Position numbers and translations under genes: made by a program
Origin: Tistrella mobilis
Lineage (GTDB): Bacteria; Pseudomonadota; Alphaproteobacteria; Tistrellales; Tistrellaceae
Reading direction: 5' to 3'
Length of the DNA stretch: 64,000 nucleotides
NCBI RefSeq assembly: GCF_039634785.1
Contig: NZ_JBBIAB010000003.1
Coordinates: 13,724 to 77,723, forward strand
Part shown: one piece after another, positions 1 to 64,000 of the stretch
Numbering within the stretch: position 1 is the first letter of the stretch
How the letters are laid out: each line of letters starts with the position of its first letter
Notes under the pieces: model-generated
The model's database searches: none
What the model was told of the DNA's origin: nothing
The model's input: only the letters and a program-made list of their open reading frames with translations

Positions 1-2
1 CC

Positions 3-3000
3 CTGCTCTACGCCCTCAGCCTTGCGGTCTACTGCACCTCGTGGACCTTCTATGGCGCCATCGGCCGCGCGGCCACCGGCGGCTTCGATTTCCTGTCGAT
101 CTATGTCGGCCCGATCCTGATGATCGGTCTCGGCTGGCCGGTCCTCGCCAAGATGGTACGGGTGGCCAAGGCCGAGAACGTCGTGTCGATTTCCGATTTC
201 ATCTCGGCGCGTTACGGCAAAAGCCGGGTGCTGGCGGCGCTGGTCACCGCGATCGCGGTGGTCGTGGTGCTGCCCTATTTCGCCCTGCAGCTCAAGGCGA
301 TCACCATCAGTTTCGAGGCCCTGGCCGGCAACCCCTTCGCCGGCTCGGTCATGCCCGACCTGCCCGGGCGGACCACCCTGCTGGTCACCGTGATCATGGC
401 CGCCTTCGCCATTCTCTTCGGCGTGCGCACCATCCATGCCAACGAGCATCACCCCGGGCTGATGAGCGCGATTTCGGCCGAATCCCTGGTCAAGCTGGCC
501 GCCGCCCTGATCGTCGGCGCCGCGATCACCGTGGTGGCGGCGGGCGGGCCGGTCTCTCTGGTCGGCACCGCGCTTGCCGACCCGGCGCTCGCCCATATGC
601 TGGAACCGCGGCTCGGTCTCAGCTGGTGGGCGATGACCCTACTGTCGGGCTTCGCCATCCTCTGCCTGCCGCGCCAGTTTCATGTCGCGGTTGTGGAGAA
701 TACCCATGTCGGCGACATCCGCACCGCGGCCTGGCTGTTCCCGGCCTATCTGATCGCGATCAACCTGTTCGTGGTGCCGGTCGCCATGGCCGGCCTGCTG
801 CTCTTCGCCGGCGCCGACATGAATGCCGACACCTTCCTGGTGACCGTGCCGCTGGCGATGGGAGAGCCGGGCCTCGCCCTGCTCGCCTTCATCGGCGGGC
901 TGTCGGCCGCCACCGGCATGATCGTGGTCGGCGCGGTCGCCCTCAGCACCATGGTCTGCAACGACCTGATCGTGCCGGCGCTGATGGCGCTGCGCCCCGG
1001 CTCCCGCCGGCTCAGGGACAACCCCACCCGCATGCTGCTTCTGGCCCGCCGGCTGGCGGTGATCGGCATCCTGGCGCTCGCCTATATCAACTACCTGCTG
1101 CTCGGCAGCACCTTCCCGCTGGTCACCTTCGGCCTGGTGTCCTTTGCCGGCGTCGCACAATTCGCGCCGCCCCTGCTGCTCGGCCTGTTCTTCCGCCAGG
1201 TCACCAAGGCCGGCGCCATCGCCGGTCTGGTTGCAGGCTTCGCCGCCTGGGTCGCCACCGTGCTGTTGCCGTCCTTCGCCGAGGCCGGTGTGGTCGCCGG
1301 CAGCCTGCTGCACGATCTTCTGTTGCGGCCCGGCTGGATCAGCATCGACGACATCACCAGCGTGCACGACCTGGACGTTCTCTCCGGCGGTGCGCTCGTC
1401 AGTCTGGCACTCAATCTCGTGGTGCTGCTGGCGGTGTCGCGGTTCACCCGCCAGTCAGATCTGGAGGCGCGGCAGGCGGAACGTTTCGTCTCCATGCGCC
1501 ACGAGCTGGGCGAACGGCGGGTGCACCCGCGCGGCGCGACCCTGGCCGATCTGCACGAACTGGCCGCACGCTATGTCGGCCGCACCCGCGCCGACGCCGC
1601 CTTTGCCGACCTCGCCCAGGCCCGCAACCCTCATACCGACGGCTTCGACGCCGCGCCGCCGCTGCGCATCGACCAAGAAGCGGTGCAGGCGACCGAATGG
1701 CTGCTGGCCGGCGCCATCGGCTCGGCCTCGGCCCGGGTGGTGGTGGCCAGCCTGCTCGCAGACCGGCGTCTGTCCCGTTCCGATGCCCGCAGCATCATCG
1801 ACGAGGCCTCGCGCGCCATTCTGGATCAGCACACCCTGCTGCGCTCGACCATCGAGAATGTCGGCAAGGGCATCTGCGCCTTCGATCGCGACTTCCGGAT
1901 CCTGGTCTGGAACCGGCGCTTCCTCGACATGCTCGACGTGCCGGAAAGCCTGATCACCGTCGGCACGCCCTTGTCCGACATCGTCGACCATCTCCATGCC
2001 CGTGGCGAGTTCAGCCATGACCGCGAGATCGTCACCCTGCTGCGCCGGTCCGACCCGGATCTGCGCGGCCGGCCCGACATGTATCAGCGGATCCGCCCCG
2101 ACGGCACGGTGCTGGAGGTCACCTCCAACCCGCTGCCCGATGGCGGTTTCGTCGCCGTTTTCAACGATGTGACCGAGCGTCACCGCGCGGCCGAAGCACT
2201 GCGCGAAGCCAATGAGGGGCTGGAGCGCGGCATCGCCGAACGCACCGCCGATCTTGCCGATGCCAAGGCCGAGGCCGACCGGGCCAACCGCGCCAAGACC
2301 CGCCTGCTGGCGGCGGTCAGCCACGATCTGCTGCAGCCCCTGCACGCCGCCCGGCTGTTCATTTCCGCCGCCCGCGACCGCGGCAACGACCCGCTGGTCG
2401 GCCAGGCCGATGCGGCGCTCCGCTCTGTAGAACAGCTGCTGGGCGACCTGCTCGACATCACCCGGCTCGACACCGGCGTGGTCAAGCCCAGCCGCGGCGC
2501 GGTGGTGGTCGACGAGGTGCTGCGGCCGCTGATGGGCGAAATGGCGGTGGTCGCCGCCCGCCACGGGCTGAAACTGGTGCACGTCCCCAGTTCGGTGACC
2601 GTCGAGACCGATGCCGTGCTGCTGCGCCGGATTTTGCAGAACCTGATCGGCAATGCGCTGCGCTATACCCGAACCGGCCGGGTTCTGGTCGGTTGCCGGC
2701 GGCTGGGCGACCGGCTGCGGATTGAGGTCCACGATACCGGCCCCGGCATCCCGGCCGAAAAACAGGCCGAGATCTTCCAGGAATTCCGCCAGCTCGATGG
2801 CGGGCCGGGGGACCGCGACAAGGGGCTGGGGCTGGGTCTGTCGATCGTCGAGCGGCTGGCGGCGATCCTCGGCCACCGGGTCGGGCTCCGCTCCACCCCC
2901 GGCCGCGGCAGCTGTTTCTCGGTCGAGCTGCCGGTGAGCGAAAGCCGCGCCCTGGCGCGGCGCGTGGCACCAGAGACCCGCGGCGGCGGCTTCGACGGTA

Positions 3001-3380
3001 CGCTGGTCCTGTGCATCGAAAACGAACCCGCGATCGCGGAAGCCATGACCGCCCTGCTCGGCGGCTGGTCCTGCGAGGTGGTCTGGGGCACCACTGCCGA
3101 GGCGGCGCTGTCGGCCCTCGGCGACCGCCGCCCCGACATCGTGCTGACCGATTATCACCTCGATCACGGCCTGAGCGGGCTCGACGTGCTCGCCGGCCTG
3201 CGCACCCGTTTCGGCGCCGCCCTCCCCGCCGCCGTCATCACCGCCGACCGCAGCGACGCCGTCCGGCGCGCGGCCGAGGCGGCCGACTGCCGCATCGCCT
3301 ACAAGCCGCTGCGCCCGGGCGCACTCCGGGCGCTGATCGCGCATATGGTCGCGAAGGGGCGAAGCCGCGCCGCCGAATGA
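3..3380 (+). CDS. Hybrid sensor histidine kinase with an N-terminal sodium:solute symporter (SSS) transporter domain, then PAS, HisKA, HATPase_c and a C-terminal receiver (CrbS/CbrA-like architecture). The 5' end is truncated by the window edge.
   Basis: The frame is open from base 3 (LLYALSLAVYCTSWTFYGAIG...) with multiple TM helices typical of the SSS family. H-box AAVSHDLLQPLHAARL. N/G boxes LIGNALRYT and GLGLGLSIVERLA. Receiver with LTDYHLDHGLSGLDVL. The first Met of the listed ORF (120) is internal to the TM domain. Confidence 0.85.
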   Translation: MLYALSLAVYCTSWTFYGAIGRAATGGFDFLSIYVGPILMIGLGWPVLAKMVRVAKAENVVSISDFISARYGKSRVLAALVTAIAVVVVLPYFALQLKAITISFEALAGNPFAGSVMPDLPGRTTLLVTVIMAAFAILFGVRTIHANEHHPGLMSAISAESLVKLAAALIVGAAITVVAAGGPVSLVGTALADPALAHMLEPRLGLSWWAMTLLSGFAILCLPRQFHVAVVENTHVGDIRTAAWLFPAYLIAINLFVVPVAMAGLLLFAGADMNADTFLVTVPLAMGEPGLALLAFIGGLSAATGMIVVGAVALSTMVCNDLIVPALMALRPGSRRLRDNPTRMLLLARRLAVIGILALAYINYLLLGSTFPLVTFGLVSFAGVAQFAPPLLLGLFFRQVTKAGAIAGLVAGFAAWVATVLLPSFAEAGVVAGSLLHDLLLRPGWISIDDITSVHDLDVLSGGALVSLALNLVVLLAVSRFTRQSDLEARQAERFVSMRHELGERRVHPRGATLADLHELAARYVGRTRADAAFADLAQARNPHTDGFDAAPPLRIDQEAVQATEWLLAGAIGSASARVVVASLLADRRLSRSDARSIIDEASRAILDQHTLLRSTIENVGKGICAFDRDFRILVWNRRFLDMLDVPESLITVGTPLSDIVDHLHARGEFSHDREIVTLLRRSDPDLRGRPDMYQRIRPDGTVLEVTSNPLPDGGFVAVFNDVTERHRAAEALREANEGLERGIAERTADLADAKAEADRANRAKTRLLAAVSHDLLQPLHAARLFISAARDRGNDPLVGQADAALRSVEQLLGDLLDITRLDTGVVKPSRGAVVVDEVLRPLMGEMAVVAARHGLKLVHVPSSVTVETDAVLLRRILQNLIGNALRYTRTGRVLVGCRRLGDRLRIEVHDTGPGIPAEKQAEIFQEFRQLDGGPGDRDKGLGLGLSIVERLAAILGHRVGLRSTPGRGSCFSVELPVSESRALARRVAPETRGGGFDGTLVLCIENEPAIAEAMTALLGGWSCEVVWGTTAEAALSALGDRRPDIVLTDYHLDHGLSGLDVLAGLRTRFGAALPAAVITADRSDAVRRAAEAADCRIAYKPLRPGALRALIAHMVAKGRSRAAE

Positions 3381-3398
3381 CCTCGGCTACGGGTGATG

Positions 3399-4052
3399 TC
3401 AGCTGCCCGCCGTCTCGACCTCGGTCGCATGCAGCGCCAGCCGGCCGGCCAGGATGGCGGCCTGGGTGCGGCTCACCACGCCCAGGCGGCGCAGGATCAC
3501 CGTCACATGGGCCTTCACCGTGGTTTCGACCACGCCCATTTCATAGGCGATCTGCTTGTTGAGCTTGCCTTCGGCAATGCCGGCCAGCACGCGCAGCTGC
3601 TGGGGGGTCAGGCCGGCGATGCGGTCGGCGACGTCGACATCCTCGGCCGTGTCGGCCTCGTCGGTGTCCGGCTGCCAGATCTGGCCCTCGATCACCGCAC
3701 GGATCGCGGCACCAAGCCGGTCGACCGGCGCCGATTTCGGCACGAAGCCCGAGGCGCCGTACTGCATCGCCCGGCGGATGGTGGCCGCATCCTCCATCGC
3801 CGAGACCACGATCACCGGAATTGCCGGATGTTCGTTGCGCAGCAGCACAAGGCCGATCAGCCCGTTCATACCCGGCATGTGCAGGTCCAGCAGCACGCAG
3901 TCGATGCCGTCATCCCGGGCCAGCACCGTTTCGACTCCCGAAAATTCCGAAGCCTGGATGGTCTCCGCCCCGGGCAGGCTGTCGGCCACCGCCTGGCAGA
4001 GTGCCGCCCGCATCAGCGGATGATCGTCGGCGATCAGGATCCGATACGACAT
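3399..4052 (-). CDS. Two-component response regulator, NarL/FixJ (LuxR-type HTH) family
   Basis: MSYRILIADDHPLMR receiver with conserved Asp (VLLDLHMPGMNG) and a C-terminal LuxR HTH (LTPQQLRVLAGIAEGKLNKQIAYEMGVVETTVKAHV). It is convergent with the kinase, 18 bp away. Confidence 0.9.
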   Translation of the reverse strand: MSYRILIADDHPLMRAALCQAVADSLPGAETIQASEFSGVETVLARDDGIDCVLLDLHMPGMNGLIGLVLLRNEHPAIPVIVVSAMEDAATIRRAMQYGASGFVPKSAPVDRLGAAIRAVIEGQIWQPDTDEADTAEDVDVADRIAGLTPQQLRVLAGIAEGKLNKQIAYEMGVVETTVKAHVTVILRRLGVVSRTQAAILAGRLALHATEVETAGS

Positions 4053-4157
4053 GTCCCGCCCTCCCCTCGGGTCCCGGGCATCCGGCTGCGTTGGCCGTAC
4101 CCTTATGAGGCAGGATCATGCGCAAGTTTCTGTCCGACGCAAGGCCGGTCTGCATAT

Positions 4158-4187
4158 GAATTGAAACGGACAGCCGAAGCTGCCCGT
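4158..4187 (-). terminator. Rho-independent terminator downstream of the MFS transporter gene (minus strand)
   Basis: On the minus-strand RNA: ACGGGCAGC-UUCG-GCUGUCCGU, a 9-bp stem with one G.U pair and a UUCG tetraloop, followed by UUUCAAUUCAUAU. Confidence 0.55.
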
Positions 4188-4244
4188 TCCATGATACCCC
4201 ATTCGCGGGTGCAGCACGCACCCTTGGGCTGTATGTTGCGTCGC

Positions 4245-5963
4245 TCAATCGTGCTGGTAGATGTCCACCGACCTGGTATCCCGGACGAAGAGCACGCCGA
4301 TCACCAGGGTCGCCGCCGCGATCACGATCGGGTACCAGAGGCCCGAATAGATGTCGCCGGTGGCGGCCACGATGGCGAAGCTGGTGGTGGGCAGGAAGCC
4401 GCCGAACCAGCCATTGCCGATGTGATAGGGCAGCGACATCGAGGTATAGCGGATCCGGGTCGGGAACATCTCGACCAGCATCGCCGCGATCGGGCCATAG
4501 ACCATGGTCACGTAGATGACCAGCACGGTCAGCAGCACGATCAGCATCACATGGTTGACCCGGGCCGGATCGGCCTTGGCGGGGTAGCCGGCCGCGGTCA
4601 TGGCATCGCCAAGCGCCTTGTTGAAGGCGGCGCCGGCGGACTGCGGGTCGACCGGGGCGGCGTGGCTGCCGCCGCCATGCAGGTTGACCTCGGTCTTCCC
4701 CGTGGCGCCCGATGCATCGTAGCTGTCGATCACCACATCGCCGACACGGATCTGGGCGATGGTGCCGGCGGGGGCGGCCTCGTTGCTATAGGGCGCGCCC
4801 TTCTTCACCAGGGCCGACTTGGCGATATCGCAGCTGCTGGTGAATTTCGACGTGCCGACCGGGTTGAACTGGAAGCTGCAGCTCTCCGGATCGGCATAGA
4901 CCACGATCGGCGCGCTGGCCACGGCCTGTTCCAGCGCCGGGTTGCCGTAATGGGTCAGGCCCTTGAAGATCGGGAAATAGGTCACGATCGCAAGCGCCAG
5001 GCCGACCATGATGATCGGCTTGCGGCCGATGCGGTCCGACAGGCTGCCGAAGATCACGAAGAAGGGCGTGCCCAGCAGCAGGGCGGCGGCGATCATCAGG
5101 TTGGCGTCCTGCGGATCGATCTTCAGGGTCTGCTGCAGGAAGAACAGGGCATAGAACTGGCCGGTGTACCAGACCACCGCCTGACCGGCGACCAGGCCGA
5201 ACAGCGCCAGCAGGACGATCTTGAGGTTCTTCCAGTTGCCGAAAGCCTCGGTCAGCGGCGCCTTCGAATGCTTGCCCTCTTCCTTCATCTTCTGGAAGAC
5301 CGGGCTTTCGTTCAGCATCATCCGGATCCAGACCGACACGCCGAGCAGCACGATCGAGATCACGAAGGGAATGCGCCAGCCCCAGCTTTCGAAGGCCTCG
5401 GCCGACATCGACACGCGGCAGCCCAGGATGACCAGCAGCGACAGGAACAGGCCCAGCGTCGCGGTGGTCTGGATCCAGGCGGTATAGGCGCCGCGGCGGC
5501 CATTCGGGGCATGTTCGGCGACATAGGTCGCCGCACCGCCGTATTCGCCACCCAGCGCCAGGCCCTGCAGCAGGCGCAGGATGATCAGGATCACCGGTGC
5601 GGCGATGCCGATGGTGGCGTAATTCGGCAGGATGCCCACGATGAAGGTCGAGGCACCCATGATCAGGATGGTGACGAGGAAGGTGTATTTGCGGCCGATC
5701 AGGTCACCCAGGCGGCCGAAAACCAGCGCACCGAAGGGACGCACGGCGAAGCCGGCGGCGAAGGCGAGCAGTGCGAAAATGTACGCCGCCGTCTCGTTCA
5801 CGCCCGAGAAAAACTGTTTGGCGATGATCGCGGCCAGCGAGCCGTAGAGGTAGAAATCGTACCACTCGAACACGGTTCCCAGCGAGGAGGCGAAGATGAC
5901 CTTCTTCTCCTTGCTGGTCATGGGTGCGGCCTTGCCCGTATCCGCCATGGATATGTTGGCCAT
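4245..5963 (-). CDS. MFS transporter, metabolite:H+ symporter (MHS; ProP/KgtP-like) family, with a ~135-aa hydrophilic insertion between predicted TM9 and TM10
   Basis: MHS signature GRLGDLIGRK. Start chosen at MANISMADTG (ATG 5961-5963) with a GGGAGG Shine-Dalgarno 6 nt upstream. The upstream part of the listed 666-aa ORF has no transporter features. Confidence 0.85.
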   Translation of the reverse strand: MANISMADTGKAAPMTSKEKKVIFASSLGTVFEWYDFYLYGSLAAIIAKQFFSGVNETAAYIFALLAFAAGFAVRPFGALVFGRLGDLIGRKYTFLVTILIMGASTFIVGILPNYATIGIAAPVILIILRLLQGLALGGEYGGAATYVAEHAPNGRRGAYTAWIQTTATLGLFLSLLVILGCRVSMSAEAFESWGWRIPFVISIVLLGVSVWIRMMLNESPVFQKMKEEGKHSKAPLTEAFGNWKNLKIVLLALFGLVAGQAVVWYTGQFYALFFLQQTLKIDPQDANLMIAAALLLGTPFFVIFGSLSDRIGRKPIIMVGLALAIVTYFPIFKGLTHYGNPALEQAVASAPIVVYADPESCSFQFNPVGTSKFTSSCDIAKSALVKKGAPYSNEAAPAGTIAQIRVGDVVIDSYDASGATGKTEVNLHGGGSHAAPVDPQSAGAAFNKALGDAMTAAGYPAKADPARVNHVMLIVLLTVLVIYVTMVYGPIAAMLVEMFPTRIRYTSMSLPYHIGNGWFGGFLPTTSFAIVAATGDIYSGLWYPIVIAAATLVIGVLFVRDTRSVDIYQHD

Positions 5964-6270
5964 GTATCCTCCCTGCAACGTGGCGTTGCTCAGACGTTTT
6001 CTGCGTTGGAAGACGCTGCCTGACGCCGATCCTGAAGCAGGGCCGTTCCCGCGGACCCGGATGCTTCGATCTTCCCCATCGCCCGTCAGGCCGGTCGATG
6101 GTGAAACGATGCGCCGCGCGGCCGAAGGACGCAGCCCCGACCTTGGTCGGGGTGAGATCCGATACAGACCCTTGAAATGAAAGAGGAATTCTTGTGCGCC
6201 GCAACATATCGTCGCATCGCAGCGCACAAATGCCTGCCGGGGCATTCACCCGGAGATTGCGCGCCTGGTC

Positions 6271-7242
6271 TCAGGCGGCGATCCAGCCGATCAGCAGATC
6301 GGCGAGCGCATCGGAATTGTCATCCATCATCGGCATGTGCGAATTGCCGCGGATGCCCATCGCCGGCAGGTCCATCAGGCTCGCCTCCACCCCGGCCGCC
6401 CTCAGCTGATCCACATGGCTGCGGGTGGTGGCGGCCAGATACGACCAGAACGGCGTCTCGTCGACGAAATCGCCCAGCATCAGCAGGCGCCGCTGCGGCC
6501 GGCCGTCGGGGCCCAGGGGCGACCAGCCTTGGGGCAGCGCCGGCATGCCCGAGGGCTCGATGCCGATGCAGCCGCGGACGAGATCCGGTCTGGCCGCCGC
6601 CGCCGCATGGGTGAACCAGCCGCCCTGGCTGTGGCCGACCAGGATGCAGGGGCCGATGGTTTCGATCACCGCGATCAGCGCCGCCAGCGCCTGGGGCGCC
6701 GTCGACAGCCAGCGCGGCACATGGTTGCGGCAAAGGTCGTCGAAGCCCGCCATCGGGAAACGCTGCCCCGGGAAGGGGCGCCGTGCCGCCATGTCTGCCG
6801 CAGCGCCCAGCCGATAGAGCGTCCAGGCCTGTTCGTCGGTGCGCATGATCGCCCGGCCCGGCCAGTGGCCATCGACCGCGCACCAGCCGGCACGGCCGCG
6901 CTCCACCCCGTCGACGACATGGGTGGTGAACCCCGCCTGAACGAAACGGGTCAACCAGCCGGGCCGGCCGTCGGGCGTCGTCTCCCACATCGATCCGGTC
7001 AGCGCGCCGCCATGGACCAGAACCAGCGGCAGCGCGCCGGGCCGGGCGTTGCGCGGCACGAAGCTCTGGACATAGGCCTGATCGGCGAAGACAGCGCCAT
7101 TGGGGTCGTGCACGAAATCGGGCGTGTCGGCCGAGAAATTGATCCGCTCAGGCGCCGCATCCCGGGTGACGACCCGCCCGCCGCCGCAGCGAAAGCTGCG
7201 GAAGCAGGCGAGATCCATCTCGTGGCCTCGGGCCTCGGTCAC
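6271..7242 (-). CDS. Alpha/beta-hydrolase fold esterase/lipase
   Basis: GHSQGG nucleophile elbow (LVGHSQGGW), about 320 aa. Its start overlaps the stop of the upstream binding-protein gene by 4 bp (7239-7242). Confidence 0.75.
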   Translation of the reverse strand: MTEARGHEMDLACFRSFRCGGGRVVTRDAAPERINFSADTPDFVHDPNGAVFADQAYVQSFVPRNARPGALPLVLVHGGALTGSMWETTPDGRPGWLTRFVQAGFTTHVVDGVERGRAGWCAVDGHWPGRAIMRTDEQAWTLYRLGAAADMAARRPFPGQRFPMAGFDDLCRNHVPRWLSTAPQALAALIAVIETIGPCILVGHSQGGWFTHAAAAARPDLVRGCIGIEPSGMPALPQGWSPLGPDGRPQRRLLMLGDFVDETPFWSYLAATTRSHVDQLRAAGVEASLMDLPAMGIRGNSHMPMMDDNSDALADLLIGWIAA

Positions 7243-8471
7243 TTCGCCACCAGCGGGCAGGTGCTTTCCGACAGCGGCCAGACCAGCTGGTCGCCGGGAA
7301 TGGTCGCCACGATATCGAGATAGTCCCAGGGGCCCTTGGATTCGGCCGGCGCCTTCACCCGGGCCAGATACATGTCCCGCACCACCCGGCCATCTTCGCG
7401 CAGCCGGGCATTGCGGCTATAGGGATCGTCGATCGGCAGCGCACGCATCTTGGCCGAAACCGCATCGGCATCGGTGCCGCCCACGGCATCCACCGCCTTC
7501 AGATAGTGCAGCACCTCGCCATAAACGCCGGCCTGAAGCATGCCGGGCATGGCGCCCACCCGCTCCATATAGCGCTTCGACAGCGCCCGTGCGCGGTCGT
7601 CGACATCCCAGTAGGACGGCGTGGTGAGATAGGTGCCCTGCGCCGCCTGAAGCCCCAGACCGTGGATGTCCGACAGCATCAGGATCAGGGCCGCCAGCTT
7701 CTGGCCGCCCGCGACCAGACCGAATTCGCCGGCCTGTTTGATGGTGTTGATCGTGTCGCCGCCGGCATTGGCGATGCCCACCACCTTCGCGCCCGAGGCC
7801 TGGGCCTGCAGCAGGTAGGACGAGAAGTCCGCCGTCGCCAGCGGATGGAACACCTCGCCCACCACCTGGCCGCCGGCGCCGGTGACCACGGCTGCCGCAT
7901 CGCGCGCCAGCTGATGGCCGAAGGCATAGTCGGACGCGATCATGAACCAGCTGTCGCCGCCGGCCTTCACCACCGCCCCGGCCGTGCCCCTGGAGAGGGC
8001 ATAGGTGTCGTAGGTCCAGTGCACGCCATAGGGCGAGCACGACTTGCCGGTCAGCGCCGGGGTGCCGGCGCCCGAGAACAGCACCATCTTCTTCTTTTCG
8101 CGGGCGATTTCCTGCACCGCCAGCGCCACAGCCGAATTGGGCACGTCGACGATCACGTCGACCCCGGCCTGATCGAACCATTCACGCGCGATCGACGAGC
8201 CGAGATCGGTCTTGTGCTGATGGTCGGCCGAGATCACCTCGACCGGACGGCCGGCAACCTTGCCGCCCATGTCTTCGACCGCCAGCCGCGCCGCCTCGAC
8301 CGAGCCCTTGCCGGTCGCATCGGCGGTAACGCCGCCGAGATCGGTCAGCACGCCGATCCGGATCGGCTTCATCTCGTCCGCCGCGGCCTGCCCGGCCACG
8401 GCCATCAGTCCCGCCACCACGGCCAGGACCACCGCCAGGCGGCCGCCGGCCGCCTTGCTCTTGTTCCGCAT
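7239..8471 (-). CDS. ABC transporter periplasmic substrate-binding protein, branched-chain amino acid-binding (LivK/LivJ-like, type I PBP) family
   Basis: Signal peptide (RLAVVLAVVAGLMAVAGQAAA) followed by a type-I periplasmic binding fold (IRIGVLTDLGG..., VVGIANAGGDTINTIKQAGEFGL). Confidence 0.85.
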   Translation of the reverse strand: MRNKSKAAGGRLAVVLAVVAGLMAVAGQAAADEMKPIRIGVLTDLGGVTADATGKGSVEAARLAVEDMGGKVAGRPVEVISADHQHKTDLGSSIAREWFDQAGVDVIVDVPNSAVALAVQEIAREKKKMVLFSGAGTPALTGKSCSPYGVHWTYDTYALSRGTAGAVVKAGGDSWFMIASDYAFGHQLARDAAAVVTGAGGQVVGEVFHPLATADFSSYLLQAQASGAKVVGIANAGGDTINTIKQAGEFGLVAGGQKLAALILMLSDIHGLGLQAAQGTYLTTPSYWDVDDRARALSKRYMERVGAMPGMLQAGVYGEVLHYLKAVDAVGGTDADAVSAKMRALPIDDPYSRNARLREDGRVVRDMYLARVKAPAESKGPWDYLDIVATIPGDQLVWPLSESTCPLVAK

Positions 8472-8626
8472 CTGGTTTCCTCCCGCTCCGGCGCCATGGC
8501 GCCGCGGGCTTCAGGGCGCAGAGGCCCGGCCCGTTCTTGTGTGCTCGGCTTGTGTGGTCGGGCATCTCGCGCCGGGTCGCCGATCTGCTATCGTGCGGAG
8601 CGCTGATGCCATGGGGAGCATAATCC

Positions 8627-8638
8627 TCCCATATGGGA
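8627..8638. promoter_or_regulatory. Perfect 12-bp palindrome TCCCATATGGGA in the divergent promoter region between the binding-protein gene and marR. Candidate MarR operator.
   Basis: Exact self-complementary 12-mer. It lies 80 bp upstream of the preferred MarR start. It overlaps the ATG of the longer listed ORF (8633), which argues against that start. Confidence 0.4.
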
Positions 8639-8716
8639 CGAATTGTAAACCCCCGCCAGACCAGGCTGCCACCAGGAGGCCCGCCCTTGCCCCGTCCGTC
8701 GAAGACCACCACCGAC

Positions 8717-9199
8717 ATGGAGGAGACGGCTCCCCTCGTCCGCGATCTGAAACTCTTCGGTCTGTTCGACACGGTGCCGATCCGCCAGGCCTATCGCCTG
8801 GCTTTCCTGACCAATTTCTACCGGGCGCCGCTGCTGCGCCGGATCGAGCAGGAACACGGGCTGACCCGCCCGGAATGGACGATCCTGATCTGTCTCAGCC
8901 ACCAGGACGGGCTGAACCCGCGCGACATCTGCGATTTCACCGAACAGCCGCGCAACAATGTCAGCCGCGGCGCTGCCCTGCTGGAAGCCAAGGGCCTGAT
9001 CACCCGCAGCCCCGACCCGGAGGATGCCCGCCGCGCGCTCCTGCACCTGACCGAGACCGGCCGCGCCCTCTATGCCCGGCTGATGCCGCTGTTCCAGGCG
9101 CGCGAGGCCGAAATGCTGGCAGTGTTGAGCCCCGAGGAGCGCGCGCAGCTCGACCATCTGCTGACCCGGCTGACGGCGGAGCTGCCGGTCTGGCGGTGA
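8717..9199 (+). CDS. MarR-family transcriptional regulator
   Basis: Winged-helix region LTRPEWTILICLSHQDGLNPRDICDFTEQPRNNVSRGAALLEAKGLITRSPDPEDARRALLHLTETGRALY. 161 aa from MEETAPL fits MarR size. The listed ORF starts at 8633 but the N-terminal extension is low-complexity. Confidence 0.8.
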   Translation: MEETAPLVRDLKLFGLFDTVPIRQAYRLAFLTNFYRAPLLRRIEQEHGLTRPEWTILICLSHQDGLNPRDICDFTEQPRNNVSRGAALLEAKGLITRSPDPEDARRALLHLTETGRALYARLMPLFQAREAEMLAVLSPEERAQLDHLLTRLTAELPVWR

Positions 9200-9279
9200 C
9201 CCCGCAGCCCGCATCCTCCGGAACCGATGGCGACGGCGCCGGTTGCGTCCCCGAACCGCAACCTGCAACGGAGCCCCCG

Positions 9280-9612
9280 ATGACCCGGATCACGCCTGAG
9301 ATGCAGCGCTGCATCGATGCCTGTCTCGCCTGCTATCAGTCCTGCCTGGGCACTGCCATGGGCCATTGCCTGGAAAGCGGCGGCCGCCATGTCGCGCCCG
9401 AACATTTCCGCCTGATGATGGCCTGCGCGGAAATCTGCCGCACCTCGGCCCATTTCATGCTGACCGGCACCCGCCACCACCGCCATGTCTGCCGCGAATG
9501 CGCCGAGATCTGCCAGGAATGCGCCCGCAGCTGCAACGACCTGGAGGGCATGGAGGCCTGCGCCGCAGCCTGCCGCCATTGCGCCGAACGGTGTCTGGCG
9601 ATGGCGGCGTGA
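9280..9612 (+). CDS. Cysteine-rich four-helix-bundle copper-binding protein (DUF326/Csp-like)
   Basis: 110 aa with 16 Cys arranged as repeated CxxxC/CxxC motifs on four predicted helices (CIDACLACYQSC, ACAEIC, CRECAEICQECARSC, CAAACRHCAERC). GGAG Shine-Dalgarno 9 nt upstream of the ATG at 9280. It sits 80 bp downstream of marR. Confidence 0.75.
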   Translation: MTRITPEMQRCIDACLACYQSCLGTAMGHCLESGGRHVAPEHFRLMMACAEICRTSAHFMLTGTRHHRHVCRECAEICQECARSCNDLEGMEACAAACRHCAERCLAMAA

Positions 9613-9702
9613 GGGTCACGCCATCTCGCCAAATGAGATAAATATCGTTCAGAGATGAAGAAGGCCCGGGTGGTTTATGCTGTCCGGGCTCCTTCACCGT
9701 CA

Positions 9703-9744
9703 ATCAGCAGCAGTGCCGAAATTTTTCATCGGACTGCTGCTGAT
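9703..9744. terminator. 12-bp perfect inverted repeat (ATCAGCAGCAGT-N18-ACTGCTGCTGAT) followed by a T6 run. Putative terminator or regulatory hairpin at the start of the low-GC islet.
   Basis: The arms are exact reverse complements. CAATTTTTTCG lies 9 nt downstream on the plus strand. Confidence 0.4.
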
Positions 9745-9950
9745 TCAGCTCGTCAATTTTTTCGACGTGATCTAGATTTATATCTTCATTAACTTGCACG
9801 AATGGAAAGCAATCGCTTTCATATTATCATTTTAATATATACAATTTTTGCGAGTATTTAAAATGATACAAGAGCGCATCCTGCCCCCTTTGAGCCATTC
9901 CCTGGCACTGATCAACTTCCCACTAACGGTAACTACGCTCAGAGCGTATA

Positions 9951-10220
9951 ATGTGCCGCACGCGGTTTGAGTGGGACGACGCCAAGCACAAGAAGAACCT
10001 GCGAGATCGCGGCTTTGGTTTTGACCAGGCCGCCAGGATCTTCTCCGGCCACGTCGTCGAATGGCTCGATGACCGCTTCACCTATGACGAGGACCGCATC
10101 TGCGCCCTGGGTATGGTCGACGGCCGACTTTATTGCGTTGTCTACACCATGAGGGGTGACACGATCCGGATCATCTCCGCCCGCCTCGCCACCAGAAGGG
10201 AGCAGTCGCTATGGCCATAA
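9951..10220 (+). CDS. brnT: BrnT-family type II toxin (DUF497 ribonuclease toxin)
   Basis: MCRTRFEWDDAKHKKNLRDRGFGFDQAARIF...LYCVVYTMRGDTIRIISARLATRRE matches the BrnT/DUF497 signature (FEWD..K...N..KHG.SF ... RIISAR.A). About 89 aa. Confidence 0.8.
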   Translation: MCRTRFEWDDAKHKKNLRDRGFGFDQAARIFSGHVVEWLDDRFTYDEDRICALGMVDGRLYCVVYTMRGDTIRIISARLATRREQSLWP

Positions 10221-10558
10221 CCCGCATGACGCTGGACGAGATCATGTCGCGACCTGCGGAGGTAGATCAGGCGAAGATAGATGCCACCACCGAAACCGAC
10301 CTCCGCCGGCATATGATCGAAGACGGACAGGATCCGGACGCCCCTCTCGACACCCTCCGCTTCCTGAACCCGCGCGACGTCCGCCGCCGGTTGGGCATGA
10401 CCCAGAAGCAGTTCGCGGACGTCCTGCATATCCCCCTGGGGACCCTGCGCAACTGGGAACAGGCCCGGACGGCGCCCGATCCGGCCGGGCGTGCCCTGAT
10501 GATCATCCTGCAGCGCGAACCCGAAGCGGCCCTGCGCGCTCTCCGGCAGTCTGCGTGA
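10211..10558 (+). CDS. brnA: BrnA-type/XRE-family HTH antitoxin (COG2944-like), cognate of BrnT
   Basis: 10-bp overlap with the brnT stop. HTH region MTQKQFADVLHIPLGTLRNWEQARTAPDPAGRALMIIL is typical of BrnT-paired antitoxins. Confidence 0.75.
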   Translation: MAITRMTLDEIMSRPAEVDQAKIDATTETDLRRHMIEDGQDPDAPLDTLRFLNPRDVRRRLGMTQKQFADVLHIPLGTLRNWEQARTAPDPAGRALMIILQREPEAALRALRQSA

Positions 10559-10649
10559 CCTGTGCTCTCGCCGAAGGTTCTTGCGGGATCGCAGATGCTC
10601 CCGAATCCGTGGCCAAGCCTATCCCAACAGCCATCTTGACGCCTGTGGA

Positions 10650-10660
10650 ATTGGTAGCGA
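10650..10660. repeat. 11-bp exact direct repeat (ATTGGTAGCGA) of the tRNA-Met 3' end and flank found at 11598-11608. Candidate att-site remnant.
   Basis: The same 11-mer sits at 10650-10660 and at 11598-11608. The second copy spans the last 8 nt of the tRNA plus 3 flanking nt. Confidence 0.4.
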
Positions 10661-10726
10661 CCGGTCGATACCATCGACACCACAGCACGAGCAAATTACA
10701 ATAACCGACTGAATTTTCTAATCTAT

Positions 10727-10957
10727 TCAGTCACCCACCGCCTTTCGTGCCAACTCAGCTGCGGCATTTACCTCAGCGACACGCTGTTCGGCGACGTGGA
10801 CAAGCGACTCACGCATACTGCGCGTCACCTTCACAGCGCCGCTAGCCACGCGATTAATCGCCCGCACGGAATATCCTGAAGCATCGGCAAACGCTGTCTG
10901 CCATCCGCTGGCTCCGTACAAGGCGCGAGCAATTGCCACAAATTCTTCATTCGTCAT
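10727..10957 (-). CDS. Hypothetical small protein (76 aa) with AT-rich codon usage, islet-borne
   Basis: Intact ORF MTNEEFVAIARALYGASGWQTAFADASGYS... An 8-bp inverted repeat (GACTGAAT-N10-ATTCAGTC, 10706-10731) overlapping the stop looks like a terminator. No recognisable family. Confidence 0.4.
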   Translation of the reverse strand: MTNEEFVAIARALYGASGWQTAFADASGYSVRAINRVASGAVKVTRSMRESLVHVAEQRVAEVNAAAELARKAVGD

Positions 10958-11186
10958 TTATTGTCATCTTGCAGTTTTTACATAGGCATTCAACGGATCA
11001 TCTACTTTTGGTTGCATATAGAGGCAAAACCGCCGTCGTAGGCCAACCGGAGTGCCTCAGCTGAAGTCAACTTGCTCCTCGGCCGGCAGCCCCTCGATGA
11101 CCGCCTCAATACGCTTCAGCCGTTCGCCCTCCTCAGGCGGAAGATCCTGAGGTGCGTCGGTTCGAGCTTCCGGTTTCCCACCAGCG

Positions 11187-11414
11187 TCAGGAGACCTGGT
11201 CACGCGCCTTGACCTGACGGAAAGCCGCATACATGTCGCGACCGACATTCTTCACGTCGGATGCCGGGCCGGATGGATTGCGGATGTTCTGGAATCTGCC
11301 GGTGACGGGCGGGGCCAGAGCGCCGGCGACGAACGAGCCCATGACGGTCAGCCCGGCCATCATCCCCGACACGAAGGCACCGGCCGCCCGCTTGCGATTT
11401 CGTCCGTTTTTCAT
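11187..11414 (-). CDS. Hypothetical small membrane protein (75 aa, one predicted TM helix)
   Basis: ATG at 11412-11414 is preceded by AAGGGGAG with 6-nt spacing. Hydrophobic segment AFVSGMMAGLTVMGSFVAGALA. The listed ORF starts 2 codons upstream at a GTG. Confidence 0.4.
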   Translation of the reverse strand: MKNGRNRKRAAGAFVSGMMAGLTVMGSFVAGALAPPVTGRFQNIRNPSGPASDVKNVGRDMYAAFRQVKARDQVS

Positions 11415-11529
11415 GGCCACCTCCCCTTACAGGGTCCGTCACATATAGATGACGTCGCCGTCCCACGCCGTCAATCTCGACCTGACGCGGCAGCAAAATG
11501 ACGATCCACCTGGCACCTCAACCGTCGAA

Positions 11530-11568
11530 ACGGAAAAAGGCCCGACTGACAGAAACGTCAATCGAGCC
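11530..11568 (-). terminator. Rho-independent terminator for the tRNA-Met gene (minus strand)
   Basis: The minus-strand RNA forms GGCUCGAUUGAC-GUUUCU-GUCAGUCGGGCC, a 12-bp stem with two G.U pairs, followed by UUUUUCCGUUUCG. Confidence 0.6.
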
Positions 11569-11600
11569 TTTTCCCACAGTGCCAGTAGCACTGCATTGAT

Positions 11601-11675
11601 TGGTAGCGAGGGAGGGATTTGAACCCCCGACCAAGGGCTTATGAGTCCCCTGCTCTACCACTGAGCTACCCCGCC
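11601..11675 (-). tRNA. tRNA-Met (anticodon CAU; elongator Met or lysidine-modified Ile2 cannot be distinguished from sequence alone)
   Basis: Reverse complement gives GGCGGGGTA-GCTC-AGTGGTA-GAGC-A-GGGGA-CTCATAA-GCCCT-TGGTC-GGGGG-TTCAAAT-CCCTC-CCTCGCT-A-CCA. The cloverleaf has a 7-bp acceptor stem, D and T arms, a U33-CAU-A37 loop and an encoded CCA. Confidence 0.85.
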
Positions 11676-11751
11676 GCAATGCGGTGGTGCCGGTTCGTCT
11701 TCGGCGCCGCCGCTCAGGTGGGCGTGAAATAGCGGATCGGCAGGCGGGTTG

Positions 11752-12570
11752 TCAAGGGGCGGTGTGACGGTTTTTGGCAGGCTGGTCCCCGATCGCGGTC
11801 GTGGCGGTCAGGCCGTAGAGGCGGGCCGCGGCGGCCGCGTCGTCGAGGATGGGCGGCAGGCGGTCGAGCAGACCGCGATACGCCGCCCGGGCCTCGTGGC
11901 GGGTATGGGGCCAGTCGCTGCCCCAGAGGATGCGGTCGGGGCCGAGCCGCTGCGCCAGCCAGGCGACATGGCCGTCCACCGCCACCCGGCTGCGATAGGG
12001 CGCGCTGGCCTTGACATGAACCCCATGATCCGACGGCAGGGCGGCCAGTGCCCGAAACCAGGGCTCGGCGGCCGGGTCCGCCGCCTCGGGCAGGCCCAGA
12101 TGGTCGATCACCAGCCCGCCCGCCGCCCTGGCGAGCGGCGCCAGAACCGGCGCCAGGCGGCTGCTTTCCAGCTGGATTTCCAGATGCAGCCCGGCATCGC
12201 GCATGCGCCCCAGAAAGCGCCGCACTTCCGGATCGGCCGGGTCGGGCACGGGGGCGCCCGCCACCAGGTTCCAGCGCAGGCCGCGCACCCCGGCCGCCCG
12301 CAGGCCGCTCAACTCCCCGGCCGCCGCGTCGGTATCGACGACCGCCACCCCGGCGAAGCGGCTGCGATCCAGCCGCTCCAGCGCGTCCAGCATCATGCGG
12401 TTGTCGGTTCCGAGAAAGCTGACCTGAACGATCACCCCGCCTTTCAGGCCGTGCGCCGCCAGCAGGTCGAGCCAGCCCGCCAGAGGTGCCGGCCGGTCGG
12501 GCAGATAGCGCACGCGGCCGACGGCCGCCACCTGATCGTAGACATGAACATGCGCATCGAAACCGATCAT
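11752..12570 (-). CDS. Amidohydrolase-2 family (TIM-barrel metal-dependent hydrolase)
   Basis: MIGFDAHVHVYD... metal-binding His motif. C-terminal WGSDWPHTRHEA motif. Start ATG 12568-12570 is preceded by GGAGG. The listed 780-aa ORF is a read-through of unrelated upstream sequence in this GC-rich frame. Confidence 0.8.
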   Translation of the reverse strand: MIGFDAHVHVYDQVAAVGRVRYLPDRPAPLAGWLDLLAAHGLKGGVIVQVSFLGTDNRMMLDALERLDRSRFAGVAVVDTDAAAGELSGLRAAGVRGLRWNLVAGAPVPDPADPEVRRFLGRMRDAGLHLEIQLESSRLAPVLAPLARAAGGLVIDHLGLPEAADPAAEPWFRALAALPSDHGVHVKASAPYRSRVAVDGHVAWLAQRLGPDRILWGSDWPHTRHEARAAYRGLLDRLPPILDDAAAAARLYGLTATTAIGDQPAKNRHTAP

Positions 12571-12586
12571 CTCGCCTCCATCATAT

Positions 12587-12621
12587 AGTTCTATATAGAA
12601 CTGGTTGACCTGAGGGGTCAA
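12587..12621. promoter_or_regulatory. Two adjacent perfect palindromes in the amidohydrolase/GntR divergent intergenic region. Candidate GntR operator(s).
   Basis: AGTTCTATATAGAACT (12587-12602, 16-bp perfect palindrome). TTGACCtgaggGGTCAA (12605-12621, 6-bp arms). Confidence 0.5.
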
Positions 12622-12657
12622 AGGGTTTAGGCAGGAAGGCAGAGGGAGACCAGAGCG

Positions 12658-13389
12658 ATGCCATATCAGTCCATGCCGTCCGATGAACGGCTGCCGGCCT
12701 ATCTGCGCCTGCGCGACGAGCTGGCGGCCCGCATCGCCGCCGGGGAATGGGGCCCCGACCGTGCGCTGCCGTCGGAAAACGCGCTCGCCCGCGATCACCG
12801 GCTGTCGGTGGGTACCGTGCGCAAGGCCGTGCAGCAGCTGGTCGATGAAGGCCTGCTGGAACGGCGCCAGGGCTCGGGAACCTATCTGCGCAAGCCCGCC
12901 TTCGACGCGACGCTGTTCCGCTTCTTTCAGATGCAAGGCCCGGGCGAGGATGCCCGCAGCATTCCGAAAAGCCAGCTGATCACCCGTGTCCGGATGACGG
13001 CGCCCGAGCCGGTCGCGGCGATCCTGGGCACGGCCGATACCATCCGGATCGAACGCGTCCGTTCGCTCTCGGGCCGGCCGATCCTGGCCGAGGAGATCTA
13101 CATCCGCGCCGATCGTTTCGAGGGGCTGGAAAGCCTGCCCGCCCACGAACTCGGCCCCCTGCTCTACCCGGTTTATTACGACCGCTTCGGGGTCTTCGTC
13201 GCACGCGCGATCGACGATGTCAGCTTCGGCCGGGCCGACGCCACCACCGCGGCGCGGCTGGGCATCGCCGAAGCTGCGCCGGTCGCCTGCATCGAACGCA
13301 CCGCCTTCACCATCGACGGCACCGCCGTCGAATGGCGGATCGCCCGCGGCGACGCGCTGAATTTCCGCTACCGCAGCCGGATCGGCTGA
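12658..13389 (+). CDS. GntR-family (HutC/UTRA subfamily) transcriptional regulator
   Basis: N-terminal GntR winged helix (LPSENALARDHRLSVGTVRKAVQQLVDEGLLERRQGSGTYL) plus a C-terminal UTRA-like effector domain. 243 aa. Confidence 0.85.
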   Translation: MPYQSMPSDERLPAYLRLRDELAARIAAGEWGPDRALPSENALARDHRLSVGTVRKAVQQLVDEGLLERRQGSGTYLRKPAFDATLFRFFQMQGPGEDARSIPKSQLITRVRMTAPEPVAAILGTADTIRIERVRSLSGRPILAEEIYIRADRFEGLESLPAHELGPLLYPVYYDRFGVFVARAIDDVSFGRADATTAARLGIAEAAPVACIERTAFTIDGTAVEWRIARGDALNFRYRSRIG

Positions 13390-13512
13390 ATCACCGCCCT
13401 CTGGCCGCCCTCTGGCCGCCCACGCCCGCCCGCGGATGCGCCCGCCGTGCAGGCCCGGCCAGACATATCGGGAAGCCGCCCCAGAGAAGACAACGTCCAG
13501 GGAGGGACGACA

Positions 13513-14469
13513 ATGAAGACGCTCGTGACCACGGCCGCCATGGCCGGCCTGCTCGCCACCTCGTCGCCGGCGCTCGCCGCCTATCCCGAACGGCCGATCG
13601 AGATGACGGTGCCGGCACCTGCCGGCGGCGGCACCGACACCGCCGCCCGCAAGCTCGCCACCCTTCTGGAAGAGAAGCTCGGCACCAGCATCGCCATCCT
13701 GAACGTGGCCGGCGGCGGCGGCGCAGTCGGCGCCACCCAGTTCCTGCGCGCAAAGCCCGACGGCTATGCCCTGCTCGCCACCTGGAACAGCCCGCTGACC
13801 ACCGTGCCGCAGGTGCAGAAGGTCGCCTATGACGCGGCCAGCTTCACGCCGATCGCCTCGACCTCGGAAACCGCCTATACGCTCTGCGTCAAGGCGGATT
13901 TCCCGGCTGCGACCGGCGCCGAATTCCTGGCGGAACTCGCCGCCCATCCCGACAAATACACCTATGGCAATGACGGCATCGGCGGCACCATGCAGCTTGC
14001 CGCCGAGCGGATCTTCCAGGCCAAGGGCGTGAAGGCGGTGGCCATCCCCTTCGGCGGCGCCGGTGAAACCCTGCAGAACTTCCTGGGCGGCCATGTCGAC
14101 ATCTATGGCGGCTCGATCTCGCCGGTCATCCCTTACGTCCAGTCGGGAGAGGCCAGGTGCCTGATCGTCACCTCGGCCGCGCCGGTCGCGGCCCTGCCCG
14201 ATGCCGCCGGTCTCGCCTCTCTGGGGCTCGGCAGTGAAGAGACCCTGCTCTGGCGGGCGATCATGGGCCCCAAGGGCATGGATCCGGCCGAGGTCGAGAT
14301 CCTGACCCGGGCGATCCAGGAGGCGGTGAACACGCCTGAATATGTCGAGTTCCTGGCAACCCGCGGCGAGATCCCCAATGTCGTGACCGGTGAGGCGCTG
14401 GCGGCCCGGCTGCAGGGCGAATACGACGCCCTTGCCCGTGTGGCCAAGGCGCTGGGCCTGGGCAACTGA
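13513..14469 (+). CDS. tctC: Tripartite tricarboxylate transporter substrate-binding protein (TctC/Bug family)
   Basis: Signal peptide MKTLVTTAAMAGLLATSSPALAA. Bug-family body (ILNVAGGGGAVGATQFLRAKPDGYALLATWNSP). GGAGGGA Shine-Dalgarno before the ATG at 13513. Confidence 0.85.
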   Translation: MKTLVTTAAMAGLLATSSPALAAYPERPIEMTVPAPAGGGTDTAARKLATLLEEKLGTSIAILNVAGGGGAVGATQFLRAKPDGYALLATWNSPLTTVPQVQKVAYDAASFTPIASTSETAYTLCVKADFPAATGAEFLAELAAHPDKYTYGNDGIGGTMQLAAERIFQAKGVKAVAIPFGGAGETLQNFLGGHVDIYGGSISPVIPYVQSGEARCLIVTSAAPVAALPDAAGLASLGLGSEETLLWRAIMGPKGMDPAEVEILTRAIQEAVNTPEYVEFLATRGEIPNVVTGEALAARLQGEYDALARVAKALGLGN

Positions 14470-14470
14470 G

Positions 14471-14908
14471 ATGGAGCGGCGGCAGGACGTCGTCCTCGGC
14501 CTCGTCCTCGCCGCCCTCGGCGGGTTCGCGGGCCTCGAGGCCTCAGGCTATCGCGGTGCCTCGGGCCACTACCCCCTGGCGCTCGGGATCGTGCTTGCAG
14601 TGCTCGGTCTGGCCCTGGCCGTCCGTGCGGCGGTCCGGGGCAGCCGGAAGCCGCGACCGCTGGCCATCCACGCCCCCCGGCTGATCGGCACCAGCGCCAT
14701 GGGCGCCGCCTATCTGGCCCTGGTGCCGGTGCTCGGCTTCTACACCGCCTCGGCGCTCGCGGTCGCGATCATGCCCGTGGCGCTGGGCCTGCGCCGGCCG
14801 GTGCTGGTCGCGCTTGGCACCGTCATCTTCACCGCGGCGGTCTGGCTGGTGTTCTCGATGGTGCTGAACAAGCCGCTGCCGCCCGAAATCTGGTTCCGCC
14901 CCGGCTGA
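14471..14908 (+). CDS. tctB: Tripartite tricarboxylate transporter small membrane subunit (TctB family)
   Basis: About 145 aa with 4 TM helices, directly between tctC and tctA. Confidence 0.7.
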   Translation: MERRQDVVLGLVLAALGGFAGLEASGYRGASGHYPLALGIVLAVLGLALAVRAAVRGSRKPRPLAIHAPRLIGTSAMGAAYLALVPVLGFYTASALAVAIMPVALGLRRPVLVALGTVIFTAAVWLVFSMVLNKPLPPEIWFRPG

Positions 14909-14923
14909 GGTTTCCGCACCCCC

Positions 14924-16432
14924 ATGGACATCATCCTCCAGATCCTGTCGGGCGTGTTCGCGGCCGGCCCGCTCCTCGCCATGCTCGGCGCCTCGCTGCT
15001 CGGCGTGTTCATCGGCGCCCTGCCCGGGCTGAACCCGGTCATGGCCATCGCCCTGCTGCTGCCGCTCACCTATTCCATGGACCCGCTGGTGGCGCTGGGC
15101 ATGGTCGCCGGCATCTATAACGGCTCCATGTATGGCGGCGCGATCCCGGCGATCCTGCTGCGCATCCCGGGCACGCCGGCCGCCATCGCCACCACCTTCG
15201 ACGGCCATCCCATGGCCCAGCGCGGCGAGGCGGCCAAGGCGCTCAAGATCGCCTGCTGGTCCTCCGCCATCGGCGGCACCGCCTCGGCGATCGCGCTGAT
15301 GACGCTTGGCCCGCTGCTTGCCCGCGGCACGCTCTATTTCGGCCCGGCGGAGTATTTCTGGATCGCCATGTTCGGCATGGCCTCGGTCGGCGTGATGGTC
15401 GGCCGCGATGCGCTGAAGGGCCTCATCGCCTCGGTGCTGGGGCTGTTGCTGGGAACGGTCGGGCTCGACCAGCTTTCGGGCAGCTCGCGCTTCACCTTCG
15501 ATCAGCCCTGGCTGCTGGGCGGGCTGGACCTGATCGTGATCCTGGTCGGCCTCTACGCCCTGCCGCCGGTGCTGCAGCTGGCGGAGGCCGCGGATCTCAA
15601 GGGCCTGCCGGCCAGCGCGCTCCGCCTCGCCCGCGTCCGGCTCGGCCGCGCCGAGGTGCTGGCCCTGGTGCCAACCTGGATCCGCTCGTCGCTGATCGGC
15701 ATCGCGGTCGGCATTCTGCCCGGCGCCGGCGGCAACATCGCCGCCTTTCTGTCCTACAACGCGGCCAAGAACCGCGCCCGCGACCCCGACCGTTTCGGCA
15801 AGGGCGCGCCCGAGGGCGTGGCGGCGGCCGAATGCGGCAACAATGCCGACAATGCCGCCTCGATGATCCCGGCGCTCACCCTGGGCATTCCGGGCAATGT
15901 GGTGGCGGCCCTGGTGCTGGGCGCGCTGCTGATCCACGGCCTGCAGCCGGGCCCGCAGCTTTTCCACCAGGCGCCGGATCTGGTCGGCGGCTTCATGGTG
16001 CAGATGCTGGTGACCTCGGTGCTGATCCTGGCGGTGGGCGGTGCCGCCGCCACCCGGGTCTTCGCCCAGGTCCAGCGCCTGCCGGGGGTGATGCTGGTCC
16101 CGACCATCCTGGTGCTGATGGCGGTTGGCGTCTATGTCATCAACGGCCGGGTGGTGGATCTCTGGCTGATGTTCGGCGCAGGCCTTGCCGGCTATCTGCT
16201 GGAGAAGCTGGAGGTGCCGCTCGCCCCCATCGTGCTCGGCATGATCCTGGGCCCGATGGCGGAACAGGGGGTGCGCCGCGCCCTGCTGATCGGACGTGGC
16301 GACCCCCTGCACCTGGTGTCGAGCCCGCTGTCGATGGTCATCGCCGCGGCGACCGTGGGCTTCATTCTCTGGCCGCTGCTGCGGCGCCTGAAGCCCAGCC
16401 GCCGCCAGAGTGCCCGCCGCAGCGACCGTTGA
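14924..16432 (+). CDS. tctA: Tripartite tricarboxylate transporter large permease (TctA family)
   Basis: 502 aa polytopic membrane protein with TctA hallmarks (GALPGLNPVMAIALLLPLTYSMDP, duplicated GxxPG regions). Confidence 0.9.
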   Translation: MDIILQILSGVFAAGPLLAMLGASLLGVFIGALPGLNPVMAIALLLPLTYSMDPLVALGMVAGIYNGSMYGGAIPAILLRIPGTPAAIATTFDGHPMAQRGEAAKALKIACWSSAIGGTASAIALMTLGPLLARGTLYFGPAEYFWIAMFGMASVGVMVGRDALKGLIASVLGLLLGTVGLDQLSGSSRFTFDQPWLLGGLDLIVILVGLYALPPVLQLAEAADLKGLPASALRLARVRLGRAEVLALVPTWIRSSLIGIAVGILPGAGGNIAAFLSYNAAKNRARDPDRFGKGAPEGVAAAECGNNADNAASMIPALTLGIPGNVVAALVLGALLIHGLQPGPQLFHQAPDLVGGFMVQMLVTSVLILAVGGAAATRVFAQVQRLPGVMLVPTILVLMAVGVYVINGRVVDLWLMFGAGLAGYLLEKLEVPLAPIVLGMILGPMAEQGVRRALLIGRGDPLHLVSSPLSMVIAAATVGFILWPLLRRLKPSRRQSARRSDR

Positions 16433-16436
16433 CGCC

Positions 16437-17015
16437 TCAGGGCTTCAGCTTCTCCTGACGCGACAGAAGATCGCGCAGGGTCGACTGCTGGCGGTCGAGA
16501 TTGCGGATCTGGTCGCGCAGGCTGCGGCGCTCGTCATCCTTCTGCGCCTTCTGCAGCTTGCGCTCCAGTTCGTTGATCCGGAAATCATTGTTCTGGAGGT
16601 CGCGGCGCGTTTCGGAGACCTTCAGCCCGTCGCGGAGCGCCCGTTCGAACGCGGCGCCCTGGGGCTGGCCGCGGCAGACATCGCTCTTCCAGGAATTGCC
16701 GTCCACGCCCTCTTCCCAGCCGCGGGCCGGGGTGCAATAGGTCTTGATGCCCTGGTCCCAGCCGGCCCGCCAGGCCTTGGCATCGGGGCGCACACCCGCC
16801 TTGGCGCAGTCGCTGGTATAGCTCGCGATCGTGTCCTGGTCCTCGCCGGCGGCGCCGTCGGCATAGCCGGTGCGCTGCCAGTCGGCCACGCGGCACTCGT
16901 CCTCGCTCATGCTGGCGCAGGCAGACACGACCAGCGGAGCGGCCAGCAGGGCAAGCAGGATCAGACAGCGCCTGATCAGCCTGGCGGGGGTGAAGAAGGT
17001 CCGGGCATTCATCAT
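16437..17015 (-). CDS. Lipoprotein, DUF2799-like, with a C-terminal coiled coil
   Basis: Signal peptide with lipobox LVVSAC. Cys-containing periplasmic domain. C-terminal charged coiled-coil (RDLQNNDFRINELERKLQKAQKDDERRSLRDQIRNLDRQQ). Confidence 0.6.
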   Translation of the reverse strand: MMNARTFFTPARLIRRCLILLALLAAPLVVSACASMSEDECRVADWQRTGYADGAAGEDQDTIASYTSDCAKAGVRPDAKAWRAGWDQGIKTYCTPARGWEEGVDGNSWKSDVCRGQPQGAAFERALRDGLKVSETRRDLQNNDFRINELERKLQKAQKDDERRSLRDQIRNLDRQQSTLRDLLSRQEKLKP

Positions 17016-17152
17016 GGGTCAGCGTCTTCCAGGGCATCGTCCCCCGACCGGGGCCGGTCGCGGGCGGCAGGGCCCGCAGCGCGCTTATAGCACCGCATCC
17101 GTTGCCCGGCACTTCCCCGGCCGCTCGGGGGCAAACCGCTGTCAACCTGCCG

Positions 17153-18304
17153 TCAGGCGGCGACCTGGCCGTCGACGGCGCCGGTGATCCAGCCGCCGCC
17201 CAGCACGCGGTCTCCCTGATAGAACACGCAGGCCTGGCCCGGGGCGACCGCGCGCTGCGGGTCGTCGAACACCACGCTCGCCGTCAGCCCGCCCGCCGCA
17301 TCGGCCGTGACCGTCAGCCGGGCCGCTGCCGGCTCGACGGTAGAGCGGATCCGCGCCTGGATGCGCAGCCCCTCTGCCGGCGGCAGATCGCCCTCGCCCA
17401 GCCAGTGCACATCGCTGACCGCCACCTCGTGATGGCCCAGAAGATGGCCCGGTCCCACGATCACCCGCCGGCGCACCGCATCCAGCCGCACCACATAAAG
17501 CGGCTCAGGGCCGCCGCGATCGAGCTTCAGCCCGCGGCGCTGGCCGATGGTGTAGCGATAGACGCCTTCATGCGCGCCCAGCACCTCGCCGGTCACCGCA
17601 TGGACGATCTCGCCCGGGGCCTCGGCGGCCGGGGCGAGCTTGCGCACGGTTTCGGCATAGCGGCCGGACGGCACGAAGCAGATGTCCTGGCTGTCGGGCT
17701 TGGCGGCCACCACCAGCCCGTATTCGGCGGCGAGCGCCCGCACCTTCGGCTTTTCCATGTCGCCCAGCGGAAAGCGCAGCCGGGCGAGCCGTTGCTTGGT
17801 GATCGCGAACAGGAAATAGCTCTGGTCGCGGGCCGGGTCGCGGCCGCGCAGCAGGGCCGGCCCGCCATCGGCGCCCGTGGTCAGCCGGGCGTAATGGCCG
17901 GTGACCAGCAGGTCGGCATCCAGGTCGAGGGCTGTGTCGAGCAGGTCCCGGAACTTCACCCGCTCGTTGCAGCGCACGCAGGGGATCGGCGTCTCGCCGG
18001 CCAGATAGCTCTCTGCGAAATCATCGATCACCGCCGCGCGGAAACGCTGCTCGTAATCCAGCACGTAATGCGGGATGCCGAGCTTTTCCGCCACCGCCCG
18101 GGCGTCGCGGATGTCGCGGCCGGCACAGCAGGCACCCGCCTTTTCCACCGCCATGCCGTGATCATAAAGCTGCAGGGTGACACCGACGACGTCATAGCCC
18201 TCGGCCTTCAGCATCGCGGCCGTCACCGAGCTGTCGACGCCGCCCGACATGGCGACCACCACCCGCGTGGCGGCGGCGGGCTTGTCGAGGCCGAGGCTGT
18301 TCAT
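17153..18304 (-). CDS. mnmA: tRNA-specific 2-thiouridylase MnmA
   Basis: PP-loop SGGVDSS. Catalytic region [27 protein letters not shown] and IPCVRCN. 383 aa. Confidence 0.9.
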
Positions 18305-18355
18305 CTGCCGTGTCTTTCCTTAGCCGGTTTCGAAGGGCGGAGGCTCTGCATGCCT

Positions 18356-19078
18356 TCAGATGTCGGTCGCGCGGGCGGCCGCGTCCAGTCCCATTTGCCA
18401 GAACGCGGCTTCCAGGCGGCTGGCGGCGGCGAAAAGTCCGGTCAGGGCCGGCAGCCGCGCCTCGGCGCCGCGCTCGCGCCAGACCCGGTCGATCTGGTCG
18501 GCGGCGGCCCGGGCGATCGCCAGATATTCCTCGCCCGAATAGGCCTCGATCCAGTCGCGATACGCATCGCCTTCGGGCAGTGCCGCCGCGGCCGCCTTCA
18601 GGCGCAGCCCGATCTCGCCATAGCCGACCACGCAGGGCGACAGCGCCACCAGCAGGTCGAGCAGGTCGCCCTTCAGTCCGGCATCGATCACAAAGCGGGT
18701 GTAGGCGATGGTCGGCAGATCCTCGGGCGTCGCCGCCATCTGCGCTTCCGTCAGCCCCCAGCCGGCGCAGGTCCGGACATGCAGCTTCATCTCGGTATCG
18801 GTCAGGCCGCGCAGGGTCTCGGCCGCGGCGCGCATGTCGTCCAGCGTCTCGGCCTTGAAGGCGGCGAGCGCATAGGCCCGCGCGAACTGGATCAGGAACA
18901 GATAGTCCTGGATCAGATAATGCCGGAAGGCCGGCCGCGGCAGGTCGCCCCGGCCCAGCCCGCGCACGAAATCATGGCCGATATAGGCCTCCCAGTCGGT
19001 GCGGGTCAGATCGCGCAGCCGGGCGATCAGCCCGTCTTCGGCGAACAGGCCATGGCCGGCCGGCAGGTCGTCGAGCAT
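18356..19078 (-). CDS. tenA: TenA-family aminopyrimidine aminohydrolase (thiaminase II), thiamine salvage
   Basis: HDFVRGLGRGDLPRPAFRHYLIQDYLFLIQFARAYA matches the TenA/PqqC-like heme-oxygenase-fold family. Confidence 0.8.
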   Translation of the reverse strand: MLDDLPAGHGLFAEDGLIARLRDLTRTDWEAYIGHDFVRGLGRGDLPRPAFRHYLIQDYLFLIQFARAYALAAFKAETLDDMRAAAETLRGLTDTEMKLHVRTCAGWGLTEAQMAATPEDLPTIAYTRFVIDAGLKGDLLDLLVALSPCVVGYGEIGLRLKAAAAALPEGDAYRDWIEAYSGEEYLAIARAAADQIDRVWRERGAEARLPALTGLFAAASRLEAAFWQMGLDAAARATDI

Positions 19079-19176
19079 TCCGGATCTCCTCTGGGCGGTG
19101 CGGCAGGAGGCAGGGCCCGCAGACTAGCCGCGCCAGCCGGACCTGGCCAGCCCCGGACGGGACATCCCGGCCATGC

Positions 19177-19203
19177 GAAAACGCCGCCGGCAGAACCGGC
19201 GGC
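19177..19203 (-). terminator. Rho-independent terminator downstream of the ferredoxin gene (minus strand)
   Basis: Minus-strand RNA GCCGCCGG-UUCUG-CCGGCGGC, followed by GUUUUCG. Confidence 0.5.
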
Positions 19204-19241
19204 GTCCTCAAAGTCTCAAATGCCAGAACGCGCGGTCCCGA

Positions 19242-19574
19242 TCAGTCGATCAGCGCGTTGTGGACCTCACTCGGCAGCGAGACGGTCAGGCCGTCCAGCT
19301 CTTCGGTGATGATGATCTGGCAGCCGAGGCGCGAGGTCTTGGTCAGGCCCCAGGCGAGGTCGAGCATGTCCTCTTCCTCTTCCGCCGCGTCGGGCAGACG
19401 CTCGAAATCTTCGGGTGCCACGATCACATGGCAGGTGGAGCAGGCCAGCGATCCTTCGCAGGCGCCCTCGATATCGATACTGTTGCGGTGGGCGATCTCG
19501 AGGATCGACAGGCCGACGGGCGCCTCGACTTCGCGGCGGTTGCCGTCACGCTCGATGAAGGTGATCTTGGGCAT
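19242..19574 (-). CDS. fdx: 2Fe-2S ferredoxin, adrenodoxin/ISC type
   Basis: Start at [11 protein letters not shown]. Cluster ligands [12 protein letters not shown] and C at LGCQII. About 110 aa. The listed 147-aa ORF has an unsupported N-terminal extension. Confidence 0.85.
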
Positions 19575-19824
19575 CGCGTTTCTTCTCTCGTCCCTCGTGT
19601 CCGCCGCACGGACCCGGACGGGCTCCACGCCCGCGGCGGCAAGCTCGCTCGGCTTCGTTGAACCGCATTCCATCGCCGAGGGCAAGCCCGAAACTCTCCG
19701 AGCCCGCGGGCACTTGCGCCTGCGACCATCGCCAGACTATGCCGGATCTTCCGGACATTCAACCTATAGTGAATGACCCGTTTTCGACTCAACTGTTGCT
19801 AGGTGCCGTCGGGCGGGCCGGCGA

Positions 19825-20157
19825 TCAGACGTGGAAGCTCTCGCCGCAGCCGCAGCGACCCTTCTCGTTCGGGTTCCGGAATACGAAACCGGCCTGAAGC
19901 TTGTCCTCTTCCCAATCCATCTCGGTGCCGATCAGGAACAGGATCGCCTTGGGATCGATCAGGATGCGGACGCCCTTCTCCTCGATCACCTCGTCATGCT
20001 TGGCGACGTCGTCGGCCATTTCCATGGTATAGGCGAGCCCCGAGCACCCGGCGGTCTTCACGCCCACGCGGATGCCGACCACACCATCCTTGTCGGCCAT
20101 CAGGCCGCGCAGCCTGTCGGCGGCGGCATCGGTAATGCGCAGTGCCGGCATGGGCAT
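19825..20157 (-). CDS. erpA: Fe-S cluster insertion protein, HesB/IscA/ErpA family (A-type carrier)
   Basis: 110 aa from MPMPALRITD. Conserved Cys in GCSGLAY and the C-terminal GCGCGESF. GGAGG Shine-Dalgarno before the ATG at 20155-20157. Confidence 0.8.
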   Translation of the reverse strand: MPMPALRITDAAADRLRGLMADKDGVVGIRVGVKTAGCSGLAYTMEMADDVAKHDEVIEEKGVRILIDPKAILFLIGTEMDWEEDKLQAGFVFRNPNEKGRCGCGESFHV

Positions 20158-20484
20158 CGGCTGGACCTCCTTGCTGTGACCTGCATGCGACGGCCGCGAA
20201 CGAAACCGATACGTTGACGACCGCCCGACCCTCGCGCCCGACGGATTCCGGGCGACGTGGCCTTTGAACTCTAACATAATCGCTCGCCGGCCGGATGAAA
20301 GAGGGCAAAATTCCCGTCTCCGGAAATGAGGCCCGTCTCCGGAAAGGGAGCCCTGCCCCTTCGGCATTCCAGGCTGCATTCAGCTGCGGATCATTCCGTC
20401 CGCCCGCCAGCATCACCGCACCAATACCGGCCAGCGCGGCAATCCTGCCGCGCCACGGCCGGCACGACCGGGACCGAAAGCCAG

Positions 20485-21615
20485 ATGACCGACCGACGCC
20501 ACCAGACCCGCCGCAGGCAGCTTCGTGCCCATCCCGCAGCCGCGGCGGTGGCTGCCCCGCTTCTGACGGCCGCGATCCTCATTCTGCTGCCGGGGCCGGG
20601 CATCACCAGCGCTTTCGCCCAGGGCGCCCCGCAGGGCATGCCGGTCGAAGCGGCAAAGGCACGCGCGGAACCCTTCGCCGAAACCATCACCGTCGCCGGC
20701 GGGCTGGAAGCGGTGCAGGCGATCGACGTCGCCTCGGAAATCACCGGCCGGCTGTCGGCGATCGAGGTGACCGACGGGGCCAGGGTGAAGGCCGGCCAGG
20801 TTCTGTTCCGCCTGGACGACGCCATCGCCCGCACCGTGCTGGCCGAGGCCCAGGCCTCGATCGAGGTCAACCGTCGCAATGCCGAACGCGCCCGCGACCT
20901 TGCCCGCCGCGGCGCCGGCACCGCGCGGGCCAGCGACGAGGCAGAGGCCGAGTTGCTGATCACCCGGGCCCAGGTGCAGTCGGCACAGGTCCAGCTGGAA
21001 AAAACCGTGATCACGGCCCCCTTCGACGGCATCGCCGGCTTCCGTCAGGTCGATCTGGGCGCCTATGTCTCGCCCGGCCAGACCCTGACCACGCTCGACG
21101 ACATCGACCCGATCCGGGCGGTGTTCCGCCTGCCCGAACGCTTCGCGGGCTCCGTCCATCCCGGCACGGCGGTGACGGTGGAGGTGGAGGCCTTTCCCGG
21201 CGAGCGCTTCCCCGCCCGGGTGGCCGCCATCGACCCCCGGCTCGACCCCGGCGGCCGCAGCCTGGCGGTGCGCGCCGAGATCGACAATGCCGACGGCCGG
21301 CTCCGGCCCGGCATGTTCGCCCGCATCACCGCGGTGCTGAACGAAATCGGCGATGCGCTGATCATTCCCGAACAGGCGATCGTGCCCGGCCGGGACGGGC
21401 CCTTCGTCTACAAGATCGTCGACGGCAAGGCGACGCCCCAGCCGGTCACCATCGGTGCGCGGCGCGTGGGTGAAGTGGGGGTGACCAAGGGGCTCGCCGA
21501 TGGCGACCTGGTCATCACCGCCGGCCAGATCAAGATCGGCCCGGGCATGCCGGTGATGCCGCTGCCGACCGGCGCCGATCCCTTCGCGGCGCCCGCCCCC
21601 GGTGCCGGCGGCTGA
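20485..21615 (+). CDS. RND efflux system periplasmic adaptor (membrane fusion protein)
   Basis: Signal/TM region (LLTAAILILLPGPGITSAFA). Biotinyl/lipoyl-like and beta-barrel motifs typical of the HlyD/AcrA family. It is followed 21 bp later by the RND pump gene. Confidence 0.85.
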   Translation: MTDRRHQTRRRQLRAHPAAAAVAAPLLTAAILILLPGPGITSAFAQGAPQGMPVEAAKARAEPFAETITVAGGLEAVQAIDVASEITGRLSAIEVTDGARVKAGQVLFRLDDAIARTVLAEAQASIEVNRRNAERARDLARRGAGTARASDEAEAELLITRAQVQSAQVQLEKTVITAPFDGIAGFRQVDLGAYVSPGQTLTTLDDIDPIRAVFRLPERFAGSVHPGTAVTVEVEAFPGERFPARVAAIDPRLDPGGRSLAVRAEIDNADGRLRPGMFARITAVLNEIGDALIIPEQAIVPGRDGPFVYKIVDGKATPQPVTIGARRVGEVGVTKGLADGDLVITAGQIKIGPGMPVMPLPTGADPFAAPAPGAGG

Positions 21616-21636
21616 TCGCGGAGAGGACAGAGCCTT

Positions 21637-24600
21637 ATGAAACTCTCCGATATCTGCATCCAGCGACCGGTCTTCGCGACCGTGCTGAGCTTCGTGGTCC
21701 TGCTGCTGGGCCTGGTCGCCTATGACCGGCTGTCGGTCCGCGAATATCCCAACATCGACCCGCCGGTCGTGAACGTCGAGACCACCTATCCGGGCGCCAG
21801 CGCCCAGATCATGGAAAGCCAGATCACCCAGATCCTGGAAGACAGCCTGTCGGGCATCGAGGGGATCGACTACATCACCTCGATCAGCCGCCAGCAGCAG
21901 AGCCAGATCACCCTGCGCTTCAAGCTCGACCGCGACCCGAGCGATGCGGCGGCAGATGTCCGTGACCGCGTGGCGCGCGTCCGCGGCCAGCTGCCCGACG
22001 AGATCGACGAGCCGATCATCGAGAAGGTCGAGGCCGACGCCCAGCCGATCATCTATCTCGCCTTCTCGTCCGACCGGCATTCGCCGCTGGAGCTGTCGGA
22101 TTACGCCGACCGCTACGTCAAGGACCAGCTGCAGATCCTGACCGGCGTGTCGCAGGTGATGATCTTCGGTGAGCGGCGCTATTCGATGCGCATCGCGCTC
22201 GACCCGATCCGCGTCGCCGGCTACGGGCTGACGATCCAGGAGATCGAGGCGGCGCTGGCCGCGCAGAACGTCGAAATCCCGGCCGGCACGATCGAAAGCG
22301 CCGAGCGCGAATTCACCGTGCTCTCGGAAACCGACCTGCAGCGCCCCGAACAGTTCAACGCCATCGTCCTGGCCGAGCGCGACGGCCACCAGATCCACCT
22401 CTCCGATGTCGGCCAGGCCTTCATCGGCGCCGAGGCGGAAGACAGCGCCGCCCGCTTCAACGGCAAGCCCGCCGTGGCGATGGGTGTCGTCAAGCAGGCG
22501 ACCGCCAACCCGCTCGACGTCTCGGCGGCGGTACGCGCCCGCATCCCCGAGATCATCGAGAACCTGCCCCAGGGCATGCAGGTCGACGTCGCCTATGACA
22601 GCTCGGTCTTCATTCAGGAATCGATCAACAACGTCTACGACACCATCATCGAGGCGGTGGTGCTGGTCATCCTGATCATCTTCCTGTTCCTGCGCTCGCT
22701 CCGCGCGACGCTGGTGCCGCTGGTGACCATTCCGGTCTCGCTGATCGGCGCCTTCTTCATGATGTATCTGCTGGGCTTCACCATCAACACGCTGACCCTG
22801 CTGTCGCTGGTGCTCGCCATCGGCCTGGTGGTCGACGACGCGATCGTGATGCTGGAGAACATCTTCCGCCATATCGAGGCGGGCATGTCGCCGATGCGCG
22901 CGGCCTTCAAGGGCAGCCGCGAGATCGCCTTCGCGGTCATCGCGATGACCATCACCCTCGCCGCCGTCTACATGCCGATCGCCTTCCAGACCGGCACCAC
23001 CGGCCGGCTGTTCACCGAATTCGCCCTCACCCTGGCCGGCGCCGTGCTGATCTCGGGCTTCGTGGCGCTGACGCTGACGCCGATGATGTGCGGCGTGCTG
23101 CTGAAGCACCAGTCGAGCCATGGCCTGTTCTACCGGGTCATCGAAGGCTTCCTGAACGGCCTGACCCGCGGCTATCGGGCAACGCTCAAGGGCGCGCTCA
23201 AGGTCCGGCCGCTGATCCTGCTGATCGGTCTGGCTGTGGCGAGCGGCAGCTTCTTCCTGCTCAAGGCCCTGCCGGAAGAGCTGGCACCCTATGAAGATCA
23301 GGGCTTCCTGATCGGTTTCATCATCGGCCCCGAGGGCGCGACGCTCGATTATACCGAGCGCTATGCCCGCGGTCTGGAAGGCATCTATGCCGGCATCCCC
23401 GAGGCCGAGACCTATTTCGTGGTCGCCGGCTTCCCGCTGAAATCGCAGGGCATCAGCTTCGTGAAGCTCAAGGACTGGGCGGATCGCGAGCGCAGCGCCT
23501 CCGAGATCGCAGCCTCGGTGATGCCGTCGATGTTCGGCGGCCTGCCGGGCGTGATGGCCTTCCCGATCCCGCCCGCACCGCTCGGCCAGGAAATCGGCCA
23601 GAAGCCGGTGCAGTTCGTGGTCCAGTCCTCGCTGCCCTATGAACAGCTGGGCGCGCTGGTCGACAAGATCGTCGCCCGGGCCATGCAGAACCCCGGGCTG
23701 CAGAATGTCGAAACCGACCTCAAGCTCAACCGGCCGCAGCTGACCGTCTCGGTCGACCGGGCCAAGGCCGCCGATCTCGGCATCGGCGTGGACGTGATCG
23801 GCCGGACGCTGGAAACCGCCCTCGGCGGGCGTCAGGTCACCCGCTTCAAGCTGCATGGCGACCAGTATGACGTGATCATCCGGCTGGACGACCGCTATCG
23901 CGCCACGCCGTCGGATCTGAGCGCGATCTATGTCCGCTCGGCCACCGGCGAGATGGTCCAGCTGTCCAACCTGGTCAAGGTGACCGAGACCGTGGCGCCG
24001 CAGGGGCTGAACCACTTCAACCAGCTGCGCTCGGTGACGGTCGATGCCAATCTGGCGCCGGGCTATGCGCTGGGTGACGCCCTCACCTTCCTCGACCAGG
24101 TCGCGCGGGAGGAACTGGGCGGCCAGGCGACCACCGATCTCTCGGGCCAGAGCCGCGAATTCCGCGACAGCGCCTCCAGCCTGGTGATGACCTTCGTGCT
24201 GGCGCTGGGCTTCATCTTCCTGGTGCTCGCCGCCCAGTTCGAAAGCTGGCGCGACCCGTTCATCATCATGCTGACCGTGCCGCTCTCGATCACCGGCGGC
24301 CTTCTGGCGCTGTACCTCTCGGGCGGCACCTTCAACATCTACAGCCAGGTCGGCGTGGTCACCCTGATCGGCCTGATCACCAAGCACGGCATCCTGATCG
24401 TCGAATTCTCCAACCAGATCCGGCGCGAGGGCCTGTCGCGCAGCGATGCGGTGGTCGAGGCGGCGGTGCAGCGCCTGCGCCCGATTCTGATGACCACGGG
24501 TGCCATGGTGCTGGGCACGGTGCCGCTGGCGCTCGCCACCGGCGCCGGCGCCGAAAGCCGTCAGGATATCGGCTGGGTGATCGTCGGCGGCCTGCTGGTC

Positions 24601-24735
24601 GGCACCTTCTTCACCCTGTTCGTGATCCCGACGGTCTATACCTATATCAGCCGCCGCGACATGAAGCCGATCGTCGAGGCGCCGAGCGATGCCGAACTCG
24701 CCGCCGAGGGAGCCCAGGGCCATGTTGCCCACTGA
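21637..24735 (+). CDS. RND efflux transporter permease (HAE1 family, MdtB/MdtC/AcrB-like), pump 1
   Basis: 1032 aa with 12 TM helices and two large periplasmic loops. N-terminus MKLSDICIQRPVFATVLSFVVLLLGL is typical of HAE1 pumps. Confidence 0.9.
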   Translation: MKLSDICIQRPVFATVLSFVVLLLGLVAYDRLSVREYPNIDPPVVNVETTYPGASAQIMESQITQILEDSLSGIEGIDYITSISRQQQSQITLRFKLDRDPSDAAADVRDRVARVRGQLPDEIDEPIIEKVEADAQPIIYLAFSSDRHSPLELSDYADRYVKDQLQILTGVSQVMIFGERRYSMRIALDPIRVAGYGLTIQEIEAALAAQNVEIPAGTIESAEREFTVLSETDLQRPEQFNAIVLAERDGHQIHLSDVGQAFIGAEAEDSAARFNGKPAVAMGVVKQATANPLDVSAAVRARIPEIIENLPQGMQVDVAYDSSVFIQESINNVYDTIIEAVVLVILIIFLFLRSLRATLVPLVTIPVSLIGAFFMMYLLGFTINTLTLLSLVLAIGLVVDDAIVMLENIFRHIEAGMSPMRAAFKGSREIAFAVIAMTITLAAVYMPIAFQTGTTGRLFTEFALTLAGAVLISGFVALTLTPMMCGVLLKHQSSHGLFYRVIEGFLNGLTRGYRATLKGALKVRPLILLIGLAVASGSFFLLKALPEELAPYEDQGFLIGFIIGPEGATLDYTERYARGLEGIYAGIPEAETYFVVAGFPLKSQGISFVKLKDWADRERSASEIAASVMPSMFGGLPGVMAFPIPPAPLGQEIGQKPVQFVVQSSLPYEQLGALVDKIVARAMQNPGLQNVETDLKLNRPQLTVSVDRAKAADLGIGVDVIGRTLETALGGRQVTRFKLHGDQYDVIIRLDDRYRATPSDLSAIYVRSATGEMVQLSNLVKVTETVAPQGLNHFNQLRSVTVDANLAPGYALGDALTFLDQVAREELGGQATTDLSGQSREFRDSASSLVMTFVLALGFIFLVLAAQFESWRDPFIIMLTVPLSITGGLLALYLSGGTFNIYSQVGVVTLIGLITKHGILIVEFSNQIRREGLSRSDAVVEAAVQRLRPILMTTGAMVLGTVPLALATGAGAESRQDIGWVIVGGLLVGTFFTLFVIPTVYTYISRRDMKPIVEAPSDAELAAEGAQGHVAH

Positions 24736-25600
24736 CGATCGGGCGCGCACTGACTGGCCGGCCCCCACTAGCCACCCCGACGGTGGCCCCGGGGTCGACC
24801 TTCTGGTCATGACCCTGGATGCGACCGATCCGGAGATCAATACCCGGCTCGCGCCCCTTCTCGACGACGAGGAGCGGGCGCGGGCCGCGCGCTTTCATTT
24901 CGACCGCGACCGCCGGACCTATATCGCCGCCCATGCCCTGGTCCGGTCGGTGCTGGCGGTGCGGACCGGCATCGCCCCGGCCCGGCTCCGCTTCACCGCC
25001 GGTGCCCGCGGCAAGCCGGAACTGGCGGCCGGGCAGATGCCGGTTCTGCCCGATGGCCGGCCGGCGCTGCGCTTCAACCTGTCGCACACCCGCGAGGCGG
25101 TGGCGGTGGCGGTCAGCACCGATCCGGCCTGTGCGGCGGTGGATCTGGGCGTCGATATCGAAGCCGCCGACCGGCTGGGCGATTACGACGCCCGCATCGC
25201 CCGGAGTTTCTTCGCCGAGGACGAGGCGGCGGCACTCGAAGCCCTGCCCACGGCGGCAGAGCGTGCCCGCCGCTTCCTCACCCTCTGGACGCTCAAGGAA
25301 GCGGTGATCAAGACCACCGGCCAGGGGCTGTCGCAGAAACTCTCAGGCTTCAGCATCCGCTTTCCCGCCGCCTGGCCGGCCGACGGGCTGCTGCCAGATA
25401 TCGAAGCCCGCGATCCCGCCCCGCCGCCGGGCCTTGCCTGGCATCTGACCCATCAGGAACTGCCGCCCGCAGACGGGCGCGGGGGCCTGCATCTGGCGGG
25501 CGCCCTGCTCGCGCCCGTCAGGCAGCCCCGGCCCCGCTGGCGCTTGCACCGGGTGACACCGGCGATGCTGCCCCGGCTTCATCCGCAAGCCGCCGGCTGA
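24722..25600 (+). CDS. 4'-phosphopantetheinyl transferase, Sfp type
   Basis: Motifs VDLGVDIE and WTLKEAVIKTTG. The ATG at 24722 overlaps the RND stop (TGA 24733-24735) by 14 bp, which suggests translational coupling. Confidence 0.8.
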   Translation: MLPTDDRARTDWPAPTSHPDGGPGVDLLVMTLDATDPEINTRLAPLLDDEERARAARFHFDRDRRTYIAAHALVRSVLAVRTGIAPARLRFTAGARGKPELAAGQMPVLPDGRPALRFNLSHTREAVAVAVSTDPACAAVDLGVDIEAADRLGDYDARIARSFFAEDEAAALEALPTAAERARRFLTLWTLKEAVIKTTGQGLSQKLSGFSIRFPAAWPADGLLPDIEARDPAPPPGLAWHLTHQELPPADGRGGLHLAGALLAPVRQPRPRWRLHRVTPAMLPRLHPQAAG

Positions 25601-27251
25601 AGGCCCGCAGGATCATGCTGCGGGCAATCTCTTCGGGGTCGGTCACCACTTCCACATGGCCCTGAGCCGCCAGATAGGCGGCCTGATCGTCATCCTCGGC
25701 CCGGGCGACCACGATCAGCCCGGGATTGGCCGCCAGCGCCTGGCCGACCACCTGCCCCGCCTCGAAACTGCGCGAGATCATCACGAACATCATCCGCGCC
25801 CCCGCCAGATTGGCGGCCTTCAGGATGTCCGGCGATGCGGCATTGCCGTGGACGCATTCGATGCCGCGTTTCGCCAGATCGGCGGTGCGGCCGGGCAGAT
25901 CCTCGATCACCAGAAAAGGCAGATCGCGGGCCTCCAGCTCCGCACAGATCCGCCGGCCGACCTGGCCATAGCCCACCACCACCGCATGATCGGCCAGCGT
26001 GGTCGGCACCGGGGGCAGGTCGGGCGCGTCTTCGGGCCGGGCCGGCGGCAGCATCGGCTCGGTCCGCGCGCGCCAGATGTCGATCGCCCGGAACAGCAGC
26101 GGGTTGACCAGGATCGACAGGATGGCCCCCGCCAGAATGAAATCCTGCCCCTCGGCCGGCATCAGCCCCTGGGACACGCCCAGCGCCGCCAGGATGAACG
26201 AGAACTCGCCGATCTGGGCAAGGCTCGCCGAAATGGTCAGCGCCGTACCCCGGCCATGGCCGAAGGCCCGCACGATGCCATAGGCGGCCAGCGACTTGCC
26301 CAGGACGATGATGACCAGCGTCGCCGCCACCGGCAGGGGATCCTCGATCAGGATCGCCGGGTCGAACAGCATGCCGACCGAAACGAAGAACAGCACTGCG
26401 AAGGCATCGCGCAGCGGCAGCGATTCCTCCGCCGCCCGATGCGACAGGGTCGATTCGCTCAGCACCAGCCCGGCAAAAAAGGCGCCCAGCGCGAAAGAGG
26501 CCCCGAAGAGTTCCGAGGCGGCGAAGGCGACGCCCAATGCCAGCGCCAGCACGCACAGCCGGAACAGCTCGCGGGAGCCCATATGCGCCACCTGGTGCAG
26601 CACCCAGGGCACCACCCGGCGCCCGATCAGCAGCATCACGCCCACGAACACCGCGACCTTGCCGAGCGTCAGCGCCACCGTGACCGCAATCTCTGCCGGC
26701 GACGGTGCGCCGCGGCCTTCGGCGGTCATCAAAGCCCCGAAGGCCGGCACCAGAACCAGGGCAAGCACCATGGCCAGATCCTCGACGATCAGCCAGCCGA
26801 CGGCGATCCGGCCGCGCTCGGTCTCGATCAGCCGGCGTTCCTGCAGCGCCCGCAGCAGCACCACGGTGCTCGCCACCGACAGCGCCAGGCCGAAGACCAG
26901 ACCGGCCGTCACCGTCCAGCCCAGCGCAAGCGCCAGCCCCAGCCCCAGCAGGGTGGCCAGCCCCATCTGGGCGATGGCGCCGGGCAGAGAGATCCGCCGG
27001 ACCGACATCAGATCCTTGACCGAGAAATGCAGCCCCACGCCGAACATCAGCAGGATCACCCCCAGCTCGGCCAGCTGCGGCACCAGCATCTGGTCGGCGA
27101 CATAGCCCGGCGTCGCCGGCCCGATCGCCACCCCCGCCAGCAGATAGCCGACCAGCGGCGAAATCTTCAGCCGCTGGGCGATCGCCCCCAGCACGAAGGC
27201 GAGACCCAGGCCGGCGACGATGGTGGTGACGAGGGGCAGGTCGTGATGCAT
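25518..27251 (-). CDS. CPA2-family monovalent cation:proton antiporter (KefB/KefC-like) with a C-terminal RCK/TrkA-N domain
   Basis: Start at MHHDLPLVTTIVAGLG. Na_H exchanger TM core. Rossmann GxGxxG HAVVVGYGQVGRRI in the TrkA-N domain. Its 3' end overlaps the convergent PPTase gene by 83 bp. Confidence 0.8.
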   Translation of the reverse strand: MHHDLPLVTTIVAGLGLAFVLGAIAQRLKISPLVGYLLAGVAIGPATPGYVADQMLVPQLAELGVILLMFGVGLHFSVKDLMSVRRISLPGAIAQMGLATLLGLGLALALGWTVTAGLVFGLALSVASTVVLLRALQERRLIETERGRIAVGWLIVEDLAMVLALVLVPAFGALMTAEGRGAPSPAEIAVTVALTLGKVAVFVGVMLLIGRRVVPWVLHQVAHMGSRELFRLCVLALALGVAFAASELFGASFALGAFFAGLVLSESTLSHRAAEESLPLRDAFAVLFFVSVGMLFDPAILIEDPLPVAATLVIIVLGKSLAAYGIVRAFGHGRGTALTISASLAQIGEFSFILAALGVSQGLMPAEGQDFILAGAILSILVNPLLFRAIDIWRARTEPMLPPARPEDAPDLPPVPTTLADHAVVVGYGQVGRRICAELEARDLPFLVIEDLPGRTADLAKRGIECVHGNAASPDILKAANLAGARMMFVMISRSFEAGQVVGQALAANPGLIVVARAEDDDQAAYLAAQGHVEVVTDPEEIARSMILRAFSRRLADEAGAASPVSPGASASGAGAA

Positions 27252-27497
27252 GCGCGGCCGGGTCTCCGGAAAAGCTGAGCGGAAGAATGGGAGGCAGGCG
27301 AAATCGGGTCGCGAGACGCCCGACGCAGACATGCGTCATCGGTCACGAAGGTTGAAGGAAGGGATCAGGGCGATGGGGAGGTGCGGACGGAAACCGCTCT
27401 TCCCGGTATATGGCGCAGCCCTTGACGGTTCAAGAACCTCACCCGACTTTACCGGTCAGTCTGCCCCGCCGCGCGCGCCCCGAAGGCCTCCCTCCCC

Positions 27498-27929
27498 ATG
27501 CCCCAGCCCATCCCGCATGGCCCGCACGCCGCCGGCCGGCAGCGCCTGCTGCCGATGCTGCTGGCGCTGCTCGCCCTGTTGTGGACGGCGGGCGCGGTGG
27601 CGGGTGCGGTGCCGCAGCTGCCGGCCGCGCGGGATGCCGCCGGCCAGCCGCGCACTGTCGGGACCGCCACCGGGCCCGGCACGCCCTTCATCCTGCCGCG
27701 CGATGCAGGGCCGGTGCTTCTGGCCGATCACGGCCGCCAGCCCATGGGCCTGCCCGCCGCGGGCGGATCGGCCCTTCCCCCGCCGGCCGTCCCCATCCCC
27801 GGCCGCCGCCTCGCCCCGCAGCACCTGCGCCGTGCGGCAGAACCGCAGGATCGGATACGGCGCCGCCGCTTCTCCCGCCCCGCCGTCCGCGCCCCGCCCG
27901 CCGGCCGGGGCCGCATCGCCGCCGCCTGA
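27498..27929 (+). CDS. Hypothetical proline-rich secreted protein (signal peptide then a low-complexity Pro/Ala/Gly-rich region)
   Basis: Hydrophobic leader LLPMLLALLALLWTAGAVAGA and very high GC3. No recognisable family and no clear Shine-Dalgarno. Alternative frames in the same region are equally open, so this call is weak. Confidence 0.25.
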   Translation: MPQPIPHGPHAAGRQRLLPMLLALLALLWTAGAVAGAVPQLPAARDAAGQPRTVGTATGPGTPFILPRDAGPVLLADHGRQPMGLPAAGGSALPPPAVPIPGRRLAPQHLRRAAEPQDRIRRRRFSRPAVRAPPAGRGRIAAA

Positions 27930-28066
27930 CCGGCCGCCGCGGCCCGCATGTCACCGACCTCTCCAAGCCATTGAAACCTCCCGTCCCTCCGGATCCGGGG
28001 ATGGCGGCGCAGATCTGTGCCGCGACCCGGGTGCGGCGGCACGGGCCCCCTATGGAGACCGGTTAG

Positions 28067-30403
28067 ATGCGCCTGTCGCGCTGGCTGATCCTGACCTATG
28101 CGCTGATCATTCTGGTGGGGCTGTCCGCCGCCCTGCCCAACCTGCTCACCCCCGGCCAGAGGGCGGCACTGCCCGGCTGGCTGCCGTCGAAACCCGTCAC
28201 CCTCGGCCTCGATCTCCGCGGCGGGTCGCAGCTGGTGCTGGAGGTCGACGCCTCCGCCCTGCTCAACGATCCCAGGCTGACCGAGGCGGAGCGCGCCGAA
28301 CGGCTGAATGCCGCCCTGACCCAGAGCCTCGAAATCGTCCGCACGCGCATCGACCAGATCGGCGTCGCCGAACCCTCGGTCCAGCGGGTCGGCGACGACC
28401 GGATCATGGTCCAGCTGCCCGGCGTGCAGGATCCGGCCCGGATCCGCACCCTGCTCGGCAGCACGGCGAAGCTCGGCTTCCATATGCTGGCCGATCCGCC
28501 GGCCCCCGGAGCCCGCCCGGCACCCGGCACCCTGCTGCTGCCCATGCAGGACGAACGCGACGGCAGCGGCGCGCCGCGAAAGCTGGCGGTTCAGGCACAG
28601 CCCGCGCTCGACGGCGACCGGCTGGCCGATGCCCATGCCGGCTTCGATCCACGCAGTGGCGAGCCGGTGGTCAATTTCCGCTTCGACGAGGCCGGCGCCC
28701 GGCGCTTCGCCGAGATCACGACGCAGAATGTCGGCCGCCCCTTCGCCATCGTGCTCGACGGTCGGATCCTGAGCGCCCCGGTGATCCGCGAGCCGATCAC
28801 CGGCGGCGCGGGCCAGATCAGCGGCCGGTTCTCGGTGGCCGAGGCCGGCGTGCTTTCGGCCCTGCTCCGTGCCGGCGCCCTGCCGGCCCCGCTCAGGGTG
28901 ATCGAGGAACGCAGCGTCGGCCCCGATCTGGGCGGAGACGCGATCCGTGCCGGCATCATTGCCGGCCTGGCCGGCTTCGCGCTGGTCTGCGGCTTCATGG
29001 TGGTGCTCTATCGCGGCTGGGGGATGATCGCGAACCTGGCCCTGCTGCTCAACGTCGCCCTCACCCTGGGCGCGCTCTCGGCGCTGGGTGCCACCCTCAC
29101 TCTGCCAGGTATCGCCGGCATCATTCTGGGGCTGGGACTTGCGGTCGATGCCAATGTGCTGATCAACGAGCGCATCCGGGAAGAGACCCGCCGCGGCCGC
29201 GCGGCACGGGCCGCACTCGATGCCGGGTTCAAGCGGGCCTATGCGACCATCGTCGATTCCAACGTCACCAGCCTGATCGCCACCCTGCTGCTGTTCCAGT
29301 TCGGCAGCGGCCCGGTGCGCGGCTTCGCCGTCACCATGGCGCTCGGCATCCTGATCTCGATGTTCACCGCGGTCACCGTGGTCAGGATCGTCATGACCCG
29401 GATTCTGGAACGGCGCGGCGCGCTCCGCTCCTCCACGGCCAGGCTGGAGATCGAACCGCTGATCCGGCTGATGCCGAAAGGCGACACCCGGATCCGCTTC
29501 ATGCGCGCCCGCTTTGCCGGCATTGCGGTCTCGGCCGCGCTGTCGCTCGCCTCGATCGGGCTGTTCGTCTCGCCCGGGCTCAATTACGGCGTCGACTTCA
29601 AGGGCGGCATCCAGATCGAGGCCGCAACCCATGCCGATCCGGGCCGCCTGCGCGACCGGCTGGACGGGCTGGGGTTGGGAGAGATCACCCTCCAGCAGAC
29701 CGGCAGCGACGGTGTCCTGGTCCGGGTGGCGCGTCAGCCGGGCGATGATGCCGCACAGACCATCGCGGTCGAAAGGCTCAAGGCGGCGATCCGGGATGTC
29801 GACCCCGCCGCCGGCATCGAGCGGGTCGATGTGGTGGGGGCCAGGGTCAGCGGCGAACTTGCCACCGCCGGCGTGCTGGCGGTGGTGCTCGCCGGCCTCG
29901 CCATGATGGTCTACATCTGGTGGCGCTTCGAATGGCCCTTTGCGGTGGGGGCCATCGCGACGCTGGTGCTCGACATCACCAAGACGATCGGCTTCTTCGC
30001 CCTTACCGGCATCGACTTCAACCTGACCGCCATCGCCGCCCTGTTGACCCTGATCGGCTATTCGGTCAACGACAAGGTCGTGGTCTACGACCGGATGCGC
30101 GAGAACCTGCGCCTGCATCGCACGCTGTCGCTGCGCGAGATGATCGATCTTTCGATCAATCAGACACTGACCCGCAGCCTCTACACCTCGGCGACCGCCT
30201 TCCTCGCCATGCTGCCGCTGGCGATCTGGGGCGGCAGCGCGGTGGAGAGTTTCGCGGTCCCGATGGTGTTCGGCATCGTGGTCGCGGCCTCGTCCTCGGT
30301 GTTCATCGCCGCCCCCATCCTGCTGTTCCTGGGAGAGCCGATGCGCCGGCGCAGCCGGTCGGCCCTGACGGCGGAGGGGTCAGCGACCGCAACCACCGGG
30401 TGA
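28067..30403 (+). CDS. secDF: Fused SecD/SecF protein-export membrane protein (SecDF)
   Basis: SecD part: GLDLRGGSQLVLEVD and the periplasmic head. SecF part: IRFMRARFAGIAVSAALSLASIGLF...GVDFKGGIQIEA. 778 aa in a single ORF. Confidence 0.85.
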   Translation: MRLSRWLILTYALIILVGLSAALPNLLTPGQRAALPGWLPSKPVTLGLDLRGGSQLVLEVDASALLNDPRLTEAERAERLNAALTQSLEIVRTRIDQIGVAEPSVQRVGDDRIMVQLPGVQDPARIRTLLGSTAKLGFHMLADPPAPGARPAPGTLLLPMQDERDGSGAPRKLAVQAQPALDGDRLADAHAGFDPRSGEPVVNFRFDEAGARRFAEITTQNVGRPFAIVLDGRILSAPVIREPITGGAGQISGRFSVAEAGVLSALLRAGALPAPLRVIEERSVGPDLGGDAIRAGIIAGLAGFALVCGFMVVLYRGWGMIANLALLLNVALTLGALSALGATLTLPGIAGIILGLGLAVDANVLINERIREETRRGRAARAALDAGFKRAYATIVDSNVTSLIATLLLFQFGSGPVRGFAVTMALGILISMFTAVTVVRIVMTRILERRGALRSSTARLEIEPLIRLMPKGDTRIRFMRARFAGIAVSAALSLASIGLFVSPGLNYGVDFKGGIQIEAATHADPGRLRDRLDGLGLGEITLQQTGSDGVLVRVARQPGDDAAQTIAVERLKAAIRDVDPAAGIERVDVVGARVSGELATAGVLAVVLAGLAMMVYIWWRFEWPFAVGAIATLVLDITKTIGFFALTGIDFNLTAIAALLTLIGYSVNDKVVVYDRMRENLRLHRTLSLREMIDLSINQTLTRSLYTSATAFLAMLPLAIWGGSAVESFAVPMVFGIVVAASSSVFIAAPILLFLGEPMRRRSRSALTAEGSATATTG

Positions 30404-30485
30404 CAGGTCATCCCTCCTGAGGTATAGCGGTCGCATCCGGCCCGGATGCGGCCGCCCATGCCGACGACACCGAAGGAGGGGTTTC

Positions 30486-31271
30486 ATGCAGCCCACCGCC
30501 TCGCGCTGGGTCCAGCCCGGCCAGGATCGCTGGCTCACCGGTCCCGCCGGCCGAAGCGCCGCGCCCTGGCGGCTGCTCTGCATCCCCCATGCCGGCGGCG
30601 GCGCCAGCGCCTTCCGCCCCTGGGAGGGGTTCACCGGCCCGGATGTCGAGCTTCTGGTCGCCCAGCTGCCGGGCCGCGAAAGCCGTTTTCCCGAACCGGC
30701 GCTCGACCGGGTGGCACCGGTGGTCGACGGGCTGGCCACCGCCCTCGGCCGTCTTGCACCCAAGCCGACCCTGATCTTCGGACACAGCATGGGTGCGATG
30801 ATCGGCTATGAACTGGCCGCCCGGCTGGTGGGGGAGGCCTCGCCCCATGCGCCGCGCACGCTGATCGTCTCGGGCCGCACCGCCCCCGGCTCATCCAGCA
30901 CGCTGGGCGATCTGCTCGGGCTGGACGATGCCGGCTTCGCGGATGCGCTTGCCGCCCGGTATGACGGCATCCCGGCCGCCCTGCTCGCCGATCGCGAATT
31001 GATGGCCGTGTTCCTGCCGACCCTCAGGGCCGATTTCCGGATGGTCGCGGAATATCGCCCGGATCCTGCCGCCTGCCCGCGCCTGCCCTGCCCGATCCTG
31101 GCGCTGGGCGGGGCCGACGACATCCATGCCGCCCCCGAACGGCTGGCCGCCTGGCAGGGTTTCACCACCGCCGGCTTCATGCGCGAGATCTTCCCGGGCG
31201 GGCATTTCTATCTGGCGGCCGATCCCGCCCGGGTGGTTGCGCGCGTGCTGGCCGCGCGCGGCATGGTCTGA
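30486..31271 (+). CDS. Type II thioesterase (NRPS/PKS editing thioesterase, alpha/beta hydrolase)
   Basis: GHSMGAMIGYELA nucleophile elbow, about 260 aa. Strong Shine-Dalgarno GAAGGAGGGG. Located inside the NRPS island. Confidence 0.85.
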   Translation: MQPTASRWVQPGQDRWLTGPAGRSAAPWRLLCIPHAGGGASAFRPWEGFTGPDVELLVAQLPGRESRFPEPALDRVAPVVDGLATALGRLAPKPTLIFGHSMGAMIGYELAARLVGEASPHAPRTLIVSGRTAPGSSSTLGDLLGLDDAGFADALAARYDGIPAALLADRELMAVFLPTLRADFRMVAEYRPDPAACPRLPCPILALGGADDIHAAPERLAAWQGFTTAGFMREIFPGGHFYLAADPARVVARVLAARGMV

Positions 31272-31274
31272 GGC

Positions 31275-32726
31275 TCAGCCCCCCGCGCCCGCGACCCTGG
31301 CGCCGCCCACGGGCGGGGCGGTTTCAGGAACGACGCCATAGGGCCCGAACCCCGCCGGCCCATAGGGCGTGGTCACGGCACCCGTGCCGCCGCCGATGCC
31401 CAGCCACCGGCTCAGCTGTTCCAGGGTCACCGGCTCACCCGGCAGGAAGCCCTGGCGCACGGCGGTGGGCGCCGGCTGGGGCGAGGCAGGCTGCACCGGG
31501 GCCGCCGGCGCCGTCGGATGCTCGGGCGTGGTGGTTTCCGGCACCATGGCCCGGCCGACCGAGGCGGTGCCGGCAGGCGCGCCTTCGACGACCGCCTCGC
31601 TCTCGCCACTATCCATGCGCGGCCCTGATTTCGGCCCGCCGGCCGGCGCGGGCCGAGAGCCCGTCTGGTTGAGGGGCTCCGACCCCACCGGCCGGATCTC
31701 GGCCGTGCCCGCATCCACGTCGCCCAGGATGACCGGCTGGCCGGCACCGCCATCGGCAGCCTGGGGCCCGCCCGTAGCGCCGGACGTCGTCGCCGCGCGG
31801 GCGCCATTGCTGTCGATGCCACCCAGGATCAGCGGCATGCCGCCCGAATCCTTGTTGCCGATCACCACCACCTTGGCATTGGTCGACTGGGCCAGCTGCA
31901 CCGAGGCATTGATGCCGAGCCAGGTGAGATAATCCGGAATCTCCGAGGCACCGACCCGGTCGAACAGCATGCGGATACCTTCACCTTCGATCCGCTTGCG
32001 TTCGGCTTCCTTCTGCTCGGTCGCCAGGCGGTAATCATATTCCAGCTGACGCTGATACTGCTCGACCTTGCGTTCGATCGCCTGGGCGACGCGCTCGGGC
32101 AGATGGATCGCCTTGATCAGCACGTCCTGCAGCTCGATCAGGTCGAAACCGGGCTGGCTGTAATAGTTGCCGCGCAGGAAATTCGCCTTCACGCCCTCGT
32201 AGATCTCGTTCTGCACGATGGTACGCAGGTTCGAGTAAAAATCCTCGGCGGTGTACTGCGAGATGCGCGCCCGGGCGACCGATCCGACCTCGGGAATGAT
32301 GATCTTGTGCAGGTATTCCGGGCCGACATTCTTGTGCAGGATACCGACATACTGCTCGTTCACCCGGTAGCGGAACGAGATGGTGGTGGCGACCGTCAGG
32401 CCGTCTGCGGTGATCGCATCATAGGTCTGGGTCACGGTCTGGAAGCGGACGTCATAGATCTCCAGCCGGTCCCAGGGCCAGATCACCTGCAACCCTTCAC
32501 CCGTCGGGCTGTCGACATCGGTCCCGCTGAAGCGGTGCCAGACGACGCCGGCATGACCGGCCGGCACGGTGATGAACATCGCCGGCCAGAACAGGATGAT
32601 CAGCGCGCCGGCGATCAGCACCGACAGGGTCAGCGACCAGAGATGGCGGCGCAGCCAGCCGCCGATCCGGCCGAGAGGTCCGGGACGCTCCGGCTCGTCG
32701 GTCATGTCCATATCGGCGACCGTCAT
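31275..32726 (-). CDS. SPFH/Band-7 (prohibitin/HflC-like) domain membrane protein with a long Pro/Gly/Ala-rich C-terminal tail
   Basis: N-terminal TM helix (LWSLTLSVLIAGALIILFW). SPFH core (GHAGVVWHRFSGT...YEGVKANFL). Coiled-coil EQYQRQLEYDYRLATEQKEAERKR. Start ATG 32724-32726 forms an ATGA overlap with the upstream ABC exporter stop and has GGGAGG 7 nt upstream. Confidence 0.8.
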   Translation of the reverse strand: MTVADMDMTDEPERPGPLGRIGGWLRRHLWSLTLSVLIAGALIILFWPAMFITVPAGHAGVVWHRFSGTDVDSPTGEGLQVIWPWDRLEIYDVRFQTVTQTYDAITADGLTVATTISFRYRVNEQYVGILHKNVGPEYLHKIIIPEVGSVARARISQYTAEDFYSNLRTIVQNEIYEGVKANFLRGNYYSQPGFDLIELQDVLIKAIHLPERVAQAIERKVEQYQRQLEYDYRLATEQKEAERKRIEGEGIRMLFDRVGASEIPDYLTWLGINASVQLAQSTNAKVVVIGNKDSGGMPLILGGIDSNGARAATTSGATGGPQAADGGAGQPVILGDVDAGTAEIRPVGSEPLNQTGSRPAPAGGPKSGPRMDSGESEAVVEGAPAGTASVGRAMVPETTTPEHPTAPAAPVQPASPQPAPTAVRQGFLPGEPVTLEQLSRWLGIGGGTGAVTTPYGPAGFGPYGVVPETAPPVGGARVAGAGG

Positions 32727-34411
32727 GCCGGATCCTCCCAATCTTCGCCTTCAGTACGGGCTTCGTCTTCAGTACGGGCGTCGCCGTTGTCGACGATCCT
32801 GACCACGCGCCCCTCCTCCATCGCCACCCGACGGTCGGCGACGTCGAAATAGCGGTCGTCATGGGTGATCGCGATCACCGTCTTGCCACGCGCCTTCAGC
32901 ATCGGCAGCAGTTCCCGATAGAATTTGCGCCGGAACTGCGGGTCCTGATCGGCAGCCCATTCGTCGAGCACCAGCACCGGCCGGTCCTCGATCATCGACA
33001 CCATCAGCGCCAGGCGCTTCCGCTGGCCGCTCGACAGGTCGATCGTATCGAACAGGTCGCCCTGAAGCGCCACCTTGCCGCCCATCTCCATCAGCTTCAC
33101 CAGCGCCTCGAATTCGGCCGCATCCGGCGGCTCGATCCCGTAAAGGCGGCGGAACAGATGGTAGTCGGCATAGATCGCCGAGAACAGCGAACGATAGGTT
33201 TCGAACGAACCGCGGGTGACCGGTTTCCCATCCAGCCGGATCATGCCCCTGTCGGCATGATAGAGGCCGAGCAGCAGGCGGATCAGGGTCGACTTGCCCG
33301 AGCCGTTGCCGCCGGTCACGAAGATCAGCTCGCCGGCCCGGATGGTCAGATCCACCGGCCCCACCCCGAATGACACGCCGCCCACCGGCGCATAGGTGAA
33401 GGCCACCCCGTCCAGCCGGATCTCCTCGAACGAGGTCAGGGTCTGGGGCGGGGTCTCGGCCACCTCGGACGCGGCGGCGATCTCGCGCAGCACGCGGTCC
33501 ATGCGCATCAGGTTCTCGGCGGCGGCATTGGCCATCGCCATCATCGGCACGGCCTGGATGACCATGCTGAGCGGGCCGACGATGAACAGGATCGCGGTGG
33601 CGGTGCGGACCACCGCCTCGGGCTCGGTATTGCCGAAGCTCGGCACCACGAAGACCACCACGCCCAGCAGCAGGAAGATCATCGTCTGGCCGAAAACGAA
33701 TTCATTGCCCGACTTCACCTGCATGTCGGCCTTGGCATCGCGCGCCTCGGTGGACAGCCGTGCCATGTCGCGCAGCAGGGCATCGCGGCGCGAGGACGAC
33801 AGCTTCACTTCCTTGAAGCCGTCGAGCACGTCGCGCATGCTCTCGAAAACCTGGTTTTCCTTCATCATCGCAGCCGGATACCGGTTGCGCAGATCGATCA
33901 GCCGCCGGACGACCAGAAACACCGCGATGGCGATGAAACCGGTGCTGAGCCAGAAGGCGGTGCGATCGGTGATGAAGATGTAGATCATCGCCAGCCCGAC
34001 CAGGATCACCGACTGGGCGGCGATCACCAGCAGGTTGGCGGCCTGGGAAATCGTCTGGGTGTCGCGGATGACGCTGGCCAGGATATTGCCGCGCCCCACC
34101 TGTTCCAGGGGCAGCAGATCGGATCGCGAAACCGCGTCGATCAGGCTGCTACGCTGGCGATGGATGATCTCCTCCACCTCGGTGGCGGTGATCTGCATCA
34201 TCCGGCGCTGGCTGAGCACATAGACCGCGACCACGATCGCAAACAGCGCCACCGTCCGCAGGTCGAGCGCATCGTCGTAGAGCCCGGCGGAATTGTTGAT
34301 GATCGCCATCACCAGCGCGTTGCTGACACCGGCGAGCGCGGCGATGAACAGGAGGGTCGCCGGCTTCGCCGTCAGGTCGCGGCGAATAAGCTCGATCAGG
34401 GGCATCGTCAC
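32723..34411 (-). CDS. Fused TMD-NBD ABC exporter of the cyclic-peptide/siderophore exporter type (SyrD/PvdE/YojI-like)
   Basis: N-terminal 6-TM ABC_membrane domain. Walker A GGNGSGKST. Signature LSSGQRKRLAL. Walker B VLVLDE. 562 aa. Confidence 0.85.
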   Translation of the reverse strand: MTMPLIELIRRDLTAKPATLLFIAALAGVSNALVMAIINNSAGLYDDALDLRTVALFAIVVAVYVLSQRRMMQITATEVEEIIHRQRSSLIDAVSRSDLLPLEQVGRGNILASVIRDTQTISQAANLLVIAAQSVILVGLAMIYIFITDRTAFWLSTGFIAIAVFLVVRRLIDLRNRYPAAMMKENQVFESMRDVLDGFKEVKLSSSRRDALLRDMARLSTEARDAKADMQVKSGNEFVFGQTMIFLLLGVVVFVVPSFGNTEPEAVVRTATAILFIVGPLSMVIQAVPMMAMANAAAENLMRMDRVLREIAAASEVAETPPQTLTSFEEIRLDGVAFTYAPVGGVSFGVGPVDLTIRAGELIFVTGGNGSGKSTLIRLLLGLYHADRGMIRLDGKPVTRGSFETYRSLFSAIYADYHLFRRLYGIEPPDAAEFEALVKLMEMGGKVALQGDLFDTIDLSSGQRKRLALMVSMIEDRPVLVLDEWAADQDPQFRRKFYRELLPMLKARGKTVIAITHDDRYFDVADRRVAMEEGRVVRIVDNGDARTEDEARTEGEDWEDPA

Positions 34412-34520
34412 CGGGCGGAACTCGGTCTTGCTCGGGAAAATCCTGCCCGGGAGATGGCCCGGGGAAGCGGGTCGCGGTGCATCGGGTCAGGCCCCGTTCC
34501 GCGATACGGTCTTCCGGCGC

Positions 34521-34733
34521 TCAGCGCCGCCGCGCCTTGCGCGCGACCACCGGAGGAGCCGGCTCGCGCGGGCGGGTCGCATACAGCACCAGCAGCACCA
34601 CGAAGGGGGTCAGCAGGATGGACAGCAGGAAGGAGACGACGAAGCCCGGTTTGCGGCCCGCGCCACAGAGGCCGACCATCACCGACATGACGACGTAGAT
34701 GATGGGGAGCATGAGGCCGGCAATCGGCGGCAT
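34521..34733 (-). CDS. Hypothetical small membrane protein (70 aa, 2 TM helices)
   Basis: MPPIAGLMLPIIYVVMSVMVGLCGAGRKPGFVVSFLLSILLTPFVVLLVLYA, then a basic tail. Confidence 0.35.
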   Translation of the reverse strand: MPPIAGLMLPIIYVVMSVMVGLCGAGRKPGFVVSFLLSILLTPFVVLLVLYATRPREPAPPVVARKARRR

Positions 34734-34873
34734 CGCGGTGATCCTCTCGGTGCGCAGGTCCAGAGACCGGGTTCGACGTGGTCAGGCGACGGGCGCCGCC
34801 CGCCCCGCGCCCCGCAGATGCGGTGACGGAAGCGGGCGGGCGACCTGTCGGATGGTCATCCGTTGAACGGCAG

Positions 34874-35464
34874 TCACGACGCCTTGGTGGCGGCGGGCTT
34901 GCCCTCGGCCTTCGCTGCGTCGGCCGCGGCCTTCGCCGCTTCGGTGGTCGACGGCGCATCGGCCTTGGCGGCCTCGAATTCGGCCTTGAAGTGCTCGCGC
35001 AGCTGATCCGGGTTGAAGTTCAGCAGCGTGCCGCCGGTCTCGAAGTGCTGGATGAACACCCGGCCGATGGCGTAGGTCACGGCATAGGAAACGGTGGGCG
35101 AAACCGCGAGACCGATGACGGTACCGACCACCGGCACCGCCTTCACCAGGCTGGCGACGCCACCGACCAGGCCGGCCGCGGCGGTGCCGGGGACGACGGT
35201 GTTGGCCAGCGAGCCGATGATCGCCTTGGCGCGGTTCTCGCTGAACGGCACGTCATAGAGCTTCGACAGCTCGTAGATCATCTTCACCTGCACGCCCGTG
35301 ACCAGGGCCACGTCGAGCAGGGGGAAAGGCAGCAGGCCGGCGCCCGCGCCCCAGAGCGCGCAACGCTTGACCAGCGAACGCGCATCGTCGGCGCGCAGCT
35401 CAGGGGTGTACTCTTCGGCGGGAGCAGCCGTCACTTCGGCGGTGGACATCGATCGCATCCTCAT
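34874..35464 (-). CDS. Conserved hypothetical protein, DUF697-like
   Basis: The segment LPFPLLDVALVTGVQVKMIYELSKLYDVPFSENRAKAIIGSLANT resembles the DUF697 core. Gly/Ala-rich C-terminus. The start is ambiguous (M at 35464 or MSTAEV at 35448). Confidence 0.45.
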   Translation of the reverse strand: MRMRSMSTAEVTAAPAEEYTPELRADDARSLVKRCALWGAGAGLLPFPLLDVALVTGVQVKMIYELSKLYDVPFSENRAKAIIGSLANTVVPGTAAAGLVGGVASLVKAVPVVGTVIGLAVSPTVSYAVTYAIGRVFIQHFETGGTLLNFNPDQLREHFKAEFEAAKADAPSTTEAAKAAADAAKAEGKPAATKAS

Positions 35465-35735
35465 CCAGGGGCCCGGACCAGTCTTGCCGGGATAGGCCAG
35501 TCTTGCCGGGATCGTTCGGTGGGTCGGAAGGGGGAAGGGACGACAGCCCGTCGTGGGGCAGTACCGTGGAGGGACAGTGCCGTGCGGGCAAGGTCACCCG
35601 TACCATACTGATGATCCACGCAGAGCGTGCCATTCTTCCTCTGAAACGCCAACGGAATTCCCGGAGACATCCGGTTCCGCAGGCGGTACGCCATCTGGCC
35701 GGCATCCCGTGGCGGGGTTTTCACACCCGGCGCGG

Positions 35736-38700
35736 TCATGATGCCGTCCGATCCTTCAATCTCTGCTGAAGCAGTGCATCGGGCGGTGGCGGTTCCACCA
35801 GCACCTTGCGCCGCTTCCGCGAAATCAGAGTATAAACCGCAGGTATGACGAACAGCGACACGAACGTACCAAAGGTCATGCCGCCGACGATCACCCAGCC
35901 CAGTTCGCGGCGCCCGCCGGCGCCGGCGCCGGTGGCGATGGCCAGCGGCACAGCGCCCAGCACGGTGGCGATCGTGGTCATGATGATCGGCCGGAGCCGG
36001 GTTTCGGCCGCCTCAATCACCGCCTCGGTCCGGTCGCGGCCGGCATCGCGCAGCTGATTGGCGAATTCGGTGATCAGGATGCCGTGCTTGGCGATCAGGC
36101 CGATCAGGGTCACGAAGCCGATGAAGCTGTAGATGTTCAGCCCGCCGCCGGTCTCGCTCAGGGTGAAGATCGCACCGGCCACCGCCAGCGGCGCGATGGC
36201 CAGCACGATCACCGGGTCGCGGAAGCTTTCGAACTGGGCGCTCAGCATGAAGAAGATGAACACCAGCGCCAGCAGCAGCACCAGACCGGCCGAGCCGCTT
36301 TCCTGCGAAGCCTTGGCGGCGTCGCCGGCCAGCACCGGCTTCATGCCCGGCTGCAGCACCTCGCCCATCAGCGGCATCAGCGCCTGGAAGGCTTCGGCCA
36401 GTTGATGACCGGGGGCGACCGCTGCCGTAAAGGTGGCCGAGCGCAGGCCGTCGGTGTGCTCCAGCGTGTCGGCGCCGACGGTGCGGCGCAGCTCCACGAA
36501 ATCGCGCAGCGGCAGCGGATCGACGCTCTTGCCGCGGATTTCCAGCGTGTTGATCGTCTCCACCTGGCCCCGCCATTCGGGCGGCAGGTCGATGATCACC
36601 TTGTAGAGTTCGCCGCGGTTGGTGAAGGTGGAAACCGGGTTGCCGCCCAGCGCCGCCTGCAGCGTGTCGCCCAGCGCGGTTGCCGTCACCCCCTGCTCGC
36701 CCGCGCCGTCGCGGTCCAGCGTCACCTCCAGCTGCGGCCGGTCCAGCTCCAGGCTGGAGGCCGGGTCCGCGATCGACGGCAGCTCGCGGGCCTTCGTCAC
36801 CAGCCGGTCCATGGTCCGGGCCAGATCGTCATAGCTGCCGGTGGTGGTGATCATCAGCTGGATCGGCCGCGAACTGCCGCCGCCACCCAGCGGGCTGACC
36901 TGCAGAACGTCGATCCGCAGGCCCTGGATCGCCGCCAGCAGCGGCTTCAGCGCATCACCGATTTCGGTGGCGCTGCGGCTGCGTTCCCCCCAGGGCTTCA
37001 GCAGCAGATAGGCATTGGCGGCGGACGGCTTGGGGCTGCCGAGCAGGGTGAGGACGCCGGTCGCCTCGGGCACGGTTTTCAGCACCGCCTCCACCCGGGC
37101 GATCTGATCCTGAAGATGATCGAGGGTCGAGGTGCCGCGCGCCTCGATATCGAACAGGATATAGCCCTGATCCTCGACCGGCGCGAAGGCGAAGTTCAGC
37201 CGGCTGGTCGCCGAGAAGCCGACATAGAGGGCGGCGATCACCCCCAGCAGCACCAGCCAGCGCCGGTGCAGCAGCCAGCCCAGCAGCCGGGCATAGCCGC
37301 GGGCCAGCGCCTCGGTCGCCCGTTCCACCCTGCGGGCATAGCCGTGTTCGGCCCGGGCACCGATCAGCCGCGCGCACATCATCGGCGACAGCGTGCGGGC
37401 GATGAAGCCCGAAATCAGCACGGCCCCCGCCAGAGTGAAGGCGAATTCCCGGAACAGCATGCCGATCTGGCCGCCGACCAGGCCGATGGGCGCGAAGACC
37501 GCCGCCAGGGTCAACGTGGTCGCGATCACCGCAAAGCCGATCTCGCGGCTGCCCAGGAAGGAGGCGGTGAAGGCATCCAGCCCGTCATCGACATGGCGCT
37601 GGACGTTTTCGATCTCGACGATCGCATCGTCGACCACCAGGCCGATCGCCAGCACCACCGCCATCAGGGTCAGGGTGTTGATGCTGAAATCCATCGCCGC
37701 CATCAGCCCCAGCGTGCCCAAGAGCGACAGCGGGATGGTGACCAGCGCGATGGCGCTGGAACGCAGCGAGCCCAGGAAGATGACCACCACACCCAGCACC
37801 AGGGCGACGGCGATCGCGATCGTCTCGAACACCTCGTGCACCGAGGCGTCGATATAGATCGTGCTGTCGAAGGCGATCTCGAGCCGGAAACCGCCGGGCA
37901 GGCCGGCCTGCAGGGCCGGCAGCTCGGCCTTCACCAGTTTCGCGATGTCGAGTGGATTGGCGGTGCTCTGCGGCACGATGCCGACGGCCACCACATCGCG
38001 GCCGTTGAAGCGGATGGCGTTGTCCAGGCTTTCCGGCCCCACCTCCGCCCGGCCCAGATCGGAAATGCGGACCAGATAGCCCGGCTCGGCACGCACCACC
38101 AGCCGGTCGAATTCGGCCGCGGTCGACAGCGCCCCTTCCACCACCACATCGGTGCGGTCGGTGCGGGTACGGATTTCGCCGCCGGGCACGTCGGCATTCT
38201 GGGCGACGATCGCCGCCCGGACATCGCCAATGGTGATGCCATAGGACGCAAGGCGGATCGGGTCGAGCACGATGCGGATGGCATAGCGCCGCTCGCCCAG
38301 CAGCGTCGCCTGGGCCACGCCGTCCAGCGCCGCGATCCGCGGCAGCAGCAGGCGGTTGGCGGTGTCGCTGATCTCCAGCGCATCATGGTTGTCGCTCGCC
38401 ACCGTCAGGAACATGATCGGCTGGGCGTCGAGCGATTGCTGCGCCACCACCGGCGCCCGCGCCGCCTGGGGCAGCGTGTCGGTCAGCGGCGCCACCTTGT
38501 TGCGCACCTCGTTGGCGAGCAGCAGCCCGTCCAGCCCCAGGCGGAACTGGATCTGGACCAGCGACATGCCGGCGCGGCTTTGAGAGGTGATCTGCTGCAC
38601 GCCCGAAATGCCCGAGACCGCCTGTTCGATCGGCGTGGTCAGCTGGCGTTCGACCTGTTCGGCCGCAGCCCCGGGATAGATGGTGGTGATGGTGACATAG

Positions 38701-38828
38701 GGGAAATCCATCGCCGGCAGCTGGCGGATGGACAGATGGTTGAGCGCGTAAAGCCCCAGCAGCGCCAGGATCAGGTTGATCACGATCGCGAAGACCGGCC
38801 GGCGGATGCAGAGGTCGGAGATCAGCAT
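35736..38828 (-). CDS. RND efflux transporter permease (HAE1 family), pump 2, paralogous to the pump at 21637-24735
   Basis: 1030 aa. N-terminus MLISDLCIRRPVFAIVINLILALLGL. 12 TM helices with large periplasmic loops. Confidence 0.9.
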   Translation of the reverse strand: MLISDLCIRRPVFAIVINLILALLGLYALNHLSIRQLPAMDFPYVTITTIYPGAAAEQVERQLTTPIEQAVSGISGVQQITSQSRAGMSLVQIQFRLGLDGLLLANEVRNKVAPLTDTLPQAARAPVVAQQSLDAQPIMFLTVASDNHDALEISDTANRLLLPRIAALDGVAQATLLGERRYAIRIVLDPIRLASYGITIGDVRAAIVAQNADVPGGEIRTRTDRTDVVVEGALSTAAEFDRLVVRAEPGYLVRISDLGRAEVGPESLDNAIRFNGRDVVAVGIVPQSTANPLDIAKLVKAELPALQAGLPGGFRLEIAFDSTIYIDASVHEVFETIAIAVALVLGVVVIFLGSLRSSAIALVTIPLSLLGTLGLMAAMDFSINTLTLMAVVLAIGLVVDDAIVEIENVQRHVDDGLDAFTASFLGSREIGFAVIATTLTLAAVFAPIGLVGGQIGMLFREFAFTLAGAVLISGFIARTLSPMMCARLIGARAEHGYARRVERATEALARGYARLLGWLLHRRWLVLLGVIAALYVGFSATSRLNFAFAPVEDQGYILFDIEARGTSTLDHLQDQIARVEAVLKTVPEATGVLTLLGSPKPSAANAYLLLKPWGERSRSATEIGDALKPLLAAIQGLRIDVLQVSPLGGGGSSRPIQLMITTTGSYDDLARTMDRLVTKARELPSIADPASSLELDRPQLEVTLDRDGAGEQGVTATALGDTLQAALGGNPVSTFTNRGELYKVIIDLPPEWRGQVETINTLEIRGKSVDPLPLRDFVELRRTVGADTLEHTDGLRSATFTAAVAPGHQLAEAFQALMPLMGEVLQPGMKPVLAGDAAKASQESGSAGLVLLLALVFIFFMLSAQFESFRDPVIVLAIAPLAVAGAIFTLSETGGGLNIYSFIGFVTLIGLIAKHGILITEFANQLRDAGRDRTEAVIEAAETRLRPIIMTTIATVLGAVPLAIATGAGAGGRRELGWVIVGGMTFGTFVSLFVIPAVYTLISRKRRKVLVEPPPPDALLQQRLKDRTAS

Positions 38829-39961
38829 CAGCCGCCCCCGCCCGCCGGTACCGGATCGATCCGCATGCCGTCCTCGACCTTGAACTGGCCTTCCACGATC
38901 ACCGGCGTACCGGCATCGAGCCCGGTCACGATCTCGACCGTGCCGCCATCGCCATCGGCACCGATGGTCACCGGGCGGCGGACGGCCTTGCCATTGTCGG
39001 CCACATAGACGTAGTCGCCCGAGAGCGACGACATCACCGCCGGCCGCGGCACCAGTACGGCGCCCTCGCGGCTGTCGAGCAGCAGATCGACATTGACGAA
39101 CAGGCCCGGATGGATCGGCCGGCCGCCGATTTCGGCCTGGGTCAGCTCGGCGCGGAGCAGGATGCTGCGGCTGTCGGGTTCGATCGAGGGATCGACCAGC
39201 GTCACCCGCCCCTGGATGGGGTCGGGGCCCAGGCTCTGGGACGAGAGGGTGACCGGCAGGCCGGTCTTCAGCCGGGGCAGAAGTTTTTCCGACACCCGGA
39301 AGGTCACCCGCAGGCGGGAGCGGTCCTCGACCGTCAGCGCCTCTTCACCGGGAGAGAGAAAGCTGCCGACCTCGATCTTGCGGGTGCCGGCGACGCCGTC
39401 GATGGGTGCGCGCAGGGTGAGCAGGTCGAGCTGGGTCTGCTTCACCTCCAGCGCCGCCCGCGAGGCCGCGACCGCCGCCCGCGACTGGTCGATATCGGCG
39501 CGGGATTTGGTGCCCCGGCGGCCCAGTTCTTCGTCGCGCTTCAGGTTCTGGGCGTCCAGCGCCGCGGTCGCCCGGGCGCTTGCAAGCTCGGCCTCGGCCA
39601 CGCGCTGGTCCAGCCGGACCAGGGGCTGGCCCTGCTTCACCGTCTCCCCCTCGCGGAACAGCACCGCGACCACATGGCCGCCGGATTGCGGCGACAGCAC
39701 GATGCGCGCCACCGGTTCCACCGTGCCGAAGGTGATCAGGCGATCATAGGCCGTGCCGTGACCGGCCTTGGCCACGCCCACCTTCATCGCCGGCGCCGCC
39801 GGGGGCTGCTGGGGCGGCGTGGCGGCGGTTCCGGCCACGGCCGGCCCTTTCGTCGCCCCCGGCGCAGGCACGCCAGGCACGAGACCGGCCTGCCACGCCC
39901 AGCCGGCGGCGCCGGCCAAGCCTGCAACGATCACCAGCGTGATCCAGCCTCTCGCCCTCAT
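38828..39961 (-). CDS. RND efflux system periplasmic adaptor (membrane fusion protein), partner of pump 2
   Basis: Start MRARGWITLVIVAGL (ATG 39959-39961) with GGGGAG 4 nt upstream. HlyD-family motifs. Its stop overlaps the pump start by 1 bp (ATGA). Confidence 0.8.
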   Translation of the reverse strand: MRARGWITLVIVAGLAGAAGWAWQAGLVPGVPAPGATKGPAVAGTAATPPQQPPAAPAMKVGVAKAGHGTAYDRLITFGTVEPVARIVLSPQSGGHVVAVLFREGETVKQGQPLVRLDQRVAEAELASARATAALDAQNLKRDEELGRRGTKSRADIDQSRAAVAASRAALEVKQTQLDLLTLRAPIDGVAGTRKIEVGSFLSPGEEALTVEDRSRLRVTFRVSEKLLPRLKTGLPVTLSSQSLGPDPIQGRVTLVDPSIEPDSRSILLRAELTQAEIGGRPIHPGLFVNVDLLLDSREGAVLVPRPAVMSSLSGDYVYVADNGKAVRRPVTIGADGDGGTVEIVTGLDAGTPVIVEGQFKVEDGMRIDPVPAGGGG

Positions 39962-40301
39962 CCCACTCCCCTGCTGCGGCGCAACACACCGCGAACGGTC
40001 ACTGGTCCGGGATGGAGGGTGACACGACATGGCATCACCTGTCTACTGGACCGCAACCAAAAATCCACTTGCACGGGAATATCTCCCGGCCTACCAATGG
40101 GCGCAACTTCATGGGCACCGAAACTGTGGCGGAATGCACCGTGCCGGATCCCATGGTCATCGATAGCAGGATCTGCGGCTGCCTTCACCTCTGCGCCATC
40201 CGGCGATCAACAACCATCGACCGGAACACCCCCTCGCAGGTTGCCGCATCGCCAGAGCCGCGCCTATCATCGCTCGATCACCAGCGGAATGAAGACTGCC
40301 G

Positions 40302-46696
<6,395 letters not shown>

Positions 46697-46700
<4 letters not shown>

Positions 46701-49700
46701 GCACGCTCCCGCCCGATACGCCTGCCGGCCGCAGCCTGCTTGACCGCATGGCCGCCCTCAGCCCCGCCCAACGCGCGGCGCTGAAGCAGCGTCTGGCGGC
46801 CCGCGACGGGGCTCCGGCAGCACCTGCGACGACCGTCGCTGCGGAGACATGGCCCGAGGTCGGCGCACAGGCCCCGCTTTCCCCCGCCCAGGCGCGCTTC
46901 CTGTTCCTGGCCGAAGACGAGGCCGGCGATGCCCAGGCCATGTCGCTGATGCTGCGCATCGACGGGCCGCTCGATGCCGATCGGCTGGCGGCGGCGGTCT
47001 CGGACGTCGTCACCGCCCAGGCGGCGCTGCGCTGCCGGATCCTGAACACCGCCCGGGGCCCGGTGCAGGAGGTGCTGCCCGCCCCCGCACCGGCCGAGGC
47101 ATTGCCGGTCGTCCATGTCTGGCCGGCGGAGGATGCCGACGCCGCGCTGGTTGCGGCGGGCCTCACCCTCGGCCGCGAGGGCTTCGATCTCGCTGCCGGC
47201 CCGCTTGCCCGTTTCCGCCTGTTCCGCTGTGCGCCGGATCTGCACGGGCTGGGTGTGGTGCTGCATCACATCGTGGCCGATGGCTGGTCGGCCGGGCTTT
47301 GCCTCGCCCTGATTCAGGACGCCTATGCCCAGCGGATGGCCGGCCGGCAACCGGCGCCGCCGCCTGCGCGTTCCGCCTTCGACGAAGCCCGGCGTCTGGC
47401 CGATCTGGCAGGCGGGGAAGCGCATCGCCGCAGGCTAGACCAATGGGTCGACCGTCTGGCCGGTGCACCGCGGCGGCTGATGCTGGATGGCGGGCCGGGA
47501 GAGCCGGGCCCCGCCCGGCACCTGCCCTTCCGGATCAGCCCCGCGCGGACGGAAGCCCTGGCCGGCCTCAGCCGGCGTGTGCCCGGCGCCACGGTCTTCA
47601 CCGCCCTGCTCGCCGCCTGGGGCGCGGTGCTCGGCCGGTTCACCGATCAGGGCGACACCACGATCGCGGTCGCGGTCGCCAACCGCCCCGATCCGGCGCT
47701 CGACCGCACGATCGGCGAATTCGCCGATCTGGTGGTGCTGCGGCTCGCCACCGCCGACGATCCGGGCGTGGATACCCTGCTCACCCGCACCCGCGATGCG
47801 GTGATCGACGCCCAGGCCCATGACGGCATCACCCTCGCCCAGATCATGGAAGCGATCGACCGCCGCCATGGCGCCGGGGCCCGGCCGGCGATCGATGCCG
47901 CCTTCAGCTTCCTGAACGTGCCGGCACCTGCGGCCGACGCCCACGGCCTGCGCTTCCGGCCGCTGCCGCTGCCGGCCGACCGGCTGGATTTCGCGCTCTA
48001 TCTGACGGCCCATGAAGATCCCGCCGGCGGGCTGGCCGGATCGCTGGGCTTCCGGCCCGACATGGTACCGCCGGCGCTCGCCGCCGCACTCGCCGACGCT
48101 TTCGGGCTGGTCGTCGACGCCATCAGCCTGGACGGCAGCCTGCCGGTCTCGCGCCTGGCCCTGACGACCGAACCCGCCGGCGACGACCTGCCGGTGGTGA
48201 CCGGCCCCGATGGCCGGCTGCATCTGGCGCCCGTGGGTCTGCCGGGCCGGCTGCTGCCCGGCCCCGACCGCGCGCGGCGGTTGTCCGACGGCCGGCTGCG
48301 GCTGCTGCCCGGCATCGACGGCGCACTGCGCCGCGGCACCGCACGGGTTCATCCGGCCGCGGTGGAAGCGGCGCTGCGCCGCCTGCCCGGCGTGCTCGAT
48401 GCGGCGGTCTGGACCCGCATCGGCACCGATCACGAGGCCCGTCTGGTCGCAGCGGTCGCGACCCGCATTCCGTCGATCGGGCCTGCGGGTTTCGCGGCCG
48501 GGCTTGTGGACGCGCTGCCGCCGCTGCTCCGCCCGGATGCCGTCCTGCCGGTTCACGCCATCCCGCGCGATGCCGAGGGCCGGCCCGACCGCGCCGCCCT
48601 CGACCGGCTGGCCGTGCCCGCGGCCCCGCACCGGGCGGATCGGGCGGCCCTGGTCTGGGTGGAGGCGCCGGCCCCTGCCCTGCAGCACCTGCCGCTCGAC
48701 AGCCTGCCCGGCACCGCCAGAGCGGCGGATGACGCGGACTGGCTGGTGCCGGGCGACCCGCCGCCGCCGGCACTGGCCGATGGCGGACCGCTGGTTCTGC
48801 CCGCCGATGCCCCGCGCACGCTGGATGCCGCCCTGATCGCAACCGCCGCCGGCCATCCGGGGCGCGGCATTCTGCATGACGACGGCCGCGGATCGCCGCA
48901 GCTTCAGGATTATGCCGGGCTGCTGGCGGCGGCCCGCCGCACGCTCGGCCGGCTTCAGGCGGCAGGGCTGCGCCCGGGCGACCGGGCGGTGCTGGTCTTC
49001 GCCGATCTCTCCCGCCATATCGAGGCACTCTGGGCCTGCATCCTGGGCGGCCTCCGGCCGGTGACGGTCGCCGTGCCCCATGCCGCCGGCGATGCCGTCG
49101 CGGCCAAGCTTTCGGGCACCCATGCGCATCTGGGCGCCCCGCCGGTGCTGACCGATGCCGACACCCGCGATCATCTGACCCGGATCCTGCCCCAGGCCCG
49201 GATCCTGGTCGCCGCCCCCGCCGCCGACACGCCCGAGGGCATTCTCCATCCGGCCGCCCCGGAGGATGTCGCCTTCATCCAGCTCTCCTCGGGCTCGACC
49301 GGTGTGCCCAAATGCATCCAGGTCACCCATGGCGGGGTGATCGCCCATGTCTTCGGCCAGGTCGACGCCTGGGGGCACGGCCCCGACGACGTGTCGATGA
49401 ACTGGCTGCCCTTCGACCATGTCGTGCCGATGCTGACCTGCCATCTGAAGGACACGGTGCTCGGCCGCCAGCAGATCCAGGCCCCCACCGCTGCGGTGCT
49501 GGACCGGCCGCTGCTCTGGCTCGACCTGATCGAACGCCACCGGGTGACGCTGGCCTGGGCACCCAATTTCGCCTTTCGCCTGGTGGCCGACGCCTTGTCG
49601 CGTGAGACGGGGCGGCGGCGCGACCTGTCTTCGATCCGCTGGTTCATCAATGCGGGCGAACAGGTGACGGCACCGGTGGTCGCCGATGCGCTGGCGGCCA

Positions 49701-52101
49701 TGGTGCCGCATGGCCTGCGCCCCGGTGCCGTGCGCAATGAATTCGGCATGGCCGAACTCTGCACGGTGATGACCGGCGGCATCGACTTCACCGCAGACGG
49801 CGCCTGCCGCCATGTCACCGCCGGATCGCTGACCGGCCGGCTGCGCGCCGCCACGGCCCCCGGCCCCGGCACGGTCAGCTTCGTCGATGCCGGCCGGCCG
49901 ATCCCCGGTGTCGCGATCCGCATCGCCGATCCCGACGGCGCCACCTGCCCGGAAGGCGTGATCGGCCGGCTTCAGGCGCGGGGTGCCGTCACCACCCCCG
50001 GCTATATCGACAACGCCGCCGCCAATGAAGCGGCCTTCGCCGATGCCGGCTGGTTCGACACCGGCGATCTGGGCTTCATCGCCGATGGCCGCCTGGTGCT
50101 GACCGGCCGGCTGAAAGAGATGATCGTCGTCCGCGGCGCCAATCACTATGCCCATGACGTCGAAGACGAGGCCGGCCGTGCGGCAGGGGTCGCCGCCACT
50201 TTCGTCGCCGCCACCGCCGTCGACCGCCCCGATCTCGGCACCGAAGGGATCGCCGTTTTCTACGTGCCCGAGGCTTGTCTGGCCGAGATCGGTGCCGCCG
50301 ATGATGCCGGCCCGCGCCGCGCCGAAATCGCCGAGATCACCGCCCGTCTTGCCCGCCGGCTCGGCATTGCGCCCTCGGTGGTGGTGCCGCTGGACCGGGC
50401 CGATTTCCCCAAGACCACCAGCGGCAAGATCCAGCGCACCGCCCTGCGCCGCCGGCTGGAAGCGGGCGATTTCGATGCCCGACTTGCCACCCTCGGCCTC
50501 GCCCCGGGCCGCGATCGGGGGCCGGGACTGCCCGACTGGTTCCTTGAGCCGGGGGATGCCCCCGCCCCGCCGCTTGCCGGCGCCCCGCGGCTTGGGCTGA
50601 TCGAAGACCGCCTGCCGCGTGGCATGGCGCTGGCCGATGCCATCGACCGCCGGCGCGCGCTGCTGGCCCGGCTGGCCGGCCAGGATGCCGAGCTGGTGCA
50701 GGATGCCGAACTGGTCACCGTGACACCCGCCGGCGACGTCACCGCCGCCGCGGTCGATGCCTTCACCGCCGCCGCGGCCGAGGACCTGCCCGGCCTGCAT
50801 CTGCGCCGGATCATCGTGGCCGACGGTACCCCCGAAGCGGTGGTCACCGACGAGATCGCCCGCGGCACCCTGCCGGTGGTCCACCTTACGGCCGGCGGCC
50901 GCACCCGGCCGGTGCTGCGCCCGGCGCGGCTCGCCACCGACATCCCTGCCCAGGGTATCGCCCCGGGGCAGTCCTGGCTGGTCACCGGCGGCCATGGCGG
51001 GCTCGGCCGGGCGCTGATCCGCCACCTGCTCGATCGGGGCGTGGCCTCCATTACCGTCATCGGCCGGCGCATGGCAACGATGGATGACCCGCGGGTGCAG
51101 GCCCTGTCGCTCGATCTTGCCGCCGCCGATGCCGGCGCGCGGCTTGCGGCCCTCGGCCGGTTCGACGGCATCGCCCATCTGGCCGGGCTCTATCGCGAGC
51201 GCCCGGCGGCCGAGGAAGACGGCAGGGCGGTGGCCGAGCTGGCGGCGCCCAAGACCGGCATGCTGCCGGCGCTTGCCCGCCTGCTGCGGGATGACGGGCT
51301 GCTGATCGCCTTCTCCTCCGTCGTGGCCCATCTGCCGGCGGCCGGCACCGCGGCCTATGCCGCCGCCAATGCGGCCCTCGAAGCCGAAGCCGCTGCGCTG
51401 CGCCGGCCCGGCGGGCCACGCCTCGTCACCATCGCCTGGACGAATTGGGAAGGGCCCGGCATGGGGGCGGCCGTCACCGGTGCCGCCGGCCTCGCCCGCG
51501 GCCGCGGCCTGCTGCCCATCCCGCCCGCCGACGGTCTGGCCAGCCTGGATGTCGTGCTGGCCGCCGGCCTCACCCGCGCGGTGATCGGCGCCGATCGCCG
51601 CCATCCGATGATCGCGGCCCGCTGCATCGATCCGGAACTGTCCCCCGCCCGCGCCCGCGCGGTGCTGCTGGTGGCAGGTGAAACGGCTGCCCCGGCGACG
51701 CTCCGCCGGGCCGAAGACGTCTTCGGCACCCCTGCCGGGCCCGGGCTCCGCCATGTCGATCATCTGCCGGAAAGCGACGACGCCCTTGCGGCCCTTGCCG
51801 GCGGCGGCGACACCCTTGCGGCCGTCGCCCCCCGCACGCCGACCGAAACCGCCTTGGCCGCGATCTGGTCGGAACTGCTGCCGGCACCGGTCGCCGGCAT
51901 CGATGCCGATTTCTTCGCCGCCGGCGGCCACAGCCTGCTCGCCGCCCGGATCGTCACCCGGATCAACGACCATTTCGGCCTGCACCTCACCCCGGCCGCG
52001 CTGTTCGATGCCCCGACCATCCGCGCGCTGGCGGCGCATGTCGACGGCATTGCGGCGCCGGGCCCGGCCGGAGCCGACGAGGATTTCGAGGAGGGCGCCC
52101 T

Positions 52102-52105
<4 letters not shown>
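46697..52105 (+). CDS. Hybrid NRPS module: C - (vestigial A-domain C-terminal fragment) - acyl-AMP-ligase (FAAL/AL-type) adenylation domain - ketoreductase - T
   Basis: ATGA overlap with the upstream NRPS. C domain HHIVADGWS (47263-47289). ANL domain with FIQLSSGSTGVPKCIQVTHGGV, NWLPFDHVVPM, EFGMAEL, GRLKEMIVVRGANHYAHDVE, PKTTSGKIQR. KR Rossmann WLVTGGHGGLG and SSVVAHLPAAGTAAYAAANAAL. T domain FFAAGGHSLLAARI. Confidence 0.9.

Positions 52106-64000
<11,895 letters not shown>

What the first reader, a model, noticed from the sequence alone, without database searches (positions are those of the whole stretch)
9613..11600. AT-rich islet with a BrnT/BrnA toxin-antitoxin next to tRNA-Met: remnant of an integrated element
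GC content collapses between the Cys-rich gene (which ends at 9612) and the tRNA at 11601, with long A/T runs. The islet holds a complete BrnT (DUF497) plus HTH-antitoxin pair with overlapping reading frames. It also holds two tiny ORFs with AT-rich codon usage unlike the host's.

The islet sits on the 3' side of the tRNA gene (the tRNA is on the minus strand, so the 3' side is leftward). That is the classic integration geometry. No integrase is present, so this looks like a degraded element.
Basis: partly seen in the sequence, partly recalled or inferred. Interest (0 to 1): 0.55.

Follow-up and report, generated by a model that had tools for sequence, protein, structure and literature searches.

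The report
Toxin-antitoxin pair beside prophage relic
The AT-rich stretch next to a tRNA-Met gene in this Tistrella mobilis genome holds two ordinary accessory items side by side: an intact BrnT toxin / helix-turn-helix antitoxin pair, and a 1-kb relic of a phage-like element that once inserted into the end of the tRNA gene.

Summary
The only three patches below 50% GC in the 64-kb window (mean 70%) lie inside 9613-11600. BrnT (PF04365, E 3.5e-25) overlaps a downstream HTH antitoxin by 10 nt. tRNA-Met(CAU) lies at 11601-11675 on the minus strand. No integrase is called within 10 kb on either side.

- **Relic, 10650-11613.** This is a relic of a phage-like element integrated into the tRNA 3' end. 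An 11-nt copy of the tRNA end (10650-10660) marks its far junction. Strain KA081020-065 has the empty site. A metagenomic strain has an occupied site with the same junction. A 55%-identical homologue of the relic's 76-aa gene in another sequence sits beside the same tRNA fragment. The relic keeps a Cro-like HTH gene, a truncated phage DUF2335 gene, a 75-aa gene and its own tRNA terminator.
- **Toxin-antitoxin module, 9690-10614.** It lies outside that repeat and abuts the intact tRNA in the empty-site strain. It is still accessory: the most commonly sampled T. mobilis arrangement carries other genes there, and one lineage has a BrnT nonsense mutation. The antitoxin is HigA2/XRE-like, not BrnA.

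Verdict: ordinary, a new member of known kinds, low interest.

The parts
9655..9700 (+). Terminator-like hairpin after the Csp (DUF326) gene. It marks the left border of the strain-variable interval.
   Evidence: Folds at -22.2 kcal/mol, z -3.8. By eye (printout), similarity to the common TA-less arrangement (B, locus L094) ends at about 9689.
9690..9950 (.). AT-rich leader (40.6% GC, minimum 30.7%) upstream of BrnT. Presumed promoter and operator region of the toxin-antitoxin operon.
   Evidence: GC. Three of the four promoter-like sites found in 9500-11800 lie here, at 9803-9862, against 0.9 expected. Present only in TA-bearing strains and the most diverged segment (87-96% identity). Function is inferred.
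9702..9745 (.). Perfect 13-bp inverted repeat (stem extendable to about 17 bp) inside the leader. Role unknown: operator or terminator.
   Evidence: Inverted repeat I24. Folds at -26.8 kcal/mol, z -6.4. One arm carries an uncompensated change in L096.
9951..10220 (+). BrnT-family toxin gene, 89 aa, intact.
   Evidence: PF04365 at E 3.5e-25. phrog_4399 'ribonuclease toxin' at E 4e-27. PDB 7vd7 'toxin' at E 2.5e-8. Named 'BrnT family toxin [Tistrella mobilis]' by NCBI. A W38stop allele occurs in other strains.
10211..10558 (+). Antitoxin gene, 115 aa. N-terminal ~50-aa segment plus C-terminal XRE helix-turn-helix domain (HigA2-like architecture). Overlaps BrnT by 10 nt.
   Evidence: HTH_3 at 30 bits against a cut-off of 23; no BrnA match. 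Residues 50-115 match Atu1735 (2PPX) at E 2e-13, and V. cholerae HigA-2 at E 1e-6. Homologues in 99 plasmid records; both regions examined and the other non-Zymomonas annotated rows have a 'BrnT family toxin' gene beside them. pN/pS is 0.04-0.09.
10559..10614 (.). Spacer shared with the empty-site strains. Last segment collinear with KA081020-065 before the insertion.
   Evidence: Window 2220-10614 aligns to L096 1-8404 at 95.4%. Segment identities 91-100%.
10615..10649 (.). Degenerate leftover of the original tRNA downstream flank. About 110 nt, including the original terminator, is missing relative to KA081020-065.
   Evidence: Alignments.
10650..10660 (.). attR core remnant. ATTGGTAGCGA is the last 9 nt of tRNA-Met plus 2 nt downstream, and is a direct repeat of 11599-11609.
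   Evidence: Only match of 9 nt or more to the tRNA region on the left side. 0.3% of shuffles reach its score. Homologous to occupied-site junctions in L006 and L121, which share the element-side sequence CCG(A/C)TACCGACG.
10727..10957 (-). 76-aa gene at the attR-proximal end of the element. Predicted small Cro / C-protein / Aca2-like HTH regulator.
   Evidence: AlphaFold2 model with pLDDT 96.8, four helices. Best fold matches are C.Kpn2I, phage ZF40 Aca2, P22 C2 and 434 Cro (TM 0.47-0.64, probability 0.8-1.0, E 0.14-0.7). Weak PHROG hits. GC3 0.56. Only 11 relatives among 1.84 billion representative proteins. Homologues sit next to the same tRNA fragment in L006/L122 and L121. Present only in strains with the window's arrangement (A), with no synonymous differences among them.
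10958..11072 (.). AT-rich stretch (45% GC) between the 76-aa gene and the truncated DUF2335 gene. Contains the presumed internal deletion joint.
   Evidence: GC. Homology with the common arrangement (B) resumes at 11073.
11057..11248 (-). Truncated DUF2335 gene (pseudogene). Codons from the GTG at 11203 down to about 11073 match the first ~44 residues of the 166-aa protein of other strains. Four unrelated codons and a stop follow.
   Evidence: Translations compared. The full-length protein matches PF10097 at E 5e-16 and phrog_3996 at E 4.6e-36. Homologues occur in 20 phage genomes.
11187..11414 (-). 75-aa gene of unknown function at the tRNA-proximal end of the relic.
   Evidence: No Pfam, NCBIfam or PHROG hit. 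Present in arrangements A and B, absent from the empty-site strains.
11520..11598 (-). Double-hairpin terminator downstream of the tRNA (8-bp hairpin, then 19-bp stem followed by a U-rich tract). This is the element-supplied version.
   Evidence: Folds at -43.2 kcal/mol, z -8.1. The empty-site strain has the same architecture with a different sequence (-45.6 kcal/mol, z -8.3). The flank is about 69% identical to the native-type flank, as carried by L006; L096's copy is aligned.
11599..11613 (.). attL core ATTGGTAGCGAGGGA, overlapping the 3' end of the tRNA gene.
   Evidence: The identity block shared by the empty attB (L096, L119), the occupied attR (L006, L121) and the window ends here.
11601..11675 (-). 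tRNA-Met (anticodon CAT), the integration target.
   Evidence: ARAGORN. Rfam RF00005 at 65.8 bits. 100% identical in all compared strains whose contig reaches the gene.

Best explanation
The interval between the Csp gene and tRNA-Met in Tistrella mobilis is a strain-variable integration hotspot. In this genome it holds two separate accessory modules.

**(1) Type II toxin-antitoxin operon, 9690-10614.** An AT-rich leader precedes the BrnT RNase toxin gene. The next gene, overlapping it by 10 nt, encodes an antitoxin with an N-terminal segment and a C-terminal XRE helix-turn-helix domain.
- Shown: both genes are intact. The antitoxin is under strong purifying selection. The same gene pair recurs on many alphaproteobacterial plasmids.
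- Inferred: the antitoxin's N-terminal part wraps and neutralises BrnT. The HTH dimer represses the operon at the leader. The module acts as an addiction or phage-defence cassette.

**(2) Relic of a phage-like integrative element, 10650-11613 (about 0.96 kb).**
- Shown: an 11-nt remnant of a 15-nt core (ATTGGTAGCGAGGGA) is repeated at the far end. A conspecific strain carries the empty site. Another strain carries an occupied site with the same junction and phage-like genes.
- Shown: the relic carries a Cro-like HTH gene, a truncated DUF2335 phage membrane gene, a 75-aa gene and its own copy of the tRNA terminator.
- Inferred: a site-specific integrase recombined the element's attP with the 3' end of tRNA-Met. 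This rebuilt the tRNA end and terminator from element DNA and pushed the old tRNA end leftwards. Later deletions removed the integrase and most cargo, so the relic can no longer move.
For: **Organism.** Tistrella mobilis, genome GCA_042685245.1.

**Toxin-antitoxin module.**
- Family matches for both genes.
- Conserved BrnT-then-HTH order with overlapping genes on Methylobacterium and Gluconobacter plasmids; 99 plasmid records in all.
- Antitoxin pN/pS is 0.04-0.09.
- HigA2 has the architecture of an N-terminal disordered neutralising segment plus a C-terminal HTH (PMC5416850).

**Empty site.** L096 (KA081020-065) and L097 are collinear with window 2220-10614, and again from 11598 onwards. Only 152 nt lies between, holding a spacer, a terminator and the intact tRNA end.

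**Occupied site.** L006 is identical to the empty site up to GATTGGTAGCGAGGGA, then switches to foreign DNA. That DNA begins with a homologue of the 76-aa gene. Contig L122 from the same sample adds genes matching phrog_12823 (E 1e-22) and phrog_4807 (E 1e-7).

**Independent confirmation.** In L121 a 55%-identical homologue of the 76-aa gene lies 45 nt from CCCTCGCTACCAAT followed by a terminator. The element-side junction sequence is almost the same.

**Truncated DUF2335 gene and its phage affinity**.

**Element-specific terminator with the same fold as the native one**.

**Age.** Segment 10615-11072 is 96.5-100% identical among strains with the window's arrangement, and the 76-aa gene has no synonymous differences. 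Between the same strains the neighbouring Csp gene has pS 0.15.

**Composition**. **No integrase within 10 kb**.
Against: - No intact copy of the element and no integrase was recovered anywhere, so the integration mechanism is inferred from junction anatomy.
- The window's far repeat is only 11 nt. Unrelated 12-13-nt matches to the tRNA occur elsewhere in the window by chance, so the repeat is convincing only together with the comparative data.
- The right junction of the occupied strain (L006) was not seen, because the contig ends.
- The common TA-less arrangement (B) carries the tRNA-proximal relic genes but no recognisable far repeat. Its history is therefore conjecture.
- The BrnT W38stop allele occurs in both occupied-relic and empty-site loci. 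A simple linear history is impossible, and recombination between strains must be assumed.
- Toxicity, neutralisation and autoregulation of the toxin-antitoxin pair are untested.
Confidence: 0.8

Rival explanations
1. One reading: the whole of 9613-11600, toxin-antitoxin pair included, is one degraded element that integrated at tRNA-Met.
For: - The whole interval varies between strains.
- All the low-GC patches lie in it.
- BrnT and the antitoxin match phage protein families: phrog_4399 at E 4e-27 and phrog_2104 at E 2e-11.
Against: - The toxin-antitoxin pair lies outside the tRNA-derived repeat.
- In KA081020-065 and CP121034.1 it sits next to an unoccupied, intact tRNA-Met with a native terminator.
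- In L006 the element starts only after the toxin-antitoxin pair and that terminator.
- No tRNA fragment lies at 9600-9960.
- The pair's GC3 (0.79-0.81) is near host values, while the 76-aa gene's GC3 is 0.56.
- The pair's synonymous divergence (pS 0.03-0.10) differs from the zero seen in the relic's 76-aa gene.
Confidence: 0.07
2. Tandem accretion: the toxin-antitoxin block is the last remnant of an older, separate element that integrated at the same tRNA-Met. The later element pushed it leftwards, and its own far repeat has decayed beyond recognition.
For: - The most commonly sampled T. mobilis arrangement lacks the toxin-antitoxin pair at this position.
- The arrangement in CP121053.1 and CP121061.1 (F) has an inverted, 78%-identical fragment of a second BrnT/antitoxin module next to a phrog_3243 gene in the same slot.
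- The module family is common on plasmids and is represented in PHROGs.
- A strongly AT-rich leader in a 70% GC genome.
Against: - No tRNA fragment or other repeat lies at the left edge.
- Codon composition is nearly host-like.
- The closest relatives without a Tistrella label are one unnamed 88%-identical protein, then 66% or less, so no donor is identifiable.
- The absence in other strains could equally be a deletion.
Confidence: 0.3
3. Nothing was inserted. The window's arrangement is ancestral, and the other strains represent different deletions and replacements. The short repeat is a coincidence.
For: - Chance 12-13-nt matches to the tRNA exist elsewhere in the window.
- The common arrangement (B) shares 11073-11600 with the window at 96-99% identity.
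Against: - The empty site has a complete native-type terminator and a perfect tRNA end. A deletion would not create these.
- The same junction (tRNA fragment plus conserved element-side bases plus a homologue of the 76-aa gene) recurs in L006 and in the unrelated contig L121.
- The 76-aa segment has no synonymous divergence between strains whose flanking genes have pS 0.11-0.15.
- The DUF2335 gene is visibly truncated in the window.
Confidence: 0.04

Closest known systems
[quoted passage not shown] 2012, as cited in PMC11980606)
   Same: - The toxin belongs to the same Pfam family (PF04365).
- Toxin-first gene order, stated as T/A for the family in PMC11980606.
- Small overlapping bicistronic operon.
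   Different: - Canonical BrnA has a C-terminal ribbon-helix-helix domain (PMC11980606).
- The partner here is an XRE helix-turn-helix protein with no BrnA match.
- PMC11980606 notes HTH partners only as a minority among BrnT-antitoxin fusions (2 of 33).
Vibrio cholerae HigB2/HigA2 (PMC5416850) and Agrobacterium Atu1735 (PDB 2PPX)
   Same: - Antitoxin architecture: an N-terminal segment followed by a C-terminal XRE HTH domain.
- Sequence similarity of the HTH domain: E 2e-13 to 2PPX, E 1e-6 to HigA-2.
- Toxin-first order.
   Different: - The toxin is BrnT-family, not HigB2/RelE-family.
- Disorder and folding-on-binding of the N-terminal segment are inferred, not tested.
BrnT + 'helix-turn-helix domain-containing protein' pairs on alphaproteobacterial plasmids (Methylobacterium currus NZ_CP089297.1; Gluconobacter oxydans 621H NZ_LT900342.1; Acetobacter)
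   Same: - Same two families, same order, overlapping genes.
- Antitoxin 40-56% identical over 95% of its length.
   Different: - Those are plasmid-borne and annotated only by homology.
- This copy is chromosomal, or on a megareplicon, next to a tRNA.
tRNA-targeting prophages and genomic islands (P4-like and lambdoid integration into the 3' end of tRNA genes; established general knowledge)
   Same: - Target is the 3' end of a tRNA gene.
- Short direct repeat of the tRNA end at the distal boundary.
- tRNA end rebuilt from element DNA.
- Empty and occupied alleles exist within one species.
- Atypical composition and phage-family cargo.
   Different: - No integrase, excisionase or structural genes remain here.
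- Only about 1 kb is left.
- The intact parent element has not been seen, so its class (prophage, satellite or island) is unknown.

Membership tests
BrnT toxin family (PF04365 / DUF497) | Sequence match to the family model above the curated threshold | tested here: met
   88.6 bits against a cut-off of 34.5, E 3.5e-25, covering profile positions 1-77 of 77. phrog_4399 at E 4e-27.
BrnT toxin family (PF04365 / DUF497) | Toxin gene upstream of, and co-oriented with, a small DNA-binding antitoxin gene | tested here: met
   9951-10220 followed by 10211-10558, with a 10-nt overlap. The same layout occurs on plasmids.
BrnT toxin family (PF04365 / DUF497) | Ribonuclease activity, and growth inhibition relieved by the partner | not testable with these tools
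   Needs expression experiments. The only indirect hints are that a W38stop allele is tolerated in one lineage and that the antitoxin is under strong constraint.
BrnA antitoxin (RHH type) | C-terminal ribbon-helix-helix domain / match to the BrnA_antitoxin model | tested here: not met
   No BrnA or RHH family at E <= 0.1. The matches are HTH_3, HTH_31 and Xre-like-HTH. The canonical RHH nature of BrnA is stated in PMC11980606.
HigA2-like / XRE-HTH antitoxins | C-terminal XRE helix-turn-helix domain similar to known antitoxins | tested here: met
   HTH_3 at 30 bits against a cut-off of 23. HigA-2 at E 1e-6 and 2PPX at E 2e-13. Sub-threshold matches to MqsA-family and NadS models.
HigA2-like / XRE-HTH antitoxins | N-terminal toxin-neutralising segment | not tested
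   Residues 1-50 lie outside the HTH matches. Their role is inferred by analogy with VcHigA2.
tRNA-integrated element (prophage or genomic island) remnant | Lies at the 3' end of a tRNA gene, with a direct repeat of the tRNA end at the far boundary | tested here: met
   ATTGGTAGCGA at 10650-10660 and 11599-11609. The full 15-16-nt core is seen in L006 and L121.
tRNA-integrated element (prophage or genomic island) remnant | An unoccupied site exists in close relatives | tested here: met
   L096, L097, L100 and L119 have the intact tRNA with a native terminator and none of 10615-11598.
tRNA-integrated element (prophage or genomic island) remnant | Site-specific integrase gene | tested here: not met
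   None within 10 kb on either side. None in the fragments of the occupied strain. This is why it is called a relic.
tRNA-integrated element (prophage or genomic island) remnant | Mobile-element or phage gene content and atypical composition | tested here: met
   DUF2335 matches phrog_3996 at E 4.6e-36 and occurs in 20 phage genomes. The 76-aa protein has a Cro / C-protein-like fold. GC3 is 0.56-0.64, with 45-52% GC intergenic stretches.

The most novel reading that the evidence does not exclude
Three features recur in T. mobilis strains and in at least one other sequence: the 76-aa Cro-like gene, the 15-nt core ATTGGTAGCGAGGGA, and the conserved element-side bases CCG(A/C)TACCGACG. Together they may define an undescribed, rare family of small phage-like integrative elements, possibly satellites, specific for tRNA-Met in marine Alphaproteobacteria. 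The flanking BrnT/HigA2-type hybrid module would then be a resident defence or stabilisation cassette of this hotspot rather than a passenger.
Probability: 0.15. Interest if true: 0.4.

Novelty: new member of a known kind. Interest (0 to 1): 0.22.

Why it matters
Mostly as clean annotation. It separates a probably functional toxin-antitoxin operon from a dead prophage relic. It also corrects the antitoxin's family assignment.

The locus is a natural series of empty, occupied and decayed alleles of one tRNA-Met integration site within a single marine species. That series could serve as a marker for strain typing, or for studying how integration hotspots erode.

The BrnT toxin with a HigA2-like HTH antitoxin is a widespread pairing that was not found studied experimentally here. 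The Tistrella copy offers paired natural alleles: an intact toxin, and a W38stop toxin with the antitoxin retained.

None of this changes current understanding.

Tried and rejected
- **Genome-contig scan with the neighbouring amidohydrolase.** The best hit was 61% identical, so no syntenic relatives were obtained.
- **Csp homologue search.** Nothing between 99% and 78% identity, so no sister-species locus was available for an outgroup.
- **Search for an intact parent element or integrase.** All of these were empty:
  - 76-aa and 75-aa proteins, and a 76-aa family alignment, against viral contigs;
  - the same alignment against metagenome contigs;
  - the junction pattern against viral and metagenome contigs;
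  - element protein against phage genomes;
  - element DNA against plasmids.
- **Word-index homologue search of the 76-aa protein.** It found only a 99%-identical copy.
- **Eight-sequence alignment for locus search.** Too divergent to be used.
- **tRNA fragment at the left edge of the toxin-antitoxin block, or in the common and Csp-deleted arrangements (B and F).** None above chance.
- **Rfam scan of 8500-12500.** Only the tRNA; no riboswitch or sRNA in the AT-rich leader.
- **TATAAT at 9947-9952 as the promoter -10 box.** Rejected because it overlaps the BrnT start codon.
- **L100 as a deletion derivative carrying the element's terminator.** Rejected, because one search shows it has the native empty-site flank.
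- **Tiny ORFs inside the AT-rich leader (31-45 aa).** No family hit for the two scanned (31 and 40 aa), and none shows a host-like GC3 signal.
Full report
**Source and observation**

The window comes from Tistrella mobilis, GCA_042685245.1, contig JBHUNG010000010.1. The stated features are all present.
- ARAGORN and Rfam place tRNA-Met (anticodon CAT) at 11601-11675 on the minus strand, so the islet is on its 3' side.
- In 150-nt windows the 64 kb averages 70.2% GC (sd 5.7). The only three patches under 50% all fall inside the finding: 9621-9981 (minimum 30.7%), 10621-10771 and 10841-11091.
- The ORF at 9951-10220 is a full-length BrnT toxin (PF04365, E 3.5e-25). The ORF at 10211-10558, overlapping it by 10 nt, carries an XRE helix-turn-helix domain.
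- None of the genes called within 10 kb on either side has a recorded hit to an integrase, recombinase or transposase Pfam family.

**The toxin-antitoxin pair**

The partner is not BrnA. Canonical BrnA ends in a ribbon-helix-helix domain (PMC11980606). The protein here matches only HTH families.

Its residues 50-115 resemble Agrobacterium Atu1735 (PDB 2PPX, E 2e-13) and Vibrio cholerae HigA-2 (E 1e-6). VcHigA2 has an N-terminal disordered toxin-neutralising segment followed by a C-terminal HTH domain for dimerisation and DNA binding (PMC5416850). The 115-aa protein has the same layout, so the same division of labour is the most likely mechanism. This is inferred.

The pairing is not a one-off.
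- tblastn finds homologues of the antitoxin in 99 plasmid records, mostly alphaproteobacterial. In the two regions examined a 'BrnT family toxin' gene lies upstream in the same orientation and overlaps the antitoxin gene. The other annotated Gluconobacter and Acetobacter rows also list a BrnT gene at the match; the Zymomonas rows list only a 'DUF1870 family protein'.
- At least 194 proteins in the large protein collection match at E <= 1e-10. After the Tistrella cluster (98%) comes one unnamed protein at 88%, then 66% or less.

Within T. mobilis the antitoxin is under strong purifying selection: 8-9 synonymous against 1-2 non-synonymous differences, pN/pS 0.04-0.09. BrnT is intact in this genome. 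One lineage (L090, L100-102, L111, L112, L114, L115) carries the same W38stop mutation while keeping the antitoxin.

GC3 of the two genes (0.79, 0.81) is close to host genes (0.82-0.87).

**Strain comparison**

Exact-protein look-ups returned the same locus from many T. mobilis genomes and metagenomes, with flanks 92-98% identical to the window. Between the Csp gene and the tRNA there are at least five arrangements.

| Type | Content between Csp and tRNA-Met | Where seen |
|---|---|---|
| A | Toxin-antitoxin pair, 76-aa gene, truncated DUF2335 gene, 75-aa gene | This window, L090, L111-L116 |
| B | A 148-aa gene, full DUF2335 (166 aa) and the 75-aa gene; no toxin-antitoxin pair | All 47 contigs read under the two commonest Csp variants, including Tara Oceans assemblies and four NCBI genome records (two of them ~5-Mb CP records) |
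| C | Toxin-antitoxin pair, then 152 nt, then the tRNA | KA081020-065 (CP003239.1), CP121034.1, L100 |
| D | As C, but foreign DNA starts inside the tRNA end | L006, sample SRR14126293 |
| F | Csp internally deleted, an inverted 78%-identical fragment of another BrnT/antitoxin module, a 300-aa phrog_3243 gene, then the native terminator and tRNA | CP121053.1, CP121061.1 |

That condition is not met.

**The integration scar**

Type C is an empty site. The window is collinear with L096 up to 10614 and again from 11598.

Type D matches type C (one substitution in the terminator stem) through the native double-hairpin terminator and GATTGGTAGCGAGGGA. It then switches to CCGATACCGACGG..., where the tRNA would continue GGGATTTGAACC. 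This is the displaced 3' fragment of a tRNA gene at the far junction of an integrated element.

The window has the same junction in decayed form. ATTGGTAGCGA lies at 10650-10660, followed by CCGGTCGATACCATCGAC. About 110 nt of the old flank is missing. The 11-mer alone is only modestly significant: 0.3% of shuffles reach its score, and unrelated 12-13-mers occur elsewhere in the window. Three things make it secure.
- The element-side bases are homologous to those in L006.
- In both the window and L006, the first element gene ends about 70 nt from the fragment and encodes related C-termini...AAAELARKAVGD against ...AAAERARKAAGK.
- In an unrelated JGI contig (L121), a 55%-identical homologue of the 76-aa protein is followed 45 nt later by CCCTCGCTACCAAT and a terminator. 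The element-side sequence there is nearly the same.

At the tRNA-proximal end the window has a double-hairpin terminator. It has the same architecture as the native one but a different sequence: -43.2 against -45.6 kcal/mol, both z about -8, and about 69% identity to the native-type flank carried by L006. This is expected if the element rebuilt the tRNA end and its terminator from its own attP arm.

**What the relic contains**

- **76-aa protein (10727-10957, minus strand).** It belongs to a very small family, with 11 hits among 1.84 billion representative proteins. It models with pLDDT 96.8 as a four-helix HTH protein. The closest folds are R-M controller proteins, phage ZF40 Aca2, P22 C2 and 434 Cro.
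- **63-aa ORF at 11057-11248.** It is the first ~44 codons of the DUF2335 gene that is full-length in type B, cut at about 11073. The full protein matches phrog_3996 at E 4.6e-36 and has homologues in 20 phage genomes.
- **75-aa gene.** It has no family match.
- **Contig L122, from the same sample as L006.** It shows two further genes of the occupied element, matching phrog_12823 (E 1e-22) and phrog_4807 (E 1e-7).

The parent element was therefore phage-like. Neither an intact copy nor its integrase was found.

Segment 10615-11072 occurs only in type A strains. It is 96.5-100% identical among them, and the 76-aa gene has no synonymous differences. Between the same strains the neighbouring Csp gene has pS 0.15. 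The relic is therefore younger than the strain divergence, or has spread by recombination.

**What remains open**

The toxin-antitoxin block is accessory. How it arrived is unknown.
- It has no tRNA fragment at its left edge.
- Its absence from type B could be primary or due to a deletion.
- An older integration at the same tRNA is a reasonable rival, at about 0.3.

Type B carries the tRNA-proximal relic genes but no far repeat. The W38stop allele occurs in both A and C arrangements. Recombination between strains must therefore have shuffled the two halves of the locus.

**Verdict**

This is a correct observation of an ordinary kind. It comprises a BrnT toxin with a HigA2-like HTH antitoxin (a known but experimentally neglected pairing) and a separate, dead, phage-derived scar at a tRNA-Met integration site. 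Both lie inside a hotspot that differs between conspecific strains. It is a new member of known kinds and of low interest.

Noticed in passing
window 40302-52105 (+), and probably on to 64000: Two giant non-ribosomal peptide synthetase ORFs: 2132 aa with two C-A-T modules, and 1802 aa with C-A-KR-T. They coincide with a rise in GC to about 74% from 41 kb onwards. This is possibly the didemnin cluster known from T. mobilis (from memory), which was not checked.
   Followed up: partly
L096 = CP003239.1 / NC_017958.1 against L097 = CP121034.1: In strain KA081020-065 this locus lies on a 1.13-Mb replicon filed as a plasmid in PLSDB. In newer complete genomes the same locus is on records of about 5 Mb. 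This indicates either replicon fusion or a difference in assembly or classification.
   Followed up: no
window 12491-13432 (GntR regulator gene): This ~940-nt segment, which carries the GntR gene right of the tRNA, is absent in L090, L100 and L101. There the amidohydrolase gene abuts the TctC gene. It is a second strain polymorphism, on the other side of the tRNA.
   Followed up: partly
L119 / L120 (CP121053.1, CP121061.1), locus coordinates 10001-11600: In these strains the Csp gene has an internal deletion that leaves a 41-aa ORF. The slot holds an inverted fragment 78% identical to window 10199-10360, from a second BrnT/antitoxin module. It also holds a 300-aa gene matching phrog_3243 at E 1e-64, of unknown function.
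   Followed up: partly
L090, L100-L102, L111, L112, L114, L115 (equivalent to window 10062-10064): All share a BrnT W38stop nonsense mutation (plus V36A) with an intact antitoxin gene. It occurs both in loci with the prophage relic and in loci with the empty tRNA site. This implies recombination between strains within the locus.
   Followed up: yes
L121 1-470: The homologue of the 76-aa gene is preceded by a partial, near-identical tandem copy of itself. This could be tandem elements or an assembly artefact.
   Followed up: no
L122 1-140: An AT-rich region upstream of the occupied element's genes carries repeated AAAA(T)TACGATTT motifs that look like operators.
   Followed up: no
window 9280-9612 and 8633-9199: The left neighbours are a four-helix-bundle copper-binding Csp/DUF326 protein and a MarR regulator. 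The closest Csp relatives outside T. mobilis are 78% identical or less and come from scattered Alphaproteobacteria.
   Followed up: partly

Follow-up and report, generated by a model that had tools for sequence, protein, structure and literature searches.

Which product is made by the large assembly line at this locus, and which of the many genes lying upstream of it take part in making it? The window (the whole stretch of 64,000 nucleotides that was analysed, to which all coordinates refer unless stated otherwise) had been described in an initial annotation as a large NRPS assembly-line island with its own activation, editing and export genes. All features listed there were recovered, at coordinates that were exact or a few bases off. 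We are almost certain that the region belongs to the did cluster, the NRPS-PKS gene cluster for didemnin in Tistrella mobilis, of which it covers the upstream accessory block and megasynthetase genes one to three. Didemnin is an anticancer and antiviral depsipeptide and T. mobilis a marine bacterium; didemnin B and plitidepsin, which is derived from it, have clinical relevance. The did cluster of T. mobilis KA081020-065, located on megaplasmid pTM3, was reportedly described by Xu et al. in J Am Chem Soc in 2012. The cluster is already characterised, and its rediscovery adds nothing fundamental.

The window holds the front part of the didemnin cluster

The region is assigned to the did cluster because it aligns collinearly and at high identity with the did locus of the reference, and because its domain order and A-domain codes fit the known product. 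The entire window is collinear with positions 635547-698547 of pTM3 (reference record NC_017958.1) at ~95% identity, and pTM3 674639-698547 aligns with window positions 40000-64000 at 95.5% identity over 100% of the length. Gene set, gene order, the whole upstream accessory block and the domain architecture of didA and didB are those of the reference. The Did proteins are 94.5-96.6% identical to their pTM3 counterparts, DidA being 2132 aa long here vs 2123 aa in pTM3, and DidA of the window falls into the same 90% protein cluster as UniProt I3TWS4, named 'DidA'. The domain order and the A-domain codes (Gln, Gln, keto acid with KR, Pro, N-methyl-D-Leu, Thr) agree with the prodrugs didemnin X/Y. 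In all, the window contains the first ~43% of the did cluster, plus upstream helper and transporter genes.

In related strains, the region lies on contigs of ~5 Mb, vs the 1.13 Mb plasmid pTM3. In 17 isolates the did cluster lies on the chromosome (bioRxiv 10.1101/2023.04.24.537896), as it does in L17 and JCM21370, whose cluster maps draw the type II thioesterase inside the cluster and place transporters among 19 flanking ORFs (PMC10811503; PMC9964501). Judging from exact matches to DRR031213/4 and GCA_042685245.1, the window may stem from the JCM21370/type-strain lineage.

Three megasynthetase genes and their domains

At least three co-directional megasynthetase genes had been annotated from 40302 onward, and the two overlaps reported between them, ATGA at 46697 and GTGA at 52102, proved exact. 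The synthetases run past the window edge as described, the third frame being free of stop codons from 52102 to 64000. A domain-level search, put forward in the initial annotation as the decisive check, returned C, A, T, KR, MT and E domains. The term 'hybrid' holds for the cluster, which has PKS modules beyond the edge as in the reference pTM3, but not for the window, in which no PKS domain was found.

40302..46700, plus strand: didA, C(putative starter)-A(Gln)-T-C-A(Gln)-T, 94.5% identical to pTM3 DidA
didA module 1, plus strand: C 40332-41633, A 41715-43130, T 43218-43409
didA module 2, plus strand: C 43488-44774, A 44856-46265, T 46356-46544
46697..52105, plus strand: didB, C-A(keto acid)-KR-T, lactate module, 1802 aa, 95.2% identical to pTM3 DidB
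didB domains (Pfam), plus strand: C 46868-48172, A 48842-50005, KR 50975-51451, T 51851-52042
52102..64000, plus strand: fused didC-didD, partial, dock-C-A(Pro)-T-C-A(Leu)/MT-T-E-C-A(Thr) and onward, no stop codon
didC-didD Pro module, plus strand: TubC_N dock 52114-52263, C 52327-53601, A 53671-55089, T 55171-55371
didC-didD Leu module, first half, plus strand: C 55426-56757, A 56818-57858, N-MT 58357-58725
didC-didD Leu module, second half, plus strand: A10 motif near 59479, T 59590-59778, E 59830-61170
didC-didD Thr module, plus strand: C 61282-62646, A 62761-63819 and onward

Both A domains of didA carry the code DAWQFGLIDK (Gln), and those of didC-didD give a Pro-like code, a Leu-like code and DFWNIGMVH (Thr). 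The codes were read by comparison with GrsA, the anchor residues of the sequence used reproducing the published DAWTIAAICK. The A domain of didB lacks the canonical A5 and A8 motifs and has a non-canonical code; it is preceded by a weak AMP-binding_C-like stretch, and the NADPH motif GGHGGLG is present in the gene. With a divergent A domain and a KR between A and T, DidB presumably resembles the keto-acid-activating A-KR-T depsipeptide modules of cereulide (CesA/B) and valinomycin (Vlm1/2). By analogy with what the literature reports for DidB, its substrate is probably pyruvate. The first C domain of DidA would likewise be a starter C domain, a role taken from the acylation carried out by its L17 orthologue.

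In didC-didD, the E-domain motifs PVQAWF, EGHGRE and FNYLG were found. The partial third protein comprises 3966 aa. Its last 1000 aa match proteins of at most 1736 aa with up to 46% identity, and the last 500 aa match, among the proteins listed, adenylation domains from unrelated phyla that are 41-57% identical.

The didC/didD boundary of the reference

didC and didD form one open frame in the window, whereas in pTM3 they are split in the middle of a condensation domain. At 56036..56040 (plus strand), 72 codons past the HHxxxDG motif of this domain, the window has a run of five C; the pTM3 run, at 690630-690633, is one base shorter and leads to the annotated didC/didD boundary. This is the sole gap across an alignment of 1100 nt with pTM3. 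The gene boundary in the reference therefore appears, from this comparison, to result from a frameshift of one base in a homopolymer that lies within a condensation domain, and the didH/didI boundary of the reference, at about 719.8-720.3 kb of pTM3, probably has the same cause. didC and didD are also fused in JCM21370 (PMC9964501). The textbook layout of ten genes, didA-J, would contain at least one such apparent boundary, which matters for cloning or re-engineering from the reference sequence.

Which genes of the upstream block serve the assembly line?

The initial annotation held that almost every gene from about 20.5 kb onward serves secondary metabolism. Every gene it listed in this block was found, and four were missed (27498-27929, plus strand; 31275-32726, 34521-34733 and 34874-35449, all minus strand).

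20485..21615, plus strand: MFP1, RND periplasmic adaptor (HlyD_D23/HlyD_3; TIGR01730, 285 bits vs a cut-off of 95)
21637..24735, plus strand: RND1, HAE1-type RND permease (ACR_tran, 1048 bits)
24722..25600, plus strand: Sfp-type 4'-phosphopantetheinyl transferase (PPTase), 292 aa (PF01648 and PF22624)
25518..27251, minus strand: CPA2 K+/H+ antiporter, YbaL-type (Na_H_Exchanger and TrkA_N; NF007950 YbaL equivalog, 716 vs a cut-off of 700)
27498..27929, plus strand: 143-aa ORF upstream of SecDF, no family (gene call)
28067..30403, plus strand: fused SecDF (SecD_SecF_C, SecDF_P1_head; NF009583, 984 vs a cut-off of 721)
30486..31271, plus strand: type II thioesterase, 261 aa, 'DidJ' in the nomenclature of Zou et al. 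2023 (PF00975, 138 bits)
31275..32726, minus strand: SPFH/Band-7 (prohibitin-family) membrane protein (Band_7), last gene of the cassette described below
32723..34405, minus strand: cyclic-peptide export ABC transporter, SyrD/PvdE/YojI family (TIGR01194, 322.1 vs a cut-off of 286.2 bits; ABC_tran)
34521..34733, minus strand: 70-aa micro-protein with two TM segments (gene call)
34874..35449, minus strand: DUF697 membrane protein (PF05128), first gene of the cassette
35736..38828, minus strand: RND2, RND permease (ACR_tran, 869 bits)
38828..39961, minus strand: MFP2, RND adaptor (HlyD_D23; TIGR01730, 234 bits), divergent from didA

On the opposite reading, the 20.5-40 kb block would be no more than adjacent DNA inherited within the genus: the assembly line would draw on the thioesterase, and perhaps the PPTase, alone, and the RND pumps, the ABC cassette, SecDF and CPA2 would be unrelated housekeeping genes. 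We consider it unlikely for the block as a whole. In its favour, no island signature (a composition jump or mobility genes) was found between the 20.5-40 kb region and the housekeeping genes upstream of it, and no transporter knockout data were found in the literature.

It fits best for the fused SecDF and the CPA2 antiporter, both of which had rightly been located within the block. SecDF has the make-up of a translocon subunit, with a SecD P1 head and two SecD_SecF_C halves, and shares 60-72% identity with the listed relatives from outside Tistrella, whose names are SecD or SecD/SecF fusion protein. The 143-aa ORF gave no Pfam or PADLOC match; it has positional counterparts ahead of SecDF in two other loci (L087 and L089) that are ~30% identical and of low complexity. 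The trio of CPA2, small ORF and SecDF also exists without an NRPS in the neighbourhood, namely in Azospirillum halopraeferens and in a second alphaproteobacterial genome. T. bauzanensis, for its part, lacks SecDF and the small ORF at the corresponding locus and retains didA and the whole remainder of the accessory genes. We therefore judge the three genes to be a conserved module that lies within the block, has no relation to it and is not didemnin-specific. SecDF and CPA2 need no longer be counted among the candidates for didemnin transport. The core of the initial annotation, an assembly line with a PPTase, an editing thioesterase and a SyrD-type exporter of its own, is supported; the claim that nearly all genes serve secondary metabolism goes too far for these two.

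The type II thioesterase, by comparison with a knockout of its orthologue, is experimentally linked to the didemnin cluster: when the orthologue is deleted in T. mobilis L17, ~30% of the didemnin B titre remains (PMC10811503). The gene was annotated correctly, carries the database name 'thioesterase II family protein', is stand-alone and adjoins the NRPS genes. For the PPTase, the Sfp-type assignment was borne out by an ACPS domain together with an AASDHPPT-like N-terminal half (AASDHPPT_N). Its best NCBIfam match is the HetI equivalog, with a score of 94 vs a cut-off of 370, so that the protein is not a HetI equivalog. The start of the gene overlaps the stop of RND1 by 14 nt, and this translational coupling is found here and in T. 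bauzanensis, which counts against the reading as mere adjacent DNA. From its family, the role of the PPTase is consistent with the activation of carrier proteins that had been claimed for it.

Two MFP+RND pumps had been placed at 20485-24735 and 35736-39961. Both are present and are distant paralogues, with 43% identity between RND1 and RND2 and 33% between MFP1 and MFP2. MFP1 is 97.5% identical to its pTM3 counterpart; RND1 is identical to the protein WP_345957682.1 of T. mobilis, and its best NCBIfam model, NF033617, scores 1212, just below the cut-off of 1250. The block thus supplies an MFP and an RND permease twice, and a check of ORFs and gene calls from 20 to 40 kb found no outer-membrane factor gene, so that a tripartite RND pump would need an outer-membrane factor encoded elsewhere. 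MFP2, RND2 and the ABC cassette form an operon divergent from didA, which again counts against that reading. The RND pumps are syntenic within the genus, and a part for them in didemnin transport is hypothetical.

A four-gene membrane cassette around the putative exporter

The SyrD/PvdE-like ABC exporter reported at 32723-34411 was found at 32723-34405 on the minus strand. It passes the TIGR01194 cut-off of the cyclic-peptide exporter family, which counts against a housekeeping role, and is a fused TMD-NBD half-transporter with six hydrophobic (TM) segments and an NBD. These features are consistent with the peptide exporter role claimed for it. Unlike the SyrD/PvdE/YojI exporters with which it shares this family, it is coupled to an SPFH gene and has DUF697 and micro-protein genes ahead of it. 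The start of the SPFH gene overlaps the stop of the ABC gene by 4 nt (translational coupling), and the SPFH protein has one N-terminal TM segment followed by a long Pro/Ala/Gly-rich tail. The 70-aa micro-protein gave no Pfam match; ORFs of 56-70 aa that align with it occupy the equivalent position in five further contexts, and it is present in 60 of the 65 metagenome loci with room for it. The DUF697 protein is 47-69% identical to its counterparts in other cassettes.

The cassette order is fixed (DUF697, micro-protein, ABC, SPFH), with the ABC and SPFH genes overlapping or a few tens of bases apart. It is found in Tistrella, in one Rhodovibrionaceae and one Azospirillaceae genome and in many soil metagenome contigs. 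As the DUF697 proteins of the 79 metagenome loci form essentially one group (70% identity, single-linkage), these loci are not independent, and the breadth of the cassette is that of about eight distinct lineages. Neighbouring genes include condensation-domain-first NRPS genes, a PKS of the AprA type and genes resembling those for lasso peptides and lanthipeptides. In 23 of the 45 metagenome loci with room upstream, an NRPS condensation domain in divergent orientation lies 330-436 nt away. In one locus (L094), the cassette is interleaved with a type II thioesterase and a PPTase beside a PKS. In most independent contexts the cassette has NRPS, PKS or RiPP genes next to it, which argues against descent as neighbouring DNA; on the other side stands Azospirillum argentinense, whose cassette has no NRPS within 8 kb. 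Full-text literature searches on the cassette components returned no description of this arrangement. A known phage-defence system was considered as well and rejected, PADLOC giving only generic ATPase matches to the ABC protein.

We tentatively propose, as a possibility for which we hold less than even confidence, that the didemnin exporter is part of a four-gene membrane module (DUF697, a micro-protein of 56-70 aa, a TIGR01194 ABC transporter and SPFH) that accompanies peptide natural-product clusters. If so, SPFH would form a scaffold or cage that organises or gates an exporter dedicated to peptides. DUF697, the micro-protein and SPFH would be concrete candidates for a part in export, a step that affects titres and is at present understood less well than any other in didemnin maturation.

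Proposed route to didemnin B

In T. mobilis L17, DidA has been assayed in vitro and the type II thioesterase and DidK have been knocked out (PMC10811503). Based on these experiments and on the domain order, the starter C domain of DidA would acylate glutamine with 3-hydroxydecanoate, and its two Gln modules would iterate to give an N-acyl-(Gln)3-4 prodrug cap, a reaction that was demonstrated in vitro for the L17 DidA orthologue (PMC10811503). DidB would activate a keto acid (pyruvate), which its embedded ketoreductase would turn into lactate, ester-bonded to the cap; deletion of didB abolishes didemnins (bioRxiv 10.1101/2023.04.24.537896). DidC-D would then add Pro, followed by Leu, on which the inserted MT would act as N-methyltransferase and the E domain as epimerase, and finally Thr.

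Downstream modules in the reference strain only, pTM3, are KS-KR-T-C, A-KR-T, KS-cMT-T, C-A-T, C-A-T and C-A-MT-T-TE. Beyond the window we thus expect an Ile module, two PKS modules and a hydroxyisovalerate A-KR-T module, and further on the Leu, Pro and N,O-dimethyl-Tyr modules, before a terminal TE would cyclise didemnin X/Y. The Rce1-like DidK was located in pTM3 at 735243-736283 (minus strand) by catalytic-motif scan and Pfam, and its catalytic-residue spacing had no match within the window. This membrane-bound, CAAX-like esterase, encoded ~6 kb past the last core gene, would strip the acyl-polyGln cap at export to release didemnin B. In the accessory block, the Sfp-type PPTase would prime the carrier domains, and the type II thioesterase would clear mis-primed carriers, in line with the L17 knockout. 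Judging from family and conserved context, the TIGR01194 ABC transporter with DUF697, micro-protein and SPFH is the likeliest exporter, and the two MFP-RND pairs may contribute efflux or self-protection.

The route is akin to that of other N-acyl prodrug NRPS systems (xenocoumacin with XcnG, colibactin with ClbP, amicoumacin and zwittermicin), which share the starter C domain, the extra N-terminal modules and a lipidated cap cleaved off during export (PMC10811503). In contrast, the did cap is an ester-attached acyl-(Gln)3-4 removed by the CAAX-type esterase DidK, where the other systems use acyl-D-Asn and an S12 peptidase (PMC10811503).

A cluster that resembles did but makes no product or an altered one, for instance because of an internal deletion or by making a congener, and in which only the front end is conserved, is very improbable: the window does end at module 6, with the remaining ~31 kb known from reference pTM3 only, and both a natural truncation without didC-H in T. 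bauzanensis DSM22817 (PMC9964501) and a shortened cluster in strain L16 (bioRxiv 10.1101/2023.04.24.537896) exist, but the Pro, MeLeu and Thr modules that the truncated form lacks are intact here, the fused didC-D form is that of the producer JCM21370 (PMC9964501), the source contig continues for ~320 kb past the window edge, and 16 of 17 Tistrella isolates make didemnin B (bioRxiv 10.1101/2023.04.24.537896).

The divergent region and minor observations

MFP2 and didA are separated by a divergent intergenic region:

39962..40301, no strand: intergenic region between MFP2 and didA

Its GC content is 0.60 over 40031-40301, vs ~0.70 in the flanks, and a promoter scan gave a single weak sigma-70-like match at 40241-40270 (plus strand), too weak to count as evidence. 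The GC content was otherwise noted as 70-74%, and TctABC genes are present. These two features and the TubC docking domain had first suggested an origin in myxobacteria or Burkholderiales, which exact protein matches to Tistrella rule out. Rfam found one tRNA only in the window. Outside the cluster, an insert of ~1 kb that is strain-specific relative to pTM3 adjoins a tRNA-Met gene.

Identity of the locus

By exact-sequence look-up, the proteins for RND, thioesterase and MnmA and the first megasynthetase are exact T. mobilis matches. The 2132-aa first megasynthetase shares a 90% cluster with UniProt I3TWS4, 'DidA' of T. mobilis KA081020-065. Window positions 40000-64000 align over their full length with 674639-698547 of the pTM3 megaplasmid of this strain (NC_017958.1) at 95.5% identity, and pTM3 635547-698547 is collinear with the entire window, except for one ~1 kb insert at 10611-11598. 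All accessory proteins are kept in pTM3, in unchanged order and with 84-99% identity. By DidA cluster membership, collinearity and identity, the locus is the didemnin (did) cluster. Contig JBHUNG010000010.1 of GCA_042685245.1 also matches the window, in reverse orientation.

Xu et al. reportedly gave the first description of the did cluster in 2012, and it has since been validated by didB deletion (bioRxiv 10.1101/2023.04.24.537896), in vitro reconstitution of DidA, and knockouts of the type II thioesterase (TEII) and the DidK esterase (both PMC10811503). The finding is thus a rediscovery of a well-studied, already known cluster. Beyond that, its interest lies in a putative four-gene export cassette and in the proposal that frameshifts explain gene boundaries in the reference.

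The initial annotation was correct in outline and its finding is real: Pfam and NCBIfam place every gene it named at its coordinates. Four genes of the block had been overlooked, encoding an SPFH/Band-7 protein, a 70-aa ORF, a DUF697 protein and a 143-aa ORF. GC content ranges from 0.62 to 0.76 along the window, without an abrupt change at either 20.5 or 40 kb.

Genes of the did locus in the window
20485-21615, MFP (MFP1; Pfam/NCBIfam)
21637-24735, RND (RND1; Pfam/NCBIfam)
24722-25600, PPTase (ACPS and AASDHPPT_N)
25518-27251, minus strand, CPA2 antiporter, passes the YbaL equivalog cut-off
27498-27929, 143-aa ORF
28067-30403, fused SecDF (Pfam/NCBIfam)
30486-31271, stand-alone thioesterase (TEII; Pfam)
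31275-32726, minus strand, SPFH/Band-7 protein, start overlaps the ABC stop
32723-34405, minus strand, ABC half-transporter, TIGR01194 'cyclic peptide export ABC transporter' (322 bits, cut-off 286)
34521-34733, minus strand, 70-aa ORF (micro-ORF)
34874-35449, minus strand, DUF697 protein
35736-39961, minus strand, second RND/MFP pair (RND2/MFP2; Pfam/NCBIfam)
40302-46700, didA, C-A-T-C-A-T
46697-52105, didB, C-A-KR-T
52102 to window end, didC-D, fused, partial, TubC_N dock, C-A-T, C-A(MT)-T-E, C-A...

The assembly line

The synthetase genes are co-directional and overlap exactly as annotated, by ATGA at 46697 and GTGA at 52102. They occupy 23.7 kb of the window and run past its edge, the third frame being open to the final base. 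Domain searches bear out the expected C, A, T, KR, MT and E domains from didA through didC-D. The domain behind the second didC-D carrier contains the epimerase motifs PVQAWF, HHLVIDA, EGHGRE and FNYLG, the last two of which were not found in the adjoining condensation domains. Specificity codes were read by comparison with a GrsA reference sequence whose anchor residues give the published DAWTIAAICK code.

A-domain specificity codes
DidA module 1, DAWQFGLIDK, Gln
DidA module 2, DAWQFGLIDK, Gln
DidB, non-canonical code, keto acid
DidC-D first, DVQFAAQVVK, Pro-like
DidC-D second, DAWALGHVVK, Leu-like
DidC-D third, DFWNIGMVH, Thr

The module succession acyl-Gln-Gln, lactate, Pro, N-Me-D-Leu and Thr shows collinearity with the didemnin X/Y side chain and first ring residues. 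In DidB, the A domain has diverged and the canonical A5 and A8 motifs are missing. A weak AMP-binding_C-like segment precedes the A domain in both keto-acid A-KR-T modules (E ~1e-3 to 1e-4), namely DidB (48362-48580) and the Hiv module (~10530-10735 of L084, the pTM3 stretch holding the downstream did genes), and could represent a degenerate A-subdomain.

The window itself establishes gene identity, the order of domains, the A-domain codes and the epimerase motifs. Work on orthologues has demonstrated that DidA carries out lipo-initiation and iterative polyGln synthesis, that the thioesterase has an editing role and that DidK-dependent ester cleavage is linked to secretion (PMC10811503), and also that didemnin production depends on didB (bioRxiv 10.1101/2023.04.24.537896). 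In this pathway, the PPTase would prime the carriers, the ABC cassette would export didemnin, the SPFH protein could act as a scaffold or gate at export, and the RND pumps may be auxiliary.

The downstream half was read in pTM3, in which 729401 marks the end of the did core genes. Of this core of ~54.5 kb, the window covers the initial 23.7 kb (43%). The downstream open frames read, in order, KS-KR-T-C; A-KR-T; KS-cMT-T; C-A-T; C-A-T; C-A-MT-T-TE. The label 'hybrid' in the initial annotation is borne out by PKS frames past the edge in pTM3; the window itself contains no PKS domain. The did PKS modules appear to be AT-less, since neither frame (L084 4251-9368 and 14222-18463) has an Acyl_transf_1 match. 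Behind the last core gene lie a TIR-domain gene, a MazG_C gene, the Rce1-like DidK (pTM3 735243-736283, minus strand) and a GntR/FCD regulator. A motif scan of the window did not find the DidK catalytic motif. The TIR- and MazG_C-domain proteins (L084 31825-35898) sit between the last core gene and DidK; such domains are frequent in defence systems.

Gene boundaries in the reference

The third megasynthetase is a single frame in the window and two frames in pTM3, the published didC and didD. Across 1100 aligned nt around the break, the sole length difference is one base in a run of C.

C run at the didC/didD break
Window 56036-56040, CCCCC
pTM3 690630-690633, CCCC

The site lies 72 codons past HHxxxDG, midway along the MeLeu-module condensation domain. 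Because a split here would halve a catalytic domain, the simplest reading is that the pTM3 boundary is either a homopolymer error in the 2012 assembly or a strain-specific frameshift. The didH/didI boundary likewise falls inside a condensation domain (L084 21827-22320; pTM3 ~719.8-720.3 kb): the upstream frame has a second, partial C match and the downstream frame begins at profile position 130, which suggests a second frameshift artefact. Both pairs have been described as 'fusions' in JCM21370 by Stankey et al. (PMC9964501). The C-run difference gives the nucleotide basis of one of these, didC-didD.

A conserved, putative export cassette

The SyrD/PvdE-like exporter of the initial annotation, which passes TIGR01194, is part of a four-gene cassette (31275-35449, minus strand). 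We traced homologues of its SPFH protein into seven genomic contexts.

Contexts of the cassette
T. mobilis (window): DUF697 / micro-ORF / ABC / SPFH; did NRPS-PKS
T. bauzanensis: identical four genes and order; didA
Rhodovibrionaceae genome: identical four genes and order; FAAL gene and NRPS >4126 aa
Azospirillum argentinense: the four plus inserted SBP and second ABC; no NRPS within 8 kb
ENA metagenome contig: identical four genes and order; lasso-like (Asn_synthase and PqqD) and LanM-like genes
JGI contig (L094): DUF697/micro-ORF/SPFH/TEII/PPTase, ABC on opposite strand; AprA-type PKS
Azospirillaceae MAG: ABC / SPFH / TEII; contig ends there

The micro-proteins (56-70 aa) can be aligned; they share two TM segments, and their G-F and T-P positions are conserved. 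The DUF697 proteins show 47-69% identity, and six of seven scanned ABC proteins from other contexts pass TIGR01194, as does that of the window. These similarities argue that the four genes form one conserved module, recurring beside NRPS, PKS and RiPP genes. Gene order in the module is fixed, with ABC and SPFH overlapping or separated by no more than a few tens of bases.

A metagenome scan with a DUF697 alignment added 79 loci. Counting with HMMs built from these cassettes, and only where the contig left room for the part, we found the micro-ORF behind DUF697 in 60 of 65 loci, the ABC gene next in 46 of 49 and SPFH next in 29 of 32; in 23 of 45, an NRPS condensation domain is encoded divergently at 330-436 nt upstream. 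As these loci come mostly from one related lineage, the counts speak for a fixed arrangement and not for wide occurrence. Against phage-defence families, only the ABC protein of the cassette gave matches, and these were of a generic ATPase kind. Full-text searches on the components (DUF697; SPFH/prohibitin with NRPS and ABC transporter) gave no description of the cassette.

Other accessory genes

The claim that almost every gene here is tied to secondary metabolism holds in part. For TEII the link is experimental, the knockout retaining ~30% of titre (PMC10811503), but SecDF and CPA2 look non-didemnin-specific, for three reasons. Among the matches listed, non-Tistrella SecDF relatives are 60-72% identical, many of them from other alphaproteobacteria, and are named SecD or SecD/SecF fusion protein. 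The order CPA2-type exchanger / small ORF / SecDF (window 25518-30403) recurs in distant alphaproteobacteria, namely in Azospirillum halopraeferens and on a 3.3-Mb JGI contig, in both cases with no NRPS within 10 kb. The T. bauzanensis did locus (didA, MFP2, RND2, DUF697, micro-ORF, ABC, SPFH, TEII, CPA2, PPTase, RND1, MFP1) lacks SecDF and the small ORF, its order otherwise being that of T. mobilis. The small ORF between the cation/proton exchanger and SecDF measures 120-143 aa in the window and two comparison loci (L087, L089).

The two MFP+RND pumps are paralogous as annotated, but distantly (RND 43% identity, MFP 33%). They are conserved within the genus, and neither has an outer-membrane factor gene nearby. 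The PPTase is translationally coupled to RND1 in the window and in T. bauzanensis, and MFP2-RND2 lies between didA and the cassette in T. mobilis, on the strand of the cassette.

Genomic setting

The region carries housekeeping-type genes (mnmA, TctABC, Fe-S and ferredoxin genes). In KA081020-065 it lies on the 1.13-Mb 'plasmid' pTM3, and in other T. mobilis genomes on contigs of ~4.8-5.2 Mb. On these grounds, pTM3 shows chromid-like behaviour, or else other strains carry it in integrated form. The ~1 kb absent from pTM3 follows a BrnT toxin / HTH antitoxin pair (9951-10558) and adjoins the 3' end of a tRNA-Met (CAT) gene (11601-11675, minus strand); window 9951-11675 looks like the remnant of a small integrated element.

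Follow-up and report, generated by a model that had tools for sequence, protein, structure and literature searches.

The didB orthologue of Tistrella mobilis as a probable keto-acid depsipeptide module of the didemnin assembly line

The window, a stretch of 64,000 nucleotides of Tistrella mobilis DNA, contains a nonribosomal peptide synthetase (NRPS) module in which an adenylating domain that does not look like an amino-acid-activating one is followed by a ketoreductase (KR), and this raises the question of which unit the module incorporates and whether its layout is new. The open reading frame in question (positions 46697–52105, + strand) encodes a product of 1802 aa and has a third-position GC of 0.85, as in real genes of the window. 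Judged by sequence, it is the orthologue of Tistrella didB. Compared with plasmid pTM3 of T. mobilis KA081020-065, which is another strain with ∼5% nucleotide divergence, the identity is 95.4% for the nucleotide sequence (coverage 100%) and 95.2% for the full-length protein. Gene neighbours and their order are the same across 37 kb, with window positions 26600–63999 (37.4 kb) collinear with pTM3 at 95.1% identity. The genes of this region are:

40302–46700, + strand: didA orthologue, C-A-T-C-A-T, with two Gln modules and an N-terminal C domain (Pfam)
46697–52105, + strand: didB orthologue, 1802 aa, with C domain, Asub remnant, KAL, KR, C-terminal part of a pseudo-Asub (presumed) and T domain (open reading frame and orthology)
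52102–64000, + strand: downstream NRPS gene, didC-didD region, with TubC_N docking domain, C-A-T, C-A(MT)-T-E, C-A... (Pfam)

The ATG of didB overlaps the stop codon of didA as ATGA (46697–46700), and the GTG start of the downstream gene overlaps the didB stop codon as GTGA (52102–52105). A gene of the upstream kind was named didA in PMC5577590, and the specificity code read here from its translation, DAWQFGLIDK, is that of Gln. The downstream gene extends past the window end, and its domain order fits Pro, N-Me-D-Leu and Thr of didemnin; the didC-didD region is a single open frame in the window, whereas the pTM3 reference has a frame break inside a C domain. Installation of Gln-Gln-Pyr has been assigned to DidA and DidB (PMC9964501), and deletion of didB, which was described as C-A-KR-T, abolishes didemnins (bioRxiv 10.1101/2023.04.24.537896). 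The published layout also fits the protein of the window. The DidB module has already been described and is not new, and the layout that looked odd is the standard one among keto-acid modules. The preliminary description had considered it atypical, which is wrong: more than 1000 relatives were found, and such modules have been counted in PMC13643306, 337 with four domains and 125 with five.

The domains of the DidB orthologue are arranged as follows:

46868–48172, + strand: condensation (C) domain, aa 58–492 (Pfam PF00668, 147 bits)
48194–48616, + strand: degenerate Asub remnant (partial Ax), ∼aa 500–640 (Pfam below threshold and blastp)
48809–50479, + strand: 2-keto acid AMP ligase (KAL, keto-acid A domain), comprising a core and an Asub of its own, aa 705–1261 (NCBIfam span)
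50480–50974, + strand: linker and presumed structural (N-terminal) KR subdomain, aa 1262–1426 (PF21394 in relatives)
50975–51616, + strand: KR catalytic subdomain, aa 1427 to ∼1640 (Pfam KR PF08659)
51617–51832, + strand: post-KR segment, ∼aa 1641–1712, approximate boundaries (HMMER and Foldseek alignments)
51851–52042, + strand: thiolation (T, carrier) domain, aa 1719–1782 (Pfam PP-binding, 62.1 bits)

All motifs quoted in the preliminary description are present in DidB. In the KAL they are FIQLSSGSTGVPKCIQVTHGGV (aa 860–881), NWLPFDHVVPM (aa 902–912) and PKTTSGKIQR (aa 1238–1247), and in the KR they are WLVTGGHGGLG (aa 1427–1437) and SSVVAHLPAAGTAAYAAANAAL (aa 1540–1561). The C domain contains the active-site motif HHIVADGWS (47264–47290, aa 190–198), and the T domain contains GGHSLLAARI (aa 1743–1752), in which the phosphopantetheine-bearing Ser lies within GGHS (aa 1743–1746). 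The activating domain matches Pfam AMP-binding (aa 716–1103, 140 bits). As had been proposed, it does not belong to the canonical A domains for amino acids: TIGR01733, the model of amino-acid adenylation, scored 110.9 bits (cut-off 317.4), and FAAL/FACL-type NCBIfam models fitted far better, with none of these models, nor TIGR01733, reaching its curated cut-off on this domain. The label ‘FAAL-type’ was imprecise, as the domain is to be placed among the keto-acid ligases (KAL/Ak). In phmmer searches against the PDB the best matches were StsA structures 6ULW (351 bits, E 1e-103) and 6ULX (344 bits), followed by McyG (289 bits), FAALs (∼156 bits) and canonical A domains (LgrA, ∼65 bits). The key positions of the KAL are the A3 motif SSGSTGVPK, DH-V909 (Asp235 position), G1017-M1018 and the A10 motif SGK1244IQR. 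In alignments, Val909, Gly1017 and Met1018 correspond to StsA Ile306, Gly414 and Met415 (residues according to PMC7923214), and these positions are invariant or nearly so among 91 relatives. However, the Gly-Met motif is also present in McyG, a non-keto-acid enzyme, and DHV and FGMAE also occur in relatives that lack a KR, so the motifs are shared by a wider clade, and keto-acid use cannot be deduced from them alone. Pyruvate is the predicted substrate of the KAL; this assignment comes from the literature, as do the ester linkage and the requirement for didB.

The succession of KR and T domains after the activating domain was borne out by Pfam searches, with the KR match (71.3 bits) covering aa 1427–1585. 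The NADPH motif TGGHGGLG and residues Lys1519, Ser1541, Tyr1554 and Asn1558 are present, and the Lys, Ser and Tyr are kept in 86–91 of the 91 relatives. The preceding region, aa 1262–1426, is the part of the protein with the lowest identity to the reference strain (88.5%). It was modelled with pLDDT values of mostly 65–93, and the matching region of relatives matches PF21394 directly before the KR (796–970 in P0009, 1300–1356 in P0012).

Taken together, the didB orthologue very probably provides module three of the didemnin hybrid NRPS/PKS line, a depsipeptide module of the StsA/CesA/CrpD-M2 kind that selects a keto acid. We infer that pyruvate would be adenylated by the KAL (aa 705–1261) and loaded on the T domain through the Ser of GGHS, after which the KR would convert pyruvyl-S-T to lactyl-S-T with NADPH. 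The new hydroxyl would then be the nucleophile for the N-terminal C domain, which is predicted to accept the acyl-(Gln)n chain that DidA delivers and to join it to the lactyl unit by an ester. This role is assigned to the C domain because the ester bond is known in didemnins X/Y, which are N-acyl-polyglutamine ester derivatives of didemnin B cleaved by the esterase DidK (PMC10811503). The chain would next pass to Pro via the following C domain, reached by the TubC-type docking domain. The on-line reduction of a keto acid to a hydroxy acid and the ester-forming C domain, both of which had been predicted earlier, are supported and fit the published C-A-KR-T layout with Gln-Gln-Pyr and the structure of didemnins X/Y.

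Two other substrates were considered for the adenylating domain. It could be a true fatty acyl-AMP ligase that loads a fatty or 3-oxo acid on the T domain, which the KR would convert to a 3-hydroxyacyl group, making the module a lipo-initiation or branching unit. The best named NCBIfam models are indeed of the FAAL/FACL type (PRK07768, 267 bits; PRK09192, 229 bits; MbtM, 196 bits), the spacing between A5 and A7 is 102 aa compared with 84–90 aa in the canonical A domains of the window, with the lengthening at the place of the FAAL insertion, and FAALs are the next-best structural matches behind StsA and McyG. However, the FAAL model scores are far below the curated cut-offs (e.g. 229 versus 600), the score of the StsA keto-acid A domain is more than twice that of any FAAL, the residues associated with recognition of keto acids are in place, and the known product has lactate and no fatty acid at the DidB position. 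Free 3-oxo acids are also chemically unstable as substrates, and the probability of a fatty acyl-AMP ligase here is close to negligible. Alternatively, free L-lactate could be activated directly, with the KR redundant or used only for proofreading; some depsipeptide synthetases load preformed hydroxy acids, and sequence analysis does not tell selection of 2-keto acids from that of 2-hydroxy acids. Against this stand the intact NADPH motif and catalytic residues of the KR, conserved in the 91 relatives, and the dN/dS of its catalytic subdomain (0.25 versus the reference strain). The cereulide and StsA systems, which are homologous, pick keto acids and reduce them afterwards (PMC4455996, PMC10510592), and in the cyanobacterial C-A-KR-T-TE relative ClyF the case for pyruvate as the source of lactate is supported by pyruvate labelling (PMC7923214). 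We therefore consider direct lactate activation highly improbable and loading of pyruvate the preferred reading.

The ‘vestigial A fragment’ noted before the KAL is real: it is a degenerate Asub that blastp aligns over 141 aa with the Asub of the A domain that follows downstream (37.6% identity, E 1e-10). It retains traces of motifs A7–A10, and the ∼70 aa after the KR contain an A10-like LPESDDALAAL (family consensus P....G..DR..L). Both pieces are catalytically dead leftovers of the ancestral A domain that received the KAL-KR insertion, most likely kept as a structural pseudo-Asub to which, by homology to 6ULW, the remnant may contribute the N-terminal part, packing with the post-KR segment as the presumed C-terminal part. 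The remnant could instead be a functionless relic or spacer, as it lacks the entire Acore, has Arg629 in place of the A10 Lys (R, E, A, Q and L are among the commonest residues at this position in the 91 relatives) and scores below the Pfam threshold (AMP-binding_C, aa 556–628, 20.7 bits, cut-off 24.5), and the post-KR segment gave no significant blastp match to canonical Asub. We regard a relic as unlikely. Relatives of both the initiation type (KAL-KR-T) and the elongation type (C-KAL-KR-T), from many phyla, have kept the remnant, with the Gly, Asp and Leu beside the lost Lys conserved. The two Tistrella strains share 97.2% identity in this stretch, and its dN/dS of 0.25, derived from a small number of changes (9 synonymous, 5 non-synonymous), is similar to that of the catalytic domains. 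It was modelled as a folded unit (pLDDT ∼73–89), and the flanking pieces of StsA form a pseudo-Asub that is reported to be conserved in other keto-acid modules (PMC10510592). The remnant has its known counterpart in the partial Ax or split pseudo-Asub element that such modules bear (Alonzo 2020, as reviewed; PNAS 2026). The match to StsA extends to the AF2 model of DidB (aa 510–1709, pLDDT 84), whose top Foldseek matches are 6ULW chains (E 6e-73, ∼1120–1140 aligned columns; differing domain orientations keep the global TM-score down to 0.43). The post-KR segment falls within this alignment and within a second HMMER domain, in which the KR-to-T region, including the KR, aligns with 6ULW residues 911–1309.

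The closest solved structure to the adenylating domain of DidB is thus module 1 of StsA, the stratospherulide synthetase and a cereulide synthetase homologue (PDB 6ULW/6ULX/6ULY; sequence identity ∼26–32%), in which an intact A domain and an intact KR are flanked by a split pseudo-Asub (PMC10510592). The preliminary description had set the DidB arrangement apart from cereulide/valinomycin modules, which is wrong, since solved StsA has the split pseudo-Asub and the modelled remnant, adenylating domain and KR superpose on it. DidB shares with StsA the intact A, KR and T domains, pseudo-Asub pieces on both flanks, a hydrophobic side chain in place of Asp235 (I306 in StsA, V909 in DidB) and the Gly-Met motif. 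However, DidB has a C domain and serves elongation, whereas module 1 of StsA serves initiation; only ∼30 residues form the N-terminal share of the pseudo-Asub in StsA, whereas the DidB remnant is longer (∼140 aa, A7–A10); and the StsA substrate is 2-ketoisocaproate, whereas DidB is assigned pyruvate. The same logic is found in the four-domain C-KAL-KR-T module CrpD-M2 (cryptophycin) and the five-domain C-Ax-KAL-KR-T modules Dol15D-M2 and PyrG, where a keto acid is activated by the embedded KAL and, once reduced by the KR, is esterified by the C domain (PMC13643306). In four-domain modules the partial Ax region has A6–A10 motifs and is not called by antiSMASH (PMC13643306), and it is exactly the fragment seen in DidB, which we set beside these modules by description. 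They are mainly actinobacterial and cyanobacterial, whereas DidB is alphaproteobacterial, and didemnin is not mentioned in PMC13643306. As DidB has no Acore remnant, its place in the proposed continuum would be at the reduced end. ClyF, the cyanobacterial chlorosphaerolactylate synthetase, analysed by the same StsA residues I306/G414/M415 (PMC7923214), is likened to DidB by description as a depsipeptide-type enzyme whose lactate unit is esterified to an acyl chain, but it is terminal (TE) and uses a fatty acyl donor, whereas the DidB donor is peptidyl. FAALs (E. coli and Legionella FAAL, FadD32 and the olefin synthase FAAL domain) have in common with DidB the ANL fold, an A5–A6 region longer than in canonical A domains and delivery to a carrier protein rather than CoA; they differ in their much lower match to DidB than that of StsA and in substrate, which for DidB, judged from the product, would be pyruvate and not a fatty acid.

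The plus-strand open reading frame (ORF) at 46697–52105 encodes a protein of 1802 aa, and its GC content by codon position follows the pattern of the real genes in the window (70–74% GC). The Pfam matches in this protein are as follows.

Domains encoded by ORF 46697–52105 (Pfam)
aa 58–492, + strand, Condensation (C) domain
aa 556–628, + strand, AMP-binding_C, sub-threshold (20.7 bits against a cut-off of 24.5)
aa 716–1103, + strand, AMP-binding
aa 1427–1585, + strand, ketoreductase (KR; PF08659, 71 bits)
aa 1719–1782, + strand, PP-binding (T domain)

The feature exists as it was seen in the preliminary description: every motif quoted there was found at its place, which together with the Pfam domains confirms the observation. 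In a Megablast comparison with plasmids, the ORF gave one full-length match (95.4%) at 681309–686699 of pTM3 (NC_017958.1) from T. mobilis KA081020-065, and window positions 26600–63999 are collinear with 37.2 kb of this plasmid at 95.1% identity. Position 26600 is not a breakpoint, because the compared reference locus begins there. The encoded protein is 95.2% identical to its orthologue in the reference strain. The description of the cluster in PMC9964501 assigns the didA–didJ didemnin cluster to KA081020-065 and states that DidA and DidB install 'Gln-Gln-Pyr'. PMC5577590 describes didA as a gene for two Gln modules, with acylation at the N terminus, and names didemnins X and Y as the primary products; PMC10811503, where it treats these compounds, calls them 'N-acyl-polyglutamine ester derivatives' that the esterase DidK cleaves to didemnin B. 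The genetic requirement for didB and the chemistry of its substrate and product are all taken from the literature. The PLSDB entry for pTM3 carries no annotation, and the evidence for orthology is sequence and naming in the literature, not a database gene label. Based on the identity to pTM3, the collinearity and the fit of the module order to the published cluster, these sequence comparisons identify the ORF as the didB orthologue of another Tistrella strain; the two did loci, here and in KA081020-065, are orthologous and syntenic.

The genes on either side encode further non-ribosomal peptide synthetase (NRPS) modules.

NRPS genes flanking didB (Pfam)
40302–46700, + strand, didA, C-A-T-C-A-T
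from 52102, + strand, TubC_N docking domain, C-A-T, C-A(MT)-T-E, C-A..., continuing past the window end

Their module order agrees with acyl-Gln-Gln / Lac / Pro / N-Me-D-Leu / Thr. The stop and start codons of didA and didB overlap as ATGA (46697–46700) and those of didB and the next gene as GTGA (52102–52105), a hint that translation is coupled from gene to gene along the line. For the downstream TubC_N docking domain, Pfam recognized no C-terminal partner in DidB. Read by eye from the translation, the first A domain of DidA has DAWQFGLIDK, the classical Gln code, at its specificity positions. Each of the two didA A domains (41799–42936 and 44928–46077) matches the reference copy of the other at ∼75% nucleotide identity, which indicates internal duplication of the Gln module within didA. 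In the reference strain, the didC–didD frame is broken inside a C domain, whereas the window contains a single uninterrupted frame. Therefore, a frameshift, genuine or due to a sequencing error, may account for the published didC/didD boundary, which would then not be a natural one between modules. The gene that follows didB in the window is one frame of >3966 aa; at the site of the frame break, window positions 56020–56067 read 'LDGFTAPEPVFDRPRPAVQSYQGAL', and the reference locus L001 (position ∼29270–29380) ends '...LDGFTAPNRSSTAPG...*'. Accessory genes at 20326–40030 adjoin the NRPS genes.

Accessory genes
20326–24735, + strand, RND efflux pump and HlyD-type adaptor
24689–25600, + strand, Sfp-type PPTase
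28067–30403, + strand, SecDF
30486–31271, + strand, type II thioesterase
31275–32741, − strand, SPFH/Band 7 protein
32723–34411, − strand, ABC transporter ATPase protein
34874–35464, − strand, DUF697 protein
35736–40030, − strand, RND efflux pump and HlyD-type adaptor

The adenylating domain of DidB had been described as a non-canonical A domain of the FAAL type. Its best named NCBIfam matches are of the FAAL/FACL type (PRK07768, 267 bits; PRK09192, 229 bits; MbtM, 196 bits), but these and the other FAAL models all score far under their curated cut-offs (PRK09192, 228.7 of 600 bits; PRK05850, 147.9 of 775 bits; FadD32, 142 of 975 bits). TIGR01733, the model for amino-acid adenylation, gives 110.9 bits, where its cut-off is 317.4. 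The domain is therefore not a canonical A domain, and it does not belong to any defined FAAL family. In a phmmer comparison with the PDB, it matched the keto-acid A-KR structure of StsA best (6ULW, 351 bits, E 1e-103), followed by the StsA keto-acid A domain by itself (6ULX/6ULY, 344 bits), McyG (289 bits), FAALs (3PBK, 7R7E-G, 3KXW and FadD32, ∼115–156 bits) and the A domain of linear gramicidin synthase (LgrA, ∼65 bits). As a measure of sequence similarity, this ranking is decisive for a grouping with the keto-acid A domain over FAALs and amino-acid A domains; the grouping is one of phmmer scores and Foldseek ranking. An AlphaFold2 model of aa 510–1709 was built from a 49-sequence alignment (mean pLDDT 84.1). 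When it was compared with the PDB using Foldseek, four 6ULW chains came first (E 6e-73 to 2e-70, 1121–1141 aligned columns), and 6ULX/6ULY, McyG and FAALs followed in this order. The global TM-score of 0.43 and the rmsd of ∼18 Å over the full-length alignment are expected with differing domain orientations.

StsA is described in PMC13643306, in its account of these modules, as a homologue of cereulide synthetase, and the portion of PMC7923214 on substrate selection names Ile306, Gly414 and Met415 as its keto-acid selection residues. In keto-acid modules the Asp235 that serves the α-amino group in amino-acid A domains is replaced by a hydrophobic residue (Ile306 in StsA; Val219 in Dol15D, where a V219D change costs keto-acid activation), and the 2-keto group is contacted by the backbone carbonyl of a Gly-Met motif (Gly414-Met415 in StsA). 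In the HMMER alignments, with Ile306 counted from chain residue 252, the StsA residues correspond to Val909, Gly1017 and Met1018 of DidB, and EFGMAE of DidB aligns to FGMSE of StsA. Among 91 relatives, D-H-V 907–909 is invariant, with Val at position 909 throughout, as are Ala1019, Glu1020 and the A10 residue Lys1244; Gly1017 occurs in 91 of 91 and Met1018 in 90. The Asp235 position of the canonical A domains in the window lies in FD(A/V/F)S, and a canonical amino-acid A domain was rejected for DidB on Val909 at this position and on the missed TIGR01733 cut-off. The non-canonical character thus held up when grouping with amino-acid A domains was examined, with LgrA at ∼65 bits and StsA at 351.

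The likeness to FAALs has a real basis in the length of the A5–A7 region: DidB has 102 aa there, and the canonical A domains encoded in the window have 84–90 aa. The lengthening may correspond to the insertion that FAALs carry in the N-terminal domain after motif A5, which has an anti-CoA role in those enzymes. By HMMER coordinates it matches the span in FAAL structures (7R7F 317–451 with query 9–137; 3KXW 317–456 with query 5–137). The longer region is common to StsA, and ∼20 aa of it are missing in McyG. The FAAL-type description is otherwise imprecise, given the far better match to StsA and the FAAL cut-offs, and FAAL family membership was rejected on the latter. We give next to no credence to a reading in which the domain is a genuine FAAL and loads a fatty acid or a 3-oxo acid; the product, which has lactate at the DidB position, also speaks against medium- or long-chain fatty acids. 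PMC13643306, in its classification, treats KALs (2-keto acid AMP ligases) as a separate ANL clade, apart from fatty acyl ligases and A domains. The DHV and FGMAE motifs appear to mark a wider clade and are supportive, not diagnostic, because FGMTE also occurs in McyG and both DHV and FGMAE occur in KR-less relatives. About twenty such proteins carry a KAL-like domain (P0078, P0080, P0090–P0094 and P0101–P0119 in our set of relatives). They are without an N-terminal C domain, continue with T and C (∼1150–1180 aa) or with T only (∼700–750 aa), and keep FGMAE, SGKIQR and, in most cases, PxDHVVP. Either these proteins would load 2-keto acids and leave them unreduced, or the motifs belong to a wider ligase clade.

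An intact KR lies between the KAL (aa 705–1261) and the T domain. It contains the TGGxGxxG motif and Lys1519, Ser1541, Tyr1554 and Asn1558; the motif is conserved among the relatives, and the Lys, Ser and Tyr are kept in 86–91 of 91. A second HMMER domain aligns aa 1427–1786 with residues 911–1309 of 6ULW. The KR-fold reductase placed at ∼50.9–51.6 kb in the preliminary description is borne out by the PF08659 score and the catalytic residues. A thioester reductase was rejected, since the KR model scores 71 bits against 36 for Epimerase/NAD-binding and the domain precedes the T domain rather than following it. The stereochemistry motifs of polyketide synthase (PKS) KRs (LDD, or Trp) were sought in the DidB KR and neither is present; they were set aside because they are defined for β-keto PKS KRs and not validated for α-keto NRPS KRs. 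The stretch between the KAL and the KR (aa 1262–1426, 50480–50974) corresponds to a PF21394-matching stretch in relatives and presumably makes up the KR's structural half. No other part of DidB is less conserved between the two Tistrella strains (88.5% identity, dN/dS 0.36), and in the window strain a short direct repeat of amino acids (QDAELVQDAELV) lies within it.

From the observed domains, homology, signature residues and orthology, DidB is predicted to adenylate a 2-keto acid and to reduce it on the carrier, and the lactate in the known product gives indirect support. In the order of steps that we infer, the KAL most likely adenylates pyruvate and forms a thioester on the T domain, and the KR would reduce pyruvyl- to lactyl-S-T on the carrier with NADPH. 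At the C domain (HHIVADGWS), the acyl-(Gln)n chain would pass from DidA to the lactyl hydroxyl, which yields the ester of didemnins X and Y, and the next C domain would join the lactyl thioester with Pro. The structure of didemnin B points to the L form of lactate. The conversion of a keto acid to a hydroxy acid and its ester linkage had been correctly predicted beforehand and agree with known DidB. Lactate at this position would also result if it were activated directly, with a redundant KR; beside a KR with its catalytic residues in place, we consider this very improbable.

The C domain is followed by a remnant of an Asub subdomain. Residues ∼500–640 align to A7–A10 of the neighboring canonical A domains; identity is 37.6% across 141 aa with the nearest A domain downstream (blastp E 1e-10) and 35% with DidA A1, and the Acore is entirely absent. 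The A10 Lys is replaced by Arg629; R, E, A, Q and L are most frequent at this position in the family, but the Gly, Asp and Leu next to it are kept. The remnant is visible in the consensus of the family alignment and precedes the KAL in relatives without a C domain too (in P0009, AMP-binding_C at 26–99 and AMP-binding at 210–606). It is 97.2% identical between the two Tistrella strains, and its dN/dS of 0.25, from small counts, is similar to the values for the KAL (0.23) and the catalytic subdomain of the KR (0.25) and points to purifying selection. The post-KR segment (∼70 aa) had no significant blastp match to canonical Asub; it is assigned from its inclusion in the alignments to 6ULW by HMMER and Foldseek. 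Both flanking pieces of the pseudo-Asub are thus present, the N-terminal one being homologous to Asub, and they may pack as one unit. This layout has already been described for the keto-acid module type: the relevant section of PMC13643306 reports that C-KAL-KR-T four-domain modules retain partial Ax-like regions with A6–A10 motifs, and proposes that a KAL was inserted between C-Ax and KR-T, followed by degeneration of Ax. The dead Asub would have a structural role, and a functionless spacer is unlikely. It is possible, but doubtful, that the remnant, an almost whole but catalytically inactive Asub, is an indispensable moving or docking element that in elongation-type modules positions the T domain relative to C, KAL and KR. 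If so, DidB would be a genetically tractable test system, as markerless deletions in Tistrella have been reported.

The gene, the product and the module type are all published, and the feature carries little weight as a discovery. Its practical use lies in annotation: a keto-acid module is readily mistaken for a FAAL and a KR beside a broken A domain, and antiSMASH labels some such domains CAL. Knowing the KAL signature and the remnants of the pseudo-Asub guards against false calls of novelty. Whether the side chain is lactyl (didemnin B) or pyruvyl (plitidepsin) is decided by DidB, whose KR and KAL are therefore reasonable targets for engineering. Since the hydroxyl is required for the ester to the polyGln prodrug arm, simply knocking out the KR should stop chain transfer and not yield plitidepsin.

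DidB is thus a keto-acid-selecting depsipeptide module of the family that includes StsA, CesA/B and CrpD-M2. The activating domain, which had been called atypical, is the standard keto-acid activator, with >1000 relatives found in our search and hundreds of such modules counted in the literature. The arrangement had also been held to differ from the cereulide/valinomycin type. However, in the solved structure of the cereulide type the A domain and the KR are both intact and lie together between pseudo-Asub pieces, the A domain not being interrupted by the KR, and DidB has the corresponding layout. For the StsA initiation module, a static scaffold role was proposed from the crystal structure, and the moving or docking role considered for DidB goes beyond it.

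What the first reader, a model, noticed from the sequence alone, without database searches (positions are those of the whole stretch)
48180..48620. Vestigial A-domain C-terminal subdomain fossil between the C domain and the acyl-AMP-ligase domain
Right after the C domain lies a stretch of about 145 aa. It reads LPVVTGPDGRLHLAPVGLPGRLLPG...GRLRLLPGIDGALRRGTARVHPAAVEAALRRLPGVLDAAVWT...ARLVAAVATRIP...LPPLLRPDAVLPVHAIPRDAEGRPDRAALDRL.

This is co-linear with motifs A6 to A10 of an NRPS adenylation domain, but every catalytic signature is degraded.
- There is no YRTGD.
- GRxDxQVKxRGxRIE is replaced by GIDGALRRGTARVHP.
- The A10 Lys is lost, with PRDAEGRPDRAAL in place of NGKLDRKAL.
- There is no A1-A5 core in front of it.

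It looks like the remains of an ancestral amino-acid A domain that was functionally replaced by the downstream acyl-AMP-ligase domain, a trace of module evolution.
Basis: inference. Interest (0 to 1): 0.6.

Follow-up and report, generated by a model that had tools for sequence, protein, structure and literature searches.

The report
Dead adenylation-domain remnant in DidB
The stretch is a real, catalytically dead leftover of an amino-acid-activating domain inside the didemnin lactate-loading module of Tistrella, a feature already described for this class of keto-acid modules, so it is correct but not new.

Summary
Window 48185-48640 (aa 497-648 of the 1802-aa protein encoded at 46697-52105, +) is collinear with motifs A6-A10 of canonical NRPS adenylation domains. 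An HMM of 29 canonical A6-A10 regions scores it at 60 bits (E 1e-20); 1000 shuffles reach at most 9.3 bits. Profile-profile probability is 98-99%. AlphaFold models it confidently, and the fold matches solved A domains.

The gene is the orthologue of DidB from the Tistrella didemnin cluster (95% nt identity to pTM3). Its layout is C, remnant, keto-acid ligase (KAL), KR, T. It loads pyruvate and reduces it to lactate.

Three qualifications apply.
- The loss is ancient and family-wide, not specific to the did cluster.
- The remnant is under purifying selection (dN/dS about 0.15, like the catalytic domains), so it probably has a structural role and is not neutral debris.
- It is distinct from a second Asub-derived unit that the KAL-KR pair splits in two.

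Interest is low to moderate.

The parts
46697..52105 (+). didB orthologue (1802 aa): C, Ax remnant, KAL, KR, split pseudo-Asub, T. This is the lactate (pyruvate) module of the didemnin assembly line.
   Evidence: ORF, translation, Pfam domains. It is 95.4% nt identical to T. mobilis pTM3 681309-686699. Codon-position GC is 0.81/0.56/0.85.
46868..48172 (+). Condensation domain (aa 58-492), with HHIVADG at aa 190-196.
   Evidence: Pfam PF00668, 147 bits; motif position.
48185..48640 (+). Ax remnant, which is the finding: a degenerate canonical A-domain C-terminal part, A6 (partial) to A10, aa 497-648.
48230..48268 (+). A6 remnant PVGLPGRL joined directly to the A7 remnant LPGPD. About 35 aa between A6 and A7 are deleted.
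   Evidence: Alignment A5, hhalign, positions.
48308..48367 (+). A8 remnant PGIDGALRRGTARVHPAAVE. GR, Q and K are lost, and RIE has become RVH.
   Evidence: hmmsearch alignment, positions.
48560..48601 (+). A10 remnant IPRDAEGRPDRAAL, in which the catalytic Lys is replaced by Arg.
48644..48664 (+). Strand AALVWVE (aa 650-656), proposed to be the N-terminal piece of the split pseudo-Asub. The helix that precedes it in all non-Tistrella relatives aligned is deleted here.
   Evidence: Alignment A5. The strand is disordered in the remnant-only model but confident in the aa 513-1712 model. Family homology to Asub positions 88-108 is shown.
48842..50452 (+). Keto-acid-activating ligase (KAL/Ak): core plus its own intact C-terminal subdomain. 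Key residues are A3 SSGSTGVPK, V909, G1017-M1018 and the A10 Lys1244.
   Evidence: Best solved relative is StsA 6ULW/6ULX. Motifs. The StsA key residues are taken from PMC7923214.
50975..51451 (+). Ketoreductase domain, with TGGHGGLG at aa 1430 and Tyr1554.
   Evidence: Pfam KR, 71 bits; motifs.
51656..51796 (+). Post-KR piece of the split pseudo-Asub (aa 1654-1700). It is homologous to the second half of a canonical Asub, from the LVAYVV strand to an A10-like LPESDDALAAL.
   Evidence: hhalign probability 95.5%, E 1.3e-8. The family N piece plus C piece gives 98.7%, E 3e-16.
51851..52042 (+). Thiolation (carrier) domain, with GGHS and Ser1746.
   Evidence: Pfam PP-binding, 62 bits; motif.

Best explanation
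The stretch is the truncated, catalytically dead remnant ('Ax') of a canonical amino-acid adenylation domain. It sits between the C domain and the keto-acid ligase of DidB, the didemnin module that activates pyruvate, loads it on the carrier domain and reduces it to lactate.

Substrate activation is done entirely by the downstream KAL domain, which has its own intact core and C-terminal subdomain. The remnant cannot adenylate, because it has no A1-A5 and its A7, A8 and A10 motifs are destroyed.

It most likely persists as a folded, inert structural domain (inferred). In this reading it spaces and orients the C domain relative to the KAL-KR unit. It also leads into the short strand (aa 650-656) that, together with about 50-70 residues after the KR, forms the split pseudo-Asub known from StsA.

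The loss of function is ancient and common to the whole KAL-KR module family. Lineages differ only in how much of Ax has since been deleted, and DidB is an intermediate stage (A6 to A10, 166 aa between C and KAL).
For: Shown:
- Homology to canonical A6-A10.
- Higher similarity to canonical Asub than the KAL's own Asub has: 60 against 26 bits.
- Motif loss.
- Confident Asub-like predicted fold: pLDDT 80-96, with the order hairpins, helix, strand, strand, helix, strand.
- Foldseek top hits are solved A domains such as PltF, CytC1, Thr1, PheA, LgrA and EntF, at E about 1e-10.
- The module as a whole matches StsA 6ULW, the A-KR-pseudoAsub structure, at E 1e-72 and E 2e-120 by sequence.
- KAL signatures are present: V909, and Gly1017-Met1018.
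- Across the 70 of 133 sampled KAL-KR modules that have an upstream C domain, the C-to-KAL interval ranges continuously from 38 to 583 aa. Nearly all 133 have a canonical-type Asub match just before the KAL.
- dN/dS in the remnant is 0.15-0.17 (51 synonymous against 21 non-synonymous differences), equal to the C, KAL and KR domains.

Literature:
- PMC13643306 describes C-Ax-KAL-KR-T modules and four-domain modules that 'retain partial Ax-like regions' with A6-A10 motifs, and proposes a structural role.
- PMC10510592 section 2.2.5 and PMC7923214 describe the split pseudo-Asub of StsA.
- PMC9964501 assigns Gln-Gln-Pyr to didAB.
Against: - The structural role is an inference. No coordinates could be inspected, so contacts of the remnant with the C, KAL or KR domains were not seen.
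- Against the more distant orthologue (L004) the remnant is the most diverged part of the protein (51% aa differences against 28% in the KAL). Constraint is therefore weaker than on the catalytic core.
- Some relatives manage with only 38-90 aa in this position, so the A6-A8 part kept in DidB is dispensable in principle.
- The Pfam match on its own is below the gathering threshold.
Confidence: 0.78

Rival explanations
1. The stretch is a neutral relic. It is a leftover of a deleted A domain that has no present role, is kept only as an arbitrary linker, and is free to decay.
For: All catalytic motifs are gone. The length of this interval varies widely among relatives, down to 38 aa. It is the most diverged segment against the distant Tistrella orthologue.
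Against: dN/dS is 0.15-0.17 between close Tistrella strains, as low as in the catalytic domains, while the adjacent linker aa 661-715 shows 0.35-0.42. The part from the A8 helix to A10 (about 90 aa) is retained in almost every KAL-KR module, including N-terminal loading modules. The predicted fold is confident.
Confidence: 0.12
2. The stretch is itself the N-terminal half of the split pseudo-Asub described for StsA, not a separate Ax remnant.
For: It lies just upstream of the KAL, where StsA contributes about 30 N-terminal residues to the pseudo-Asub (PMC10510592, PMC7923214).
Against: The stretch holds a complete Asub from A8 to A10 and folds on its own. A different short piece after it is what joins collinearly with the post-KR piece to give one Asub. 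In relatives that piece is a helix plus a strand; in DidB only the strand at aa 650-656 remains. The junction falls at canonical HMM positions 88-108 plus 111-195, with probability 98.7% and E 3e-16. The StsA alignment starts only at DidB aa 662, and StsA is not among the 60 best-scoring chains listed for the Ax profile.
Confidence: 0.07
3. The resemblance is a compositional coincidence in an Ala/Arg/Pro/Leu-rich, high-GC protein.
For: The region is strongly biased in composition. A word-seeded database search with the stretch alone returned nothing at E <= 0.001.
Against: Composition-preserving shuffles reach at most 9.3 bits against 67.1 for the real sequence. The match is collinear over more than 120 residues. 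Pairwise tblastn hits to neighbouring true A domains reach E 6e-10. Homologous positions in relatives pass Pfam's gathering threshold at 42 and 28 bits.
Confidence: 0.01

Closest known systems
[quoted passage not shown]
   Same: The position is the same, between C and the embedded keto-acid ligase. The origin is a canonical A domain, catalytic motifs are lost, and four-domain modules retain A6-A10 motifs that antiSMASH and Pfam do not call. A structural role is proposed. My survey reproduces the continuum of reduction the authors describe.
   Different: DidB and Tistrella are not named in the held text. DidB keeps only a partial A6 plus A7-A10, with an internal A6-A7 deletion. Together with its Tistrella orthologues, it lacks the helix that in other members follows Ax and is said to complete the pseudo-Asub.
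Split pseudo-Asub domain of StsA (PDB 6ULW; Alonzo et al. 2020, as summarised in PMC10510592 and PMC7923214)
   Same: The module type is the same (KAL-KR-T), and StsA is the best structural and sequence match for the DidB module. DidB has the post-KR piece and the strand of the N-terminal piece.
   Different: The finding's stretch is not that element. It is an additional, complete Asub-like unit upstream of it. StsA aligns only from DidB aa 662 onward.
Canonical NRPS adenylation domain C-terminal subdomain (Pfam AMP-binding_C, PF13193; e.g. PheA 1AMU, LgrA)
   Same: The sequence is collinear from A6 to A10, and the predicted fold and secondary-structure order are the same.
   Different: There is no Acore. 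The A7 and A8 motifs and the A10 Lys are lost. The score is below the Pfam gathering threshold. It cannot be catalytic.
Interrupted A domains, with tailoring domains inserted between A8 and A9 (own knowledge)
   Same: The second Asub unit of the module is interrupted by KAL-KR between its first and second strands, which is the classical A8/A9 insertion site.
   Different: What is inserted here is a whole adenylating enzyme plus a KR, and the host A domain's core is not the active one.

Membership tests
Keto-acid-activating depsipeptide NRPS module (StsA/CesA/CrpD-M2 type, C-KAL-KR-T) | The adenylating domain is closest to characterised keto-acid A domains. | tested here: met
   The best PDB sequence hit is 6ULW/6ULX StsA, at E 2e-120 and 1.5e-100. 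The Foldseek best hit is 6ULW at E 1e-72.
Keto-acid-activating depsipeptide NRPS module (StsA/CesA/CrpD-M2 type, C-KAL-KR-T) | A hydrophobic residue replaces the amino-group-binding Asp235 (StsA Ile306), and the Gly-Met motif is present (StsA Gly414-Met415). | tested here: met
   In the StsA alignment, DidB has V909 in DHV and G1017-M1018 in FGMAE. These positions are invariant in alignments A3 and A4. The key residues are taken from PMC7923214.
Keto-acid-activating depsipeptide NRPS module (StsA/CesA/CrpD-M2 type, C-KAL-KR-T) | A KR domain lies between the ligase and the carrier domain. | tested here: met
   Pfam KR at aa 1427-1585 and PP-binding at aa 1719-1782. TGGHGGLG and Tyr1554 are present.
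Keto-acid-activating depsipeptide NRPS module (StsA/CesA/CrpD-M2 type, C-KAL-KR-T) | A split pseudo-Asub: about 30 residues before the ligase plus about 70 residues after the KR. | tested here: inconclusive
   The post-KR piece is present and homologous to the second half of an Asub. Of the N-terminal piece only the strand at aa 650-656 is present, and the helix is deleted in Tistrella.
Keto-acid-activating depsipeptide NRPS module (StsA/CesA/CrpD-M2 type, C-KAL-KR-T) | It activates an alpha-keto acid that is then reduced to a hydroxy acid. | not testable with these tools
   Assigned from the product structure (lactate in didemnin B) and from PMC9964501 (Gln-Gln-Pyr for didAB).
Ax / partial Ax-like region of keto-acid modules (PMC13643306) | It lies between the C domain and the KAL domain. 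| tested here: met
   The C domain ends at aa 492, the remnant spans aa 497-648, and the KAL starts at about aa 661-716.
Ax / partial Ax-like region of keto-acid modules (PMC13643306) | It is homologous to canonical NRPS A domains and retains recognisable A6-A10 positions. | tested here: met
   It aligns with the Ax regions of 31 non-Tistrella relatives, and an HMM built from them scores it at 81 bits.
Ax / partial Ax-like region of keto-acid modules (PMC13643306) | Catalytic motifs are degenerate. | tested here: met
   A1-A5 are absent. A7, A8 and the A10 Lys are lost.
Functional NRPS adenylation domain | An Acore with A1-A5 is present, including the A3 P-loop. | tested here: not met
   No sequence is available between the end of the C domain (aa 492) and the A6 remnant (aa 512). 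Pfam AMP-binding matches only the KAL at aa 716-1103.
Functional NRPS adenylation domain | The A10 catalytic Lys and the A8 hinge motif are intact, and AMP-binding_C scores above the Pfam gathering threshold. | tested here: not met
   The A10 Lys is Arg, and A8 reads PGIDGALRRGTARVH. PF13193 scores 20.7 bits against a threshold of 24.5.

The most novel reading that the evidence does not exclude
Every KAL-KR depsipeptide module, DidB included, carries two Asub-derived units. One is the complete Asub of a dead Ax domain. The other is a second Asub that KAL-KR splits exactly at the classical A8/A9 insertion site.

If so, the ancestral architecture was not a single A domain that received an insert. 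It was a complete C-A fused to an already interrupted, core-less A-type unit.

The didemnin cluster preserves two stages of the later decay: DidF with about 490 aa of Ax and DidB with about 150 aa. In Tistrella DidB the pseudo-Asub has further lost its helix, and the neighbouring Ax remnant possibly compensates.
Probability: 0.3. Interest if true: 0.4.

Novelty: new member of a known kind. Interest (0 to 1): 0.27.

Why it matters
It shows that DidB, conventionally drawn as C-A-KR-T, actually contains an unannotated folded domain of about 150 aa between C and the ligase. That matters in three practical ways.
- Domain boundaries for engineering the didemnin or plitidepsin assembly line. Module or domain swaps that cut at the apparent 'C-A linker' would cut through a folded domain.
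- Automated annotation. antiSMASH and Pfam miss the domain.
- Reconstructing how keto-acid modules evolved.

It does not reveal a new kind of system. The phenomenon was described for StsA-type and Dol15D/CrpD-type modules.

Tried and rejected
- A word-seeded homology search with the stretch alone found nothing at E <= 0.001, because the candidate list was saturated by low-complexity words. I switched to the full-length protein and to a profile.
- Alonzo et al. 2020 and Xu et al. 2012 are not held. Their content is cited only through papers that summarise them. No supplementary files of the PNAS 2026 paper are held, so I could not check whether DidB is in its homologue list.
- A bootstrapped NJ tree timed out. 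I replaced it with identity and nearest-neighbour statistics. Every Ax sequence has another Ax sequence as its nearest neighbour. However, DidB's mean identity to Ax (0.30) and to canonical Asubs (0.31) is the same, so monophyly of the Ax remnants is not established.
- A first attempt to extract the N-terminal piece of the pseudo-Asub from alignment A3 failed because the columns were misaligned. It was redone from alignment A5.
- Model coordinates are not exposed, so inter-domain contacts could not be examined.
- Rejected readings: low-complexity coincidence, a functional A domain, and a coding region on the minus strand. The long antisense ORFs show the GC pattern of shadow ORFs.
Full report
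**What is at the coordinates.** The finding lies in a + strand ORF, 46697-52105, encoding 1802 aa. Pfam finds Condensation (aa 58-492), AMP-binding (716-1103), KR (1427-1585) and PP-binding (1719-1782). It also finds a sub-threshold, full-length AMP-binding_C match at aa 556-628: 20.7 bits against a gathering score of 24.5, E 8e-4. The + frame has the codon-position GC pattern of a real gene (0.81/0.56/0.85). The long antisense ORFs have the pattern of shadow ORFs.

**Identity of the locus.** The gene is 95.4% identical in DNA to T. mobilis KA081020-065 megaplasmid pTM3, positions 681309-686699. The upstream ORF 40302-46700 is a bimodular NRPS, and a very large NRPS ORF follows on the + strand. 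This is the didemnin (did) cluster, and the gene is the DidB orthologue. DidA makes the acyl-polyglutamine (PMC10811503), and didAB install Gln-Gln-Pyr (PMC9964501). DidB is therefore the module that loads pyruvate and reduces it to the lactate of didemnin B.

**Check of the observation.** The similarity to A6-A10 is real and far above chance.
- An HMM of 29 canonical NRPS A6-A10 regions hits aa 518-648 at 60 bits (E 1.3e-20). The stretch scores 67.1 bits, while 1000 composition-preserving shuffles reach at most 9.3.
- hhalign gives 98.4% (E 5e-15) for the single sequence and 99.4% (E 6e-22) for a family alignment.
- tblastn with the stretch finds the genuine A domains of DidC (window 54721-55107; 37.6% identity over 141 aa, E 6e-10) and DidA (E 3e-7).
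- A profile of the stretch and its counterparts in relatives retrieves canonical NRPS A domains from the PDB, matched over their C-terminal parts. Examples are LgrA at 1e-73 and PheA 1AMU residues 347-524 at 3.5e-35.

There is also an internal deletion between A6 and A7, which many relatives share.

**The downstream ligase.** It is not a generic fatty-acyl-AMP ligase. The best solved relative of the protein is StsA (6ULW/6ULX), the keto-acid-selecting A-KR-pseudoAsub module (E 2e-120). An AlphaFold model of aa 513-1712 (mean pLDDT 82.5) matches 6ULW best (E 1e-72). DidB has Val909 at the position of StsA Ile306, the hydrophobic replacement of Asp235. It has Gly1017-Met1018 at StsA Gly414-Met415 (residues from PMC7923214). 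It also has an intact A3 and its own A10 Lys1244. The functional ligase's own C-terminal subdomain scores only 26 bits against the canonical Asub HMM, against 60 bits for the remnant. The remnant is therefore of the amino-acid A-domain type and is not a duplicate of the ligase.

**Relatives.** I collected 133 KAL-KR modules and measured the interval between the end of the C domain and the start of the KAL, which could be done for the 70 modules that have an upstream C domain. The interval is continuous in length:
- 38 aa in one module.
- 89-140 aa in many modules, which keep only the part from the A8 helix to A10.
- 166 aa in DidB.
- 217-336 aa in an intermediate group.
- 472-583 aa in about 30 modules with a full-length interval.

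Almost every module has a canonical-type Asub match immediately before the KAL. That includes N-terminal loading modules, which begin with it. Counterpart regions in relatives pass Pfam's AMP-binding_C threshold (42 and 28 bits). The syntenic DidB orthologue of Tistrella sp. BH-R2-4 keeps 309 aa. The second keto-acid module of the same cluster, DidF on pTM3, keeps about 490 aa with sub-threshold matches to the A core. In this sample none of the 70 C-to-KAL intervals, even the full-length ones, has an intact A3, A7 or A8 motif by pattern search. The A10 position is mostly Arg, Gln or Glu. Two of 34 rows in alignment A5 keep Lys.

**Not neutral debris.** Between the window and a Tistrella allele with 89% aa identity (L003), the remnant has 51 synonymous and 21 non-synonymous differences, giving dN/dS 0.15. 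The C domain has 0.21, the KAL 0.15 and the KR region 0.15, while the neighbouring linker has 0.40. AlphaFold predicts a confident fold both in context (pLDDT 80-90) and alone (mean pLDDT 81.6, pTM 0.72). The secondary-structure order is hairpins, helix, strand, strand, helix, strand, as in an Asub. Foldseek's top hits are solved adenylation domains (PltF, CytC1, Thr1, PheA, PA1221, LgrA, EntF) at E about 1e-10.

**Relation to the pseudo-Asub.** The remnant is not the split pseudo-Asub of StsA. In relatives, a helix (DxxLxxRWExxL) plus a strand follow the remnant's A10. Joined to the roughly 70-85 residues between the KR and the T domain, these pieces align collinearly with one canonical Asub. 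The N piece covers HMM positions 88-108 and the C piece positions 111-195, with probability 98.7% and E 3e-16. DidB's own post-KR piece gives 95.5%. Each module therefore holds two Asub-derived units, the second of which is interrupted by KAL-KR at the classical A8/A9 site. In the three Tistrella DidB sequences the helix is deleted, and only the strand AALVWVE (aa 650-656) remains. That strand is disordered in the remnant-only model but is a confident strand in the larger model. This fits, but does not prove, its pairing with the post-KR piece.

**Comparison with the literature.** PMC13643306 (PNAS, September 2026) describes C-Ax-KAL-KR-T modules. [quoted passage not shown] It also describes a continuum of reduction and a proposed structural role. 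PMC10510592 and PMC7923214 summarise the StsA pseudo-Asub. The finding is therefore a correct, independent rediscovery of a published phenomenon, in a cluster (did) that the held text of that paper does not mention.

**Verdict.** It is a new member of a known kind, of low-to-moderate interest. The main practical value is for domain boundaries in engineering the didemnin assembly line. There is a small open question about why these modules contain two Asub-derived units.

Noticed in passing
window 48641-48682 and 51641-51830; relatives in alignment A5: Besides the Ax remnant, the module family has a second Asub-derived unit, which KAL-KR splits between its first and second strands. The N piece plus the post-KR piece align collinearly to one canonical Asub (probability 98.7%, E 3e-16). 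This means there are two Asub copies per module.
   Followed up: partly
window 48602-48664 (aa 636-656): The three Tistrella DidB sequences (window, P0002, P0003) lack the 13-aa helix '(I/L)DxxLxxRWExxL' that all 31 other relatives aligned have between the Ax A10 and the strand. Only the strand AALVWVE remains.
   Followed up: partly
L002:1384-6222 (T. mobilis pTM3, DidF; outside the window): The second keto-acid module of the didemnin cluster starts with a degenerate Ax of about 490 aa, with sub-threshold AMP-binding core and AMP-binding_C matches, followed by KAL-KR-T. Its C domain sits at the end of the preceding protein. One cluster therefore holds two stages of Ax decay.
   Followed up: partly
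L004:10001-16153 (Tistrella sp. BH-R2-4): This is a syntenic DidB orthologue with 57% identity. It has a C-to-KAL interval of 309 aa and is followed by an NRPS ORF of more than 5299 aa. It may be a divergent did-like cluster.
   Followed up: no
window 20326-24735 (+), 35736-40030 (-), 32723-34411 (-), 28067-30403 (+), 120-3380 (+): Upstream of didA lie two RND pump plus membrane-fusion-protein pairs, an ABC ATPase, SecDF and a hybrid histidine kinase. The transporters fit the export and prodrug-maturation genes reported to flank did.
   Followed up: no
window 47435-52186 (-), 51760-58752 (-), 58786-63927 (-), 40533-46697 (-): Very long antisense ORFs overlie the NRPS genes. Their codon-position GC (about 0.87/0.55/0.80) marks them as shadow ORFs of high-GC coding DNA, not genes.
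   Followed up: yes
window 46697-46867 (aa 1-57) and L002:1384-1500: DidB and DidF share an N-terminal segment before their first domain: '...L(L/T)(D/A)R(M/L)AAL(S/D)PA(Q/R)RA(A/L)L...'. It looks like an inter-protein docking helix.
   Followed up: no
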